From a bacterium (GTDB lineage: Bacteria; Bacteroidota; Bacteroidia; UKL13-3): 64,000 bases of DNA. The notes under the pieces were generated by a model. The model did not search any database, was not told the DNA's origin, and was given only the letters and a program-made list of their open reading frames with translations. Of the stretch, positions 1-64,000 are shown one piece after another. Numbering within the stretch: position 1 is the stretch's first letter; each line of letters opens with the position of its first letter. The translations under genes and the position numbers were made by a program. The DNA lies in NCBI GenBank assembly GCA_034439755.1, contig JAWXAZ010000008.1:44797-108796 (forward strand). The letters run 5' to 3'.

Positions 1-1
1 C

Positions 2-1120
2 TTGCAGAATTTATTAAAGAAAGACCCAAATTGGATAGTTAAGGGTATTTCTATCAATGCATTTGCTTCACCTGATGGAGAGTTAGAAAGAAATAGTAAC
101 TTATCGAAAGGACGTTCTTCTTCTACTTTTGCTTATTTTAGAAAAGAGCTTAAGAAATTAGGTTTCGCCGAAGTAAATGACAGCAACTTTAGCATGGGTT
201 ACATGTTAGCAGAAGATTGGAAAGGATTTGCTACTGAACTTTCTACTTCAACTTTAGCTGATAAAGATGCGATGGTTGCAATTATAAACAATACGAGCAT
301 CAGCGATGAGGAGCGTGAGGCTCAATTGCGAAAAAATCACGAGAAATCTTGGAAGAAAGCTGCTGAAACAATTTTACCGAAATTGCGTAAATCTGAGTTG
401 ATTGTAATTGGAAATAAGCCATTTAAAACAGAAGCTCAATTGATGACTTATTATGGTAAATACGACCAATTGAGTCAGATTGAATTATATCATTTATCTG
501 TAATCTCTACTGATTTGAAACAAAAAGAAGAGGTATTGGTGGTTTATACAACTAAATACAGCGATGATTGGAGAGGTTTTAACGACCTAGCTTTGGTTAA
601 CATGAAGAACAACAACCTTATCAGTGCAAAAGGAAACTTAAACAGAGCAAATGAAATCAATGCGAATAATGGAACAGTTTTAGCCAACTTAGGCGCTTTA
701 TCACGTGCTGAAGGCAATTTAGTTGCTGCACGTAATTTCTACGAACAAGCTTCTAAAAGTGGTGCTAAAACTTATTATAACCTAGGCGTTTATGATATTA
801 AAGTTGGTAACTATGCATCTGCTACTAGCAATTTTGGTAAAAGCGGAATTTCTGATTTTAATACTGCTTTGGCTCAATTGTTAAACGGTGATGCAAATGG
901 TGCTAAAACTACGATTGATAATTTAAGTCCAGATGTACTTACCTGGGAACATTACTATTTGCGCGCTATCTGTGGCGCAAGAATGAACAATCAAGATGTT
1001 TGTACCACTAATTTAGCTCTAGCTGTTAGCAAGAATGCTTCTGTTAGAAATATGGCTAAAGAAGATTTAGAATTTGCTAAGTTCTTCAAGAACCCGTTAT
1101 TTGAAGCAGCTATTCGCTAG
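2..1120 (+). CDS. hypothetical protein, N-terminus cut by window edge; TPR-like C-terminal half
   Basis: Frame is open from the window start to TAG 1118-1120 (372 codons). Helical repeat segments (NLGALSRAEGNLVAARNFYEQA, YYNLGVYDIKVGNYASA) look TPR-like. A hairpin terminator follows. No family recognised. Confidence 0.6.
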   Translation: MQNLLKKDPNWIVKGISINAFASPDGELERNSNLSKGRSSSTFAYFRKELKKLGFAEVNDSNFSMGYMLAEDWKGFATELSTSTLADKDAMVAIINNTSISDEEREAQLRKNHEKSWKKAAETILPKLRKSELIVIGNKPFKTEAQLMTYYGKYDQLSQIELYHLSVISTDLKQKEEVLVVYTTKYSDDWRGFNDLALVNMKNNNLISAKGNLNRANEINANNGTVLANLGALSRAEGNLVAARNFYEQASKSGAKTYYNLGVYDIKVGNYASATSNFGKSGISDFNTALAQLLNGDANGAKTTIDNLSPDVLTWEHYYLRAICGARMNNQDVCTTNLALAVSKNASVRNMAKEDLEFAKFFKNPLFEAAIR

Positions 1121-1150
1121 TCTTAAAAAACATTTGTGATATTTAAAAAA

Positions 1151-1182
1151 CCCTGGAGCTTTGCTCTGGGGTTTTTTGTTTT
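1151..1182 (+). terminator. rho-independent terminator
   Basis: Stem CCCTGGAGC-TTT-GCTCTGGGG (two G:U pairs) followed by TTTTTTGTTTT, about 30 nt after the stop codon. Confidence 0.7.
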
Positions 1183-1265
1183 AAAATCTTTTCCACATCA
1201 ATGTGCAAAAACACAGGTTTAGCAATCCGTTTTGAGTGCTTATCTTAGCATCTTCATTTTTGAGT

Positions 1266-3146
1266 ATGGCAGAAGAAGTTGTAAATTATGATGAGAGCAG
1301 CATACGCTCTTTAGATTGGCGTGAACATATACGCCTTAGGCCTGGTATGTACATTGGTAAATTGGGCGATGGCAGCGCCATGGACGATGGTATATACATC
1401 CTGTTAAAGGAGATTATCGATAATTCCATTGATGAATTTGTGATGGGCAATGGCCGACAAATAGATATAAAAGTTAAGGAAGGGGTGGCTTTTATTCGCG
1501 ATTACGGGAGAGGCATTCCACTAGGAAAAGTAATAGAATGCGTTTCTCAAATTAATACGGGTGGTAAATATGATTCCAAAGCTTTTAAAAAATCGGTAGG
1601 ATTAAATGGGGTAGGAACCAAGGCGGTTAATGCCTTGTCTATGTCGTTTAAAGTGCAATCTTTTAGGGAAGGAAAAACTAAGATTGTTGAGTTCGAAAAA
1701 GGGAATTTGGTTAAGGACCATAAACTTCAAGATACCATTGAGCCTAACGGAACAGCCATTTCTTTTGTAGCCGATGATAGTATTTTTAAGCATTTCAAAT
1801 TCATCAATGAGTATATTGAGAATATGCTCTGGAATTATGTTTATTTAAATAGTGGTTTAACCATTTGGTTCAACGACAAAAAATATTTTTCTAAGGACGG
1901 ATTATTGGACTTGCTAAAGCGCAAAACCAATGAGGAAGCACTTCGCTATCCAATTATTCATTTAAAAGGTGAGGATATTGAAGTTGCCATTACACACGAA
2001 AATCAATATGGTGAGGAGTATTATAGCTTTGTTAATGGTCAACACACCACCCAAGGAGGTACGCATTTAAATGCATTTAGGGAAGCTTTTGCTAAAACGG
2101 TTAGAGAGTTTTATAAAAAAGATTTCGACTTAGCCGATATAAGGGCAAGTATTATTGCAGCGGTGAGTTTAAGGGTTCAAGAACCAGTGTTTGAAAGTCA
2201 GACCAAAACAAAATTGGGTTCTCAAAATATGGCACCAACTGAATCGCCTTCGGTAAGGCAGTTTGTGAGCGATTTCTTAAAAAAGAGTTTGGACGATTAC
2301 CTACATAAGCACCCCGAAGCGGCGGATGCTTTATTGAGAAGAATCAACCAAAGTGAGCGCGAACGCAAGGAAATGGCTGGTATTAAAAAGCTTGCCAACG
2401 ACCGCGCAAAAAAAGCGAACTTGCACAATAAAAAATTGCGCGATTGCCGCATTCATTATAATGATGGAAAAGATGAAAAGAAGTTTGAATCCACTTTATT
2501 TATTACAGAGGGGGATTCGGCAAGTGGGTCCATTACTAAGAGCAGGAATGTAGAATTGCAGGCGGTTTTTAGTTTAAGAGGTAAGCCTTTAAATAGTTTT
2601 GGTTTAACCAAAAAAGTTGTTTACGAAAACGAAGAATTTAACTTGCTGCAACACGCCTTAAATATTGAAGAAAGCATCGAAGACCTTCGTTATAATAGGA
2701 TAGTAGTAGCAACCGATGCCGATGTGGATGGCATGCATATTCGTTTGTTGTTGCTGACATTTTTTCTTCAATTTTTTCCGGATTTAGCCAAAAACGGACA
2801 TTTATATATACTTGAAACGCCTTTGTTTAGGGTGCGTAACAAGCAAAAGACAATTTATTGTTATACAGACCAAGAACGTCAAGAAGCAATTAGTCAATTA
2901 GGTGTTAGGCCAGAAATTACCCGATTTAAGGGATTAGGCGAAATTTCTCCCGAGGAATTTGGTTTGTTTATTGGGGAAGACATGCGCTTGCAACCTGTTG
3001 TTTTAAATCCTGAAATGCCCATTCAAAAAATGTTGGAATATTATATGGGTAAAAATACCATGGATAGGCAAGCATTTATCATCGATAATTTGCGCATTGA
3101 AAAAGACATGGTTCATAAAGAAGAGGAAGAAGAGGAGCTAGTTTAG
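1266..3146 (+). CDS. parE: DNA topoisomerase IV subunit B (type IIA topoisomerase B subunit)
   Basis: Start at ATG 1266; the track ORF starts at an upstream GTG 1236. GHKL and TOPRIM motifs present: [52 protein letters not shown]. The N-terminus [16 protein letters not shown] and the ~626-aa size fit Bacteroidota ParE rather than GyrB. Ends in an EEEEEE tail. Confidence 0.8.
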
Positions 3147-3175
3147 TTTGTAAGTATAAATTTATTTGTTTGTTT

Positions 3176-3865
3176 ATGCGCATCGCACTATTAATTCTTG
3201 TAATCAGTCTTTTTTCGTGCAAACGAGAAAAAGAAAATTTTGTAGTGAGTGGCGTATTGTATAAAGATTGCTCTAAAACAATTCCTTATGCCAATTACCC
3301 GCTTATTTTAGAATATTTTACCAAGAGCCTTTTAGAAGATCCATTTGAATTGACTATGACCACCAATGAAAAAGGAGAATTTTCTGCCACTTATGAAAGC
3401 ATATCTGATCTTATTAATGGAAATCTTTCAATTTCATATGTTGCTGGTTTTTCTACTACCTCACTTATTTCAGACCTTCCACTCAACAAAACAGTAAACC
3501 TTGGAAATGTTGTTAAAGGGGTCAATACATTTTATATTTTAAAAATTGCCACACCAAAATCCTATTCATCAATTGATACACTTTATTACGGTGTAAATGC
3601 TAGTAATTTTGCACCACCTTACATGATGAGAGCCCCTTATATTGTTGGGCCGTTTAAGGATGGACAAGTAATTGATACGATTACTAGGTTAAGCTTACTT
3701 TCTTATGATAATAATAGCCAAACAGTAATTGCTCCTATTTACAAAGAATGGTGTTTAGGAGCGATGTACCATGATCCAAAAAGGCAAAACCAACAAGTAT
3801 TCAATATTAGCCCTTGCACTAAATACCAAGATGCTGTGATTGATTTATACAAATCTATCAAGTAA
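3176..3865 (+). CDS. hypothetical lipoprotein
   Basis: ATG 3176 gives MRIALLILVISLFSCKRE, a signal peptide with an LFSC lipobox (the track uses an upstream TTG 3170). No recognisable domain. Confidence 0.65.
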   Translation: MRIALLILVISLFSCKREKENFVVSGVLYKDCSKTIPYANYPLILEYFTKSLLEDPFELTMTTNEKGEFSATYESISDLINGNLSISYVAGFSTTSLISDLPLNKTVNLGNVVKGVNTFYILKIATPKSYSSIDTLYYGVNASNFAPPYMMRAPYIVGPFKDGQVIDTITRLSLLSYDNNSQTVIAPIYKEWCLGAMYHDPKRQNQQVFNISPCTKYQDAVIDLYKSIK

Positions 3866-3876
3866 GTTTAATCCGA

Positions 3877-4716
3877 TTATTGTTTGGCATTTTTAGTGTA
3901 TTGATTATACTTATTCTCTTTTAAAAACCCATATAATCTTATACCAAACTCCTCTGCGGTGCTTACCGCCAAACTACTTGGCGCTCCAACTGCAACAATA
4001 TTTGGGATTCTAGCCATTGCCGCCTTTTGAACCAATTCAAAACTTGCTCTACCACTTAACAACAAAATAGAGTCTGAAAAATTGATTCCATCATCTGCCA
4101 ATACTGCTCCAATTAACTTATCTAATGCGTTATGTCGACCAACGTCTTCTCTCACCAAAAGCAATTTACCATTCTTATCAAATAAAGCACTGGCGTGAAT
4201 TCCTCCAGTATATTTAAATACGGTTTGAACCGAATCTAATTGTGTTGTTAAATTGAAAATGATAGAGGGACTTGGCTCAAAAACTGAGCTTTCTATTCTG
4301 TCGCATTGCTGAAAAACTGCGTCGATGCTAGCTTTTCCACATACACCACAACTCGAAGTCGTATAAAAATTTCTTTGCAAAGAGCTTGAATCAAATGCTA
4401 TGTTTTCTTTGAGTTCTACCCGCACCACATTAAATAAATTCTCCTTAGAATTCAGTTCTGTGCAATATTGAATATTCAATATATCCTCAGCATTTTTAAC
4501 AATTCCTTCCGTAAACAAAAATCCCAAAGCCAGTTCAAAATCATTCCCTGGTGTACGCATCGTTACAGAAATTCTTTGTTGCTGCCTATTTTCTTTTGGT
4601 CCAAACCCAAGCCGAATTTCTAAGGGCTCTTCTATGGACAGAAGATCCTCCGTATAATTCACGTGATTATCTTGGAAGCGTATTAATCGAATTGCCATTA
4701 CCGATGCTTTAGTCAT
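3877..4716 (-). CDS. fdhD: formate dehydrogenase accessory sulfurtransferase FdhD
   Basis: Carries the FdhD-family motifs SSCGVCGKASID and GRHNALDKLIG; 279 aa. Its start codon abuts the stop of the upstream M1 peptidase gene. Confidence 0.85.
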   Translation of the reverse strand: MTKASVMAIRLIRFQDNHVNYTEDLLSIEEPLEIRLGFGPKENRQQQRISVTMRTPGNDFELALGFLFTEGIVKNAEDILNIQYCTELNSKENLFNVVRVELKENIAFDSSSLQRNFYTTSSCGVCGKASIDAVFQQCDRIESSVFEPSPSIIFNLTTQLDSVQTVFKYTGGIHASALFDKNGKLLLVREDVGRHNALDKLIGAVLADDGINFSDSILLLSGRASFELVQKAAMARIPNIVAVGAPSSLAVSTAEEFGIRLYGFLKENKYNQYTKNAKQ

Positions 4717-7074
4717 TTATTTTACGATAAAGTTTTTAGTAACCATACCTTTAGAATCCTCAAAAACAAGGATGTAAGCACCCTTGTTAAAGCCCTTCGT
4801 TTCTATGCTTAAGCTTTTATCGTTCTTCTTTACTTGAACTAGCTCAATTAAAGTGCCACTATAATCATAAACACTAAGCTTACCACTTAGGTGCATAATG
4901 GGCAATTCAATATTTAGGATGTCTTCGGTAGGGTTAGGGAATATATTCATTTCTCTCTTAGAATCAAGCACCGGCGAAACCGATGCTGTAAAATCTTTAT
5001 ACCCAAATGCATAATCACCTTTCTTTAAATTATTGACCCAAAACCGACCCACTTTATCTGTTTTACTACCTCCAGGTTGAAAGGTTAAATCTGTTTCTAC
5101 AACAAAAGCTGTTTCGGCATTTGGTCTATATAACAGCACCAAACTGTCTTCGCTACCTTTTATTAATTCATTGTCGAGAAACCCGCCATTCTTGGTGCTT
5201 GGGGTAGAGCCATCATAATTAAAAAAGGCCGTAGCTTTAAAATTTTCGTCAAACAATCCATCTACATGCCAATACCTTTCTGCCGAGATTCTTATTCCAG
5301 GAACCTGCTGCAAAGCAGAAAAATTGGGTCCAGCAAAATGGTGTTCGGTAAACAATAAAACCGAGTCGGTAACTTGTTGAACCGTTGCAGTAAACAAGGT
5401 ATTAGAATAGGTTTTGGCGCCAGTACTTTTAATCCACTCTTTCTTAGTGGTTTTGGCTAAGGCTAATTTATTATTTTCATTCAAAGCCATAAAAGCAATA
5501 TTGTTATCTAAATTTAATTCATTGCTTGCACTGCCATCCCAAGATGGCCTAATAGTAACAGGAAAATCAGTTTTATTGCCTTTTAAATCATATAAACTCA
5601 AAACCACCTCTAAATAACTTGGCATTTCTGTTTTATGTCGGCGCATCACCTGGGTCTTTAGAACAAACACACCCGAAGATTTAGGTTTTAAGGAAACAAT
5701 TTGCAAGTCCAAATCTCCGGCATCATAAATCCAAACATTAAAAAATGCCACCATATCAACTTTGGAGAATCCAGTAAAATAATCCATTAAATTAAAAGAA
5801 ATCACATCTCTAAATGGCAATGATTTTAAGTAATACCTACAAGCAGCAAAAAAGGCAGAATCGCCCATCATGCTCCTTAAAGTGTGAACCATAGCGCCTC
5901 CTTTTGTATAAACATGTGTGCCATATGTTTGGGCAAGTGGCACACCAGAAACTGGCAAGAATCCGCCATCTCTCACATGCGCCCAACGCAAATATTCAAA
6001 AATCTCATCTCCAATTTTGGCGTCATATGCATTTCTGCCATTTACGCATTCAAGAAACAAAGCCTCACAATAGCTGGCCCAACCTTCGTTAAGCCACATG
6101 TCGGCGGCAACGCGTGTGGTAACCAAATTTCCCCACCAATGATGCGACAATTCATGCGCCATTAAAGTTTCATAATTGCCCGTACCGTCCACCGCATACA
6201 ATGGGTAGGATATATTACAAGCATGTTCCATTGCTCCCGAGTTAAACGGCACACCAACATATCCAATTCGGTCAAATAAATACGGTCCAAATCGCTCCTC
6301 AAAACACTGCATGGCTTGGTTCAGCCTAGCAAAAGATGCCTTTGCTTTTAGGGTATCAGCCGCTGCAACAGCCAATACTATGGGGATGTTTCTTTGAATG
6401 CCTGCATAGTTACTGCTTACTAAAACATACTTGCTCACTGCTACGTTGGCAATATAGGTGGGTATGGTCTGACCCAAACGCCAGTTCCAAGTAATGGACC
6501 CATCTAAATGGTTTGTGGCCGGCTCTTGAAGTCCGCTACATACTGCCATAAAGCCTGAATCTGTGGTAATATGAAATTCATACGTTGCCCGGTCTATAAA
6601 ATTATCGTTGCAAGGAAACCAGCAGCGACCAAAGTTTGGCGGATTGGAACCCATACCAACTCCCATGTTAAAAGCATAATTTCCAGAAAAGAAAAATCCG
6701 CCCCAACGACTGTCCTTAACAGGTGATCCTTTGTAGTAAATATCAAACTGAATGCTATCGGCTTGGTAATATTCTTTGTCCAAAATAAAGCTTACGGTAG
6801 AGTCGGTATTTGTAAAGTTTACAGGCTTTCCTTTAATTAAAATCGAATCCACCCCAAGCTTTAATAAGTCGAGCGTAAGCGCACTGGTTTGATTAAAATT
6901 TATCAGTCCCGAAATGCTTGCTTTTCCCGAAATTTGTTTGTTGTCGATGTTTCTTAATGAAATGGACAAGTTGTAATGAGTAATATCCAAAGAATCAATT
7001 CTATTTGCGAAAATTTGCCCGCTAAATGCGGCAAAAAAAAGGAGCAAGGCTATGCCGTTTTTATGTTTAATCAT
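4717..7074 (-). CDS. M1-family zinc metallopeptidase with T9SS C-terminal sorting domain
   Basis: Gluzincin signature HELSHHWWGN (HEXXH) plus NEGWASY. N-terminal signal peptide. The C-terminus (IFPNPTEDILNIEL...AYILVFEDSKGMVTKNFIVK) resembles a type A Por_Secre_tail domain. Confidence 0.85.
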   Translation of the reverse strand: MIKHKNGIALLLFFAAFSGQIFANRIDSLDITHYNLSISLRNIDNKQISGKASISGLINFNQTSALTLDLLKLGVDSILIKGKPVNFTNTDSTVSFILDKEYYQADSIQFDIYYKGSPVKDSRWGGFFFSGNYAFNMGVGMGSNPPNFGRCWFPCNDNFIDRATYEFHITTDSGFMAVCSGLQEPATNHLDGSITWNWRLGQTIPTYIANVAVSKYVLVSSNYAGIQRNIPIVLAVAAADTLKAKASFARLNQAMQCFEERFGPYLFDRIGYVGVPFNSGAMEHACNISYPLYAVDGTGNYETLMAHELSHHWWGNLVTTRVAADMWLNEGWASYCEALFLECVNGRNAYDAKIGDEIFEYLRWAHVRDGGFLPVSGVPLAQTYGTHVYTKGGAMVHTLRSMMGDSAFFAACRYYLKSLPFRDVISFNLMDYFTGFSKVDMVAFFNVWIYDAGDLDLQIVSLKPKSSGVFVLKTQVMRRHKTEMPSYLEVVLSLYDLKGNKTDFPVTIRPSWDGSASNELNLDNNIAFMALNENNKLALAKTTKKEWIKSTGAKTYSNTLFTATVQQVTDSVLLFTEHHFAGPNFSALQQVPGIRISAERYWHVDGLFDENFKATAFFNYDGSTPSTKNGGFLDNELIKGSEDSLVLLYRPNAETAFVVETDLTFQPGGSKTDKVGRFWVNNLKKGDYAFGYKDFTASVSPVLDSKREMNIFPNPTEDILNIELPIMHLSGKLSVYDYSGTLIELVQVKKNDKSLSIETKGFNKGAYILVFEDSKGMVTKNFIVK

Positions 7075-7269
7075 ATGTATTCAAATATAAGGCAAAAAAA
7101 CGAGCAATTTCTTATCCACAAATGAACTTATTTTTGTGGGAATTTTATAGTCTAAAATCGCCGCGAATACCTTATTTTGCAATACTTTGTAAGTTTAATA
7201 GAAAGAATTAAGAAAGCGAAACAAATCACTTTTTAATTGAACCTAAAACCCAGAGCAATAAATTAGATT

Positions 7270-9882
7270 ATGGCAGAAGATAGAATAATACAAATCAACA
7301 TTGAAGATGAAATGAAAACCGCATACATCGATTATTCGATGTCGGTTATTGTGAGTAGGGCTTTGCCCGATGTTCGCGACGGATTAAAGCCCGTGCACCG
7401 TAGGGTTTTGTATGGTATGACAGAATTGGGCTTGGCTTCTAACCGTTCCCACAAAAAGTCTGCCCGTATTGTGGGAGAAGTTTTGGGAAAGTATCACCCA
7501 CATGGAGATTCCTCTGTTTACGATGCCATGGTGCGAATGGCCCAAGAGTGGAACATGCGTTACATGTTGGTAGACGGACAAGGAAACTTTGGTTCTGTGG
7601 ATGGCGATCCACCAGCTGCAATGCGTTATACGGAAGCCCGTTTGCGCAAAATGGCGGAAGAATTATTGACCGATATTGATAAGAACACCGTAGATTTTAG
7701 GTCGAATTTTGATGATAGTTTAACCGAACCAACGGTTTTACCTTCAAAAGTTCCAAATTTATTGATGAACGGCGCTTCTGGAATTGCCGTTGGTATGGCA
7801 ACCAACATGGCACCACATAATTTATCTGAATGTGTGGATGGTATTATTGCCTATATCGAAAATAGGGAAATAACCATTCCCGAGTTAATGAAGTATATTA
7901 AAGCGCCAGATTTTCCTACCGGTGCTACCATTTATGGATATGAAGGCGTAAGACAAGCCCTTGAAACAGGAAGAGGGCGCATTGTTATGCGTGCTAAAGC
8001 AGGATTTGAAACCAGCAAGACTGGCAAGGATCAGATTGTAGTTCACGAAATTCCTTATCAAGTAAATAAGGCAACTTTAATTAAGCAAATTGCCGACTTA
8101 GTAAACGAAAAAGTTGTTGAAGGAATTAGTGATGTAAGGGATGAGAGTGATAGGGAAGGAATGCGCATGGTGTTTGACCTTAAGCGCGATTGTGTGCCTA
8201 ATGTGGTTTTAAACAAACTATACAAATATTCTCAACTACAAACTTCTTTTAGTGTTAACAATGTGGCCTTGGTAAAAGGTCGCCCAGAAACATTAAACCT
8301 AAAAGACCTTATCGTTCATTTTGTTGAGCATAGACATGTGGTGGTTATTCGCAGAACCCAATTCGATTTGGAGGAAGCTAAAAAGCGTGCCCATATTTTA
8401 GAAGGTTTACTTATTGCTTTAGATCACTTAGATCAAGTAATTGCCTTAATTAGAGCTGCCCGCACACCAGACGAAGCCAAGAATGGTTTAATGGAAACTT
8501 TTAAATTGTCTGACATTCAGTCTAAGGCAATTTTGGACATGCGTTTACAGCGTTTAACCGGACTAGAACGCGATAAGATTAAAGATGAGTATAATCAAAT
8601 TATGGAATTGATTGCTCGTTTAGAAGAGATTTTATCGAATGAAGCCTTGCGCATGCAAATTATCAAAGACGAACTTATTGAAATGAAAGATAAGTATGGC
8701 GATGAGCGCAGAAGTGTGATTGAGATGGTTGGCAATGAAATGAGTATGGAAGATTTAATTCCAGATGATGAGGTGGTTATTACCATTTCTCACTTGGGTT
8801 ATATGAAGCGTACCAGCTTAAATGAATACCGCACGCAAGCGCGTGGTGGCAGAGGTAGCAGGGGCGTTGCCAAACGTCAGGAAGACTTTGTTGAGCATAT
8901 CTTTATGGCCACAAACCACAATTACCTATTGTTATTCACCGAGCAAGGTCGTTGTTTCTGGCTGCGTGTTTTTGAAATTCCAGAAGGAGAAAAAACAAGC
9001 AAGGGCAGGGCTATTCAAAACCTCATTAATATTCCGGCAGAAGATAAGGTTAAGGCTTTCTTGAATGTAAAATCATTAAGCGACCCTGATTACCTAAGCA
9101 CTTATAACGTAATTATGGTTACCCAAAAAGGTACCATCAAGAAAACTACTTTAGAGGCTTATAGCCGCCCAAGAGCAAATGGTATTAACTCTATGAATGT
9201 GCGCGAAGGCGATACCTTGGTAGAGGCAAAATTAACCAATGGCACAAGCGAAATTATTATCGCTAGCCGCGAAGGTAAAGCCATTCGTTTTAATGAAAGC
9301 GGTGTTAGGCCAATGGGAAGAAATGCAACTGGCGTTCGCTCAATAAGGCTAGCAGATGGCGATGAGGTTATTGGAATGGTGTCTATTGAAGATCCTAAAG
9401 CAACCAATGTGTTGGTGGTAAGTGAGAATGGAATGGGTAAGCGCACCGAGGTGGAAGCTTATAGAATTACAAAGCGTGGTGGAAAAGGCGTTATGGCCAT
9501 GAATGTGACCGATAAAACAGGTAAGCTAGTTTCTATTAAGGAAGTAGATGATACCAACGACATCATGATCATTAACAAAAGCGGAATTACCATTAGGTTA
9601 AGCGTAAGCTCATTGAGAGTGCTTGGAAGGGTAACGCAAGGGGTAAGATTAATCAATATTGGTGGTAAAGATGAAATTGCGAGTGTTGCAAAAATTAATT
9701 ATATCCCTGGCGATGAGGAGGTAGAATCTGTTGAGGAAGATGGAGAAATAGTAGAAGGATTTGAAGTGATTGCTGGCACAGAAAAGGATATTGAGGAAGT
9801 TGGACCAGAGATTGTAGAAGAGGATGAAGAAGAAGAGGAAGAAGATGGAACAGAGGATGTTGGTCCAGAGGATAAGGAATAA
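7270..9882 (+). CDS. gyrA: DNA gyrase subunit A
   Basis: Motifs [12 protein letters not shown] and [10 protein letters not shown] (active-site Tyr region), plus GyrA-box-like [10 protein letters not shown] at the start of the C-terminal domain. 870 aa with a long Glu/Asp-rich tail. Confidence 0.93.
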
Positions 9883-9906
9883 AATAAATAACACAATCAT
9901 AAAAAA

Positions 9907-9940
9907 ACTCCGCAGCTTAATTGTTGCGGAGTTTTTTTTC
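9907..9940 (+). terminator. rho-independent terminator of gyrA
   Basis: Stem ACTCCGCA-gcttaatt-TGCGGAGT followed by a run of 8 T, 25 nt after the gyrA stop. Confidence 0.8.
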
Positions 9941-9950
9941 GGTCTGATCC
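9941..9950 (+). repeat. over-represented motif copy (GGTCTGATCC)
   Basis: Exact copy; context TTTTCGGTCTGATCCAAAGC. Intergenic, directly abutting the gyrA terminator T-run. Confidence 0.9.
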
Positions 9951-10024
9951 AAAGCTTTTAACTTGATTTGACGTCTAGATAATACCGGTTAAACAAAATA
10001 TCAAAAGCATTGCTTCATAAATTA

Positions 10025-10355
10025 TTCCATTACTTAAATTAAATTAGTCCAAAGGGCAATTTGATTTAAGTATGGTAAATCCCTAAAGACAAGATGTTTA
10101 GTCCAAATATTTTTGGACTAAAACATTTCCAATACCCAGGTGATACACTTTATGTGAATTTGCCTTTAAACATAAGATTGCATCACTCTTACTTTTCTTA
10201 TAAGTTATTTGTCCAAATGCCATGCATAAGAACTGTTTCTAACAGCTAAATTCCTTTACCTTATAATCGCCATTGTGCCTATTAACGATGGTTTGAAACG
10301 AGGTTGAATACACCAAACTAATTATTTGATAAAACACATATTTTCCTGAATTCAT
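10025..10355 (-). pseudogene. remnant of IS4-family transposase (DUF4372-type N-terminus), nonsense and frameshift mutations, DDE domain missing
   Basis: Minus strand from ATG 10355 reads MNSGKYVFYQIISLVYSTSFQTIVNRHNGDYKVKEFSC*KQFLCMAFGQITYKKSKSDAILCLKANSHKVYHLGIGNVLVQKYLD*. After a frame shift it continues HLVFRDLPYLNQIALWTNLI. This matches my recollection of Bacteroidota IS4 transposase N-termini (MNxGKYVFxQ...FSCWNQFLCMxFGQLT...LYHLGI). TAG replaces the conserved Trp. Confidence 0.55.
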
Positions 10356-10489
10356 GATTAAATTATTTTCAGTAAAATAAGGCTAGTAATTCCAAAAAAA
10401 ACTCAAATCGTGTTAAGTTAAAAAACCTGGCGAACTCAATATTAACAAGCCTTTAAAAGAACTACTAATCAAAACAACGCAATGTTAGT

Positions 10490-10542
10490 AACAAAATAAT
10501 AGTCCAATTTCGATAAATATCTCATTGTACTATTATTTTGTT
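10490..10542. repeat. 14-bp perfect inverted repeat
   Basis: AACAAAATAATAGT (10490-10503) pairs with ACTATTATTTTGTT (10529-10542), with a 25-nt spacer. It lies between the transposase relic and the M28 gene stop. AT-only stem; function unknown, possibly IS-end debris. Confidence 0.5.
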
Positions 10543-10607
10543 ATTTCGGCATTTACCCTAGTAAAATTATCAAATAGCTTTGGACTATTTAATAATTCCA
10601 ATAGGTA

Positions 10608-11816
10608 TTATTTGTTGACCACTATTTTTTTGGTGACGCAGTGTTGGTTCGAACCGAATAAACTAACAAAATAAAGCCCTGGAGCAAAGTTTTCTGGGAG
10701 AATAAAATAGTTTTTGCCTTGAGATAAATCTTTGGCTTCAAATAAAATTTCACCTGTTAAATTGCTAATTTGCAGCTTGTTAAATACATTTAAATTCTCG
10801 CTTTTAATACAAAAATGATGGTCGATAGGGTTGGGATAAATTTCGAATTCTTTGCCACTTACAAGCTTAGGCAAGCCCGTTAATCCTTCTTGTGCAAATT
10901 CGCATAATGCCATGATGGCCAGCTTACTCATGTTTACAAAATAGGGGATGTGAATGTTTTCAATACTATCCGAAAAACGATGCCAATTGGGACTAAAGTC
11001 ATTGTCGTAATCTTCTGTTAAGCCAATGGCCGGAATATCCCTATTCCAAAAAGATTGGTGATCTGTATTGGGTTCACCCGGATTTTTAACGAATGATTTA
11101 AGTGGTAATTTGTGCTTCCCAATTACATGGTGCAGCCTATCTGCAAAGTCTAAGCTAAGCGGAACGCTTGGAGTCGCATGAATCATGGCCAATGAATCTT
11201 TGTTTCCATCCCATGCAATCATATCGAGGTTAATGACCGTAAGGAGCTCTGGCAAACCAGACCCGCCCGATGGAAAAGCTTTACTACCAATGAGTCCGGC
11301 TTCTTCCTCATCCCAAAAGGCCAATTGAATGGTATACGGAAAATCAATGTTCCTGAGAACACGAGCGGCTTCGAGCAATGCTGCGCAGCCACTGGCATTG
11401 TCGTCTGCTCCTTGAAAATTCGAATTTGTTCCACCCACGCAATCATAATGTGCGCAAAGCATAATCGATTTGTTTGGAAATTGGCTGCCCACTTTTTCTG
11501 CAATTACATTTCTTCCAGTGCTGCTATAATCAATGTTTCGAATGGTAAAACCATAAGATGCACAGGTATTGGCAAGGTAAGTTGCTGCCAAAGCGTTGCC
11601 GCTGTGAAATGCATACCTAGATTTAATAAGTTGCGGATTTCCATTGATTATCACTTCCTTTTTCCCAATCAGTTCTTGCATAAAATTATACAAGGAGTCG
11701 GTTTTAACCAAAGACAACGCATTGCTGCAATTGCTCCTTTGTGCTATGTTAGTGTTGGTGCACAGTAAGCCAACAATGAGCAAACAAGCATAGTTTTTAA
11801 ATTTACAAAGACGCAT
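10608..11816 (-). CDS. M28-family zinc aminopeptidase with T9SS C-terminal sorting domain
   Basis: Motifs LCAHYDCV, GADDNASGCAALLE, FWDEEEAGLIGS, INLDMIA. Signal peptide present. C-terminus IYPNPIDHHFCIKS...GLYFVSLFGSNQHCVTKKIVVNK. Confidence 0.85.
   Translation of the reverse strand: MRLCKFKNYACLLIVGLLCTNTNIAQRSNCSNALSLVKTDSLYNFMQELIGKKEVIINGNPQLIKSRYAFHSGNALAATYLANTCASYGFTIRNIDYSSTGRNVIAEKVGSQFPNKSIMLCAHYDCVGGTNSNFQGADDNASGCAALLEAARVLRNIDFPYTIQLAFWDEEEAGLIGSKAFPSGGSGLPELLTVINLDMIAWDGNKDSLAMIHATPSVPLSLDFADRLHHVIGKHKLPLKSFVKNPGEPNTDHQSFWNRDIPAIGLTEDYDNDFSPNWHRFSDSIENIHIPYFVNMSKLAIMALCEFAQEGLTGLPKLVSGKEFEIYPNPIDHHFCIKSENLNVFNKLQISNLTGEILFEAKDLSQGKNYFILPENFAPGLYFVSLFGSNQHCVTKKIVVNK
10646..10655 (-). 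repeat. over-represented motif copy (GGTTCGAACC)
   Basis: Exact copy; the minus strand reads TTATTCGGTTCGAACCAACA. Inside the M28 CDS, read as LFGSNQ. Confidence 0.9.
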
Positions 11817-11851
11817 AAAGCAAAGGTAGTTTATTCTTATATTCGCACTTC

Positions 11852-12856
11852 ATGTGCAAGTTAAATAAAAATATTTTCTTCTTACTCTTTTGCATCCTTG
11901 GCCTATCGTTTAACGCTTTGTCGCAATATGCCCCGCAAGCTGGTATTGTTGGCACTACGGCCATTCACAAGGACAGTTCAATAATAAAGATATTCGACAA
12001 TTATGAGGGGCAATCAATAAATAGGGGCTGGCAAAATATTGCCGATACTAGTTTAGGTAAAGCGAGCGTAGGTTCTGTAGATAGCCTTGGAGATGATCCA
12101 AAAAGTTTCATGTTAAGTTTAGGTGATGGAGGAGCAGTTGAGTTTAAATTGCGCACACCAGTTTTAGATGGCCTTGGTCCCGATTTTGTGATTTTTGAAA
12201 ATGGCTTTCCCTTTAGTTCTGATTCCTTTTTCTTGGAATTGGCCTTTGTGGAAGTAAGCGTTGATGGCGAAAAATTTTATCGATTTCCAGCCTACAGTGA
12301 AACAGATACTGCCGTTCAAGTTGGACCGTTTGGCGGGTTAAAAGCGCATCAAATCCACAATTTAGCAGGCAAGTATATTGCGCCTTATGGCGTTCCTTTT
12401 GATTTGAATGATTTAAAAGTCTCCTTAAAGAATGCTTCAATATCTTATATTAGAATTGTGGATGCGGTGGGTAGTATTAACCCCGCATTTGGGAGTAAGG
12501 ATGCCAAAGGAAGAATAATTAACGACCCATGGCCAACGCCTTTCCCCTCGAGCGGATTTGACCTAAACGCCATTGGTTTTATCAATTTCCTTTTAGAATC
12601 AGTTAAGGAAGAAGGGAAGGAGCAAGTACTTGTATTTCCAAATCCAGTTAATATAGGTTCAAACCTGGAGGTAATTTTGCCCCAACAATTTTGCGCTATT
12701 TCTATAACAGATATTTATGGTAACGAAGTTTATTCATACGCAGAAGCTAGTATAAGACACCGTTTTTCAGCCAATTTTGGTGAAGGATTGTATTTCATGA
12801 AAGTGACCAATACGCATCAAAAATCCTATATCACGAAAATCATCATTCAACCATGA
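11852..12856 (+). CDS. secreted protein of unknown function with T9SS C-terminal sorting domain
   Basis: Signal peptide present. C-terminus VFPNPVNIGSNLEVILP...GLYFMKVTNTHQKSYITKIIIQP. The central domain is not recognised. Confidence 0.75.
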   Translation: MCKLNKNIFFLLFCILGLSFNALSQYAPQAGIVGTTAIHKDSSIIKIFDNYEGQSINRGWQNIADTSLGKASVGSVDSLGDDPKSFMLSLGDGGAVEFKLRTPVLDGLGPDFVIFENGFPFSSDSFFLELAFVEVSVDGEKFYRFPAYSETDTAVQVGPFGGLKAHQIHNLAGKYIAPYGVPFDLNDLKVSLKNASISYIRIVDAVGSINPAFGSKDAKGRIINDPWPTPFPSSGFDLNAIGFINFLLESVKEEGKEQVLVFPNPVNIGSNLEVILPQQFCAISITDIYGNEVYSYAEASIRHRFSANFGEGLYFMKVTNTHQKSYITKIIIQP

Positions 12857-13047
12857 GCATAGAAATTTGCCCTAAATGTTCGCTAGAATTCGTTTGTAAT
12901 GTGCAAGAAATAGCCAATTGTGCATGCAGCAAGGTTGGGCTTGAACCGAGGGTATTGAATGAAATAACGAAAGATTATGATAGGTGTTTATGCCCGACTT
13001 GTTTGCAAGAAATTGCTAAAAAATACGCCATAGATTTGCAAAACTAG
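12853..13047 (+). CDS. cysteine-rich CWC-family small protein
   Basis: 64 aa with a CPKC...C...CAC...CLCPTC cysteine pattern. ATGA start/stop overlap with the upstream gene suggests translational coupling. Confidence 0.6.
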   Translation: MSIEICPKCSLEFVCNVQEIANCACSKVGLEPRVLNEITKDYDRCLCPTCLQEIAKKYAIDLQN

Positions 13048-13129
13048 CTGATGTAAGTTTGACATTAGTGGAAGTTCAATCGATTGGTTTATTATATAAT
13101 TAGAAAATAAAACTTTCAACCTACCTAAA

Positions 13130-16100
13130 TTATGGTTCTATTATAAACTTCCTTGGGTAAAATTGATATTCTGAGGAGCTAGGCAGAATGAAATAAAGTC
13201 CTGGACTTAAATCAATTAAATTTAAAATCTGGAGATTTTCATTAGCCTTGGACTCATAAGCTAGCTGGCCATTTTCATTTAAAACAACGATGTGTTCAGG
13301 AGTTTGCTTTTTAAAACTAAGGGTAATATAACCGTTCGACGGATTAGGGAATAAATCGTAAGCAATATTCTCGCGTAAAACTTCCTTTAATCCCACAAAC
13401 TTCTCCACCGTTACAAATAAATAATTGGTATCGCCAAAGCATCCAAAGCTATTTTTTTCAAGCATTTTGATAGAGGCTGTGCCAATGTTTGGAAACTGCA
13501 TGGTAGCAAAATTTGAGTCTGTTTTTATTAAATTTCCATTGGTCACCCACCAATTATAAGTGCGGTTATAATTTAAAGCACAATGATAGGTCTGGCTCTT
13601 TAATTCGTTCTTAACCAGTATTAAACCATAAATTAAATTAGCAGAAGGCCTCTCATTAAAGCTTAGGGTTTCAAAATTAGAAGTATCGTAACAGCCAAAG
13701 GCATTCCTTAAAATAACCTGATAATTTCCGCTTTTGTTTGCTGCAAAATTGTTTTGGTTCGAACCGAAAATGTTTTGATTATTTAGGCGCCATTGGTAAA
13801 AGGATTCTTGATTGGCTTCAGATGTTAATTGAATGAAATCGCCGCTGCAGGCATTAGATCCATGTTGATTTAATATTTTGGCTATTGGATTTGGGTAGGC
13901 AATAATTTGAAGTCCCGTAGAGGTGTCAATACATCCATAATTATTGGTATGTATGGCCTGAACCAAGCCAGTTTTATTGCAGTTAAATTGATTTAATGTA
14001 TCTAAAGTTGGCACGCCATTAATGAGCCAATTTACACGAGTACCCATAATTAAATTAGTTTGAATTAGGGCCTGTGCGCCAGCACAAAAGCTTGTGGGCG
14101 AATTGGTAAAAACGATGGCACTGGGACTAGGGAGTACATTTATATAATTAATGGAAGAATCTTTACATCCTTTGTTATTGGCTAATAACAATTTAACTTG
14201 ATAATACCCAGGTAAATTATATTGTTTTTGAATGGCATTTTGGTTGCTGGTATCGAAATTACTTTCGCCAAGGTGCCACTTTAAATAGGTGATTGAATCT
14301 AGAGGGTTGGCGTTAAAAGTAAAGATGTAGTTATTTCCCTTAACGCATTGGTTTGAGCCATTAAGGGTGAAATTCTTTTGGGAAATAGCATTGAAATCTA
14401 TCCTTACCGAATTTGAGGAATCGGCGTCGCCTCCTGATTTTACTAACCTTTTAATCCAAATGGTATTTGCAGGATAATATTGTGGTTGAAAAAATGGCTG
14501 GTTGGCGGAATTTAGGGCAAGGGTGAAATTTGAATTGGGGCCAACCGTAGAAATGAGCCAAGAATAGGTAAAACTACCCGAACCACCGATGGGCGTGGAG
14601 CCTGAAACTAAACTGGGATTATTGCCTTTGCACAGTGTTTGATCTCCTATAATGTGGTTGTTGGAGATTGGAATGAGGTTGCCATTTGGGGTCATAGACA
14701 CAATAAAGGCATCGTTTGTTCCTCCAATAGAAGGCTGCCAAGAACCAGTTGTAGTAATAAAACTGGTGGATGTTGTTAGTCCGGTAAAATAAATATAATT
14801 TTGAAGGCCAATTGCCACGTTGTACCCAAAATCTCCGGATAATCCGCCATAATAAGTCGACCAAATAATGAAACCGCTGGTATCAAACTTTGTAATTAAG
14901 GCGTCAAAGCCGCCTTTGTTAGTTAGTTGATGAGTGTTTATGGTCGACATTCCTGTTTCGGAACTTGTAAACCCGCACAGAACGAGGTCTCCCACCTTAT
15001 CTTGAATTACCTTATTAGAATAATCATTTCCATTATCGCCAAAATAGGTCGACCAAATCCTTAATCCAGAGGAATCAAACTTGGCCAAGAATCCATCGCC
15101 TTCGCCTTTATAAACCGATTGGAGGGCGCCCATACTGGCTATATTCAATGCAGATTGGATTGAGCCAGTAAGGTAAACGAATCCAGCTTTATCAACCATA
15201 ACAGATCTGCCGTCTTCATTGCCTTCACCACCAAAATAAGTCCCCCAAATTCGAGTACCATTGGGAGAAAACTTAACTAAAAAAGCGTCGTCTGAGGTTC
15301 CAGAGCCAGATAAAGCAGGCTGGTAAACGTTTAGTGATGCAATTGCATTTGCGGAAGAAGTAAATCCTGCTAGGTAAATATTGCCTAATAAATCGGAGGT
15401 GATGCCATTGGCGTATTCATTTCCTAAACCACCGTAGAAAGTCGACCAAATTAAGCCGCCACTGGCATTAAATTTAGCAAGGAAACCATCATTTCCTCCA
15501 CCATTTGAAGTTTGATAGGCACCCGTTGAGCTAACGCCATAAAGCGAACTGCTATAGCCACTTAAAATGATGTTATTGTTTTCGTCTGAGGTTATTCCAT
15601 AACCGTAATCAAACAAATCGCCACCAAAATAGCTCGACCAAATGCGGGTTCCAGCCTGAGATAGTTTTACCACAAATGCATCTGTAACACCCCATAACGT
15701 ATCTTGAAAAGCATTCGAACTTGCTATTCCAGCAACAGAGCCTGTTAGCCCGGCCACAATCACATGACCTTGTTTAGAAATGGAGATATCATAACAATAA
15801 TCGTTGTTTTCGCCACCATAATAAGTAGCCCAACATAACTGGCCATTTTCCAGAAACTTTAGTATAAATCCGTCGTTAAATCCGCCATAAACAGATTGAA
15901 AAGCACCATTGGTGGCTATGTTTGAGGCAGAGTAAGTATAACCAGTGGTATAAATATTCCCAAGCGTATCGGTGGCAATACTATTGCCATTTTCATAATA
16001 AGTGCCGCCAAAATAGGTTGCCCAAGGACTAGGGTCCACCACCAATTTCTCGCCATCTTTTTTCTCTGGACAAACCAAGCCAATACTGCCATTTAAAAGC

Positions 16101-16792
16101 AAGTTAAATTTAACCAAGGTCGATTTTTCCTTTAAATCATTGGTGAGAAAATAGCTGTAGGGGATTTTTTCTGAGATAAGGCCAAGAGGTGTTTTAATGT
16201 TTAAAACATTTCCATCTGAACCAATTTCGAAGGGAGCGCCTAAAACGTCTAGTTGGAAATCTTGTAGCTTAGAACCGGGGTGAGCGATAATGTTGTATTT
16301 AAATTTTTCTCCAATCACAAACTCTATATCTATGCCTGGGTAAATGTCTTTATAGAGAATCTTGGAATAATGCCGAATAAATACGGCTAAATCGCCAGAT
16401 ATTTCGTTATAATAGTTTATATATGAGCTATTTGGTTCAGACCGAATGATTTTTTTATTTGTGTTTGCATCTTTAAATATAAAATCAACACGTTGCGATT
16501 GAAATTGTGGGTTCGTTTTTGGAAATTGAAAGTGCTTGTTGGTTTTGGGGTTCGAATTAACTTTGCCAATAAGTTTGTTTATTTGGTAGCTGAAACCTGT
16601 TTTAGTGAGCTGAACTTGAAAATTTTCTTGGTTATAAATAAATAAAACATCTGGATTGGGGAGTCTAGATTGGTTCATAACCTGACCACGATTTTCAACA
16701 AAACCAAATATTGGGCTTGCGAAGGCTTGGTATGAATTTAAAATGCCGAGGCAAAAGCTTAGGAGTAAAATATATTGCTTTGGCAGATTCAT
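13130..16792 (-). CDS. giant secreted SBBP-repeat (beta-propeller) protein with Ig/PKD-like modules and T9SS type A sorting domain
   Basis: 1220 aa with a signal peptide. About 8 tandem repeats of the pattern IW(S/A)TY(F/Y)GG..(N/D)...I..D..GN(I/V)Y..G.T.S. C-terminus LFPNPSNGYITLSF...GLYFILP. The N-terminal region is paralogous to that of the 39146 gene. Confidence 0.85.
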   Translation of the reverse strand: MNLPKQYILLLSFCLGILNSYQAFASPIFGFVENRGQVMNQSRLPNPDVLFIYNQENFQVQLTKTGFSYQINKLIGKVNSNPKTNKHFQFPKTNPQFQSQRVDFIFKDANTNKKIIRSEPNSSYINYYNEISGDLAVFIRHYSKILYKDIYPGIDIEFVIGEKFKYNIIAHPGSKLQDFQLDVLGAPFEIGSDGNVLNIKTPLGLISEKIPYSYFLTNDLKEKSTLVKFNLLLNGSIGLVCPEKKDGEKLVVDPSPWATYFGGTYYENGNSIATDTLGNIYTTGYTYSASNIATNGAFQSVYGGFNDGFILKFLENGQLCWATYYGGENNDYCYDISISKQGHVIVAGLTGSVAGIASSNAFQDTLWGVTDAFVVKLSQAGTRIWSSYFGGDLFDYGYGITSDENNNIILSGYSSSLYGVSSTGAYQTSNGGGNDGFLAKFNASGGLIWSTFYGGLGNEYANGITSDLLGNIYLAGFTSSANAIASLNVYQPALSGSGTSDDAFLVKFSPNGTRIWGTYFGGEGNEDGRSVMVDKAGFVYLTGSIQSALNIASMGALQSVYKGEGDGFLAKFDSSGLRIWSTYFGDNGNDYSNKVIQDKVGDLVLCGFTSSETGMSTINTHQLTNKGGFDALITKFDTSGFIIWSTYYGGLSGDFGYNVAIGLQNYIYFTGLTTSTSFITTTGSWQPSIGGTNDAFIVSMTPNGNLIPISNNHIIGDQTLCKGNNPSLVSGSTPIGGSGSFTYSWLISTVGPNSNFTLALNSANQPFFQPQYYPANTIWIKRLVKSGGDADSSNSVRIDFNAISQKNFTLNGSNQCVKGNNYIFTFNANPLDSITYLKWHLGESNFDTSNQNAIQKQYNLPGYYQVKLLLANNKGCKDSSINYINVLPSPSAIVFTNSPTSFCAGAQALIQTNLIMGTRVNWLINGVPTLDTLNQFNCNKTGLVQAIHTNNYGCIDTSTGLQIIAYPNPIAKILNQHGSNACSGDFIQLTSEANQESFYQWRLNNQNIFGSNQNNFAANKSGNYQVILRNAFGCYDTSNFETLSFNERPSANLIYGLILVKNELKSQTYHCALNYNRTYNWWVTNGNLIKTDSNFATMQFPNIGTASIKMLEKNSFGCFGDTNYLFVTVEKFVGLKEVLRENIAYDLFPNPSNGYITLSFKKQTPEHIVVLNENGQLAYESKANENLQILNLIDLSPGLYFILPSSSEYQFYPRKFIIEP
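13756..13765 (-). repeat. over-represented motif copy (GGTTCGAACC)
   Basis: Exact copy; the minus strand reads ATTTTCGGTTCGAACCAAAA. Inside the CDS, read as IFGSNQ. Confidence 0.9.
16434..16443 (-). repeat. over-represented motif copy (GGTCTGAACC)
   Basis: Exact copy; the minus strand reads TCATTCGGTCTGAACCAAAT. Inside the same giant CDS but in a different frame (IRSEPN). Confidence 0.9.
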
Positions 16793-17010
16793 TGTTTTGG
16801 TTGGAGATTAAGACAGAGTAAAGGTACAACTCTGGACGAAACAAAGCAATAAATTTTAAGGCTAATGATTTATCAATGTGTGGATAAGCCCAGTATTATG
16901 CGGTTTATTTCTTCTTTCTTTTTCTCTATAATTAATATTATGTTAAATAGAAATTGAAATAACGCCAGTATTGGTTATTATATTCAGGGTAATTATAAAC
17001 TGAACGGACA

Positions 17011-17049
17011 TAAAAAAATCCCCAACGCTACAGGTGTATTGTTGGGGAT
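17011..17049 (-). terminator. rho-independent terminator of the TPR gene
   Basis: Stem ATCCCCAAC-14 nt-GTTGGGGAT. On the minus strand it is followed by TTTTTTTATG, about 25 nt after the stop at 17073. Confidence 0.7.
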
Positions 17050-17072
17050 TAATTTTACAAAAAAGTTGAATC

Positions 17073-18458
17073 CTATTCGAACAGTTCTCTCCTCTTTTTA
17101 GTTTCCATTGTTTTCTTTTCGTCGTTTAAGTTTGCATAAACTTGTTGGATGCTATACAAAATATCGCGCATGTAAGCATATTTTTCTTTTTTCTTTTCAG
17201 CGGTTTCTTCACCCTTTGCTTCTGCAATTGCAAGTGCTTGATTAAAATACCCTAATGCTGTTGTTAAAATCTCATCCTTTTGTTTTCTCAATGGATTATA
17301 ACGTTTATCATATTCGGCACCTTGTAGATTACTTGGAATTGCATTCATTTTTTCTACAACCTCGGTGGTTTTGTTATTGGTTAATGCGCCAAGGTTGTAA
17401 AATGCATCTATATAATCTGGATTCAATTCCACCACCTTTTTATACTCAATTTCGGCTTTAGAGGCATTTTCTTTGGCGCGTGCTGCTTGTGCATCGTATT
17501 GACTCTGGTAATTGTTAGCTGCCAATGTATAAGTTGCTTTTTTAGCAGGCACCTTTTCTGTTTGTGCTTTTCTTTTTAAGGTTGAAACGGTATCTCTTAA
17601 GTTTTTAGCTTTTTTATTAATATCGTTTGTTAAATTATCATACACACTGCCTCTAACAAATATAAGCGAAGCATCATCAGGATTAATTTCAATGGCCGAG
17701 TTCAATTTATTCAACAATAAATCTTGGCGACCCATGTTCATATAGATATTAAGCTCTTGATTGATTAAATCCTTTTCGCTTGGGTATTTAGTCCTACCCT
17801 GCTCAATAAATTTTAAGGCAGAAGTGGTGTCGGTTTCCTCAAGATATATATTCGACATTTGCATGTAAATTAGGTGATCATTATAATTTAGATCCATTAA
17901 TTTCTGCAAATATTGTTTGGCTTTTGCGTTGTCATTTGACTGAACAGCAGAATAAGCCATATATAAATAGATATTCTTTTCTGACAAATTATTTTTCTTT
18001 AAATCCTCATTTTTATCATAAGGAATTATATCTAAAACAATTTGGTAGTATTTAATGGCATCTTTATAGTTTTTATTCTCATAAGCGCTAATACCCTTGT
18101 TAAAACACATAAATGCGCTGTTTAATATTGCCTGATCTTTGCAATAATACGCGTAGCGATTTTTAGCATCATTTTCAATGCACTTTTTGCATCCATTATA
18201 AAAGTTTTCTGCTAAATCGGCATCAACAAGTTTTTCATAAGCGGGATTTCTATAGATGGTATCGAGCACCGCAACATAATAAAACCACGCTTTGGGATCA
18301 TTTTTGGTTTCTGAATTTACAATTGCCAATTCAATTGATTTTTTAGCGTCTTCTACCTCGCCATTTCTCAAATAAATTGCGGCACTTTCTACATTACTTC
18401 TTTGGGCAAATCCTTGGAAACTCAAAAGAGTTAGGACTGCTATCAATAGTCTTTTCAT
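17073..18458 (-). CDS. TPR-repeat protein, secreted
   Basis: ATG 18458 gives the signal peptide MKRLLIAVLTLLSFQGFAQ (the track ORF extends 13 codons upstream). Multiple TPR-like A/Y/N-rich helical repeats. Confidence 0.75.
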   Translation of the reverse strand: MKRLLIAVLTLLSFQGFAQRSNVESAAIYLRNGEVEDAKKSIELAIVNSETKNDPKAWFYYVAVLDTIYRNPAYEKLVDADLAENFYNGCKKCIENDAKNRYAYYCKDQAILNSAFMCFNKGISAYENKNYKDAIKYYQIVLDIIPYDKNEDLKKNNLSEKNIYLYMAYSAVQSNDNAKAKQYLQKLMDLNYNDHLIYMQMSNIYLEETDTTSALKFIEQGRTKYPSEKDLINQELNIYMNMGRQDLLLNKLNSAIEINPDDASLIFVRGSVYDNLTNDINKKAKNLRDTVSTLKRKAQTEKVPAKKATYTLAANNYQSQYDAQAARAKENASKAEIEYKKVVELNPDYIDAFYNLGALTNNKTTEVVEKMNAIPSNLQGAEYDKRYNPLRKQKDEILTTALGYFNQALAIAEAKGEETAEKKKEKYAYMRDILYSIQQVYANLNDEKKTMETKKRRELFE

Positions 18459-18580
18459 TAGATGCTGGTTTAAATAGTACTTTACAAACATATTCATTTC
18501 TTTTTTTAGTTCAAATGCGATTCATCACCTTTTTTAATGCTGATTTAAACTTTTGCGTTAAACTTTCGATATATAGTCAT

Positions 18581-18614
18581 AAAAAAAGAGCTTCAGGTTT
18601 CCCCTGAAGCTCTT
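18581..18614 (-). terminator. rho-independent terminator of the M16 peptidase gene
   Basis: 12-bp stem AAGAGCTTCAGG-tttcc-CCTGAAGCTCTT. On the minus strand it is followed by a run of 7 T. Confidence 0.8.
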
Positions 18615-18631
18615 TTCTGTTTCAAGAATGA

Positions 18632-21538
18632 TTAATTCTTTTCGTAGGTTGCTACCTCTACATCTTTATAATCTTGGATTTTATATCCTAATTTTTCAAG
18701 TGGTGTTTTAACTTTTTCTTTGTCACCTACAATCAAAATGGTCATTTTTTCTGGTTGCAAAATTTCTTTGGCAATGGCATTAATTTCTTCCTTTGTTAAA
18801 GATTTGATGGTTACGTTTTGCTGACGGATATAATCCTTAGGCAAGTTATACTCAACTAAGCGGTTTAAGAAATTTGCCTTTTGGAAGTTGGTTTCATAAC
18901 GCAATGCATCACTTTGGGTAATAGATTTTTTCATAAAATCTAGTTCCTCATCATTAATACCATTGCTTTTATAATTATTTACTTCATACATAATTTCTTT
19001 CAATGCACTATCTGTTGCCGAAGTTCTAACTCCAGTAGATATTCCATAAACACCTTGGCGATCTTTAAATCCACTGTTATAAGAGCGAATACCATAGGTA
19101 AATCCTTTTTCTTCACGCAAGTTTAGGTTTAAACGGCTATTGAAACTACCACCCAATGGATAGTTCATGGCATTGGTTTTAAAATATTTACCATTCCAAT
19201 CGTATGTTTGACCCAATTGTCCCACACGGATTTCTGATTGCGCTGCCTTATACTTGTCAACCAGCATAATTTGATTGCCATTTGCATTGTTTGCCACGGG
19301 CGCAGCTATTACTGGGAATACAGGGTTCTTCTTTTTCCAATTTTTCAAGAAGGTTGTTTTCGACAAAATCTCAGCTTCGGTTACATCACCTACAATGGTT
19401 AAAGTAGCAAAATCTGGTGCATAGAATTTATCGTAAAACGACTGAACATCCTTAATAGTCATGGCTTTAATTGATTTTAAAGTACCCGAAACAGGCTCTG
19501 CTGTAATACTTTTGCCATAAATCAACTTACTAAAAGCTAAATCGGCTGTAGCTGCTGCATCATATTTTTGCGAATTTACATTTTGATAGTTTTGAGATTG
19601 GTTCAGCTTAAAGTCTTCTGAGGTAAATTTAGGACGCATAAATTTTTCTTCTACTAATTTTAAGGTAGCATCTAAGTTCCTTTTCATACAAACTACTTGC
19701 ATAAAATGGTTATCAGAGCCAGTACCAAAGCTAATTGAACTACCCAATTTATCTAATTCGTTTTCGAATTGCTCACTGGTATAAGTTTGTGTTGCCTCAC
19801 TCATCATATCAGCAGTTAAGTTAGACAAACCTGTTTTTGAAGCATCTCCAACTGCAATATTTCCACCCTTCATGCTTAATAATATGGTTACAATTGGAGA
19901 TTCTTTCGTTTCAATTCCAATTACTTTAATACCATTATCCCAATTGGCGCTATAAAAGTTAGGAATTTCAGTCAATTTTGCTGCACCCGCTTCAGGGCGA
20001 TTGCTGCGATCGAAATTGTCTTTTGGTGTAGTATAGGAAAGTCCTTTATATTCTAACTCAGTTTTCCCTGTAGAACCTACGCTTTGCGGCTCTTTGGTTT
20101 CTTCTTTGTTGGCTGCTGCATTTGCTTTTTTAGGGAAGATGTTAACTAAAGTGTAGTTCTTTCCTTTAATGTATTGGCGGAATACGCGCATTACATCCTC
20201 TTTAGTTACTTTATTATAACGAGCCATTTCATCGCCCATGTTATAACCTTGCGCCAATTTTGGTGTTCCATGACTTAAATACCACATCGTACTTAAAATA
20301 CTGGCGCGACTGCCCACGCTTTGCATGCTTTGAATAATGCTAGTTTCAAACTGCCCTTTAGCACGACTTAAATCGTCATCGGAAACACCTTTTGAATCAA
20401 ATTCATTTAAACTAGCAAGCATTCCCTTTTCAATATCGTTGTCGCCTTCAAAGTTTGGCATGGCTATAAAGATTATACCAAACTCACCCGACAATTCAAA
20501 ACCAGAGTTAAAAGAAAATACTTGAATGGCTTTTTGCGGCTCAGGTTTAACAAAATTCTTGTATAAAATAGAATTGTTGCCATTACCCAAAATAAATCCC
20601 AACACATCTAATGCAGCTTCATCAGGATGATATTGCTTTACAGAAGGGTAAGTAAAAGCATACATAGGAGCAAATACATTGTCGCCATAGTTTACATATT
20701 TATTATCTGGTAATCTTACTGGCTCAGTTCTTTGCGTGCGCACTTCTGGACCTTTAGGAATTGGGCCAAAATATTTTTCAGATAATCTCACAACATCTGC
20801 CGCTTTTACATCACCAGAAACAACCAAGCAAGCATTGTTTGGTCCGTACCAGCGCATGAAGAAATTTTTCAAATCTTCTACATTTACCCTGTCTAAATCT
20901 TCCAAGTAACCAATTATAGGCCAGCTATAAGGATGTCCTTGCGGGTACAAAGCTGCATCATTAATTTCGCCTCTTTTGCCATAAGGAACATTGTCAATAT
21001 TTTGACCTTTTTCATTTTTAACTGTTGAACGCTGAACCTCAAACTTCTTTTGAGTTACAGAATCCAGCAAGAAACCCATTCTGTCTGCTTCGAGCCACAA
21101 TGCTGTTTCCAAATAATTTGAAGGTAAAGTTTCAAAATAATTTGTCCTATCGCGGTTGGTGGTTCCGTTCATTTGACCACCCGCACCTTGAACAATTTTA
21201 AAATGCTCTTCATCTTTTACGTGCAAGGAACCTTGGAACATCATGTGTTCAAAGAAATGTGCAAAGCCAGATTTTCCAGGAGTTTCTCTGGCTGAACCAA
21301 CATGATAAGTTACCTCAACATGAACAATTGGATCGGAATGATCCTCGTGAACGATGAGTGTAAGCCCATTTGGCAATAGATACTTTTCGTAACTAATTTT
21401 TAATTCACCAGGGTTAGCCGTTACTTTTTCAAGCAAAGTAGTTTTGGCCGGGATAGTGGCTGCGGGTGTTTGTGAATTCGCTGACTGAATACCCATCAGA
21501 AAAGCAAAAGCACCTGCAAATAATAAACCTCTTTTCAT
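18632..21538 (-). CDS. M16-family (pitrilysin/insulinase-like) zinc peptidase, fused double unit
   Basis: Inverted zincin motif HFFEHMMFQG (HXXEH). 968 aa, equivalent to two M16 active/inactive domain pairs. Signal peptide present. Confidence 0.88.
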   Translation of the reverse strand: MKRGLLFAGAFAFLMGIQSANSQTPAATIPAKTTLLEKVTANPGELKISYEKYLLPNGLTLIVHEDHSDPIVHVEVTYHVGSARETPGKSGFAHFFEHMMFQGSLHVKDEEHFKIVQGAGGQMNGTTNRDRTNYFETLPSNYLETALWLEADRMGFLLDSVTQKKFEVQRSTVKNEKGQNIDNVPYGKRGEINDAALYPQGHPYSWPIIGYLEDLDRVNVEDLKNFFMRWYGPNNACLVVSGDVKAADVVRLSEKYFGPIPKGPEVRTQRTEPVRLPDNKYVNYGDNVFAPMYAFTYPSVKQYHPDEAALDVLGFILGNGNNSILYKNFVKPEPQKAIQVFSFNSGFELSGEFGIIFIAMPNFEGDNDIEKGMLASLNEFDSKGVSDDDLSRAKGQFETSIIQSMQSVGSRASILSTMWYLSHGTPKLAQGYNMGDEMARYNKVTKEDVMRVFRQYIKGKNYTLVNIFPKKANAAANKEETKEPQSVGSTGKTELEYKGLSYTTPKDNFDRSNRPEAGAAKLTEIPNFYSANWDNGIKVIGIETKESPIVTILLSMKGGNIAVGDASKTGLSNLTADMMSEATQTYTSEQFENELDKLGSSISFGTGSDNHFMQVVCMKRNLDATLKLVEEKFMRPKFTSEDFKLNQSQNYQNVNSQKYDAAATADLAFSKLIYGKSITAEPVSGTLKSIKAMTIKDVQSFYDKFYAPDFATLTIVGDVTEAEILSKTTFLKNWKKKNPVFPVIAAPVANNANGNQIMLVDKYKAAQSEIRVGQLGQTYDWNGKYFKTNAMNYPLGGSFNSRLNLNLREEKGFTYGIRSYNSGFKDRQGVYGISTGVRTSATDSALKEIMYEVNNYKSNGINDEELDFMKKSITQSDALRYETNFQKANFLNRLVEYNLPKDYIRQQNVTIKSLTKEEINAIAKEILQPEKMTILIVGDKEKVKTPLEKLGYKIQDYKDVEVATYEKN

Positions 21539-21765
21539 ATTTGATTTTATTTTATTGGTTTTATGGTTTGTGTTGAAAAATTTAAGGCATAGTTAGACTT
21601 ATCAATTTTTCATTGCACCGCAATTTAAAGACTTTAGGTTAAGTGCGACAAGTTTTTTTTATGAGAGGTATATGAAACATTTGTGTGGTTGGTGGAAAAG
21701 ATTTACTTAATTTATAGTTGCAATGTTTCAAAAGCTGCTTATTTTCGCCTCATATAATTTTTATC

Positions 21766-22299
21766 ATGAACAAAAGAATACTTGCTATAACAACGTTAAT
21801 TTTCACTGCCGCATTTCTACGCTTAATACCGCATGCGCCTAATTTTAGCCCTATTGGAGCCATTGCATTATTTGGAGGTGCTTATTTAGGCAGAAACTAC
21901 CTTGCCTATTTAATGCCGATGCTTGCCATGTTGCTGAGCGATTTGTTTTTGGGATTTTATGGCTTAGAAATGTTGATTACTTATTCGGCAATTGCAGGAA
22001 TGATATTCATTGGAACCCAATTAAGCAAGAAAATAACTTGGTATAATATCGGTTTGGGATCAGTTGCCTCTTCTGTGGTTTTCTATTTAATAACCAATTG
22101 CGTGTTCTTTTATCCTACAACGATGGGCTCAATTTACACCCACGATATGGCGGGATTATTAACTAGTTATGTTGCTGGATGGCCGTTTTTCCAAAACACA
22201 TTCGCTTCAGATTTAGTTTACAATACCTTATTATTTGGAAGCTTCTATTTATTAAGCATCAATATTCCTTCATTAAAACTAGAGAAAATTAAGGCTTAG
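21766..22299 (+). CDS. integral membrane protein, DUF6580-like putative transporter component
   Basis: Start at ATG 21766 (the track uses TTG 21718). Several hydrophobic helices. The N-terminal RLIPHAPNFSPIGAIALFGG matches my recollection of the DUF6580 family. Confidence 0.6.
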   Translation: MNKRILAITTLIFTAAFLRLIPHAPNFSPIGAIALFGGAYLGRNYLAYLMPMLAMLLSDLFLGFYGLEMLITYSAIAGMIFIGTQLSKKITWYNIGLGSVASSVVFYLITNCVFFYPTTMGSIYTHDMAGLLTSYVAGWPFFQNTFASDLVYNTLLFGSFYLLSINIPSLKLEKIKA

Positions 22300-23938
22300 A
22301 GAAATCTGCCTCTCCTTTTTTTTGACCAAATTCAACGCTCAAGTGATAAATTCCACTTGGGCGTTTTTTGTACCCTTTTAATTGAATTCGGTTCAGGCCC
22401 TTTTTTAAAGAAATGTATTGCTTTTCTATTTCCTTGTTAATTGGTTCGGTTATTAATAAGTTCACCTTTTGGTTGGTTCTTGCGTTAATAATTACATACA
22501 TATACCTATCTGGCAATTCCCTAAAATCGAGTATGCTATCTGTTTTTACCCGTATGCATTTTGCGGCAAGTTCTATATCTGGTATGCCTGATCCAACATA
22601 TTTATCTGGTTTATAAAACTGGTTTGCCGTGAGCATGAGCACCTCTTTTATTTTTTGCGCAGAAGCATTTGGATCAGCTTGTAATAAAATGGCTGCCGTA
22701 CCTGCAATTATTGGGCAGGCATAAGATGTGCCATTTCCTTCAAATACTTTTCCATCTTGCGAGATTAGGACTGCATTTTTTCCAAGTGCAGCAAGGTCTG
22801 GCTTCATTCTTTTATCGGCTGTTGGTCCTACAGAACTAAAGCTAGCATAGCTGCCATGTTTATCTATGGCACCAATTGTGAGCACCTCTGCCACATCTGC
22901 CGGTGCACTTAATTGACGCCAAGGATCGTTTCCCTCATTGCCAGCACTAACGGCCACTAAAATACCTTTTGAGGCCGCAATTTGTGCCGCCTTGCTAACG
23001 ATGGTTGTTTTGCCATCCAATTCGGAATATTTATGCCCCATCACTTTTTCATCGTGCTTTGTATAACCCAAAGAAGAGTTGATGATATCGGCACCAGCGC
23101 TGTCTGCAAATTCTGCGGCTAAGGTCCAAAAATACTCTTCCACAAGGTACTCCGATGCGGCATTTTCTGATCTCAATAAAAGGTACTGACTCGCAGGTGC
23201 AGCACCGCAAATTAATCCGGGTTGGTATGCCGCCAAACAACTCATCACCGATAAACCATGTTCATCATCGTCGAACACCTCTTCTTCTAGCTCCACAAAA
23301 TCTCGCGTGGCAATGATTCTTTTCTCTGTAAACAAATGATTAAAAGCCTTCAATTGATCCAGATTTCTGAAGCCAGCATCAATAACAGCAATGAGAACAT
23401 TCTTGCCTTGCATGCCCGATTTAATTAAATTGGCGGCATTAATTTGTTCTAATTGAGCAAAGCTTTTGCCCAATAATTGCGAATCATTTCTTTCCTTTTT
23501 GTTTTCGAACGTTTGGGCAAGAATCTGTAATTGGTTTTCTAAACTATTTTCCGTGGCTTGGTCTTGTTCATCGTAAAAATATGCCGGACCTACATAAGTG
23601 GTATTGGTTACAAAAGGAAGCGTCTTTATTTCGGCTTCAATGTCTTTTGTTCCACTTAAAATAATGGCACCATTTAGCCAACGGCTGCTGCCATAAAGCA
23701 ACAAAGGCAATTGTGCAAGCTGAGCCAAATATGCGCTGTCTGGCGGAATATCATTGACATTAAGCGGCACTCTGTTTCGAGTTCTTCTTTCGATTGCACG
23801 AATGGAAATATAGCTTGAAGGGTTGTACAATATTTTTTGAGCCTGGGGTTTATCTTTAAATTCAACAAAATAAAACTTTTGCTGGCCATATAGGTTCAGA
23901 CCGAAAAAAAGAAATGATAGAAATAAGATTTGTCTCAT
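22289..23938 (-). CDS. S8-family (subtilisin-like) serine peptidase
   Basis: Catalytic triad contexts AVIDAGF (Asp), DEHGLSVMS (His), GTSYACP (Ser). Signal peptide present. The 3' end overlaps the convergent 21766 gene by 11 nt. Confidence 0.88.
   Translation of the reverse strand: MRQILFLSFLFFGLNLYGQQKFYFVEFKDKPQAQKILYNPSSYISIRAIERRTRNRVPLNVNDIPPDSAYLAQLAQLPLLLYGSSRWLNGAIILSGTKDIEAEIKTLPFVTNTTYVGPAYFYDEQDQATENSLENQLQILAQTFENKKERNDSQLLGKSFAQLEQINAANLIKSGMQGKNVLIAVIDAGFRNLDQLKAFNHLFTEKRIIATRDFVELEEEVFDDDEHGLSVMSCLAAYQPGLICGAAPASQYLLLRSENAASEYLVEEYFWTLAAEFADSAGADIINSSLGYTKHDEKVMGHKYSELDGKTTIVSKAAQIAASKGILVAVSAGNEGNDPWRQLSAPADVAEVLTIGAIDKHGSYASFSSVGPTADKRMKPDLAALGKNAVLISQDGKVFEGNGTSYACPIIAGTAAILLQADPNASAQKIKEVLMLTANQFYKPDKYVGSGIPDIELAAKCIRVKTDSILDFRELPDRYMYVIINARTNQKVNLLITEPINKEIEKQYISLKKGLNRIQLKGYKKRPSGIYHLSVEFGQKKGEADFSKP
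23893..23902 (-). repeat. over-represented motif copy (GGTCTGAACC)
   Basis: Exact copy; the minus strand reads TTTTTCGGTCTGAACCTATA. Inside the S8 signal-peptide codons (FFGLNL). Confidence 0.9.
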
Positions 23939-24609
23939 GGACGGGTAAAGGATATTAATTTTTGCCTAATTTTATACCCAGATTTCTTGTTATTTTGGGT
24001 GTTTATATTGTTGTTGATTCTATCTACCAATCCCAGGTTTTTGGCATACACATTTCTAATCAATATCTCTTCAATTAGGTTGTTTGTTTGAGCTTCTAAA
24101 ACGGTAATTGTGTTGGTAAATAGGGTGTCGTTATTGTTAAAATTGTTATAAAGGCTTTGCCATTGATAATTTCTTTTGCCCAAGGAATTATACGCATTTC
24201 CGTTCCACAATTGGGTTTGCCCTATTGGGAAAATTAATTTAACAAAACGGGTATTTTCCTCTACCCATTGAAGCGTGTTATTTTCTTTGATTATATAAAG
24301 TGAGCTTCTAGGCTCCCAAAGTAAACTTGAGTCTTTCCATACCCTTCGGGCAATTTGCCTGTGTTCATTTAAATCTTGACCATTCACCAAGCCTCCAAAT
24401 ATTTCCATTAGGGTAAAATGGAAGGTATCTGCAGTCTGCGTATTATCGTCGAAAGCAATAGAATCTATTGAATAGGTTTTTATCCAACCCGAATCGAGCG
24501 GAAAATAATCAAATCCTAGATCTGGCGAAGGCTGCTTATCCTTAGCGCAAGAAGCGATAAGAAGCATGCCAAAAGCCAAAAGCATAAAATAGGATTTGAT
24601 TATATTCAT
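23935..24609 (-). CDS. hypothetical lipoprotein
   Basis: Signal peptide with an LLIASC lipobox. 4-nt overlap with the downstream S8 gene. No domain recognised. Confidence 0.65.
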   Translation of the reverse strand: MNIIKSYFMLLAFGMLLIASCAKDKQPSPDLGFDYFPLDSGWIKTYSIDSIAFDDNTQTADTFHFTLMEIFGGLVNGQDLNEHRQIARRVWKDSSLLWEPRSSLYIIKENNTLQWVEENTRFVKLIFPIGQTQLWNGNAYNSLGKRNYQWQSLYNNFNNNDTLFTNTITVLEAQTNNLIEEILIRNVYAKNLGLVDRINNNINTQNNKKSGYKIRQKLISFTRP

Positions 24610-24614
24610 ATTAT

Positions 24615-25715
24615 TTAAAGTTCAAAACTAGATTGAATCCAACCGCCACCTATTACATCGTTTCCTTCGTAAAATACTGCGCTTTGGCCAGGGGCAATGC
24701 CTTTTACCAAACTGTGAAAGTCTACTTTCATGCGCGTATCTTCTTGCGTAATGGTGGCCATGGTTCCTGCGTCTTTGTATCGCACTTTGGTTAACGAATC
24801 CATGGGCGAAATTATTTCTGGGTACTTTTGCAAATTAATATTTCGCACCCACATGCCATTTCTTTGAAGCTCCTCTTCCCTACCCAAAACAACGGTATTA
24901 GAATTTGGCTGAATTTCGAGCACAAACATGGGTTCGCCTAAGGCTATTTCTAGTCCTTTTCTTTGGCCCACCGTATAGAATGGATAGCCGCGATGTTTTC
25001 CTAAAACCTTGCCTTCTCTGTTAACAAAATTTCCACCATCAACGCGCTCTTCTAGTCCATCAACTTTGCGTTTTAAAAACCCCCTGTAATCATTGTCTGG
25101 CACAAAGCAAATTTCATAGCTCTCGCTTTTCTTGGCCAACTCGGTAAAGCCTCTATCGATGGCCATTTGGCGAATATCTGTTTTATGAAAACCACCCAAA
25201 GGGAATCGGGTTCTAGCTAAGCTTTCTTGACTTAATCCCCAAAGTACATAGCTTTGATCTTTGTGGTGATCTAAGCCGCGGCTAATGACATGGCGGTTGT
25301 TTTCTTCTCTAATTTGCGCATAATGACCGGTAGCAATAAACTCGCAATCGAGTTGATTGGCACGTTTAAGTAAAGCTTCCCATTTGATATGCGTATTGCA
25401 TAGTACGCAAGGGTTTGGCGTTCTTCCGGCCAAGTATTCCTCAATGAAATTATCGATAACAAAATCGCCAAATTCATCTCTAATATCTAAAATTAAATGG
25501 TGAATACCATATTGAACAGCAATTGCCCTGGCATCGTTAATGGAGTCTAGGCTACAACAGCCAGTTTCTTTTTTGCCTCCACCACTGTTTTGGTAATCCC
25601 ATGTTTTCATGGTAATTCCAACTACTTCATATCCTTCTTCTGCTAGCATAACGGCTGCCACGGTGCTATCAATTCCACCGCTCATGGCCACTAAAATTCT
25701 TCCTTTTTTACTCAT
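24615..25715 (-). CDS. mnmA: tRNA 2-thiouridine(34) synthase MnmA
   Basis: PP-loop motif VAMSGGIDSTVAA and conserved Cys residues (CCSLD, CNTHIKW). 366 aa. Confidence 0.9.
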   Translation of the reverse strand: MSKKGRILVAMSGGIDSTVAAVMLAEEGYEVVGITMKTWDYQNSGGGKKETGCCSLDSINDARAIAVQYGIHHLILDIRDEFGDFVIDNFIEEYLAGRTPNPCVLCNTHIKWEALLKRANQLDCEFIATGHYAQIREENNRHVISRGLDHHKDQSYVLWGLSQESLARTRFPLGGFHKTDIRQMAIDRGFTELAKKSESYEICFVPDNDYRGFLKRKVDGLEERVDGGNFVNREGKVLGKHRGYPFYTVGQRKGLEIALGEPMFVLEIQPNSNTVVLGREEELQRNGMWVRNINLQKYPEIISPMDSLTKVRYKDAGTMATITQEDTRMKVDFHSLVKGIAPGQSAVFYEGNDVIGGGWIQSSFEL

Positions 25716-25769
25716 ATTTCAAAACATTAAAGGGTAAAAAGCCCTTGTGATTGATTTGGCAAATATAAC

Positions 25770-26420
25770 TTATTCCTTCCAAACAGAAGGGAAAAGAATG
25801 TAAGCCATGGCAATCACTAAGATGTTGAAGGCAAAAAGGATTCCAAGGTCTTTATAAATCTGGGTTGGATCGGTTCCATCCATGGCTCTTTTGGTGGCTT
25901 TAATGACAATAAGCAACAAAGGAATAATAATTGGAAGGCTTAAAACAGGCATTAGCAAGTTGCTGTTTCCTGCTTTGGATGAAATGGCAGACAGCATGGT
26001 AAATGTGCTGGCAAAGCCTATGCAGCCTAATAAAGTTACAGCAAAATACAAACCCATGGCATCAATTGGGTTACCCATTAACAAGGCAAAAGTGCTTAAA
26101 CACAAAGTTGCGAGTACCACATTTAATGCAGCGTTATAAATAAATTTGGCAAGCAACAATTGTTGTGGCTGAACCAACATGTGATAATAAAGGTTTCGGC
26201 CTTTGCCTTCTCCTATGAAGCTTTTAGCGATTGCATTGATGGAAATAAAAAGCATAACAACCCAAAATACGCCATTCCAGGTATTGTTGTTTAAGCTCTT
26301 AACAGCCAAATAAACTACAAAAACAGAAGATAACACTTGCAAGAGAATTCCATTTAGGGCGTAACGTTGGCGCCATTCTAGGAGCAATTCTTTTTTTATT
26401 AAAGGTATTAATGGACTCAT
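25770..26420 (-). CDS. CcmB-like heme-exporter/ABC permease family membrane protein
   Basis: 216 aa with 6 hydrophobic helices. The N-terminus KKELLLEWRQRYALNGILLQV resembles Bacteroidota CcmB annotations. No ccmA/ccmC neighbour in this window. Confidence 0.6.
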   Translation of the reverse strand: MSPLIPLIKKELLLEWRQRYALNGILLQVLSSVFVVYLAVKSLNNNTWNGVFWVVMLFISINAIAKSFIGEGKGRNLYYHMLVQPQQLLLAKFIYNAALNVVLATLCLSTFALLMGNPIDAMGLYFAVTLLGCIGFASTFTMLSAISSKAGNSNLLMPVLSLPIIIPLLLIVIKATKRAMDGTDPTQIYKDLGILFAFNILVIAMAYILFPSVWKE

Positions 26421-26439
26421 TGGGTGCGCAAATATTTTT

Positions 26440-26449
26440 GGTTCAGACC
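26440..26449 (-). repeat. over-represented motif copy (GGTCTGAACC)
   Basis: Exact copy; the minus strand reads TTTTTAGGTCTGAACCAAAA. Located in the 53-nt spacer between the desaturase stop and the CcmB-like start. Confidence 0.9.
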
Positions 26450-26473
26450 TAAAAAGAGCAGCTTATCTATTAC

Positions 26474-27574
26474 CTAATTAGTAACGGGGATAGGAACTTT
26501 GCCTAATTCTTTAAGTCGCTTTATATGAGACACTAAGGCCGACCATAAAGTAGGATTTTGAAGATATGGGATATCATATTTTTTGGCTGTTGCCTCCACA
26601 ATTTTAGATATAGCGGGGTAATGTAAATGGCAAATATTGGGAAAAAGGTGGTGCTCTACTTGGAAATTTAATCCGCCTACATACCAGTTGAGCAACTTAT
26701 TACCCGGGGCAAAATTTGCTGTGGTCATAAGTTGGTGAACTGCCCATTCATTTTCTGTCACTTTATCTTCGTTTGGCACGGGCTGAGCAACACCTTCAAC
26801 AATATGGGCCAATTGAAATACCAGAGCAAAAATAAATCCAGCCATCATGTGCATTGCAATAAACGAAATAAGCACCTGCCACCAAGCTAAATCGGTGTAA
26901 ATAATTGGAAGGCCAATAAAAATAAAAAGGTAAATTAATTTAACGCCAATTAAAATGGAAAATTCCTTTTTAGGATCGCCCAAATGTTGCTTTACGAGTC
27001 CTGCTTTATTATACCCTATTAGCTTAGGAAGATCGCCTAACAACATGGAAATTGTCATCATGGTATACAAAGGAAATGAGTACAAATATTGGTACTTATG
27101 AATGGGTTTTAAGGGCGATTGTTCAGAGAAACGCATAATCCATCTTGGTTTAATGTCCTCGTCGAGACCGCCGATATTGGTGTATGCATGGTGAAAAATG
27201 TTATGTTGAATTTTCCAGTTGAACACGTTGCTGCCAATAATGTACAAGCTATACCCCATTATTTTATTAACCCATTTATGCTTTGAATAGGAATTATGAA
27301 GGGCATCGTGCATCACACTCATTCCCACGCCAGCTGTGCCAATTCCTATAAGTACATATAACAAAAAGGACTGTAGAAACGAGGTATTATAAAGTAGGAT
27401 TATGACAAAAGGAGCAACATATAAGGTATAAGCCGACAAGGTTTTAAGCCACATTATAGCGTTGCCTTTGGTAGAAAGATTATTTTCTTTGAAGTAGGCA
27501 TTTACATTGTGTCGTAATTCTTTGGCAAACTGTTTCTGCTTATGCTCCTCGCTATGGAATTTAACTAACTTCAT
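26474..27574 (-). CDS. membrane fatty acid desaturase
   Basis: Three His boxes (HDALH, HNIFHH, QVEHHLFP) plus hydrophobic helices. Confidence 0.88.
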   Translation of the reverse strand: MKLVKFHSEEHKQKQFAKELRHNVNAYFKENNLSTKGNAIMWLKTLSAYTLYVAPFVIILLYNTSFLQSFLLYVLIGIGTAGVGMSVMHDALHNSYSKHKWVNKIMGYSLYIIGSNVFNWKIQHNIFHHAYTNIGGLDEDIKPRWIMRFSEQSPLKPIHKYQYLYSFPLYTMMTISMLLGDLPKLIGYNKAGLVKQHLGDPKKEFSILIGVKLIYLFIFIGLPIIYTDLAWWQVLISFIAMHMMAGFIFALVFQLAHIVEGVAQPVPNEDKVTENEWAVHQLMTTANFAPGNKLLNWYVGGLNFQVEHHLFPNICHLHYPAISKIVEATAKKYDIPYLQNPTLWSALVSHIKRLKELGKVPIPVTN

Positions 27575-27788
27575 TCAATTTTTATGGTTTTAATGGGGTA
27601 ACTGTTTTTGTTTTATAGGTTGTAAAGGTATGTTAAAAGGGAATATTTAGGTTAAATCATTGTTAAAACGAGCGTCATATTTTTGCGACTTACTTTGTGC
27701 ATGTTAAGGTATATTTTGTTGCTAATAAATAGAAAATAAGTGTGTATTCCTAAATTCTCTTATTTTTGTCTGTTTGAACCAATATAAT

Positions 27789-29270
27789 ATGAAAAAGATA
27801 TTAATAGCGAATAGAGGCGAAATTGCTTTAAGGGTTATGCGCACTGCAAAGGAAATGGGCATAAAAACGGTTGCAGTATATAGTGAGGCCGACAGAAAAG
27901 CTTTGCATGTAAGGTATGCCGATGAGGCTGTGTGCATTGGTCTGCCGCCTAGTAACCAAAGCTATTTGTTGGGAGATAAAATTATTGATGTGGCTTTAGC
28001 TGCGGGGGCAGATGCCATTCACCCTGGATATGGATTTTTAAGTGAGAACGCCAATTTTGCCCGAAAAGTTAAAGCGGCAGGATTAATATTTATTGGACCT
28101 TCGGCCGAAAGTATGGAGGTGATGGGCAGTAAAATTAGTGCTAAGCAAGCGGTATCGAAGTTTAATGTTCCCTTGGTTCCTGGAACCCAAGAAGCACTGA
28201 GCAATGTTGCCGAGGCCAGAACAATTGCCAATGGAATAGGTTATCCTGTTTTGGTAAAGGCCTCTGCTGGTGGTGGTGGCAAGGGCATGCGGGTTGTGAA
28301 TTCGGAAGATGAATTTGAGGAAGCTATTCGTTTGGCACAGTCAGAAGCCTTGGCCTCATTTGGCGACGATGCTGTGTTTATTGAAAAATTTGTGGGTTCG
28401 CCCAAACATATTGAGATACAAATTTTGGGCGACCAGCATGGCAATGTAGTTTATTTGTTTGAGCGCGAATGCAGTATTCAAAGAAGGCATCAGAAATTGG
28501 TGGAAGAAGCTCCTTCCAGTTGTTTAACACCGGAAGTGCGCAAGAAAATGGGCGAAGCAGCAGTAAATGTTGCTAAAGCTGCAAATTATTACAGTGCTGG
28601 AACCGTGGAGTTTCTGGTAGATTATGATTTGAATTTTTATTTCTTGGAGATGAACACGCGCTTGCAAGTTGAGCATCCTGTAACAGAACAAATAGTGGGA
28701 TTAGATTTGGTTAAAGAGCAAATTAGGATTGCCAGAGGAGAAACTTTGGGATACGCTCAAGAGGATTTGAAAATGCATGGTCATGCCATTGAATTGAGAG
28801 TTTGTGCAGAAGACCCTAGGAATAATTTTTTACCTGATATTGGCAAACTTACTACTTACAAAACGCCTCAAGGTTATGGGGTAAGGGTGGATGATAGTTT
28901 TGAAGAAGGAATGGAGATTCCAATTCAGTATGATCCAATGATAGCTAAGTTAATCACCTTTGGGGCAAATAGAGAAGAGGCTATTCAAAGGATGATAAGG
29001 GCAATTGCAGATTATCGCATTAGCGGAATAGAAACGACTTTAAGTTTTGGTAATTTTGTGATGCACCATGAGGCTTATTTGAAAGGCGATTTTGACACCC
29101 ATTTTATTGAAAAATACTATAAGCCAGAATTATTAGATGCTGGCGGTTCTCCGTTGCATTCTGCGGCAGCCGCATTTAGTGCAGGGGATTTATTTTTTCT
29201 ATACGAAGGAAAAGAAACCAAGGCAATAGAAAATAACTCCACTAACTGGCAATTGAAAAGAAAAGCATAA
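27789..29270 (+). CDS. accC: biotin carboxylase (acetyl-CoA carboxylase biotin carboxylase subunit type)
   Basis: Start at ATG 27789 (the track uses TTG 27774). Motifs MKKILIANRGEIA, GYGFLSEN, GGGGKGMR, EMNTRLQVEHPVTE. No biotinyl (AMKM) domain. Confidence 0.88.
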   Translation: MKKILIANRGEIALRVMRTAKEMGIKTVAVYSEADRKALHVRYADEAVCIGLPPSNQSYLLGDKIIDVALAAGADAIHPGYGFLSENANFARKVKAAGLIFIGPSAESMEVMGSKISAKQAVSKFNVPLVPGTQEALSNVAEARTIANGIGYPVLVKASAGGGGKGMRVVNSEDEFEEAIRLAQSEALASFGDDAVFIEKFVGSPKHIEIQILGDQHGNVVYLFERECSIQRRHQKLVEEAPSSCLTPEVRKKMGEAAVNVAKAANYYSAGTVEFLVDYDLNFYFLEMNTRLQVEHPVTEQIVGLDLVKEQIRIARGETLGYAQEDLKMHGHAIELRVCAEDPRNNFLPDIGKLTTYKTPQGYGVRVDDSFEEGMEIPIQYDPMIAKLITFGANREEAIQRMIRAIADYRISGIETTLSFGNFVMHHEAYLKGDFDTHFIEKYYKPELLDAGGSPLHSAAAAFSAGDLFFLYEGKETKAIENNSTNWQLKRKA

Positions 29271-29273
29271 TTT

Positions 29274-30626
29274 ATGAGAAAAGCTAAAATTCATCTTTCC
29301 CTCCTATTTATTGGTTTTCTGGTTGTTTCCAGTAATCTTTTTGGTCAGTCCAAAATTATTTTAGACAAGCAATCTGGTGGGGGTTATTGCAATAAATATT
29401 TCGACTTAGGAGATCATGGATTTGCATTAGTTTTTAACAAGAATAAGGACTTAGAGGAAGGGTATGGGGCAAGTGCGACACTTCAAAACAATGTCTTTTA
29501 TTATAGCAAAGATCTCGTAAAAAGAGCGAATTTTAAAATATCCACCAATGGGCAATTTTCATTGTATGCGAGTAAAAATTATTTATTTGTAGTTGATAGG
29601 TTAAGTACAAAATATTGGGTAAGGGTTTTAAATTTTAATGGTCAAGAACTGGCCAGTAAAAAGTTTGACATTGGAGCCATTGGATTAAATTATGACTTGG
29701 TTAGTAAAATTCATTTTACCGCTTTAGGCAAGATGATTTTTGAGGTTTATGATGGCTTGGAAGACTTACACATTTATCAAATTAGCTTACTTGAAACACA
29801 AGAAAGCGGTTTAAAAGAAATTGACATTCCATTTCCTAGTTCAAACCCGTTAGAGAACTTAAAGTATCAGGGAAAATGGAAGTTGACTGCAGAGAATATG
29901 GGTTATTATATTTTGGCAAGAAAAGGTGCTAATTCTGAGTACGACCCAAATGCAATTGCTTATCAAATTGCGTTTTATGATGAAGAATTTGGGTTGTTTA
30001 GAGAATTGCTGTTAGATAATATTTTAACAGAAAACGCGCAAATGATTGGAAAAGACGCCTCTTTTAGTTTAAACCCTACCCTTCAAAGTTTTATTGTAAC
30101 CTGTAATATTATAAAGAACGGTAAAGTTGGTTTTATGGTGGCAAATTATGGCATGAATGCCAATTCAAATGTCATGAAATTATTTTGGCAGAAAGAATTC
30201 GAATTAATCAACAATGTTAAATATAGAATTGTAGAATTAGATGGCATAAGTGTTCCTGCCCCGCCGGTTATCATGAACAAGGGCGACCAGGTGATTGTAT
30301 GCTTAAACAAGGGTCGCAGCAATGTTCAAGAGGAATCCATCAACCAAATGGTGGTATTTGATGGTCAAGGTAATAATACCTTTAACGCAATTCAAATGGG
30401 TAATTATGAGCAATTAAATTTGGATGGATTTTGTGTTGACAATGACAATTTATATAGCCGCATTAAGAAGCTACAAATTGCTACTGTGTTGAAACCCTAT
30501 TGTGAGCTTCAGAATATTGAGGTATTAGATATTGATTTGGATGCAATGGGAAATGAGTTGGCCATTGTTCGAAATTATGATATCAGCAAAAACCAAATAA
30601 TCATTTACCGTTTTACTAAAAGATAA
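29274..30626 (+). CDS. hypothetical secreted protein
   Basis: 450 aa with signal peptide LLFIGFLVVSSNLFGQ. Starts 3 nt after the accC stop. No domain recognised. Confidence 0.65.
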   Translation: MRKAKIHLSLLFIGFLVVSSNLFGQSKIILDKQSGGGYCNKYFDLGDHGFALVFNKNKDLEEGYGASATLQNNVFYYSKDLVKRANFKISTNGQFSLYASKNYLFVVDRLSTKYWVRVLNFNGQELASKKFDIGAIGLNYDLVSKIHFTALGKMIFEVYDGLEDLHIYQISLLETQESGLKEIDIPFPSSNPLENLKYQGKWKLTAENMGYYILARKGANSEYDPNAIAYQIAFYDEEFGLFRELLLDNILTENAQMIGKDASFSLNPTLQSFIVTCNIIKNGKVGFMVANYGMNANSNVMKLFWQKEFELINNVKYRIVELDGISVPAPPVIMNKGDQVIVCLNKGRSNVQEESINQMVVFDGQGNNTFNAIQMGNYEQLNLDGFCVDNDNLYSRIKKLQIATVLKPYCELQNIEVLDIDLDAMGNELAIVRNYDISKNQIIIYRFTKR

Positions 30627-30675
30627 AATCTCCTTTTTTGTTAGGTTAATTAGTAAAGTGACTTAGGTATAAAGT

Positions 30676-31530
30676 TTACCTCAAAATAAACCGTGTTTGG
30701 GTTATTCCATAACCTGTAAAGGAACCTATTGCCCCATCCACATTAGAAGAAACAGAGACCGGTGTTGCAAATGGTCCGCCATTGTTGGCCGCATTCCTAA
30801 AAGAATCCCAAAACAAGTATTCTTGTCGGCCAATTTGCGAAAGATAAACATTCACGGTATCGCCATATTTAAAAGGATTTAACATGATAAAAGGCCGCGT
30901 TTGGTTGTTTATTTGTGCATCGTCAAAAGTATAAAATCGATCGCCATATCCCCACCCTGTTAGTAGTGGCAGGAATCCTTTTTTAAGCACAATTCTATAA
31001 TTATTTTGTTCGGGACCATCGAACCAGTCGAAGTAGAAATAGGCATTTGTGTCCTTTTGATTTGGTTTAAGCCAATAATGTGTGCTGTCTATAGTTACAG
31101 GTTTTGGGATGTAGGTTTTGCCAGTAACTTTTCTTCCATCTACAAGCTCTATTTCTAATAGGTAAGCTTTATCTACAACGCCAGTAAACAAGGGATTGAC
31201 ATAGATGCCTGGATACACTGCATTTGCTATATCATAAAATCGTATTCTGTTGTTTGGTTCAAACAGGGTATCTTTTCCTATAACATTGCCTTGGGTAATA
31301 TAAACTTTTGCACCGCTAACAGCTGCAAGGTCTAGGCTCGGATTAAAATAATCCAAGGTATTTGATAAGACAACATAATTAAGTGTTGGCGATAATTGGT
31401 TGATGGATGCTTCCACTACCAGTTCAATTTTTGAAGCAGGGAGGTCTATCTTTATTTCCTTTTCGCATGAAGTTAAGATTGATAAGGCTATAGCCAACAA
31501 AGTCCAATTATACTTTTTAATTTTATTCAT
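30676..31530 (-). CDS. lipoprotein, probable DUF4249-type partner of the TonB-dependent receptor
   Basis: Signal peptide with an LTSC lipobox; 284 aa. Starts 3 nt downstream of the receptor gene. The family call rests on context and size only. Confidence 0.6.
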   Translation of the reverse strand: MNKIKKYNWTLLAIALSILTSCEKEIKIDLPASKIELVVEASINQLSPTLNYVVLSNTLDYFNPSLDLAAVSGAKVYITQGNVIGKDTLFEPNNRIRFYDIANAVYPGIYVNPLFTGVVDKAYLLEIELVDGRKVTGKTYIPKPVTIDSTHYWLKPNQKDTNAYFYFDWFDGPEQNNYRIVLKKGFLPLLTGWGYGDRFYTFDDAQINNQTRPFIMLNPFKYGDTVNVYLSQIGRQEYLFWDSFRNAANNGGPFATPVSVSSNVDGAIGSFTGYGITQTRFILR

Positions 31531-31533
31531 TTG

Positions 31534-33912
31534 TTAAAATTTAAAATTCCATTGCACCGAAGGGAGAATTGGGAATAAATAAACCATAAAAGCTTTAACT
31601 GTTTGGCTTTCTATATCTGGGAGGAAATAGATAAAATAAGGATTAGCCCTGTTATAAATATTATAAACGCTAAAGTTCCAACTGCTCTCAAATTTTTTTG
31701 ATTGCTTGGCTATGTATGTAAATGAAACATCGGCCCGGTGATATGCAGGAAGTCTAAAAGAATTAACCGCACCATATTTGTCTACAAAAACAAATTTGGG
31801 TTCGCCGCTTATTGGATCAATGCCATATCTATATGCATATCGAGAGTCTGGCAAGGTTGTGGCATTGCCGGTACCATAAACAAACACAAAGCTTCCCGAC
31901 CATTTCTTCGTTATTTCATAACTCAATAAAACAGAAATATCATGTGTTCTATCGTACCTATAAAAGTATGCTTTTCCATTGTTCAATTCATCAAATTGGC
32001 GGGTTGTTTTACTCCAAGTATAGCCTACCCATCCATTTAACCTACCCGTTTTTTTTCTTAAAAAAAGTTCAAGCCCATAACTTTTTCCCTCACCAAAAAT
32101 CATTTCGTATTCTAAATTCTGATTAAAAAAAAGAGAAGCGCCTGGCTTAAATTCAATTTGGTTTTTCATAGGTTTGTAATAAATCTCGGCGGAAGATTCA
32201 TACGCATTTTGTCTAAAATTCCTAAAATACCCCAAGGCATATTGCCGGGCCATTTGGGGTTTAACCAATTTACTACTAGGTACCCATAAGTCGACCGGAA
32301 ATTGCGCTCCAGAGGTTGTTGCAAGGTGTAAAAACTGATAGGTTTGCGTATAGGATGTCTTTATGCTCGACTCCTCATTTACAAGATAAGTAAAGCTAAA
32401 ACGAGGCTCCAATCTTGGATAAAAGGCAATGGTTTCACCTGTTTTGTAGGATATTGTATATTGGGTAGGCAGTTGAGTTGCCTCGTCGAATTCTGCTTGA
32501 GAATATGGGCCAACGAGTTGAAAAGCCACTGCCCTTAATCCATAATTTACGGTCCACCTTTGATTAATATTCCACTCATCTAAAATATAGGCAGCATATT
32601 CATGGGCATATTGTTTTTGAATGGCTTGGTCGATTTGGGTACTGCCGATATTACCTGTAAGAATGCCTGGTTGAAAGGTATGAAAAGTATAATTAAAGCC
32701 AAACTTCACTTGGTGGTTTTCGTATGGAAACCAAGTAAAATCACTTTTTAAATTCCAGTCTAACAAATTACTTCTTACTTTAAATCCACCAGCACCAAAA
32801 TTAAAGTCATTAAACAATTCGTATCTATTGAAGATGACACTGGTATTGCAAAACAACTTTGAATTAAACACGTGATTCCATCTTGCCGTAGCAGTGCTAT
32901 TTCCCCATCCAAAATTGAAATTTACACTCGAATTAAACTGGCTTTTATAATCCAAAATATCCCTGCCAAAGTAGCCAGAAATGAAAATTCTATCTTTCTG
33001 CCCCAAGATAAAACTCATTTTTAAATTCATGTCATAGAAATAATAGCTATTCCCCTTTATGTCTTGTGGTAAAAATGGTTTTGCCAATAAATCAATATAG
33101 GTTCTTCTGGCTGAAACCAAAAAACTACTTTTGCCTTTTTCGATGGGACCTTCGGCAGAGAGTCGGGTAGAAATTAGTCCCACTCCTCCGCTATACTTAT
33201 AATTCTGGTTATTCCCATCCCTCATGCTCACGTTGAGGATGGATGACAATCTACCTCCATAATTGGCAGGCATACCGCCCTTAATAATATCAATTCCTTT
33301 TACCGCATCGGAGTTGAATACCGACAAAAAACCAAACAAATGAGATGGATTATAAACAACTGCCTCATCCATTAAAATTAGGTTTTGATCTGGTCCGCCA
33401 CCTCTAACATAAAACCCTGTGCTCGCTTCTCCACCACTTTTTATTCCTGGTAGCAAAGTAATTGCTTTGAGCACATCTGGCTCACCAAAAATAACGGGGA
33501 GCGATTTAAGTTTTTCTCCACTAATCTCAATCCTACTCATTTCGGTGCTCCTTACGTTTTTGTCTAAACGCTCGCCCGAAATCACTACCTCCCTGCCAAT
33601 ATTAGTTTGAGGAACAAGTTCAATTTGAAAATTTAGTCCGTTTTCCTTTTTAAATTGAATGACTTTAGATTTATACCCAACATAAGAGCAAATAAAAATG
33701 TAGTTAAAGCTCGATACGTTGATAGAAAAGAACCCATAGGCATTTGTAACGGTTCCCGAAGTACCTTGCTTATTTCTGATACTTGCGCCAATTAAAGTTT
33801 CTCCAGTTGTGCTATCTTTAATATAGCCACTTACATTGAAGGATTGCGCCCTTGCATTTAAAGAAAAAGTAAAGCAAAAAAGAAAGAAAACAAATAGGCT
33901 TCTAAAGGTCAT
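31534..33912 (-). CDS. TonB-dependent outer-membrane receptor with CarboxypepD_reg-like N-terminal domain
   Basis: ATG 33912 gives MTFRSLFVFFLF...ARAQ. N-terminal FNVSGYIKDSTTGETLIGASI, then a plug region and a long barrel with alternating aromatic residues, ending in ...WNFKF. Confidence 0.85.
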   Translation of the reverse strand: MTFRSLFVFFLFCFTFSLNARAQSFNVSGYIKDSTTGETLIGASIRNKQGTSGTVTNAYGFFSINVSSFNYIFICSYVGYKSKVIQFKKENGLNFQIELVPQTNIGREVVISGERLDKNVRSTEMSRIEISGEKLKSLPVIFGEPDVLKAITLLPGIKSGGEASTGFYVRGGGPDQNLILMDEAVVYNPSHLFGFLSVFNSDAVKGIDIIKGGMPANYGGRLSSILNVSMRDGNNQNYKYSGGVGLISTRLSAEGPIEKGKSSFLVSARRTYIDLLAKPFLPQDIKGNSYYFYDMNLKMSFILGQKDRIFISGYFGRDILDYKSQFNSSVNFNFGWGNSTATARWNHVFNSKLFCNTSVIFNRYELFNDFNFGAGGFKVRSNLLDWNLKSDFTWFPYENHQVKFGFNYTFHTFQPGILTGNIGSTQIDQAIQKQYAHEYAAYILDEWNINQRWTVNYGLRAVAFQLVGPYSQAEFDEATQLPTQYTISYKTGETIAFYPRLEPRFSFTYLVNEESSIKTSYTQTYQFLHLATTSGAQFPVDLWVPSSKLVKPQMARQYALGYFRNFRQNAYESSAEIYYKPMKNQIEFKPGASLFFNQNLEYEMIFGEGKSYGLELFLRKKTGRLNGWVGYTWSKTTRQFDELNNGKAYFYRYDRTHDISVLLSYEITKKWSGSFVFVYGTGNATTLPDSRYAYRYGIDPISGEPKFVFVDKYGAVNSFRLPAYHRADVSFTYIAKQSKKFESSWNFSVYNIYNRANPYFIYFLPDIESQTVKAFMVYLFPILPSVQWNFKF

Positions 33913-34009
33913 TTCCAAAAATACGTGTTATTTAATTAAGTTAACAAGCTAACGGATCATTTGTTCAGCTATTGTCCTATCAAATTTACATAAAAATAAA
34001 AATCAAATT

Positions 34010-34780
34010 CTAATGATCGGCAGTTTTACTTTTGCTAAAAAGGCTCTTTAATTTAACTGCTGGAACCCATATTTTAGATAGCATAAACTTTAAAGGATTT
34101 TCCTTTTTTACATGCCAAACAGTGGTTCTACTCGATTCTTGCTGATTTTCATGCATGGTATAAGCGTATGCTGCAATTGAGGTTCTATACTTACCTTCTG
34201 GGAAATTAATTGGATCGTACCCATGTAAAGTATAACCCCTACAATGCATAATGGCTAACCTGTTAAAAGGCACATCCACTTCTGTTTTATCTCCAGTTCT
34301 GCCATCTTCCAGCCGAAGCTCGCCACGGTGCTCTTTTTTCCAATCCTTGTTAATGTATAACAACAGATTTAAATTGCGGTACCAGGTATTGTGTAAAGGA
34401 TGATAATTAAAATCTGCATGCATATCTAAAAAGCTCCCCTTCTTACCTTGGTGTATGCCGCCACCATAAAAAGTAGGATCTATAAATACATTTTCATTAG
34501 TGATATAACTCATTAATTCACCAAAACGGGGACTAATCAAATCCTCATGCAATTCATAAAAAAGTCCACCCATTTCATAGTATTTGCTTTTTTCAAACTT
34601 GTTTTTTGCAAACACATAATCGGCGCTAGGGGTTTCAATATCAGGAATTTGGTTATAAAGTTCTGTGAGTTTTTCCTCATCACACAAACCATCAATTCCT
34701 ATATGAGGAAAAGGTTGAGCCTCAAGAAATAGTTTGCGAAATCTATCTTTATTTTCTTCTAAATAATCAAATCTAATCAT
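34010..34780 (-). CDS. 2OG-Fe(II) oxygenase superfamily protein (prolyl-hydroxylase-like)
   Basis: Start at ATG 34780 (the track uses TTG 34807). Candidate facial triad MHADFNY...TLHGY and the LLLYINKDWKKEHRGELRL segment typical of the PF13640-like fold. Recognised from memory only. Confidence 0.55.
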   Translation of the reverse strand: MIRFDYLEENKDRFRKLFLEAQPFPHIGIDGLCDEEKLTELYNQIPDIETPSADYVFAKNKFEKSKYYEMGGLFYELHEDLISPRFGELMSYITNENVFIDPTFYGGGIHQGKKGSFLDMHADFNYHPLHNTWYRNLNLLLYINKDWKKEHRGELRLEDGRTGDKTEVDVPFNRLAIMHCRGYTLHGYDPINFPEGKYRTSIAAYAYTMHENQQESSRTTVWHVKKENPLKFMLSKIWVPAVKLKSLFSKSKTADH

Positions 34781-34862
34781 CTTAAATTGGTGGTTTTGAG
34801 GGTGCAAATTATCAATAAGGATTGTTTATTCCTATGACAATTCTCTTGGTTGTTAAAATGAC

Positions 34863-36296
34863 TTAATAAATATAAAATGAGAATACTCCCCGACCACCAT
34901 TTGCAAAAATTCCTTCAATAGAAGTTTGGCCTCTTGAAGTCTCCAATGCTTTAATTAAATCATTTACATTGTCGTATTCTTTTTTATTAATGGCTGTAAT
35001 TACAAACCCTTCCTGAATGCCCATTTGAACAATTCTACCTTGCCTGATATTGCTAATCCTGTAACCTGTTTTAATTCCCAACTTATCCTTTTCTATCTTA
35101 GAAATGGGTTGAAAATCGGCTCCAAGTATGTCTGAACCAAAAGTTCCCTTTTTCATGATAGCAGTTGTTCTCTCTTGATTTAATAAAGTAACAATGGCAG
35201 TTTCCTGCTTGCCATTTCTACTGTATAATACTTTGATTTTGTCTTCAGGACGGTGATAGGCAATTTGCTCATCGAAGTTTGCTTTGCTATCAATATCCTT
35301 GTCGTTTAATTTTAAAATTAAATCGCCAGATCTAATGCCCGCTTGTTCGCCAGGACCCTCGGCAAGAACAAAATCAACCAAAACGCCATGGTTATCATTT
35401 AACTTTAATCGCTGCGCGGTGGCCGCATCAACATCCTTAATGTCTATACCCGCAAAGCCCCTTTGAACTTCTTTAAATTCAACCAAATCTTTTACAATTT
35501 TAGCCACAATATTTACGGGAATTGCGAACCCATATCCATTGTAAGATCCGGTATTGCTTGCAATGGCAGTATTTATACCAATGAGCTTGCCGTCTAAATC
35601 AACCAGAGCTCCCCCGCTGTTTCCCGGGTTAATGGCGGCATCTGTTTGAATAAAACTTTCGATGGGAAATTGGTTGTTTACAATATTGATATTTCTTCCT
35701 TTTGCACTCACAATTCCTGCAGTAACAGTTGAGGTAAGGTTAAAAGGATTTCCAACGGCCAAGACCCATTCACCTACCTGAACTTGATCTGAATTGCCAA
35801 GAACTATATGAGGTAAGTTACTTGCATTTATTTTTAACAAGGCCAAGTCGGTTGAAGGGTCAATACCAATTACTTTAGCTTGATAAGACTGCTTGTTGTT
35901 ATTCATGATCACTTCAATTTGATCGGCATTTTTAACCACATGAAAATTGGTGACAATATAACCGTCTGCTGTCATAATAACTCCCGACCCAGAGCTAGCG
36001 ACTGGTCCGCGCCTACCAAAAAAATCCATGCCGTTCCAAAAGTCAAAAAATGGATCTTGGTAGGCTCTTTGATTGGTGAGTGTTTTTATAAAAACCACAC
36101 TTTGAGTGGAGGCTTGAGAAGCCTTCACAAAATCTGCAGATGCCAAAGATGAACCTTTGTAATCTACCGAAGAAATGCTTGTTGAATTGTTTTGAACTGT
36201 TTCAAAAAAAACTGTTTTTTGAGCAAATTGGTTCAGGACGAAAGCGCCTGCAATTCCTCCGGCAAAACCAATTAAAATAGTTGAAATTTTTCTCAT
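34863..36296 (-). CDS. HtrA/DegP-family serine protease with two PDZ domains
   Basis: Trypsin-fold catalytic contexts TNFHVV, DLALLK, GNSGGALV. Two PDZ-like segments and an N-terminal membrane anchor. Confidence 0.88.
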   Translation of the reverse strand: MRKISTILIGFAGGIAGAFVLNQFAQKTVFFETVQNNSTSISSVDYKGSSLASADFVKASQASTQSVVFIKTLTNQRAYQDPFFDFWNGMDFFGRRGPVASSGSGVIMTADGYIVTNFHVVKNADQIEVIMNNNKQSYQAKVIGIDPSTDLALLKINASNLPHIVLGNSDQVQVGEWVLAVGNPFNLTSTVTAGIVSAKGRNINIVNNQFPIESFIQTDAAINPGNSGGALVDLDGKLIGINTAIASNTGSYNGYGFAIPVNIVAKIVKDLVEFKEVQRGFAGIDIKDVDAATAQRLKLNDNHGVLVDFVLAEGPGEQAGIRSGDLILKLNDKDIDSKANFDEQIAYHRPEDKIKVLYSRNGKQETAIVTLLNQERTTAIMKKGTFGSDILGADFQPISKIEKDKLGIKTGYRISNIRQGRIVQMGIQEGFVITAINKKEYDNVNDLIKALETSRGQTSIEGIFANGGRGVFSFYIY

Positions 36297-36361
36297 TATT
36301 AGTCCTGATTTATGTGAAAATAATTATCAATAATTACGCCAAAAAATTAGATAAAACGACT

Positions 36362-37516
36362 TTATTCAGTCACATTAATTTTAACAGTGAGGGTAAGTTC
36401 AGAATTATGCGGATCGTTGGTAATTAACTTAAGCGTTTTGGTGTCTGGTCCCGCCATATTGGTTAAGGTATACAACACATTTAGCTCCACAGTTTTTCCC
36501 TTTGGAACGACCATTTGTGTAAACGATGGATTTAAACAATTGCACGAACGAATTACACGCCTAATAATCAAATCTGTTTTGCCTTTATTGGTGATGGTGA
36601 ATTTGGCTGTTGGCGTATTAAATAATGGAACATTACCTAAATCAATTTCACTTGAATTCAACACCATTTTTGGCGACTTTTTCAACTGATTTTTATCCAT
36701 GACATTAAAATCTTCTACAATATTAGCATTGATATAAAAGATCTTAGTGGGCAAAGAATCGTCGTTGGTATAAATTTTTATTTCTTGCTTCGTAGGTCCA
36801 TATTCTAAAGGTTGTCTTGGGTAATATCTAACCTTTATTTTCATGTCGGTATTAGGAGGAATATTGTCGTAAGGTTGTGTAATCATAACATTATTGGGCG
36901 CATCCACTTTATAAATAAAAATCTTTTTGTTGCTCAAATTAAAAAAGCCAATGTCCACCGAATCGTAGGAAGTATTCTTTACAGCTGGGAAGCTTAATGA
37001 ATTGGTTTTAATGGCCAAATTTCCATATTGATATTTATAGGTATCAGAAAAATTGAATTTAGACGCATAAACATGCCCCTTAATGGTAATAAATTGACTG
37101 TTTGGCGAACCATCAGAAAACACGGTTAAAGATTTATCTAGTTTCCCCTGACGACCATTTGGATCAAAGGTAGCCCTTACCGTTCCGGTATCGCCTGGGT
37201 TTACATATTTTCTGGTCCAATTAGATTGCGTACAACCACAAGTGGTGGTAACATCGGTTATTCTTATTGGCTCTTTACCCACATTTATGAACTTAAAATC
37301 GTGGTAAACTAAGCCCCCCTTTTCATTGATATTGCCAAAATTATAATTGGTATATATGAACTGTAAAATCCCAAGTCCCTGTGAAATAACATTGTTTTTA
37401 TCCTCCACTTTGATTGCTGGGGTCTTTGCGGGAGTATTTTTCTTTTTAGACTGAGCCAAAGCTGCAATTTGAAAATTGGCTAAAATCAGTATGAATAAAC
37501 TTATTTTCTTGATCAT
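36362..37516 (-). CDS. DUF1573 domain-containing protein (multiple repeats)
   Basis: ATG 37516 gives the signal peptide MIKKISLFILILANFQIAALAQ. Repeated modules with the signatures FINVGKEPIRITDVTTTCGCT and ITNKGKTDLIIRRVIRSCNC. Confidence 0.75.
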   Translation of the reverse strand: MIKKISLFILILANFQIAALAQSKKKNTPAKTPAIKVEDKNNVISQGLGILQFIYTNYNFGNINEKGGLVYHDFKFINVGKEPIRITDVTTTCGCTQSNWTRKYVNPGDTGTVRATFDPNGRQGKLDKSLTVFSDGSPNSQFITIKGHVYASKFNFSDTYKYQYGNLAIKTNSLSFPAVKNTSYDSVDIGFFNLSNKKIFIYKVDAPNNVMITQPYDNIPPNTDMKIKVRYYPRQPLEYGPTKQEIKIYTNDDSLPTKIFYINANIVEDFNVMDKNQLKKSPKMVLNSSEIDLGNVPLFNTPTAKFTITNKGKTDLIIRRVIRSCNCLNPSFTQMVVPKGKTVELNVLYTLTNMAGPDTKTLKLITNDPHNSELTLTVKINVTE

Positions 37517-37566
37517 TATATTGAATGTAATTATTAATTGACTATTTATTGGGTAGAATCGTTGCA

Positions 37567-38358
37567 TTACTGCACTATTTCAAAGTTATCTGTATCGAGG
37601 CCAACGGGAAAACTTTCTCGATATTGCATTAATTCATCGTAATTTATATTAACAATATTTACACTAACAGCATCCTTTGCATCCAATATTATTTGGCCCA
37701 AAGGATTAATTGCTCTAGAATTGCCACTGTGGTTTACCCCATTCCCATCAAAACCAATTCTATTAACAGCCACTAAGTACGATTGATTTTCAATGGCCCT
37801 AGCAAGGGTAAGCACCTTCCAATGCTCGGACCTTCTTTCTGGCCAATTTGCCACAAAAATCAACAAATCATAATCGTACTTTTTGGTTCGCCTTATCCAA
37901 ACTGGAAAACGTAAATCGTAACAAATAAAAGGAGCAATTTTCCACCCTTTATAGTTAATAATTACTTGATCCTTGCCTTTCGAATAATGCAATTGCTCCT
38001 CTCCCATTCTAAACAAATGCGCCTTATTATAGAAAGCAGAATTTCCATTCGGTTCGAACCAACAAAAGCGATTGAAGTATTGATTATTTTCTTTGACCAT
38101 CACACTCCCGCAAACAACAGTGCCACATGACGCACTCCAACTTTTCATATATTCCATAGCAGTTTGAAGAGATTCTTCCTCAAACTTTTCTGGCTTCATG
38201 CTAAACCCTGTGCTAAACATTTCTGGCAATACAATGATGTCTGTTTGTGTTGGTATTTGATGAATTATTTGCGCATAATACTCAAGATTTGCTGGCAGGT
38301 TTTCCCAGGCAATTTCTTGTTGTACAAGCGCAATTTTCAAATCAATTTTTCTTTCCAT
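37567..38358 (-). CDS. carbon-nitrogen hydrolase family amidohydrolase (YafV/omega-amidase-like)
   Basis: Glu-Lys-Cys triad contexts IVLPEMF, YNKAHLF, ICYDLRFP. 263 aa. Confidence 0.8.
   Translation of the reverse strand: MERKIDLKIALVQQEIAWENLPANLEYYAQIIHQIPTQTDIIVLPEMFSTGFSMKPEKFEEESLQTAMEYMKSWSASCGTVVCGSVMVKENNQYFNRFCWFEPNGNSAFYNKAHLFRMGEEQLHYSKGKDQVIINYKGWKIAPFICYDLRFPVWIRRTKKYDYDLLIFVANWPERRSEHWKVLTLARAIENQSYLVAVNRIGFDGNGVNHSGNSRAINPLGQIILDAKDAVSVNIVNINYDELMQYRESFPVGLDTDNFEIVQ
38051..38060 (+). repeat. over-represented motif copy (GGTTCGAACC)
   Basis: Exact copy; context CATTCGGTTCGAACCAACAA. Inside the amidohydrolase CDS, antisense to the coding strand (codons read WFEPN). Confidence 0.9.
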
Positions 38359-38367
38359 ATTTGTATT

Positions 38368-38377
38368 GGTTCAGACC
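38368..38377 (-). repeat. over-represented motif copy (GGTCTGAACC)
   Basis: Exact copy; the minus strand reads TTGCACGGTCTGAACCAATA. Located in the 61-nt spacer between the Sir2 stop and the amidohydrolase start. Confidence 0.9.
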
Positions 38378-38419
38378 GTGCAAAAAAACAAAAAAACGAC
38401 TAAATCTCTAAACTTATTA

Positions 38420-39124
38420 TCAAAGATGTTTCAACAAGCGCAACTTTAGTTCTTTCACACCTTCTACGGCAGATTTCTCAATAACTTCAAGCCTATTGTT
38501 ATTAAATTTTACCATGGGCTTTGGGTCAATCAAGTACATAGGATTTTTTGAATTAAAATTGTTTAGCAAACCCGCGGCAGGATAGACTTGAAGGGAGGTG
38601 CCAATGACCAAAAAAATAGCTGCTTTTGCCACAATGGATGCCGCGTTTTCTATGAGAGGAACCGACTCGCCAAACCAAACAATATGCGGCCTTAATTGAC
38701 TTCCTAATTCACACATATCGCCTATAATTAAGTGTGGGCGGTTGATGTTGTAAACAAGATTTGGGTTAAGGGTGCTCCTACTTTTATTAATCTCACCATG
38801 AAGATGGAGTACACTTGAACTTCCGGCACGTTCGTGCAAATCATCCACGTTTTGTGTAATAATTTCAACATTAAAATCTTGTTCTAATTCGGCTAAAATT
38901 TGATGGGCTAAATTAGGCAATGCATTTTGTGAGGAAATTCGCCTTTGGTTATAAAACTCCAAAACCCTTGCTGGATCGGTATTCCAAGCCTCTGGCGTGG
39001 CTACTTCTTCAATTTTATAACCTTCCCACAATCCGCCGCTGTCTCTAAAAGTAGCCAATCCACTTTCGGCACTTATACCTGCGCCGCTTAAAACAACTAA
39101 AAGGGGTTTATTTTTGTCTTTCAT
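38420..39124 (-). CDS. cobB: NAD-dependent protein deacylase, Sir2 family
   Basis: Motifs GAGISAESGLATFRD, QNVDDLHERAG, HLHGE. 234 aa. Confidence 0.88.
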   Translation of the reverse strand: MKDKNKPLLVVLSGAGISAESGLATFRDSGGLWEGYKIEEVATPEAWNTDPARVLEFYNQRRISSQNALPNLAHQILAELEQDFNVEIITQNVDDLHERAGSSSVLHLHGEINKSRSTLNPNLVYNINRPHLIIGDMCELGSQLRPHIVWFGESVPLIENAASIVAKAAIFLVIGTSLQVYPAAGLLNNFNSKNPMYLIDPKPMVKFNNNRLEVIEKSAVEGVKELKLRLLKHL

Positions 39125-39145
39125 TTATGTATATTTACCTGATTT

Positions 39146-42100
39146 TTGAAAAGTAAGCCAACATATCATTTTTTATTGCAAGCACAAATACTGTTGCTTT
39201 ATGCTCTGTTGTTTGGAATGAAAGATTCTCATGCGAATTCTTTTCCTAAATCAGCCATACAATTTACGGAGAATTTAGGTCAATGGGAAAAGAATATTTT
39301 GTTTAAAGCAGATATTCCTATTGGCAACTTGTTTATTGAAAACAACACCCTTACTTATTTGTTTGTAGACAAAGAAGCAACACACCGCAAACAACATGGC
39401 GAGCAGGTTGATAAGGTTAGGTTTCATTCAGTGAAGGTTCATTTTAAAGGAGCAAATCCAAATCCCAAGGTTTTAAAAGACTTGAAAAGCTTGGAGTATT
39501 ATAACTTCTTTATTGGCGATCCTTCTACTTGGGCAAGCAATGTGTATGCTTATAAAAAAATCACTCTTAGCGAGATTTATCCAGGCACCGACATGGAAAT
39601 TTTGGCTCAGGCCGATGGTGTAAAAATAAACTTTGTATTGCAAGCAGGTGCCAATCCCAATAATATTAAATTGGTTTATGAAGGCGCTGATAAAATTTTT
39701 ATCAAGAAAAACTCCTTGCACATCGTAACCACTTTAGGTGAAATTATTGAGGAAAATCCGTTGAGTTATCAAGATAGAGAAAATGAGCAAGAAGTTATTC
39801 CTACTCAATTTATTTTAAAGGGCAACACAGTCCAATTGAGGCCATCAAAATACGATTCAAAGCTCCCAATTGTGATGGATCCTGCTGTTGTATTTGGGAC
39901 TTATATGGGAAGTGCCGCAGATAATTTTGGATTTGCTGCAAGCTATGATAAATATGGAAATGCTTATGGTGCGGGCACTGTTTATGCGGCAAATTTTCCA
40001 TTTACGACTGGAGCTTATGATGTTACTTTTAATGGGGGAAGCGGATTTAATGGAGAGTATGCGCGCGATGTATTCATTGCAAAATTTAATCCCTCTGGTA
40101 CAAGTCTTTTGTTTGGCACTTTTTTAGGGGGTTCAGACAACGAGCAACCTCATAGTGTAACGGTTGCCGCCGATTCAAGTAATACCTCCAACGACATTTT
40201 TATATTTGGCACCACAAATTCTGCCAACTTCCCGGTAACTAATTCTGCTTACGATAAAACGCACAATGGAAACTCAGACATCTTTATAATAAGGTTAAAT
40301 AATGCGGGGAATAACCTCCTTGCTTCTACCTTTATTGGTGGATCAGACGAAGATGGTATTAATGGGGATGCACACATGGGTTTTGTAACGCAAAGCCATC
40401 AATTGCCTTATAATTATGCCGATTGGTTTAGGGGAGAAATAATATTGGATATGTTGGGAAATGTGGTGGTTTCTACTTGTACAAAATCTATGCATACGCA
40501 AGGAATTCCCTTGGTAAATGCTTCGCAATCTATTTTTGGAGGCGGGTTACAAGATGGTTATTTAATTAAGATGAACGGCACTTTGAGTTCAATTTTGTTT
40601 AGCACTTTTATAGGCGGTAATGGAGATGAAACCGCTAATTCAGTTTGTATAAATAACCTTAACGAGATTTTAGTTGGAGGAGGAACAACTAGCAGCACCC
40701 TACAATTTGGAACCAGCTCGTTTCCTTATAGTGGTGGCGTAGACGGATTTATTGGAAAATATGGCAGCAATGGTGTAAAGCAAAAAGTAATATATACAGG
40801 TACTGGCAATTATGATCAAGTATTTTTTGTGCAAACCGACAACCAAAACAATGTCTTTGCCATGGGTCAAACTACAGGATCTATGCCTATGAGCACTGGA
40901 GTTTATGGCGTGCCTAATGGAAAACAATTTGTTCAGAAATTCAACAATAGCCTAAACACAAGAATGCTTTCTACTACCTTTGGAAAAGCAGGTACGATGC
41001 CTTCTCTATCGCCTTCTGCTTTCTTGGTAGATGTTTGCGGTAGAATATACGTAAGTGGTTGGGGAGGTGGCACAAATAGTTCGTACCACAATGGAATGGA
41101 CAATGTTTTTGGCATGGTAACAACGGCAGATGCCTTTCAAAAATCTACCGATGGATCAGATTTTTATTTGATGGTAATGGCTCCAGATTTCGGAAATTTG
41201 CTTTATGCTAGTTTTTATGGAGGCGGACAAAGTCAGGAACATGTTGATGGGGGTACCAGTCATTTTGATAAGTCGGGCGTGGTTTATCAGGCGGTGTGTG
41301 CAGGATGCGGGGGATTAAGTGACTTCCCTACTACGCCTACAGCTTATTCTCGCTTAAATCCAGGAAAGCGTGCATTCGACACCAATATTGGTGGCTGTAA
41401 CCTAGGTTTATTTAAATTCGACATGCGCACTTATATTAGTCCGCCAGTTTTTAAAGACACTGTTTTAATTGTTTTTGCGGGCAAAAATTTAAATTACATT
41501 TTTAACATAACCGATGCTGGTGGCGATAATTTAACGGTAACTTTTGATTCCGAAATCCTAACTCGAGCGGTTAATCCAGCCAAAATTACCATCACCGGAG
41601 ACAACCCTGGAATTATCACGGCTGTTTTGGATTGGAATACCCTCTGTTCCGATTTTGGACAAGACACTTTTGTAGTAGATTTAACCGTAAATGATGCTGC
41701 CTGCCCTATACCCAATGAGATTAGAGGCAAAATAAAAATTGTTCTCCGGTCTGATCCAATTGAACCGCCCTATCCCAATTGTATTAAGGTATTAGGTGAC
41801 CAAACTTTAGAATTAAAATGGCTCAATATTACTCCAAATTCTGATTTTTTAAATTATCAGATTTTCAGAAAAATAGAGCAAGGGAAGATGAAGTTATTTG
41901 ATTCGGTTTCGAACTTTAGCACCAGTATTTATACCGACACAAATGCCCCTTTTAATTTAGATTCAAATTATTGTTATCAATTTATAAGCCTAAATAGTTG
42001 TCGTTTGCAAGGAGATTCCTCTAGAGTAATATGTAGCTTGTTTAAAGGAGACAGTTTAGGTGCTAGTAGTTTTATAGGACTAGAAGATTTGTATGTAGAA

Positions 42101-43507
42101 TTGCACGCATACGATACTTTTTTTGCCAGCTATTTTATCAATGCGAAAGACCCATTAGACTCAGTTTTCATGAAGGTAAGTGGAGAATTTGTTGGAAATC
42201 CCGATGCCAGTATCAGCACAAAGGATGGGGTTGGACTTGGATTTTCAAGTTTAAGATGGATTCCAACCTGTAAAGATATTGGTTCAGACACCCAAGAATT
42301 TGTGATACAAGTAAGAGACAATACATGCCCTAATTTTAGAATTGGTTACAAGCATGTAAAATTCACTGTAATTCCGCAAGAACAAGCAGCGGCATCGACT
42401 GCATTTTGTCCCAAAAAATTAAGTCCAGATTCTATTTTGGTGGAATGGGGCGCATGGACAAAAAAGCCCTTAACCGAATTTTTGTATTTAATAAGATGGG
42501 AAAATGGTGTTGCAAATAATATAGCCAAAATTAGCGATTTAAGCAGCAGTTTTTTTGTAGACAAGTACTTGTTTAACTCAAGCAATAAGGTGTGTTATTC
42601 ATTAACCACTAGCGACTTTTGCAAATATTTTGGTGATACCAGTTTACCTTCTTGTATTAGAGGCAATGTGAGTTATGCGCCAAATTTAGGGATTTATACT
42701 GCTACAGTGGTGAACGATAAATCTGTTCAATTAGTTTGGGAAGCGGCAAAGCCAGATAGTTTTTGGCGATATGAGGTTTGGCGAAAAACGGGCAGATTTG
42801 GCAGCAGCTATGAAATGTTAAGCGAAAAAAGATTGTTAACAGATACTGTTTTTAATGATGTTGATGTTTTGGTTGACGAGCAAAGTTATTGTTATAAATT
42901 GGTGAATGTAGATTTGTGTGGCAGCCCTAGTGCAAATAACAAAGATGCTTGTACCATTCTGTTAAAAGGTCAGTCATTGCCATTTATTAACAAGGTAAAC
43001 TGGTTGCCATACGATTATTGGGAACTTGGAACCAACCGGTATGAATTGCTAAAAACTGAGCATAAAATCTATGAAGATGCTTTGTTTTATACAAAGACAG
43101 ACAAGCCCTTGTTGGCACAAGATGATAATTTGAATTACGATAATGGATTATATCAATATACCGTAGTTGCTTATGAAAACATATTTGGCAACAATCAAAC
43201 AAGTAAATCTAATACCATTGATTTGATTCAATTACCCTTGTTATATTGTCCAAATGCGTTTACAAAAAACGGGGATGGATTAAATGATCAATTCCTCACT
43301 ATGCCCGTATTTGTTAGAGATTTTCATTTGCAAATTTATAACCGATGGGGCGAGCGGATTTTTGAAACCCACGATAAAAAGCAAGGGTTCGACGGTACGT
43401 TTAAAGGCAATGAAATTAAAAGCGATGTGTATTTTTATATAGTGAATTACACTGGCTGGGACGAATCTCAAAACATTAAAAAGGGCAACTTTACCTTGCT
43501 GCGCTAA
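39146..43507 (+). CDS. giant secreted SBBP-repeat protein with T9SS type B (gliding-motility-associated C-terminal, CHU_C-like) domain
   Basis: 1453 aa. N-terminal region is paralogous to that of the 13130 gene. SBBP-like repeats (F.GGS..D....V..D). C-terminus CPNAFTKNGDGLNDQF...YFYIVNYTG. The start is an inferred TTG, so its position is uncertain. Confidence 0.8.
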   Translation: MKSKPTYHFLLQAQILLLYALLFGMKDSHANSFPKSAIQFTENLGQWEKNILFKADIPIGNLFIENNTLTYLFVDKEATHRKQHGEQVDKVRFHSVKVHFKGANPNPKVLKDLKSLEYYNFFIGDPSTWASNVYAYKKITLSEIYPGTDMEILAQADGVKINFVLQAGANPNNIKLVYEGADKIFIKKNSLHIVTTLGEIIEENPLSYQDRENEQEVIPTQFILKGNTVQLRPSKYDSKLPIVMDPAVVFGTYMGSAADNFGFAASYDKYGNAYGAGTVYAANFPFTTGAYDVTFNGGSGFNGEYARDVFIAKFNPSGTSLLFGTFLGGSDNEQPHSVTVAADSSNTSNDIFIFGTTNSANFPVTNSAYDKTHNGNSDIFIIRLNNAGNNLLASTFIGGSDEDGINGDAHMGFVTQSHQLPYNYADWFRGEIILDMLGNVVVSTCTKSMHTQGIPLVNASQSIFGGGLQDGYLIKMNGTLSSILFSTFIGGNGDETANSVCINNLNEILVGGGTTSSTLQFGTSSFPYSGGVDGFIGKYGSNGVKQKVIYTGTGNYDQVFFVQTDNQNNVFAMGQTTGSMPMSTGVYGVPNGKQFVQKFNNSLNTRMLSTTFGKAGTMPSLSPSAFLVDVCGRIYVSGWGGGTNSSYHNGMDNVFGMVTTADAFQKSTDGSDFYLMVMAPDFGNLLYASFYGGGQSQEHVDGGTSHFDKSGVVYQAVCAGCGGLSDFPTTPTAYSRLNPGKRAFDTNIGGCNLGLFKFDMRTYISPPVFKDTVLIVFAGKNLNYIFNITDAGGDNLTVTFDSEILTRAVNPAKITITGDNPGIITAVLDWNTLCSDFGQDTFVVDLTVNDAACPIPNEIRGKIKIVLRSDPIEPPYPNCIKVLGDQTLELKWLNITPNSDFLNYQIFRKIEQGKMKLFDSVSNFSTSIYTDTNAPFNLDSNYCYQFISLNSCRLQGDSSRVICSLFKGDSLGASSFIGLEDLYVELHAYDTFFASYFINAKDPLDSVFMKVSGEFVGNPDASISTKDGVGLGFSSLRWIPTCKDIGSDTQEFVIQVRDNTCPNFRIGYKHVKFTVIPQEQAAASTAFCPKKLSPDSILVEWGAWTKKPLTEFLYLIRWENGVANNIAKISDLSSSFFVDKYLFNSSNKVCYSLTTSDFCKYFGDTSLPSCIRGNVSYAPNLGIYTATVVNDKSVQLVWEAAKPDSFWRYEVWRKTGRFGSSYEMLSEKRLLTDTVFNDVDVLVDEQSYCYKLVNVDLCGSPSANNKDACTILLKGQSLPFINKVNWLPYDYWELGTNRYELLKTEHKIYEDALFYTKTDKPLLAQDDNLNYDNGLYQYTVVAYENIFGNNQTSKSNTIDLIQLPLLYCPNAFTKNGDGLNDQFLTMPVFVRDFHLQIYNRWGERIFETHDKKQGFDGTFKGNEIKSDVYFYIVNYTGWDESQNIKKGNFTLLR
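41748..41757 (+). repeat. over-represented motif copy (GGTCTGATCC)
   Basis: Exact copy; context TCTCCGGTCTGATCCAATTG. Inside the CDS, read as LRSDPI. Confidence 0.9.
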
Positions 43508-43560
43508 ATTATTTTTCCCATTGTAGGGTTTCAATTAGCTTTAGCATATCTAATTTTATA
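43487..43560. repeat. 74-bp tandem duplication, copy 1
   Basis: AACTTTACCTTGCTGCGCTAAATTATTTTTCCCATTGTAGGGTTTCAATTAGCTTTAGCATATCTAATTTTATA. Contains the functional 3' end and stop of the 39146 gene, plus an orphan copy of the gldD 3' end. Confidence 0.95.
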
Positions 43561-43634
43561 AACTTTACCTTGCTGCGCTAAATTATTTTTCCCATTGTAG
43601 TGTTTCAATTAGCTTTAGCATATCTAATTTTATA
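43561..43634. repeat. 74-bp tandem duplication, copy 2
   Basis: Identical to copy 1 except G to T at 43601 (TAGGGTTTC vs TAGTGTTTC). Contains the functional 3' end and stop of gldD, plus an orphan copy of the other gene's last 7 codons. Confidence 0.95.
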
Positions 43635-44158
43635 AACTTTAATACGGGTGCTAAAGAATCCTGGTTAGTTTTGCCATTAAAGTAAAGAGAGCCGCGTAAA
43701 AAATGGCTGGTACTATCTGTCACATAAAACTGCGCATTGGTGGCAGTGCTGCCATCTAATTCATAAAATATGCCTTGAAAATTATTGGTATTGATGTAAT
43801 TTTCTACGATTTGATCTGCACGCATCACATGCTTAAAAACCAATTCGCGCGAATCGTTTAACAACTTAAAAAGGTCGTTTCTATCCTTAATGTTTCTATA
43901 ACTTAAATGCAAGGTAGCGCCAAAAGGTTTATAATAAACATTGTACCAGCACTCTTCAGAATTTGGATAGGGATCTGGTTTTACCTCGGCATAATTGGGT
44001 ATTTCAAAGCTGTATTTACACGCACTTAAATTAAAGCGTGAATACGATTTTTGAGGGAAATCGATTCGTTGAAATCCCCTAGGGCGAGGCGTGGTTTGCT
44101 CTGAATCGCCACAAGAAATAAAGATGAATAGGATTAATATTAAACTAATAGACTTCAT
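43583..44158 (-). CDS. gldD: gliding motility lipoprotein GldD
   Basis: Lipoprotein signal LILFIFISCG. The PRPRGFQRIDFPQKSY segment is typical of GldD. Lies immediately downstream of, and overlaps by 14 nt, a GldE-type gene, as in Flavobacterium johnsoniae. Confidence 0.75.
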   Translation of the reverse strand: MKSISLILILFIFISCGDSEQTTPRPRGFQRIDFPQKSYSRFNLSACKYSFEIPNYAEVKPDPYPNSEECWYNVYYKPFGATLHLSYRNIKDRNDLFKLLNDSRELVFKHVMRADQIVENYINTNNFQGIFYELDGSTATNAQFYVTDSTSHFLRGSLYFNGKTNQDSLAPVLKFIKLDMLKLIETLQWEK

Positions 44159-45491
44159 TGTTCTTTGGCTCGTAGCTTACTTTTACACGTTTTATTTTGC
44201 GGGTATCAACCGATTCAATTTTAAACCGATACCGTTTGTACATGAATTCTTGTCCCATTTTAGGCAAGTGCGAGTTAAGTTCAAGCAACATGCCACCGAT
44301 GGTATCTGCGTCATTTCTAATTTCATCAAAATCTGTTGCATCTACCTCCATGTATTTGCACATATCGTTGATGAGCATTTTACCCTCAAAGACAAAAGTA
44401 TTGTCGTTAATTCTGGTATAAACGTGTTCATCCTCATCAAATTCATCTTGAATTTCGCCAAAAATCTCCTCCACAATATCCTCCATGCTCACCAATCCGC
44501 TTGTGCCACCAAACTCATCTACCACAACGGCTAAGTGCATCCTTTTGGTCTGAAACTCCTTTAATAAGTCGTCGATTTTCTTGCTCTCTGGCACAAAAAA
44601 CGCGGGACGTAAAAGGGATTGCCATTTAAAATTATCGTCATAATTTAAGAAAGGTAATAGATCTTTAGTAAATAAAATACCTTTAACCTGATCCAAGTTA
44701 TCTTCAAAAACCGGCACCCTGCTATATCCAGAATCCACAATTTGCAGCATCAAGTTTTTAAAATTGATGGCAAGGTCAACCCCTACTACATCTGGCCTCT
44801 GACGCATAATTTGCTTCACATTGGTATTTCCAAAGTTGACCACTCCTTTTAAGATGCTTTTTTCTTGTTTAGGCGCATCCTTTTCGGAAGTAATTTCGAT
44901 GGCATGAGTTAACTCATCCACCGATAGAATATGTCCCCTTTTTATAATGCGCTTATCAATGATGGTGGTACTTTGTTCCAACACATAAACCAAAGGCTGA
45001 AATATTTTGTAGGTATAAAATATAGGCACAGCCAGCAACCTAGAGATCTTCACATTGTTTTGAAAAGAGTAAACTTTAGGAATAACCTCACCAAACAAAA
45101 CCAACATAAAAGTAACCAATACCACTTCCACCAAAAAACCAATCAATGGAAAGGCTGCGAAGTTGAATATTGCTGCAAACAAAATGGTAGACACCAATAC
45201 AATGGCGATGTTTACAAAAGTATTGGCTATTAGGATGGTTGCCAATAAACGCTTGGGGTAACGCAATAAAAAATTGATTGCCGTTGCCCTAGAACCAGAG
45301 ACTTCAATTAATTCTTGCAATTGCGCTTTAGAGAGGGAAAACAGGGCGTTTTCTGACCCAGAATAGGCAGCAGATAAAACAATAAGAATTAAAATAATGA
45401 AAATATAAAAAAAGATACCGACCGAATCGGAGGTGCTGAGAGAAGCGTTGAAAATATGCAAAAATATGCTACCGGGAGGAGGTTCGTCCAT
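44145..45491 (-). CDS. gldE: gliding motility-associated protein GldE (DUF21/CNNM + CBS pair + CorC_HlyC)
   Basis: N-terminal four-helix DUF21 region, a CBS pair (IMRQRPDVVGVD..., VVDEFGGTSGLVSMEDIVEEI) and a CorC C-terminal domain. Synteny with gldD and ssb-mutY. Confidence 0.8.
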   Translation of the reverse strand: MDEPPPGSIFLHIFNASLSTSDSVGIFFYIFIILILIVLSAAYSGSENALFSLSKAQLQELIEVSGSRATAINFLLRYPKRLLATILIANTFVNIAIVLVSTILFAAIFNFAAFPLIGFLVEVVLVTFMLVLFGEVIPKVYSFQNNVKISRLLAVPIFYTYKIFQPLVYVLEQSTTIIDKRIIKRGHILSVDELTHAIEITSEKDAPKQEKSILKGVVNFGNTNVKQIMRQRPDVVGVDLAINFKNLMLQIVDSGYSRVPVFEDNLDQVKGILFTKDLLPFLNYDDNFKWQSLLRPAFFVPESKKIDDLLKEFQTKRMHLAVVVDEFGGTSGLVSMEDIVEEIFGEIQDEFDEDEHVYTRINDNTFVFEGKMLINDMCKYMEVDATDFDEIRNDADTIGGMLLELNSHLPKMGQEFMYKRYRFKIESVDTRKIKRVKVSYEPKNNEVY

Positions 45492-45593
45492 ATAAATTTA
45501 AACTTGATTTGCAACGAAGATATACATTATCAGTAACAAATAGAAAAAACGCATGTTGAATTTGTCCACTTATCCACATTTTTAATGCGCACT

Positions 45594-45968
45594 TTACCCC
45601 GTAATACCCTTGTCATCAGCAGGTTTTGTTGCTCCCAACAATTGAATCTGGTTTACCTTAATTGCTTTTCGCTTTTGCTCCACGCCCAATTTATCCCTAT
45701 AAATTTCGGTCCGTATTTTTCCCTCCACAAACACCTGCGTTCCTTTTATTAGCAAGCCTTTCAACTTCAACTGATCCACCATTTTTGCCAAAGAATCCCA
45801 AGCTTCAATAAAATGCCATTCGGTTTCCACCCTTCTCTCGCCATTTTTGTCGGAAAATTGCTCATGCGTAGCCATGGTAAAATGCGCCACCACCCTATTA
45901 TTTTCAAGGTATCGCACGCTTGGATCCTGACCTAAATTACCAATTAGCATTACTTTATTGAGACTCAT
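45594..45968 (-). CDS. ssb: single-stranded DNA-binding protein (short, without canonical acidic tip)
   Basis: OB-fold N-terminus MSLNKVMLIGNLGQDPSVRY. 124 aa. Ends in ...PADDKGITG rather than a D-D-(I/L)-P-F tip. Confidence 0.85.
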   Translation of the reverse strand: MSLNKVMLIGNLGQDPSVRYLENNRVVAHFTMATHEQFSDKNGERRVETEWHFIEAWDSLAKMVDQLKLKGLLIKGTQVFVEGKIRTEIYRDKLGVEQKRKAIKVNQIQLLGATKPADDKGITG

Positions 45969-45983
45969 TCCACAAATCTAATT

Positions 45984-47048
45984 CTAAAGCGGCACATCGC
46001 CCTCACTCGAATAAAGTAAATCAAAAAATTTCTCGGTGAGCCTAGAAATAGGCAAAGATTTGTACGAGCTTTTATCGAACCATTGCGCCTCAACCAGAGG
46101 CATTTCCTTTGAGTTCAAATCAATTTCAAAAAAACTGGCCTCAATTCTTTGGTGCGTTAAAATATGCTTTAAGTTGTACATTAATTTTGGTTTGTGTTTC
46201 GGTCTGAACCAAGGCTCAGTTAATAAAGAAACAGGTAATTTGGCTAAATTGAGCGGATTTTCGGTTTCATATAACGGCAGTTCGTATAAGTTTTGCCAAA
46301 TATCACCAGAAGGACGCTTAACAAAAGCAAATTGTTTGTTGACCTTTAAAAGAAAATAATTGAAATATCGCGTGGTAGGTGCTTTCTTTTTAATTTTACT
46401 TGGAAAATTTTCGGGATTGGAAATCAGAAAAGCCAAACAAGAAGCGCTTATTGGACAATCGACACAATTTGGTTTTGAGGGAGTGCAGACAAGTGAACCC
46501 AGTTCCATTAAAGCTTGGTTATGAATATCGGGCGATTTGTGGTTTAGGAAATCGGCAGCTAAATTGGAAAAGAGTTTTTTGCCAAGGCTTGAATTAATGG
46601 GTTCATTTTGGGCATAAAACCGCGATAACACCCTAAAAACATTGCCATCTAGCACGGCAACAGCCTCTTTAAAGGCAAAGCTAGCTATGGCTGCCGCAGT
46701 ATAAGACCCAATTCCTTTGAGTTGGATCAAACCGAAATAGTTGTTTGGAAATACCCCATTTAAATTTTCTGCGATGTATTTTGCGGTGTGGTGCATATTT
46801 CTGGCCCGACTATAATATCCCAAACCTTGCCACAATTTAAGCACATCCTCCTCGCTTGCTTTGGCTAAATCTTGGACCCGTGGATAAGTTTGTGCAAATT
46901 TTAGGAAATAGGGCATGCCTTGAGCAACACGTGTTTGTTGTAATATTACCTCCGAAAGCCATATTAAATAAGGGTCTTTGGTATTTCTCCAAGGTAGATC
47001 ACGCTTATTTATTTGGTACCAGTTTAAGAGCAGTTTTTGAGCATTCAT
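45984..47048 (-). CDS. mutY: A/G-specific adenine DNA glycosylase MutY
   Basis: ATG 47048 gives MNAQKLLLNWYQINKRDLPWR (the track ORF is 40 codons longer). HhH-GPD motif GIGSYTAAAI and Fe-S cluster loop CTPSKPNCVDCPISASC. NUDIX-like C-terminal domain. Confidence 0.9.
   Translation of the reverse strand: MNAQKLLLNWYQINKRDLPWRNTKDPYLIWLSEVILQQTRVAQGMPYFLKFAQTYPRVQDLAKASEEDVLKLWQGLGYYSRARNMHHTAKYIAENLNGVFPNNYFGLIQLKGIGSYTAAAIASFAFKEAVAVLDGNVFRVLSRFYAQNEPINSSLGKKLFSNLAADFLNHKSPDIHNQALMELGSLVCTPSKPNCVDCPISASCLAFLISNPENFPSKIKKKAPTTRYFNYFLLKVNKQFAFVKRPSGDIWQNLYELPLYETENPLNLAKLPVSLLTEPWFRPKHKPKLMYNLKHILTHQRIEASFFEIDLNSKEMPLVEAQWFDKSSYKSLPISRLTEKFFDLLYSSEGDVPL
46201..46210 (+). repeat. over-represented motif copy (GGTCTGAACC)
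   Basis: Exact copy; context GTTTCGGTCTGAACCAAGGC. Inside mutY, antisense to the coding strand (codons read PWFRPK). Confidence 0.9.
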
Positions 47049-47188
47049 GTAAGGTTTGCAATAAAAATGAATTATTTTAGAAAAAAAAGTACCTTTTTTC
47101 AGTTCTAATACATACATTTGCAACCCCTTACGAATGAGAAAGGTTCGTTTTAAACAAAAAAAAAACAATCATATAATACAGATTAACA

Positions 47189-47530
47189 ATGACTAAAGCA
47201 GAAATTATCCAAGAGATTTCACTTAAAACAGGTGTAGAGAAAAATCAAGTGCAAGAGGTAGTAGAATCATTTTTTAAGGTGGTTCGTAACAACATGACCG
47301 AAGGAAAAAATGTTTATTTCCGTGGATTTGGTTCATTTATCATTAAAAGAAGAGCTAAGAAAATTGCCCGCAATATTTCTAAAAATACGGCCATGGTAAT
47401 TGACGAGCATTATATCCCTTCGTTTAAGCCAGCTAAAACTTTTGTTGAGAAAATCAAGAAAAGCGAAGTGGTAAAAACAACAGCAGCTAAAAGAGAAGCT
47501 GAAGCTAAGCAAGCCTTAAAAGAAGCTTAA
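47189..47530 (+). CDS. HU/IHF-family DNA-binding protein
   Basis: MTKAEIIQEISLKTG...FRGFGSFIIKRRAKKIARNISKNTAMVIDEHYIPSFKPAK shows the characteristic HU arm. Divergent from mutY. Confidence 0.88.
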   Translation: MTKAEIIQEISLKTGVEKNQVQEVVESFFKVVRNNMTEGKNVYFRGFGSFIIKRRAKKIARNISKNTAMVIDEHYIPSFKPAKTFVEKIKKSEVVKTTAAKREAEAKQALKEA

Positions 47531-48372
47531 TGCAATTTAACAAAGCCCAAATAATTATTGTTGCGGTGCTGCTAAGCATGGTGGGGTTGTTGGTTTATTT
47601 AAACTTTAAATCAAGCACCTCTGATGTGCTTCCTACGCCTTCTACTGCGGCAAATTTGCCAGTTCGTAGTTTCGATTTCAATGATTACTTGAGTGGATTA
47701 AAAGATTCTGTATCTGCAGCTACCTGGGACGATTTGGGAGAGAAGACAAAACTTGCAAGTTCGCCAGAAGCTAGAATATATGAGATTGCTGCCTTATCTA
47801 GTGCTTGGGATTCCCTTGGATTTAAATTGGTGGGTGCACATTATTTTAACAAAGTTGCAGAAAAAATAAACGACGAGAATTCATGGTACAATGCTGGTTT
47901 CAGGTTCTACGAATTTGCGGCCACATGTGAAGATACTGCCATGCAAATTTATGCTTCTAAGGAGGCTGTTATTGCATTTGAAAAAGTAGTAGCTTTAAAT
48001 GAAAATAATTTAGAGGCCAAGAATGCATTAGCAATTTGCTATATACAAAACGAGCTCGACATTATGAAAGGCGTTCAAACCTTAAAGGACATTACCCGAA
48101 GAGATTCAAATAACATTGAAGCTAATTACACTTTAGGCATGTTATCTATGCGCAGCAATCAAATAGATAAAGCTGCGGCTAGATTTGAGACTTTGGTTCG
48201 CATACAACCCATGAATCCCGAATTTCATTATTACCTGGGCGAAGCTTACAGTGAGCTAGGCAGGAAAAATGAAGCCATAAAAGCATTTGAGACCTTTAAA
48301 GGACTAGTTCCTGATGAGGAAGCAAAGAAAAATATAGAGATTACAATTAATAACCTTAAAAATTCCAATTAA
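47530..48372 (+). CDS. membrane-anchored TPR-repeat protein
   Basis: TAATG overlap with the HU gene. One N-terminal transmembrane helix, then TPR repeats (EANYTLGMLSMRSNQIDKAAARFETLVRIQPMNPEFHYYLGEAYSELGRKNEAIKAFE). Confidence 0.8.
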   Translation: MQFNKAQIIIVAVLLSMVGLLVYLNFKSSTSDVLPTPSTAANLPVRSFDFNDYLSGLKDSVSAATWDDLGEKTKLASSPEARIYEIAALSSAWDSLGFKLVGAHYFNKVAEKINDENSWYNAGFRFYEFAATCEDTAMQIYASKEAVIAFEKVVALNENNLEAKNALAICYIQNELDIMKGVQTLKDITRRDSNNIEANYTLGMLSMRSNQIDKAAARFETLVRIQPMNPEFHYYLGEAYSELGRKNEAIKAFETFKGLVPDEEAKKNIEITINNLKNSN

Positions 48373-48373
48373 C

Positions 48374-48463
48374 ATGCCAAGCGGTAAAAAAAGAAAGCGT
48401 CATAAAATCGCAACCCACAAACGCAAAAAACGTCTACGTAAAAACAGACATAAGAAGAAATAG
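48374..48463 (+). CDS. 29-aa highly basic peptide, candidate small ribosome-associated protein (bS22/AURKAIP1-like)
   Basis: Not in the ORF track. ATG 48374 to TAG 48461-48463 encodes MPSGKKRKRHKIATHKRKKRLRKNRHKKK. Starts 1 nt after the TPR gene stop and is followed 6 nt later by a 16-bp-stem terminator. Confidence 0.55.
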   Translation: MPSGKKRKRHKIATHKRKKRLRKNRHKKK

Positions 48464-48469
48464 TCTTTC

Positions 48470-48516
48470 CAGAAAAAGAAGTAAGCTTAAGTTACTTACT
48501 TCTTTTTCTGTTTGCG
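48470..48516 (+). terminator. rho-independent terminator
   Basis: 16-bp perfect stem CAGAAAAAGAAGTAAG-cttaagtta-CTTACTTCTTTTTCTG followed by TTTGCG. Confidence 0.8.
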
Positions 48517-48595
48517 CATTCCTTAAGTTATTCATCCTTACCCTCCCACATATTTGCAACAGCTCCAAAGCTGATTGCCTAACATATTATTGCCA

Positions 48596-50152
48596 GTGAA
48601 TTACGAATTAATAATCAATTCAAACCCTTCGGGAGGGGTAGACATAGCCATACTCAAGGACAAGAAGCTAATTGAGCTTCACCATGAGAAGGTAGACAAC
48701 AATTATCAAGTTGGAGATGTTTACCTTGGTACGGTAGGGAAAATTATGCCCGGATTAAACGCGGCATTTATAGATGTTGGCCACGAGAAGGATGCATTTT
48801 TGCATTACCTCGATTTAGGTCCACAATTTCAATCTACGCAAAAATTCAGTAGGATGCTTAGGGCCAGCAGGCCTAAAGAATCGAGCATTCAAGCACAACA
48901 CTTAGAATCGGACATTAGTAAAGGTGGAAAAATTGTTGAATTGCTTAAGCGCAACCAGCAAGTTTTGGTTCAGGTTAGTAAAGAACCCATTTCCAATAAA
49001 GGTCCGCGTTTAACTGCTGAGCTTTCATTAGCCGGTAGGTTTTTGGTGATGATGCCGTTTGATAACAGCGTTTCCATTTCTAAAAAAATTGTAAAACAAG
49101 ACGAGCGTAGAAGGTTAAAAGAGGCTGTTAATGTTATTCGTCCAGAAAACTTTGGGGTGATTATTCGCACCAATGCCGAAGGTGAGCCAATTGAAGATTT
49201 ACAACGCGACTTAAAAGACTTAATGGAGAAATGGGAAGATTTGTGCACGCAATTGCGCGATGCCACCCCACCTCAAAAAGTTTTAGGCGAAAACGACAGA
49301 ACCCTTACCATGGTTAGGGATTTGGTGAATGAGACATATACTAATATTCAGATAAACGACAACTTTTTATACAACAAAATAAAGTCGTACCTTCAAGTTA
49401 AGTCGCCCGATTTAGAGAACATCGTTAAACTTTACACGGGTAAGCTTCCTATTTTTGAGCAATTTGGTGTAGAAAAGCAAATCAAAACGGCATTTGGCAA
49501 AGAAGTAAATTTCATGGGTGGCTCTTACCTTATTATTGAGCATACAGAAGCCCTACATGTAATTGATGTAAATAGCGGAAACACTTCCAATAAAGGCGTA
49601 AATCAGGAAGAAAATGCCCTTAAAGTGAACATGGAGGCCGTTGAAGAAATTGCCCGTCAGTTAAGGTTAAGGGATTTAGGCGGAATTATTGTGATTGACC
49701 TTATTGATTTAAAGACGGCAGGTAACCGCAAATTGGTTTATGAGAAGTTGAAGGAAGTGATGAAAACCGACAGGGCTAAGCACAAGATACTTCCAATGAG
49801 TCCTTTTGGTCTGATCCAAATTACCAGGCAGCGTGTGAGGCCAGAAATGGCCGTTGTAACCAATGAAAAATGTCCAACTTGCATGGGAAGTGGAGAAATT
49901 CAATCGAGTGTGAGCATTGTAGATGATATTGACAGTCACGTAAAATACCTTATTGAGAATTTAAACTTAAAAGGATTTAGCATTGAGGTTCATCCATTTC
50001 TTGCGGCCTTTTTGAAAGACGGTTGGTTAAAATCGCCTCGATTTAAATGGTGGAGAGCTTATAGGCAATGGATAAATGTAGTGCCTAACCAAAGCATGCA
50101 TTTGATTAATTACAAATTCATGAATGCCAAGGGCGAAGAAGTAGTTTTATAA
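48596..50152 (+). CDS. rng: ribonuclease E/G family protein (RNase G)
   Basis: GTG 48596 gives (M)[13 protein letters not shown]..., matching typical RNase G N-termini; the track uses TTG 48575. S1 domain ([23 protein letters not shown]), catalytic core (HVIDVNSG) and Zn-link CPTCMGSG. Confidence 0.88.
49808..49817 (+). repeat. over-represented motif copy (GGTCTGATCC)
   Basis: Exact copy; context CTTTTGGTCTGATCCAAATT. Inside rng, read as PFGLIQ. Confidence 0.9.
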
Positions 50153-50154
50153 AA

Positions 50155-51081
50155 TTGCTCCCTAAGGCTACATATACTCAAAAGATTAAAGCTGAGGCAG
50201 CTCGCCTTGGCTTTTCTTTTTGTGGTGTTTCAAAAGCTGAATTTTTAGAAGCAGAGGCACCACGTTTGGAGCAGTGGCTAAGAGAAGCCCGCAATGGCAA
50301 AATGGCCTATATGGAAAATCATTTCGATAAACGCCTAGATCCAACACTGTTGGTAGAAGGTTCAAAATCTGTTATTAGTTTATTATACAATTACCACAAC
50401 CCCGAATCGCCGTTTGGTTCAGACCAGCTAAAAATTTCTCAATATGCTTACGGGCACGATTACCACGAGGTGGTTAAGGATAAGCTTTTTGCCTTACTGG
50501 TGTTTATTAGGGAGGAGATTGGCGAGGTAGACGGCAGGGCTTTTGTGGATTCTGCGCCAGTTTTAGAGAAGGCTTGGGCGCTTAAAAGTGGCTTAGGTTG
50601 GCTTGGCAAAAATGGCAATATTATTCACCAAAAAGCGGGAAGTTTTTTCTTTTTAAGTGAGCTTATTCTCGACTTGGAACTAGAATATGATTCGCCCGCT
50701 ACCGACCATTGTGGCACTTGTACGGCCTGCATTGATGCTTGTCCTACCGAGGCAATTTACGAGCCCCACAAGGTAGATGGGAGCAAGTGTATAAGCTATT
50801 TCACCATTGAGTTAAAAGATGCCATTCCCGATGAAATGAAGGGGAAATTGGATGATTGGATTTTTGGCTGTGATGTTTGTATGAATGTTTGTCCGTGGAA
50901 TCGATTTGCTAAAAAAAATAAAGAGGCTCGGTTCGAACCAAACCCTTTGCTGAAAGAGATGGACAGAGAAACTTGGCGCGATATAAGCAAGGAGCTTTTT
51001 GATAAATTGTTTAAAAATTCGCCTGTGAAGCGCACAAAATACAACGGATTGAAAAGAAACATTGACTTTATTATAAATTAG
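50155..51081 (+). CDS. queG: tRNA epoxyqueuosine(34) reductase QueG
   Basis: Two 4Fe-4S motifs, [12 protein letters not shown] and [10 protein letters not shown]. 308 aa. The start is an inferred TTG, 2 nt after the rng stop. Confidence 0.85.
50416..50425 (-). repeat. over-represented motif copy (GGTCTGAACC)
   Basis: Exact copy; the plus strand reads GTTTGGTTCAGACCAGCTAA. Inside queG, read as PFGSDQ. Confidence 0.9.
50930..50939 (+). repeat. over-represented motif copy (GGTTCGAACC)
   Basis: Exact copy; context GGCTCGGTTCGAACCAAACC. Inside queG in another frame (ARFEPN). Confidence 0.9.
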
Positions 51082-51085
51082 CAAA

Positions 51086-52309
51086 ATGAAAATTCGTTTT
51101 ATCTTAATTATGTTGGTGGTGCCGGTGCTTCTAAAGGCTCAAAAACTTTTAGAACCAAATTTTGGGATGATATTGAATGCGAATTTTTCTACGATTCATA
51201 TTCCCAATGAAAATTATGTGGGCAGAGGCATGGGCAGTTTGGGAGCTTATTTTCAAAGTCCGATTACGCCCTACCACACAAATAGGTATTTAAATAGGCT
51301 AGATTATATTGCCGAGCTGGGATTAAGTTGGATGGGATTTCGCGATTTTGCCACAGACAAGAGGTTTCAAAGCAATTTTGTAGATTTGAGTTTATACCTT
51401 AATTACGTACCAGATAAAATGTCGGACGACCTTCGATTATTTGTTGGAGTGCGGCCCTCCTACCTTACTTTTACACAAACCAGTGTAATCGATTTTGGGG
51501 TGTATAAAGATGTGAGTCAGGATACTCAAAATTTGAATGTGCTTGGCGATATTGACTATAGCGGCATCATTGGTGTTTCTGTAAACATGGGCAGTGTGGC
51601 GAGTTTGGAGTTAAAATATGTACATAGTTTTACCAATCAATCTACGCCGAGCACTTTTAAAGGCAGGCCCAGTGCTGTTGAAATTGGCATTCGTTTAAGT
51701 GCCATCAGATTGAGAGATAAATTGGTGGTTGACGAAACCAACATGGTGAACGATTTAAATAAACGAGCCCAAGGCACTATGTTGTTTATGTTGGAGGAGG
51801 CAGACGAGAAATTAATCAACACCTTGGTTCAGGAAAAACGAGTGAGTGATGCCAATTTTGTAAGGAATTTACAAACTCAAACCAATTTAAATATCATGAG
51901 AGAATTGAGGGCAAACTTTGATTTTTGCAAGGTTGAATTTTTCATGAACAGCAAGGCCCATCAAGTAAATAAAGGCGATTTTAATGGGGTGTTTGTAGAT
52001 GACCAATTACAACCAAAAGAGCTAGTAAGTTTTGATAGTACCAACTATTTTATTGGTTCATTTGTGGAAGATGTTTCTGAGTATACAAGGAAGCCCGATT
52101 ATGGTTTATATTTATACGATAAGAACTTTGTGCAATTGCCAAAACCGTATAATACACAAGTAAACAATTTAGGAATATATGTTGGGGGCGACCCAATGAA
52201 TTACTTCCGTAGGGTTAAAACCTCTGGGTATTTTCCAGAAGATTTCAGGAAAGTAATTAGGAAAGTAAATGGCAAATTACAATTGGGCAGAATACCCGTT
52301 GTAAGATAA
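51086..52309 (+). CDS. hypothetical secreted/outer-membrane protein
   Basis: 407 aa with signal peptide MLVVPVLLKAQ. The N-terminal half has beta-strand-like alternating aromatic residues (possible small barrel). The C-terminal half is unrecognised. Confidence 0.65.
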   Translation: MKIRFILIMLVVPVLLKAQKLLEPNFGMILNANFSTIHIPNENYVGRGMGSLGAYFQSPITPYHTNRYLNRLDYIAELGLSWMGFRDFATDKRFQSNFVDLSLYLNYVPDKMSDDLRLFVGVRPSYLTFTQTSVIDFGVYKDVSQDTQNLNVLGDIDYSGIIGVSVNMGSVASLELKYVHSFTNQSTPSTFKGRPSAVEIGIRLSAIRLRDKLVVDETNMVNDLNKRAQGTMLFMLEEADEKLINTLVQEKRVSDANFVRNLQTQTNLNIMRELRANFDFCKVEFFMNSKAHQVNKGDFNGVFVDDQLQPKELVSFDSTNYFIGSFVEDVSEYTRKPDYGLYLYDKNFVQLPKPYNTQVNNLGIYVGGDPMNYFRRVKTSGYFPEDFRKVIRKVNGKLQLGRIPVVR

Positions 52310-52313
52310 AAAA

Positions 52314-52350
52314 AGGCCGCTCACATTGCTGTAGGCGGCCTTGTTATTTT
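52314..52350. terminator. bidirectional rho-independent terminator
   Basis: Stem AAGGCCGC-14 nt-GCGGCCTT flanked by AAAAA upstream and GTTATTTTA downstream. Lies between the convergent 51086 gene and dnaN. Confidence 0.75.
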
Positions 52351-52361
52351 ATGGTTATGTA

Positions 52362-53483
52362 TTAATAGTTGTTCAACATCATTGGCATCATTAACATCAA
52401 AATGTCTTCGTCGGTATCTGGGTTTGCAGGTACAATTACCCCTGCCCTATTAGGCTGCGACAATTCTAACACAATTTGCGGTGCATCCATGATACTTAGC
52501 ATTTCCAAAAAGTATTTCGAATTAAAGCCAATTTCCATGTCCTCGCCATCGTAGGAGCAAGCCATTTTTTCTTGAGATTCATTTTCAAAATCAATGTCCT
52601 CTGCGCTTATAGTTAATTCGCTGCCAGTCATTTTTAAGCGAATTTGATGCGTAGTTTTATTTGAGGTAATTGATACACGCTTAACCGCCATTAAAAACTC
52701 GGCTCTATCGATGGTAAGTTTATTGGGATTTTCGGTTGGAATAACGGCACGGTAATCTGGATATTTTTCGTCTATTAACCTACAAATTAGGTTCACATCC
52801 CCCATTTGAAAATAGGCATTTTGCCTGTTAAAGTTAACCTTCACTTGGGTATCGTCGTTAGGCAAACACGACTTCAATAAATTAAGTGCTTTTTTAGGTA
52901 AAATTAAAGACTCTTCGGTACCTGGTTTTACGTCGTTGCGGGTAAAACGAACCAATCTGTTGGCATCGGTGGCAACAAAGGTGATGTTATTTTTAAACAA
53001 TTGAAGATAAACTCCGGTAAGGTTTAAACGTAACTCATCGCTACTGGTAGCAAAAACGGTTTTATTAATGGCCTTTTGAAGAATTTTGGCACCAATTTCG
53101 AAAGTATTTACACTTTCCACTTCAGGTGTTTTAGGAAACTCATCCCCCTTTTGCGCAGTTAATTTAAACCTACCACTTTCGTATTTAATTTCTACCGAAC
53201 CTTTTTCCTCGTTTATAGAGAAAGCCAATGGCTGATCCGATAAAGTTTTTAACAACTCTAAGGTGGTTTTGGATGGAATTGCAATGGAGACATCCTCTTT
53301 GGCATCAACCTTAATGCTGGTGTTCATGGTTGTTTCCAAATCGGTAGAATGAATGGTTAAAACACCATCCTTAATATCAAAAAGGAAATTATTTAAAATT
53401 GGAATAATGGGTTTAGAAACCACAACCCCATCAATATATGATAGGTGGCGCAACAACACACTGCTATTTACAATGAACTTCAT
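52362..53483 (-). CDS. dnaN: DNA polymerase III subunit beta (sliding clamp)
   Basis: 373 aa. MKFIVNSSVLLRHLSYIDGVV...PILNNFLF, with three-domain clamp length and C-terminus ...MLMMPMMLNNY. Confidence 0.9.
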   Translation of the reverse strand: MKFIVNSSVLLRHLSYIDGVVVSKPIIPILNNFLFDIKDGVLTIHSTDLETTMNTSIKVDAKEDVSIAIPSKTTLELLKTLSDQPLAFSINEEKGSVEIKYESGRFKLTAQKGDEFPKTPEVESVNTFEIGAKILQKAINKTVFATSSDELRLNLTGVYLQLFKNNITFVATDANRLVRFTRNDVKPGTEESLILPKKALNLLKSCLPNDDTQVKVNFNRQNAYFQMGDVNLICRLIDEKYPDYRAVIPTENPNKLTIDRAEFLMAVKRVSITSNKTTHQIRLKMTGSELTISAEDIDFENESQEKMACSYDGEDMEIGFNSKYFLEMLSIMDAPQIVLELSQPNRAGVIVPANPDTDEDILMLMMPMMLNNY

Positions 53484-53509
53484 CGTTATTATTTTATTTA
53501 TTTAATTTC

Positions 53510-53519
53510 GGTTCGAACC
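53510..53519 (+). repeat. over-represented motif copy (GGTTCGAACC)
   Basis: Exact copy; context ATTTCGGTTCGAACCAAAAG. Intergenic, 27 nt upstream of the dnaN start codon. Confidence 0.9.
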
Positions 53520-53631
53520 AAAAGGAACTGCGAATAAAGCCTCTTCCTCTTGCAAACAAAAATAAAGGGCAAGTATGGAGTAGCAAAAACAAGTTATGCA
53601 CAAATTTACCCTAAATTACAGAAAAAGTGCA

Positions 53632-54621
53632 TTAGTTTTCTTGCCGACCAATCATCTTCTCGGGTAAATAAGCCGGAAAATTGTTGATTTCTGTGGTATC
53701 GGGCTTGTTAATTGGCTTTATTTCGAAGTTAGGCTGCCCAGCATTTACCCAGGCAGTGTACCAAAAAGAAGCCACGCAAAGGATTGCTGCTCGCATGCGC
53801 CTTTCAACCATGCCATCTAATTGCTTGTGGTAAGCCTGCGATAAAAGCGGACTATAAACCTTTTGCAATTGAGTGCCTTTTGCCTCAAAAGAATATTTCT
53901 GCGATTCTTTAAAATTTTGTTGCAAGATTTTCTCGAATAGAAAAACAGAATCTAAGGCCGCATAACTTCCTTCTACGGCAATCCATGCGGCATCAATTGG
54001 CTGATTAATGTAGGTGGCGCTGCCCACAAAAAAATCATACTCACCAGCAAATAATTCGGGCAAGCGCGATTCAAAAAAGCCATGTATGCCATGTTGGTTG
54101 GTTTGCTGTCCATTATAATTGGAAGTAGTATGCAAAGGCACGTGGGCATCGCCAATATAGTGACCAATTTCGGCGGCATATTTTAATATTTTTGGCGTGT
54201 TATTCTCTTCAAAAGCTTGCGTTAAACTGCGCAACATCCATTGAATATTCCAAGGTGCAATTCCGTAGGTATGAAGGGTATCCTTGCTGTATTTTTCCAT
54301 GGCCTTTTGATAAGAACGAGGCAGGGTATCGAAAGGCAAAACACGCTCATAATAATCCATATCAATATAGTGTTTTACGCCTTCGCCCTCTACTAAATAC
54401 CGCCTTTTATCTGGGTCAACGGCATGTTCGCTGATAAAATCAATATGCAATTTAAAAAAACCAAACATCTCTGGAGGAAGGCAAAAAACTGCCAGTCTGT
54501 TTATTTTTTGATGTGCGTAAAATCCCCAAGAATGGACTGTATTTAATTGCGAAAACAAGAGTACTATACCCAATATATAGCCCTTATAATTTAAAAGTTT
54601 AAAGCGATTGTGGTGTTTCAT
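53632..54621 (-). CDS. zinc-dependent phospholipase C / S1-P1 nuclease-like family protein
   Basis: After the signal peptide, WGFYAHQKINRLAV and several His/Asp metal-ligand contexts (HYIDMD, GDAHVPLHTT) resemble the family as I remember it. Confidence 0.6.
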   Translation of the reverse strand: MKHHNRFKLLNYKGYILGIVLLFSQLNTVHSWGFYAHQKINRLAVFCLPPEMFGFFKLHIDFISEHAVDPDKRRYLVEGEGVKHYIDMDYYERVLPFDTLPRSYQKAMEKYSKDTLHTYGIAPWNIQWMLRSLTQAFEENNTPKILKYAAEIGHYIGDAHVPLHTTSNYNGQQTNQHGIHGFFESRLPELFAGEYDFFVGSATYINQPIDAAWIAVEGSYAALDSVFLFEKILQQNFKESQKYSFEAKGTQLQKVYSPLLSQAYHKQLDGMVERRMRAAILCVASFWYTAWVNAGQPNFEIKPINKPDTTEINNFPAYLPEKMIGRQEN

Positions 54622-54704
54622 GGCACCTCAAATCTCTTAATAATTTAATGAAATTCCATGATTTGCTACCAAGTAAAATCGGGTAATTAGGATTTATTTT
54701 TTTC

Positions 54705-54714
54705 GGTCTGAACC
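54705..54714 (+). repeat. over-represented motif copy (GGTCTGAACC), left arm of an inverted pair
   Basis: Exact copy; context TTTTCGGTCTGAACCAAAAC. It pairs with TTTGGATCAG at 54723-54732, which overlaps the helicase stop codon. Confidence 0.9.
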
Positions 54715-54728
54715 AAAACGCGTTTGGA

Positions 54729-56045
54729 TCAGCTCGCCTCTTCCATCCTAATTTTGCGGCCTTTGAGTTTCTCTTCCTTAATAAGAATGAGTGTTTGTTT
54801 GAGCTTGGCTGCATTCACGGCAACATAGGCAGAATGGTCTAACACCTCAATTTTCCCTAGATCGTCTTTGATAAGTTTGCCTTTTTGCAGGAGCATGCCC
54901 ACAATGTCCATTTTATTTATTTTATCCTTCTTACCAGCTTTGATAAAAAGCGTTTTCCATTTGGGCGCTGGAGGCAATTTAAAATCATTAGGGAGGGTGA
55001 TTTCTTTTGGTTTTTCTTCTAAATATTCTGGCAAATAATCGGAGGCATCTAGTAAGAAATAAACCTCGCCATTGGCGTTCATTCTAGCGGTTCTGCCATT
55101 TCTGTGAATCATGGCATCTTCCTTTAAAGGCAATTGATAATGCACTACTACATCTATTTCGGGGATATCTAATCCGCGAGAGGCAAGGTCTGTAGTAATA
55201 ATTAATCGCGTGGTGCCATTGCGCATTTTTATCAAGGTTTTTTCACGGTCTATTTGTTCTAATCCGCCATGATAAAAGCCATGAATAATTTTATGCTTAT
55301 GAAGTTGGTCGCTAATTCGGTTAACGGCATCGCGGTGGTTACAAAAAACGATGGCCGATTTCTCTTGCAATTGGCCAATCAATAGCATCAAAGCTTCCAA
55401 TTTATCATCGCCCGGCACACGCACAAAGAACTGCTCTAAGCCAACTAAAGGCTGTTGAACACCCTGCGTAAAATCGAGCATAATGGGATCTTTTAGTCCT
55501 ACAAATTTGGGTATTTCTTTGATGGCGGTTGCCGAGGTAAGGATTCTACTTTTTACCTTTTTCATTTGCTGAATGATAAAGGCCATTTCCTCTTGAAAAC
55601 CTGCTTCTAATGACTTGTCAAACTCATCTAAAATGAGGTATTGCGCTTTACTTAAATTGATGTTATTTTCTCTAACGTGGTAGGCAATTCGGCCTGGTGT
55701 TCCTACCAGCACAGCAGGGGTTTGGGATAAGTTGTTTTTTTCTATTCTTACCGAATGTCCGCCATAGCAACAGTTAATTTTATGCGGGGTGCCCATTTGT
55801 TTAAAGACCTGTTCAATTTGCAGTGCAAGCTCGCGTGTAGGAACAATAATTAAGGCCAATATATCGCCCTTGGTAGCAGCCTCAATTTTGGCCACCAATG
55901 GCAAAAAGAAAGCTAGGGTTTTTCCTGAGCCAGTTGGCGAAATGAGGGTAATATCTGATTGCTGATTAAAAGCATCTATCATGGATAGCTGCATTTCGTT
56001 CAACTGAGTAATATTGAATTTAGGTAATATTGATTGGTAAGACAT
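54729..56045 (-). CDS. DEAD-box ATP-dependent RNA helicase with DbpA-type C-terminal RNA-binding domain
   Basis: Motif I PTGSGKT, motif II as DEFD, motif III SAT, motif VI HRNGRTAR. The C-terminal IKAGKKDKINKMDIVGML...IEVLDHSAYVAV is DbpA-like. Confidence 0.88.
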   Translation of the reverse strand: MSYQSILPKFNITQLNEMQLSMIDAFNQQSDITLISPTGSGKTLAFFLPLVAKIEAATKGDILALIIVPTRELALQIEQVFKQMGTPHKINCCYGGHSVRIEKNNLSQTPAVLVGTPGRIAYHVRENNINLSKAQYLILDEFDKSLEAGFQEEMAFIIQQMKKVKSRILTSATAIKEIPKFVGLKDPIMLDFTQGVQQPLVGLEQFFVRVPGDDKLEALMLLIGQLQEKSAIVFCNHRDAVNRISDQLHKHKIIHGFYHGGLEQIDREKTLIKMRNGTTRLIITTDLASRGLDIPEIDVVVHYQLPLKEDAMIHRNGRTARMNANGEVYFLLDASDYLPEYLEEKPKEITLPNDFKLPPAPKWKTLFIKAGKKDKINKMDIVGMLLQKGKLIKDDLGKIEVLDHSAYVAVNAAKLKQTLILIKEEKLKGRKIRMEEAS

Positions 56046-56099
56046 GTATTTATTTGGGTCAAATTTTATTGCAAGGTAGGCCTATTACACCTTGGAATT

Positions 56100-56300
56100 A
56101 TTATTTAGACCAAAATAATCTTTAATAAGAGCTAGGCAAAAACGCTTGAGGCTGGTGTTATAGTGCTATTTCAGACAAGTTTGCAGTATTATATAGAGAT
56201 GTAATAGTTCAAAAATATTTGGACTAAACATCTTGCCTTTCTGCCTTTACTATACTAAAATAAAACTGCCCTATGAACTAATTAAATTTAAGCAAAAGAA
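56100..56300 (+). pseudogene. second, more decayed relic of the same IS4-family transposase N-terminal region
   Basis: 56211-56237 is the reverse complement of 10088-10114 with 26/27 identity. About 90 nt further on (to ~56300) aligns with the reverse complement of 10021-10113 at roughly 80% by eye. No open frame remains and the boundaries are approximate. Confidence 0.45.
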
Positions 56301-56374
56301 TAACGTATGTAAAATAATAAATCAGTGGAACCTAAAATAGTATATTTGTTGGTAATCTTTTACCAAATTTCCAA

Positions 56375-56869
56375 ATGAAGAAATTCCCTTTTCTTATCCT
56401 ATTTATTGTACTAGCAAATTTTTGTTTTGGACAAGATGCACCTGCCACCTTATATCATCCCAATGCCGATGCAAAGAAAGAAATAAAAGAGGCTTTGGTT
56501 CAGTCCAAAAAAGGCGGAAAGCATGTGATCTTGCAAATTGGCGGGAATTGGTGCAAATGGTGTTTAGAATTTAACCGTTTTTTACATGCAGATTCGCAAT
56601 TGGATTCTATGGTTTCGACCAATTTTGTATATTATCATTTAAACTATAGCAAAGAAAATAAAAACGAGGATTTGCTGGCAAAATATGGCTTTCCGCAAAG
56701 ATTTGGTTTTCCTGTTTTTGTGGTTTTGGATGCCGATGGAAATTATTTGCATACCGAAAGCTCGGTTTATTTAGAAGAAGGAAAAAGTTATAGTAAAGAA
56801 AAAATCTTTGCATTTTTAAAACTTTGGAATCCTGCTGCTTTATCACCAGAAACTTATAAAAAGAAATAA
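56375..56869 (+). CDS. thioredoxin-fold protein (secreted)
   Basis: Signal peptide. GGNWCKWC is a CxxC redox motif in a thioredoxin-like context. 164 aa. Confidence 0.7.
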   Translation: MKKFPFLILFIVLANFCFGQDAPATLYHPNADAKKEIKEALVQSKKGGKHVILQIGGNWCKWCLEFNRFLHADSQLDSMVSTNFVYYHLNYSKENKNEDLLAKYGFPQRFGFPVFVVLDADGNYLHTESSVYLEEGKSYSKEKIFAFLKLWNPAALSPETYKKK

Positions 56870-56872
56870 TTT

Positions 56873-57418
56873 ATGCGTTTATATATATTGGCCATTTTGA
56901 TGTTTATTTTTTGCGTTAGTAAGGCCCAAACGTTTGTGGTTGCTACTTTAGAGGGTATAAAATTAAAGGATGTCGTTATCTATTTAGACTCTAATCGCTT
57001 TCTTTACAGCAAGGAAACTAATGATAAAACAAAGGATGTTTTGATAAGGGGACTTTTATCTCAAAAATATTCGAAAGACAGCGCGCATATTACCAATGAG
57101 ATTTTGATGTTAAAGTTTAACAAAGACCAAGTTTGCTATGTTTCAAAGAATATTTTTGAAACGAATCCCAACCAGTCGTATCATAAAGTGAGTAAGCAAT
57201 TTAAAATATCTAATTTACTTGTTTCTGCGGGCAATGGCGGTATGGCGGCTAATTTAACTACCTTATTTGGGGCAGGCATTTTATTTGGCGGCTTAGGTAG
57301 CAATAACCCCGAATTAATATTAGCAGGCAGTTTAGTTTCGTTTACTGGAATTCTTATGAATGTTTATGCATGGCATAAGGTAAAAAAAGCTGGAGAGCTC
57401 ATGCGAGGTATGAAATAA
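56873..57418 (+). CDS. hypothetical protein with C-terminal membrane helices
   Basis: 181 aa with a signal peptide and a Gly-rich hydrophobic C-terminal region. Starts 3 nt after the previous stop. Confidence 0.6.
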   Translation: MRLYILAILMFIFCVSKAQTFVVATLEGIKLKDVVIYLDSNRFLYSKETNDKTKDVLIRGLLSQKYSKDSAHITNEILMLKFNKDQVCYVSKNIFETNPNQSYHKVSKQFKISNLLVSAGNGGMAANLTTLFGAGILFGGLGSNNPELILAGSLVSFTGILMNVYAWHKVKKAGELMRGMK

Positions 57419-57457
57419 TTTTTTGCCACAAAATTTTCATTTTATTTGGGATAAAAA

Positions 57458-57490
57458 AATAACCGACACACATGAAGTGTATCGGTTATT
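57458..57490 (-). terminator. hairpin terminator downstream of tRNA-Asp (possibly bidirectional)
   Basis: Stem AATAACCGA(C)ACAC-atgaa-GTGT(A)TCGGTTATT. On the minus strand it is followed by a T-run. Lies between the 56873 gene (+) and the tRNA (-). Confidence 0.65.
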
Positions 57491-57529
57491 TATAGTGACC
57501 ACATTTGCAAAAGCTTATGTGTTTTTTTG

Positions 57530-57603
57530 CGGTGCGGACGGGACTCGAACCCGCGACCCCGTGCGTGACAGGCACGTATTCTAACCAGCTGAACTACCAC
57601 ACC
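57530..57603 (-). tRNA. tRNA-Asp (anticodon GUC)
   Basis: Minus strand: GGTGTGG TA GTTC AGCTGGTTA GAAT A CGTGC CTGTCAC GCACG GGGTC GCGGG TTCGAGT CCCGT CCGCACC G. This is a complete 74-nt cloverleaf with anticodon GTC, near-identical in its arms to E. coli tRNA-Asp. CCA is not encoded. Confidence 0.93.
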
Positions 57604-57622
57604 GTTTTCCTTTTGGGGAGTG

Positions 57623-57630
57623 CAAATATA
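57623..57630 (-). promoter_or_regulatory. candidate Bacteroidota -7 promoter element (TAnnTTTG) for tRNA-Asp
   Basis: The minus strand reads TATATTTG, ending about 19 nt upstream of the mature tRNA 5' end. Confidence 0.3.
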
Positions 57631-57733
57631 GAAATATATTTTTATTTGTCAAGTACCTTTTTAAAAATTTTGTAAATAGTTCTAAATACTTAAAATTGCA
57701 TTGCTTAAAAATGGCAAAAGTTAATAATTATAT

Positions 57734-58687
57734 ATGGCACATTTTGATTTCGAAAAACCTATTCAAGAACTAGAAGACCAGTTAGAAGAAGTAATGAAGG
57801 TTCATGAAAAGGGCAAAGTTGATATGCATTCCAAAATGGAAGAGTTGAAACTTAAAATCCTTGAAACAAAAAAAGAAGTTTATAGCAAACTTAATGGTTG
57901 GCAACGCGTTCAAATTAGTCGCCACCCAGACAGACCTTATACCCTAGATTATATTGAAAACTGTTTCGACAATTTTATTGAGCTTCATGGCGATAGAACC
58001 GTGAAGGACGATAAAGCCATGGTGGGTGGATTTGCCTCTATTAATGGCACTAGTGTAATGGTTATTGGTCAGCAAAAAGGTCGCAATACCAAGCAACGTC
58101 AATTTAGAAACTTTGGCATGCCTAACCCAGAAGGGTACAGAAAGGCTTTGCGTTTGATGAAAATGGCAGAACGCTTTCAATTGCCTATAGTGTGTTTAAT
58201 AGACACGCCGGGTGCATCTCCAGGCCTAGAGGCAGAAGAACGCGGACAAGGTGAGGCTATTGCTAGGAACCTATATGAAATGAGCGTATTTAAGGTGCCT
58301 ATCGTTTGTATTATTATTGGCGAAGGCGCATCGGGTGGTGCATTGGGAATTGGTGTGGGAGATCGCGTTTTAATGATGGAGAATACATGGTATTCTGTAA
58401 TATCGCCAGAATCTTGCTCTTCTATTCTTTGGAGAAGCTGGGAGCATAAAGAAAAAGCAGCGGAGGCGTTAAAATTAACGGCTACTGATATGCTTAATAA
58501 TAAATTGATCGACGGCATTATTCCTGAGCCACTGGGCGGCGCTCATGCAGATACCGCGCAAAACTATATTACCTTTAAAGAAAACCTTGCGATAGAGTTA
58601 AACAATTTAATTGGTATAGACGCCGATAAATTGGTTCAGACCAGAATTGAAAAATTCTCTTTGATGGGTGATTTTATTGAAGGGTAG
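57734..58687 (+). CDS. accA: acetyl-CoA carboxylase carboxyltransferase subunit alpha
   Basis: 317 aa. Motifs [51 protein letters not shown]. Confidence 0.92.
58633..58642 (-). repeat. over-represented motif copy (GGTCTGAACC)
   Basis: Exact copy; the plus strand reads AATTGGTTCAGACCAGAATT. Inside accA, read as KLVQTR. Confidence 0.9.
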
Positions 58688-58703
58688 GTTTTGAAGTAGT
58701 AAG

Positions 58704-58754
58704 TATGAGTTATGAGATATGAGTTGGGGAGAAAACCTAAACTCATAACTCATA
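58704..58754. repeat. 13-bp perfect inverted repeat built from heptamer repeats
   Basis: TATGAGTTATGAG (58704-58716) pairs with CTCATAACTCATA (58742-58754). The left side is TATGAGT-TATGAGA-TATGAGT in tandem. Lies between convergent accA and the FDH alpha gene. No flanking U-tract. Confidence 0.6.
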
Positions 58755-58758
58755 ATTA

Positions 58759-61485
58759 TCAATTCAAAGTTGCAAATTTACCTTTGCTTTTTCGGATGTT
58801 TACCGATACAATTTTGTATTCTGGGCAGAGTGCTTCGCTGTCGTGTTCGTCACTGGTTATAACGTTTAGCAAAACCTCTGGAAAGTGAAATGTGGTGCTT
58901 AATATGCCCGGCCTAACCTCATCTGTAATTCTTGCTTTGATATCTACTTTTCCTCTAGGTGATTCCACACAAACCATATCTCCTTCATGGATTAAATTAT
59001 TTTGGGCATCTTCAGGATTTATCAACAAAACATCTTCTGTATGGATATGAACATTGCTTGTCCTTCTAGTCATGGTGCCAGAATTGTAATGTTCTAGTTC
59101 TCTGTTTGTGGTAATAATATAAGGATACTCTTTGCTGTGTTTAGTAAGCTCGCCAGATTCTTTCCAATCAAAATAATGGAATTTGCCTTTGCCCCTGTTA
59201 AAGGCTCCATCAATGTGCAATATTTCTGTGTCTGAACCATCTTCTTTTACAGGCCATTGCTTGCCATTATCTCCTAGCTCCTCCCATTTAACGCCTTTAA
59301 AGAATGGCACAATTTGAGAAATTTCTTTCAGCATGGTATCTGCATCATATGGTGCTTGCTTATAACCCATGCGATTCATAATTTCAACAATGATTTGTCC
59401 ATCCGACTTAGTGCCAGCTAATGGTTCCACCACTTTCTGTACCTTCTGAATTCTTCTTTCAGCATTGGTAAAGGTGCCGCTTTTTTCTAGGAATGATGCT
59501 CCAGGTAATATTACGGTTGCATATTTTGCTGTTTCGGTCATGAATAATTCTTGAACCACCAATAATTCCAAATTCTTCATTGCCGCAATTACCTTATTGG
59601 TATTTGGATCGGTATGAACCACGTCTTCACCCATTAACCACATTGCCTTGAGCTTTCCTTCTATAGAAGCTTCAAACATTTCAGGAATTTTTAATCCCTT
59701 GCTAAATGGAATTTTAGTTTTATAAAATGCTTCATATTGCTTGTTAATTTCTGGATCATAAGAATCCATATAACCTGCACCTTGATGCGGCTGACAACCC
59801 ATATCTGCTGCTCCTTGTACATTATTTTGTCCGCGCAATGGGTTCACACCAACCCCTCTCCTGCCAATGTTACCTGTAATCATTGCCAAATCAGAGATGA
59901 GCATAACGGTAAACGAACCTTGAGAATGTTCTGTTACACCTAAACCATGAAACGACATGGCATTGGGTGCTTTGGCATAAGCGATGGCAGCAGATTTTAC
60001 TAAATGCTTATCAACACTAGTAATAGCTGATAGTTCATCCATATCCAATTTCAATATCTGCTCACAAAAATCTTGATAACCTTCTGTGCTGGCTTCTATA
60101 AACTGAGTATCTGCAACCCCTTCGCTGATGATATAATAAAGCATCATATTTAACAAAGCCACATTGGTACCAGGTTTTAATTGCAAATGATAGGTAGCAT
60201 ACCTTGCCATTTCGGTGCGTCTTGGATCAATCACAATACTTGGCTTACCTTTCATGGCAAACTGTTTTAACTTAGCGCCAGTAACAGGATGTGCATCTGT
60301 AGGGTTTGCACCTATGACCATAATGCAATCTGTATGTTTTAAATCTATAACAGAGTTTGTAGCAGCACCTGTACCAAAAGATCTTTGCATACCAAGCGCT
60401 GTGGGCGAGTGACAAACACGTGCACAACAGTCGATATTATTGGTTCCTATTACTGCCCTAATAAATTTTTGCATGAGGTAATTTTCCTCATTGGTGCATC
60501 TGGCCGATGAAATGCCTGCAACAGAATCTGGTCCGTGTTGCTTTAAAATATCGGTTAGTTTGTTGGCAATAAAATCGTATGCCTCATCCCAGGTGGCAGG
60601 TTCAAGCGTTCCGTTTCTTCTAATTAATGGCGTTTTGATCCTATCAGGATGCTTATAAAATGAGAAGGCAAATCTTCCTTTTAGGCAGGTATGCCCTTGA
60701 TTTACGGCCGAGTTATATGGCGCCTGAATAGACTTCACTTTGCCATTTACCTTTGCCACTTCTAACTGACAACCTACCCCACAATAAGTACAAATGGTTT
60801 TAACTTTCTCGTCAACTGCAATTGATTTAGATTCAAACACATCGCTAATGGCAGAGGTTGGACAAGCTTGGGCGCAGGCACCACAACTTACACAATCAGA
60901 TTCCATAAAGCTGGTTTCATTGCCCTTTACAATATGGCTATCAAAGCCCCTACCGGCCATGCTTAAGACAAACTGACCTTGCACCTCATCGCATGCACGC
61001 ACACAACGTGCACAATTAATGCATTTGCTCATATCGCTTGTCATGTATGGGTGACTCAAATCTTTTTTGCGGTCTAAGTGATTTTTACCGGCAGGATAAC
61101 GCACATCACGCACGCCAACTTTTGCCGCCACAGTTTGCAACTCGCAATTGTTGTTTACCTCACAGGTTAAACAATCTAAAGGATGATCGGTTAGCACCAA
61201 TTCAACAATATTCTTACGCAACTTTTGTATGCGATCTGAACTTGGGTAAATATAAGAATTTGCCATAACAGGCGTATGACAAGAGGCTTGGGCTTTTGAT
61301 GGGCCGTCTTGAACCAAAGCCACATCCACGCTACACACGCGGCAAGCGCCATAAGGATCTAGATTAGGCGCATCGCATAAAGTTGGAACCAACTCCTCGC
61401 CTTTTATTCTTTTTACAAAGGCAAGAATGGTTTCGCCCACCTTAATTTCATGTGCTTCGTTATCAATAAATGCAATCTGACTCAT
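58759..61485 (-). CDS. formate dehydrogenase alpha subunit (NAD-dependent type, Mo/W-bis-MGD; Cys active site)
   Basis: 908 aa. N-terminal 2Fe-2S and multiple 4Fe-4S Cys clusters (NuoG-like), a molybdopterin oxidoreductase domain with CCARVCHSPT, and a C-terminal MopB_CT barrel. No in-frame TGA. Confidence 0.85.
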   Translation of the reverse strand: MSQIAFIDNEAHEIKVGETILAFVKRIKGEELVPTLCDAPNLDPYGACRVCSVDVALVQDGPSKAQASCHTPVMANSYIYPSSDRIQKLRKNIVELVLTDHPLDCLTCEVNNNCELQTVAAKVGVRDVRYPAGKNHLDRKKDLSHPYMTSDMSKCINCARCVRACDEVQGQFVLSMAGRGFDSHIVKGNETSFMESDCVSCGACAQACPTSAISDVFESKSIAVDEKVKTICTYCGVGCQLEVAKVNGKVKSIQAPYNSAVNQGHTCLKGRFAFSFYKHPDRIKTPLIRRNGTLEPATWDEAYDFIANKLTDILKQHGPDSVAGISSARCTNEENYLMQKFIRAVIGTNNIDCCARVCHSPTALGMQRSFGTGAATNSVIDLKHTDCIMVIGANPTDAHPVTGAKLKQFAMKGKPSIVIDPRRTEMARYATYHLQLKPGTNVALLNMMLYYIISEGVADTQFIEASTEGYQDFCEQILKLDMDELSAITSVDKHLVKSAAIAYAKAPNAMSFHGLGVTEHSQGSFTVMLISDLAMITGNIGRRGVGVNPLRGQNNVQGAADMGCQPHQGAGYMDSYDPEINKQYEAFYKTKIPFSKGLKIPEMFEASIEGKLKAMWLMGEDVVHTDPNTNKVIAAMKNLELLVVQELFMTETAKYATVILPGASFLEKSGTFTNAERRIQKVQKVVEPLAGTKSDGQIIVEIMNRMGYKQAPYDADTMLKEISQIVPFFKGVKWEELGDNGKQWPVKEDGSDTEILHIDGAFNRGKGKFHYFDWKESGELTKHSKEYPYIITTNRELEHYNSGTMTRRTSNVHIHTEDVLLINPEDAQNNLIHEGDMVCVESPRGKVDIKARITDEVRPGILSTTFHFPEVLLNVITSDEHDSEALCPEYKIVSVNIRKSKGKFATLN

Positions 61486-61497
61486 AAATAAATTTCT

Positions 61498-63150
61498 TTA
61501 TGCTTGAAAATAAGGTATTAATTCTTCTTTAAAATACTGCAAGGCATTTCTTATAGGCAATGGCAAACCACCGCCCAAGGCACATAATGAACCTATCTCC
61601 ATGGTGGTAATTAAATCATCAAATAAGACAGCATCAATTTTGTCCCCATCGCCTTTTGCGCCCTTTATTAACTCATGGCCTCGGGTTGATCCTAACCTAC
61701 ATGGAAAGCACTTTCCACAACTTTCGTGGGCAGTAAACTGAAACAAATGTTCTATATAATCGATGATGGGATAATCGTTTGGCAAACAAACCACCGAGGC
61801 ATGTCCCAACAAAAATTTCTGTGAAGCAAAGGTTTCAAAATCGATACTTAAATCGCCAATCTTGCTCATTGGCACCAATCCGCCTAATGGTCCGCCAATG
61901 TGCATGGCTTTAATGGGCGATTTAAATCCCATTCCCAATTCTTCAATCACCACTTTTAGTGGCGTTCCCATTTCCACCTCATAAATTCCGGGTCTATTAA
62001 AAAAGCCATCCAATGAAACCAATTTTGTTCCACTCGATTTGCCCTTTCCAAGGGCGGCAAATGCAGCCCCACCATTTTTAATTACATAAGGAATATTGGC
62101 CAATGTTTCCACATTATTTACAACAGTTGGCTTGTTAAACAAACCTTGCTGGGTAGGATAAGGCGGCCTTACACGCACCTCTGGTCTTTGTCCTTCAATG
62201 CTAGAAAGCAATGCGGTTTCTTCCCCGCAAATATAAGCCCCTAGGCCAGGAATTATTTTAAAATCAAAGTTAAAGCCTGAGCCAAATATATCTTTTCCGA
62301 TATACCCCTTTTGGCGCAAAAACTCGATGGCAATGCGCGTATTTTCAATTGACTTTGGATACTCGGCCCTAATGTATAAAACACCCGCACTAGCACCCAT
62401 CACATAACCCGCCAACATCATTCCAAGCAATACCAAGTGCACCTGTTGCTCCAATAAATACCTATCGCTGTATGCACCTGGGTCGCCCTCATCTGCATTA
62501 CAAACAACAAATTTGGCGGTACCGGGTGTATTTTTTGCCGACTCTAACTTAAACCCAATTGGGAATCCAGCACCACCTCTACCGCGCAAACCAGAAGCTT
62601 TCAACTCGGCTAATAATGCATCTGGCGTTTGGTTCAGGGCATGTTTCCATAACGCATAAAAAGCAGTGGGATCTTGTGGTGTTGAGGTTAATATTTGTTG
62701 ACCGTAACTGCCTACATAATATGATTCTTGCTTTGGGTAAACATCCCTTTTTATGTCATCTAAATGCGCAATTGCCTGGCCCGAGTAGTTGCTCCCATTA
62801 TAATGAAAGGCGCCATTTTCGTGACACCTTCCCAAACAACACATTTCGCCTACTTGGTCTGAACCAAACTCTTTTTGGAGCGCAGCATGAATATTGTTTT
62901 GCGTACCTGCGGTTAAGCATGAGCTGCCGTTACAGACAAACACTTTTTTACCTTTATTTTGGGGACGTAAAAAATCGTAAAAACTTGTGGTGCCAAATAC
63001 ATTGGCTTTGCCAAATAAAAATTCCTCTGCCAACAAATCGAGGTCTTTAGCATTTGGCGTTCCAGATTCCCTGGCAAGAACTCCCAACTCTTCGAAAAGA
63101 TTTTTATCCAACCCTTTACGACCAGAAAGTTCACTTAAATTTTTCGACAT
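61498..63150 (-). CDS. NuoE-like/NuoF-like fused diaphorase subunit of formate dehydrogenase (NAD, FMN and Fe-S binding)
   Basis: N-terminal thioredoxin-like 2Fe-2S domain (CNGSSCLTAG...CLGRCHENGA). NuoF core GLRGRGGAGFP, CNADEGDPGA, and 4Fe-4S ESCGKCFPCR. 12 nt upstream of the alpha subunit gene. Confidence 0.85.
   Translation of the reverse strand: MSKNLSELSGRKGLDKNLFEELGVLARESGTPNAKDLDLLAEEFLFGKANVFGTTSFYDFLRPQNKGKKVFVCNGSSCLTAGTQNNIHAALQKEFGSDQVGEMCCLGRCHENGAFHYNGSNYSGQAIAHLDDIKRDVYPKQESYYVGSYGQQILTSTPQDPTAFYALWKHALNQTPDALLAELKASGLRGRGGAGFPIGFKLESAKNTPGTAKFVVCNADEGDPGAYSDRYLLEQQVHLVLLGMMLAGYVMGASAGVLYIRAEYPKSIENTRIAIEFLRQKGYIGKDIFGSGFNFDFKIIPGLGAYICGEETALLSSIEGQRPEVRVRPPYPTQQGLFNKPTVVNNVETLANIPYVIKNGGAAFAALGKGKSSGTKLVSLDGFFNRPGIYEVEMGTPLKVVIEELGMGFKSPIKAMHIGGPLGGLVPMSKIGDLSIDFETFASQKFLLGHASVVCLPNDYPIIDYIEHLFQFTAHESCGKCFPCRLGSTRGHELIKGAKGDGDKIDAVLFDDLITTMEIGSLCALGGGLPLPIRNALQYFKEELIPYFQA
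62856..62865 (+). repeat. over-represented motif copy (GGTCTGAACC)
   Basis: Exact copy; context TACTTGGTCTGAACCAAACT. Inside the NuoF-like CDS, antisense to the coding strand (codons read EFGSDQ). Confidence 0.9.
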
Positions 63151-63261
63151 ATACCTTGTAGAATTATATTTCGTTTATCAATTTTTCGGATGCTTTGGCA
63201 AGGTAATAAAAAAGAAGGTTTGAAAAGCAATTTTACAAAGCTTATTATCGCTTTTATTTTC

Positions 63262-64000
63262 ATGAATCCCCGTAAGCTGATAAATATTAAAAAAAACAAT
63301 AAAAACGGACTGCTATTAGGGCTATTTTTCCTGCTTGGATTTTGGGCTGTGGGTCAGGAATACTTTAACCCCAATGACCTTAAAAATCCTAAGAAAAATG
63401 GGCCTGCTGTGAAGGCAAAATTTAAGGAAGAGTTGGTTTATGAGTATAAAGTTCCTAAAGGAAAGCATGCAGTATTTTTAAAAAATGGCTTAAGGAGTTC
63501 TAACTTTATTGCGCCTCAATTATGGAGCAATATAAGAGATACGGTATACCCATACAGGGTAGATATTGTATATTCTAGGTATCCTGTGCACGATGGTGTT
63601 TACAACGAAATTTATCCTTTATTGTGCAATAGACTTATTCATTTGTTTGATTTGGACCCATCGTTAAACGATGTAGATTTATCTTGGCGAACCATTTTGC
63701 AAACGCATATAGACAATGATGAGCAGGTGAATACCCTTTTTCATGGAGTAGTTATTTGGTATAGAACACCTGCGGAAGAAGGCGCATTAGGCGATAATAA
63801 GGATTCCATTTCTGGCGCAAAGCCATTGGATCAGACCGAAAAATTGATCCAAGGTGGATACCAAGAAATGGTAAGCACCATTGAAGGCATGAAGGCTAGC
63901 TCTTTGATAAGCGATTCTTTAAAACAGGCCTTAATTGCCAAGCCATTAGATGTGCAAAAGCAAATTTTGCAAGCGCAACTTTCTATGCCAGCGCCTAAAG
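63262..64000 (+). CDS. hypothetical secreted protein, C-terminus cut by window edge
   Basis: Not in the ORF track. From ATG 63262 I read 246 codons without a stop to the window end (MNPRKLINIKKNNKNGLLLGLFFLLGFWAVGQEYFNPN...). Signal-anchor-like N-terminus. Divergent from the FDH operon. Confidence 0.65.
   Translation, partial: MNPRKLINIKKNNKNGLLLGLFFLLGFWAVGQEYFNPNDLKNPKKNGPAVKAKFKEELVYEYKVPKGKHAVFLKNGLRSSNFIAPQLWSNIRDTVYPYRVDIVYSRYPVHDGVYNEIYPLLCNRLIHLFDLDPSLNDVDLSWRTILQTHIDNDEQVNTLFHGVVIWYRTPAEEGALGDNKDSISGAKPLDQTEKLIQGGYQEMVSTIEGMKASSLISDSLKQALIAKPLDVQKQILQAQLSMPAPK
63828..63837 (-). repeat. over-represented motif copy (GGTCTGATCC)
   Basis: Exact copy; the minus strand reads TTTTTCGGTCTGATCCAATG. 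Inside the last ORF (read PLDQTE). TTGGATCA 63826-63833 is repeated inverted as TGATCCAA at 63845-63852. Confidence 0.9.

Follow-up and report, generated by a model that had tools for sequence, protein, structure and literature searches.

Results

The 64-kb stretch of DNA analyzed here (the window) is an ordinary piece of chromosome from an uncultured freshwater member of the Bacteroidota, and the first-pass annotation was right to place it in that phylum, as T9SS sorting domains and GldD indicate. By QueG, the nearest cultured relatives are Flavobacteriaceae. No competence genes were found within the 64-kb window. A short DNA motif recurs throughout its genes and spacers, and an exact string search of both strands reproduced all 18 of the copies claimed for three 10-mer forms, at the same coordinates: GGTCTGAACC on the forward strand at 46201, 54705 and 62856 and on the reverse strand at 16434, 23893, 26440, 38368, 50416 and 58633; GGTCTGATCC forward at 9941, 41748 and 49808 and reverse at 63828; and the palindromic GGTTCGAACC, accounting for 5 of the 18, at 10646, 13756, 38051, 50930 and 53510.

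The conserved unit is larger than these 10-mers: it is the asymmetric 15-mer TTCGGTCTGAACCAA (TTCGGT-YY-GA-W-CCAA, positions -3 to +11), and no conservation was found beyond it in the flanks of the aligned window copies. Its 3' core, YYGAACCAA, is strongest and its 5' half weaker; CTGAACCAA occurs 21 times in the window, with GGT upstream (GGTCTGAACCAA) in only nine. A third variant of the central YY, GGTTTGAWCC, is also found in the window. Most copies depart from the perfect consensus, and partial or mismatched ones are in large excess, giving a graded structure of strong core and weaker extension. With up to three mismatches there are 35 copies in the window, where 1.6 are expected. Degenerate copies with two mismatches to TTCGGTYYGAWCCAA start at 4219, 11697, 16210, 27768 and 28924 on the forward strand and at 4596, 36228 and 56495 on the reverse (overall span 4219-56509), and about 12 bare 3' cores CTGAACCAA stand without the 5' half, for example at 6316, 13960, 19598, 21294, 26171, 35134, 42279, 48965, 51824 and 62629. 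The density is about 0.3 copies per kb for strict matches and 0.5 for relaxed ones (about one per 2-4 kb), or roughly 1000 copies per genome provided the window is typical, the sample being the ~64-kb window and ~400 kb of related loci rather than a whole genome.

Five of the 18 copies are intergenic, a roughly 4-fold enrichment given that 7.1% of the window is non-coding (P=0.007), and their distances to gene ends match the earlier account. TTCGGTCTGATCCAA at 9938-9952 (+) lies 58 nt past the gyrA stop, directly 3' of the U-run of the gyrA terminator; TTAGGTCTGAACCAA at 26438-26452 (-) lies 24 nt past a desaturase stop and 19 nt ahead of a CcmB-like start; CACGGTCTGAACCAA at 38366-38380 (-) follows the Sir2 stop by 42 nt; TTCGGTTCGAACCAA at 53507-53521 (+) is 26 nt upstream of the dnaN start; and a perfect 15-mer at 54702-54716 (+), 14 nt past the DEAD-helicase stop, forms the left arm of the sole inverted pair. 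Its partner at 54724-54738 (-), GGCGAGCTGATCCAA, is degenerate and retains only the 3' core CTGATCCAA.

The other 13 copies are in coding sequences, seven sense and six antisense, and occupy five of the six reading frames, as had been claimed. The TC variant TTCGGTTCGAACCAA encodes FGSNQ in the T9SS C-terminal sorting domain of an M28 peptidase (10644-10658, -, sense), and TTCGGTTCGAACCAA again encodes FGSNQ, in sense, in a DUF7948/SBBP T9SS cargo gene (13754-13768, -) that holds a perfect 15-mer in another frame (16432-16446, -; IRSEPN). TTCGGTCTGAACCTA falls in the signal peptide of an S8 subtilase (23891-23905, -; FGLNL, residue 12), TTCGGTTCGAACCAA lies antisense in a CN-hydrolase gene (38048-38062, +; CWFEPN), and TCCGGTCTGATCCAA is sense in a DUF7948/CHU_C gene (41745-41759, +; LRSDPI). 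A perfect 15-mer is antisense in mutY (46198-46212, +; PWFRPK), which also carries the TT variant TTCGGTTTGATCCAA (46722-46736, -), a copy outside the earlier count. TTTGGTCTGATCCAA encodes the conserved peptide FGLIQ of rng (49805-49819, +). In queG, GCTGGTCTGAACCAA is antisense in a hypervariable protein loop (50414-50428, -; FGSDQL), and CTCGGTTCGAACCAA spells out, by choice of codons, the peptide ARFEPN, which is conserved across the family (50927-50941, +). The remaining copies are all antisense: TCTGGTCTGAACCAA near the 3' end of accA (58631-58645, -; LVQTR, residue 300 of 317), CTTGGTCTGAACCAA in a NuoF-like gene (62853-62867, +; FGSDQV) and TTCGGTCTGATCCAA in the last, unannotated ORF (63826-63840, -; LDQTE).

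Could such a series arise by chance, or from codon usage or a peptide motif? Dinucleotide shuffles gave 0.07 and 0.04 expected copies for two patterns (~0.1 in total) and never more than one per shuffle. Order-3 Markov simulation gave a mean of 0.05 (maximum 1), and order-5 simulation, from a model trained on the 64 kb only, in which the motif's own hexamers are already absorbed, a mean of 1.9 (maximum 6). Permuting synonymous codons within genes left 0.53 expected copies (maximum 4), against 13 observed in coding sequences. The claimed over-representation therefore exceeds the Markov and codon-shuffle nulls, the comparisons by which the first-pass annotation had said that it could be refuted; for the 15-nt dominant form, enrichment is about 100- to 300-fold. 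Chance, codon usage and peptide motifs are ruled out by the five frames, the codon shuffle and the order-3 result, and the codon shuffle and frames together support the view that conservation is at the level of DNA rather than protein.

Comparison with aligned relatives shows how copies originate. Orthologous sites differ through substitutions, not insertions, and it is point substitution that creates the copies in situ. Where the peptide permits, synonymous codons are used, as at FGLIQ in rng and RFEPN in queG; amino acid changes make copies in variable loops and termini, and spacers change freely. In L145, whose DnaN is 53% identical to that of the window, and in L201, FGLIQ is written in other codons (TTTGGCTTAATTCAA), and at this site the clade member L201 has no motif copy. 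Many copies are nevertheless kept at orthologous positions over ~27% nucleotide divergence. The 41745 site retains motif-like sequence in L201 and L205; the perfect mutY site is identical in L203, and the TT variant site has the motif in L203, L205 and L115; the 50414 queG site has it at the same place in five of six aligned loci, and the 50927 queG site has TT or TC variants in all aligned relatives. Sites are also gained and lost freely: the copy upstream of dnaN is identical in L203, a TT variant in L115 and lost in L201. A MITE- or REP-like mobile repeat with extended homologous flanks, which the earlier note had named as a possible refutation, is ruled out, since homology ends at 15 nt, copies are in frame, and orthologues are of equal length. 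Mobile repeat and artefact alike have only the repetition itself in their favor, the motif was found independently in many assemblies, and we give this pair of explanations practically no credence.

How far does the motif extend among relatives? At least seven related MAG species from lakes have 1-5 copies per 10 kb, and so do syntenic metagenome contigs. Strict 10-mers, not counting seeds, have densities of 0.85-2.5 per 10 kb in the multi-locus MAGs JBILVK, CAILJQ, JAKRSG and JAIOYZ and in CANHDN, and non-seed copies with up to two mismatches reach 1.2-3.75 per 10 kb when the single-locus JBILJL and CAMDHZ are included, compared with 0.04 in 71 unrelated loci. These MAG densities come from motif-seeded loci with the seed copies excluded; loci anchored on dnaN or queG form the unbiased set. 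Of the loci anchored on dnaN, those with the motif all have DnaN at least 85% identical, apart from one at 80%; ~25 loci with DnaN 72-80% identical lack it. Six syntenic loci anchored on queG, with QueG 75-80% identical, have 3-12 copies per 12-21 kb, where 0.07-0.14 are expected, and two more distant ones carry two copies each. Viral contigs (1 Mb) have 0.12 non-seed copies per 10 kb, and the motif is thus essentially absent from them. The distribution is clade-specific and ends at the edge of the clade, the motif being essentially absent from sister lineages and unrelated genomes. The two central pyrimidines vary between lineages (CT, TT, TC); clade specificity and dialects, for which the first-pass annotation had proposed a check, were both found.

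Strict copies are divided 9:9 by strand once the palindromic ones are oriented through their flanks, as had been claimed, and relaxed copies in the window 21:14, although cumulative GC skew climbs throughout the window. Over 138 clade copies no association with local GC skew was detected (p=0.13), and transcription polarity was 46 sense to 63 antisense (p=0.125). The window counts and the skew test support the earlier denial of polarity of the Chi or KOPS type. A polar signal for RecBCD/AddAB or FtsK would share with the motif an over-represented, chromosome-wide oligomer of kb-scale spacing, about one per 2-4 kb as for Chi, and a chromosomal signature missing from viral contigs. However, Chi and KOPS/AIMS are 5-8 nt long, enriched only a few-fold and strongly co-directional with replication, whereas the motif is 15 nt long, enriched in spacers and without polarity, which makes such a signal very improbable.

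The gyrA terminator hairpin at 9907-9940 is strong (-24.8 kcal/mol, z -6.8), and the motif copy lies outside its stem. The inverted pair at 54702-54738 folds no better than shuffles (-11.4 kcal/mol, z -1.0). None of the terminator-like sites listed in the window coincides with an intergenic copy; within genes, one such site spans the queG copy at 50927-50941. In contrast to DUS and USS, about half of whose copies, and more than 90% of whose inverted pairs, are in terminators (10.1101/2025.10.24.684340), the motif forms no terminator stems. The likeness to these sequences drawn earlier consequently stands for density, length, tolerance in coding DNA and intergenic enrichment; the "inverted pairs at gene ends" shrink to one imperfect pair without a significant hairpin.

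Discussion

What might explain a 15-nt motif that point substitution keeps creating across one clade? By analogy, it may be the counterpart of a DNA uptake sequence, a reading that we hold tentatively, at somewhat less than even chances. In Neisseriaceae and Pasteurellaceae, receptor-preferred uptake is the known force behind such signatures. We count in favor of this reading the abundance, DNA-level origin, spacer enrichment and lack of polarity and of conserved flanks, together with the graded structure, clade limits, dialects, orthologous retention and absence from viral contigs. Against it we count the near-absence of inverted pairs and terminator stems, the minority share of perfect copies, the quasi-palindromic form of the motif and the lack of competence genes in the window. 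In relatives, moreover, non-conserved or accessory DNA showed no detectable depletion (5.2 vs 3.4 copies per 10 kb).

That less conserved DNA is not detectably depleted would suit a different explanation: the copies may be binding sites of an abundant, sequence-specific chromosomal protein (for instance a nucleoid-associated, condensin-loading, segregation or defence self-marking factor), an array in which each site is upheld by selection and not by uptake drive. The quasi-palindromic core (GGTTC-GAACC, half-sites TT..GGT and ACC..AA) fits a dimeric DNA-binding protein, copies are orientation-neutral and spread across core genes, and identity at orthologous sites is 75.5% within the motif compared with 70.9% in its flanks. 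However, known arrays (parS, NBS, SBS, matS) number tens of copies, not ~1000, sites such as that upstream of dnaN are freely gained and lost, the excess of partial copies and the lineage drift of YY are better fitted by a balance of mutation and drive, and no candidate protein was identified. We regard such an array as unlikely, at perhaps one chance in a few.

The motif also resembles cyanobacterial HIP1 (GCGATCGC), likewise a hyper-abundant, partly palindromic, lineage-specific short word of genes and spacers that is conserved at orthologous sites. A clade-specific, sequence-directed repair or modification process (VSP-type mismatch correction, or methyltransferase-linked) could turn near-matches into full copies, as has been suggested for HIP1, and would account for in-place substitution, for copies in coding sequences and spacers and in both orientations, for orthologous conservation and for the sharp clade limits. 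Viewed directly, the variants include the known methylation-type cores TTCGAA, GATC and GAAC/GTTC. Yet HIP1 is a strict 8-bp palindrome with a methylation site, whereas the dominant form here is asymmetric, 15 nt long and 100- to 300-fold enriched, and only 5 of 18 copies are palindromic; repair-driven biases known so far concern 4-8-mers with far smaller effects, and the window shows no linked enzyme. We consider an origin of this kind improbable.

Returning to the uptake reading, the closest parallels are the DUS of Neisseriaceae (GCCGTCTGAA, the 12-mer AT-DUS, whose receptor is the minor pilin ComP) and the USS of Pasteurellaceae (AAGTGCGGT / ACAAGCGGT with AT-rich flanks). Like the motif, DUS are short (10-15 nt) and asymmetric, occur at ~0.3-1 copy per kb in both orientations, in coding sequences and with spacer enrichment, and are clade-restricted with lineage dialects; the heptamer GTCTGAA, common to both, we treat as coincidence. 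Unlike DUS, the motif belongs to another phylum, its perfect consensus is a minority of copies, it is almost without inverted pairs and has no role in terminator stems, and its uptake function is putative. USS share with it a strong core and weaker extension, many copies with one or two mismatches, at least two subtypes in related lineages, and a location in coding DNA wherever the peptide allows, including altered residues in variable regions; their sequence and phylum are unrelated, and USS pairs, unlike the motif, are commonly terminators. Self-recognition uptake sequences are, to our knowledge, so far confined to relatives of Neisseria and Haemophilus, and if the uptake reading is true, the motif would be the first DNA uptake sequence outside the Proteobacteria.

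Such an analogue is plausible because natural competence and a preference for own DNA are known among Flavobacteriales, namely in Riemerella. Riemerella anatipestifer and R. columbina are naturally competent, and R. columbina favors its own DNA, for which no motif was found, the top k-mers being only A-rich runs (PMC7965970). Competent Bacteroidota are without type IV pili and ComP, and the Riemerella uptake machinery, which works without pili, includes Bacteroidota-specific proteins (PMC8459023). The surface DNA receptor of a natural-transformation system would prefer fragments bearing the motif, uptake and homologous recombination would gradually turn near-matches into matches (molecular drive), and the motif would double as a tag for own-species DNA. 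The machinery could be of the pilus-independent Riemerella type, with an outer-membrane barrel and a surface lipoprotein alongside ComEC, DprA and ComF, and its receptor would therefore be new. R. columbina belongs to the same order-level lineage as the host, judged by QueG relatives; its preference was shown experimentally, whereas the motif is known from the sequence of uncultured organisms alone. A motif of this kind would explain the R. columbina phenotype, a preference for own DNA without pili (PMC7965970, PMC8459023).

Abundance and anatomy of the motif

The asymmetric 15-mer TTCGGT-YY-GA-W-CCAA is a real feature, statistically overwhelming and bounded to a clade. An exact string search of the window recovered, each in its place, all 18 copies of the three related 10-mers listed by the first-pass annotation, which had called this number far above chance; dinucleotide shuffles yield about 0.1. 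Taken singly, GGTCTGAWCC is expected 0.07 times and GGTTCGAACC 0.04 times, with a maximum of 1 in any dinucleotide-preserving shuffle of the window. The annotation had also proposed Markov and codon-shuffled nulls, and the excess survives both. For the three-word family in the window, an order-3 simulation gives a mean of 0.05 copies and an order-5 simulation only 1.9 (maximum 6), even though the order-5 model was trained on the motif's own hexamers. Permutation of synonymous codons inside each gene, which keeps the proteins and the per-gene codon usage, gives 0.53 copies (maximum 4) compared with 13 observed in coding sequences, and under the same permutation the 3' core CTGAACCAA is expected 1.1 times and observed 18 times.

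With the window copies turned to the direction that their flanks give, only the 15 positions carry information and everything outside them is background. The strongest part is the 3' core: of the 21 CTGAACCAA sites in the window, only 9 are preceded by GGT (giving GGTCTGAACCAA), and among 143 YYGAWCCAA cores in 211 kb of unbiased clade DNA, 50 have GGT upstream and 25 have TTCGGT. Sites with up to three mismatches to the 15-mer number 35 in the window compared with 1.6 expected, so that a large halo of partial copies surrounds the perfect ones. The core is quasi-palindromic (GGTTC|GAACC), which recalls HIP1, the cyanobacterial iterated palindrome; HIP1 is a strict palindrome with a methylation site, and here the consensus is asymmetric, with C at position -1 in 13 of the 18 copies, AA on the 3' side only, and a fully palindromic core in 5 of the 18. 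A HIP1-like by-product of repair or methylation is, in our judgment, an improbable origin for the motif.

Placement in the window

By Pfam, the window is ordinary Bacteroidota chromosome. It encodes gyrB-like and gyrA genes, T9SS cargo with Por_Secre_tail or CHU_C domains, GldD and a TonB-dependent receptor, together with accA, accC, mnmA, HtrA, Sir2, MutY, SSB, HU, RNase G, QueG, DnaN, a DEAD helicase and NuoF/G-like genes. Coding sequence takes up 92.9% of the window, and the five of 18 copies that fall in the 7.1% non-coding DNA represent an enrichment (P=0.007); all five lie 14-58 nt downstream of a stop codon. The 13 in-gene copies, seven sense and six antisense, occupy five of the six frames, as had been reported, and several are at permissive sites such as a signal peptide, C-terminal tails and sorting domains. 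The five frames and the codon permutation exclude a peptide motif or codon usage as the source of the copies, and support the earlier view that conservation acts on the DNA rather than on the protein.

The balanced orientation noted in the first-pass annotation, which had set the motif apart from skewed signals of the Chi or KOPS type, was found again: the strict copies in the window are oriented 9:9 and the relaxed copies 21:14, and cumulative GC skew rises across the whole window without a matching bias in motif orientation. The 138 copies of a 12-mer in the clade loci are associated neither with local GC skew (p=0.13) nor with gene strand (sense to antisense 46:63, p=0.125). A polar signal of the Chi/KOPS kind is excluded by this lack of co-orientation.

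Inverted pairs at gene ends, which had also been described, did not hold up: there is a single imperfect pair (54702-54738), and its hairpin is no better than those of shuffles. The gyrA terminator forms a strong hairpin (-24.8 kcal/mol, z -6.8) with a motif copy just outside its stem, and local folding of the other intergenic copies gave no structure beyond that of shuffles. Terminator-like sites are at chance frequency in the window; none of those listed overlaps an intergenic motif copy, and the in-gene queG copy at 50927-50941 falls within one of those sites (50945-50924). Together with the absence of sense-strand bias, these observations exclude an RNA element or terminator component.

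Distribution among relatives

A scan of species-representative genomes for the exact 15-mer returned single scattered matches from random taxa (71 unrelated loci) and many from a few lake MAGs: 15 loci in JBILVK01, 14 in CAILJQ01, three each in JAKRSG01 and JAIOYZ01, and further matches in JBILJL01, CANHDN01 and CAMDHZ01. With the seed excluded, extra family 10-mers occur at 0.85-2.5 per 10 kb in JBILVK, CAILJQ, JAKRSG, JAIOYZ and CANHDN, and at 0.04 per 10 kb in the 71 unrelated loci. JBILJL and CAMDHZ have no extra family 10-mers, and have 2.2 and 3.75 extra sites per 10 kb at up to two mismatches. For unbiased sampling, metagenome contigs were anchored on dnaN: GGTYYGAWCC was found where DnaN is at least 85% identical (loci L114-L117 and L124) and once at 80% identity (L119), and was absent from about 25 loci at 72-80% DnaN identity, eight of them of 21 kb. 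The boundary of the motif in this sample is sharp. Six queG-anchored loci that are syntenic from the CHU_C gene to dnaN (L201, GCA_002256395.1; L203; L205, GCA_021740845.1; L208; L209; L211) carry 3-12 copies per 12-21 kb compared with 0.07-0.14 expected, and two non-syntenic ones (L207, L210) carry two copies each.

The motif is thus present in at least seven species-level MAGs and in syntenic contigs, restricted to a clade, and comes in CT, TT and TC dialects at the central pyrimidines. The window prefers CT over TC over TT, the TT dialect is favored in CAILJQ, JAIOYZ, L201 and L205, and the signal of L115 and L116 consists mostly of the core yTGAACCAAa (11 copies in 13 kb). Compared by QueG, the closest named isolates (67-70% identity) are Flavobacteriaceae, and to judge from this one protein the host is probably a Flavobacteriales-related, uncultured freshwater lineage.

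Other repeated words were seen in the compared loci. The sister-lineage contig L118 (JADMIO011701069.1, 21 kb, GC 47%, DnaN 82% identical) is free of the motif and has 13 copies of AAACCGGT and six of the palindrome AACCGGTT, about 20-fold above the composition expectation. Outliers of 12- to 20-fold are found in every outgroup locus, which makes the significance of the L118 words doubtful, and we rejected such CCGG-containing 8-mers as sister-lineage dialects. L207 (GCA_040960315.1, JBFOMO010000020.1), from a lineage with motif traces only, contains at 16350-19200, beside a GIY-YIG ORF, five copies of a palindrome-centered repeat (...GGTGGCGACCCCGATAGCTATCGGGGTGGTAG...), three of them at 88-bp spacing, that is REP-like and unrelated to the motif. 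Tandem repeats of the heptamer AGTTAAG (about 10 times, L117 5523-5590) and of a 121-bp unit (about four times, L136 77-440) were also noted.

Origin of the copies

Orthologous sites of the syntenic loci were mapped from BLAST alignments, in which window and relatives share about 73% nucleotide identity. The copies at 46722, 49805, 50414, 50927 and 53507 have counterparts at matching positions in most relatives, often of a different dialect, and orthologous motif sites differ by substitutions only, with no indels. In rng, the peptide FGLIQ is encoded by TTTGGTCTGATCCAA in the window and by TTTGGCTTAATTCAA in both L145, whose DnaN is 53% identical to that of the window, and the clade member L201. 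In queG, the RFEPN peptide common to the whole family is written with motif-forming codons, and at the other copy (FGSDQ) the protein has a loop that varies greatly from one family member to the next. At the orthologue of the queG site at window 50927, which has one core, L124 has two head-to-tail cores (CTGAACCAAGGTTTGAACCAAA). Identity rises modestly inside motifs, to 75.5% from 70.9% in the flanks, despite the dialect changes, and copies are also lost, such as the one upstream of dnaN that is missing in L201. Extended homologous flanks, which the first-pass annotation had named as grounds for a mobile repeat, were looked for and none were found; zero information beyond the 15 nt, substitution-only differences at orthologues and the location of 13 of the 18 copies in coding sequences exclude a MITE or REP element.

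Two scans of 2.9 million viral contigs, which may not include phages of the motif clade, returned chance single matches only; in the 1 Mb covered, copies other than the seed number 0.12 per 10 kb. One giant-virus MAG (L217, 8932-8976) has three head-to-tail TTCGGTTTGAACC[AC]A copies in a 15-nt tandem unit, a coincidental match to the TT dialect. A phage origin, or carriage of the motif by phages, has no support from these scans. In non-conserved segments of the relatives we saw no depletion (5.2 compared with 3.4 copies per 10 kb), and a motif-free accessory stretch of L201 is not repeated in L205 or L209.

Discussion

What might explain why near-matches across these genomes have become the same 15-mer? 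Mobile repeats, RNA elements and polar Chi/KOPS signals are excluded by the data, as are chance and any effect of codons or peptides; this leaves a force that acts at the DNA level, is specific to the clade and turns near-matches into the 15-mer wherever they are tolerated. To our knowledge, biased DNA uptake followed by recombination, as for the DUS of Neisseriaceae and the USS of Pasteurellaceae, is the sole experimentally understood force of this kind. The copies might instead form an array of protein-binding sites, an explanation that we consider unlikely. Among hyper-abundant genomic words, the motif comes closest to uptake sequences. Like DUS and USS, it is abundant, neutral in orientation, present in coding sequences and enriched in spacers, and has a core-plus-extension structure, many mismatched copies and dialects. 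Unlike DUS and USS, it lacks in the window the hallmark of frequent terminator-forming inverted pairs; about half of DUES sit in terminators (10.1101/2025.10.24.684340).

The motif may therefore be an analogue of DNA uptake sequences, a reading that we put somewhat short of an even chance because competence, receptor and uptake bias are all things that we infer. In the more than 40 years since uptake sequences became known, they have been found in two proteobacterial families only. Reports from 2025-2026 still confine them to Neisseriaceae and Pasteurellaceae (10.1101/2025.10.24.684340; PMC13020248), and literature searches on the motif string and on uptake sequences from Bacteroidota or Flavobacteria brought up no relevant work. 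From Flavobacteriales, competence that needs no pili is on record, as is a preference for own DNA for which no motif has been identified (PMC7965970, PMC8459023), and Riemerella combines competence with self-DNA preference (PMC7965970), which makes the uptake reading biologically plausible. The GTCTGAA that the first-pass annotation had seen shared with the Neisseria DUS is indeed shared, extending to 11 nt in test oligonucleotides, and we treat it as a coincidence. The string GTCTGAACCAA turns up in Neisseria papers, owing to DUS test oligonucleotides that run on as ...GCCGTCTGAACCAA.... The conserved CTGAA common to both is curious.

By Pfam, the 64-kb window has no competence genes, the set sought being ComP/type IV pilus, ComEC, DprA, ComF, and the Riemerella-type outer-membrane protein with its DUF5689 lipoprotein. 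An unannotated ORF of 329 amino acids (53632-54621, minus strand) between dnaN and the DEAD helicase keeps its position in relatives, has motif copies on both flanks, and gives weak matches to S1/P1-nuclease and Zn-dependent phospholipase C (E 7e-5 and 3e-4, below Pfam cut-offs); weakly annotated as it is, it would be relevant to DNA uptake if it were a secreted nuclease. At 30676-33918 (minus strand), a TonB-dependent receptor with an N-terminal CarboxypepD_reg domain, the domain class of the Riemerella outer-membrane protein essential for transformation, adjoins a DUF4249 protein. We do not claim this as a Riemerella-type uptake pair, because the partner domain is DUF4249 and not that of a DUF5689/DUF5017 lipoprotein (PMC8459023).

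It is possible, though we would wager against it, that the motif is an uptake (self-recognition) sequence, the first outside Proteobacteria, and that abundant uncultured lake bacteria read it with a Bacteroidota-type apparatus independent of pili. If so, uptake specificity would have evolved independently at least three times, here with a non-pilin receptor, and the motif, as a sequence tag, could account for the self-DNA preference seen in Riemerella. A third unrelated case would test molecular drive by biased uptake as a general route to genome-wide words, and, since competent Bacteroidota are without pili, would indicate a sequence-specific DNA receptor of a new type. DNA tagged with the motif would also be a tool with which these so far uncultured lake bacteria could be manipulated genetically and their gene flow followed. 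Should the function prove to be another, a clade-bounded 15-mer with about 100-fold enrichment and an imprint on codon choice and on some protein loops would still represent an unexplained genome-scale force.
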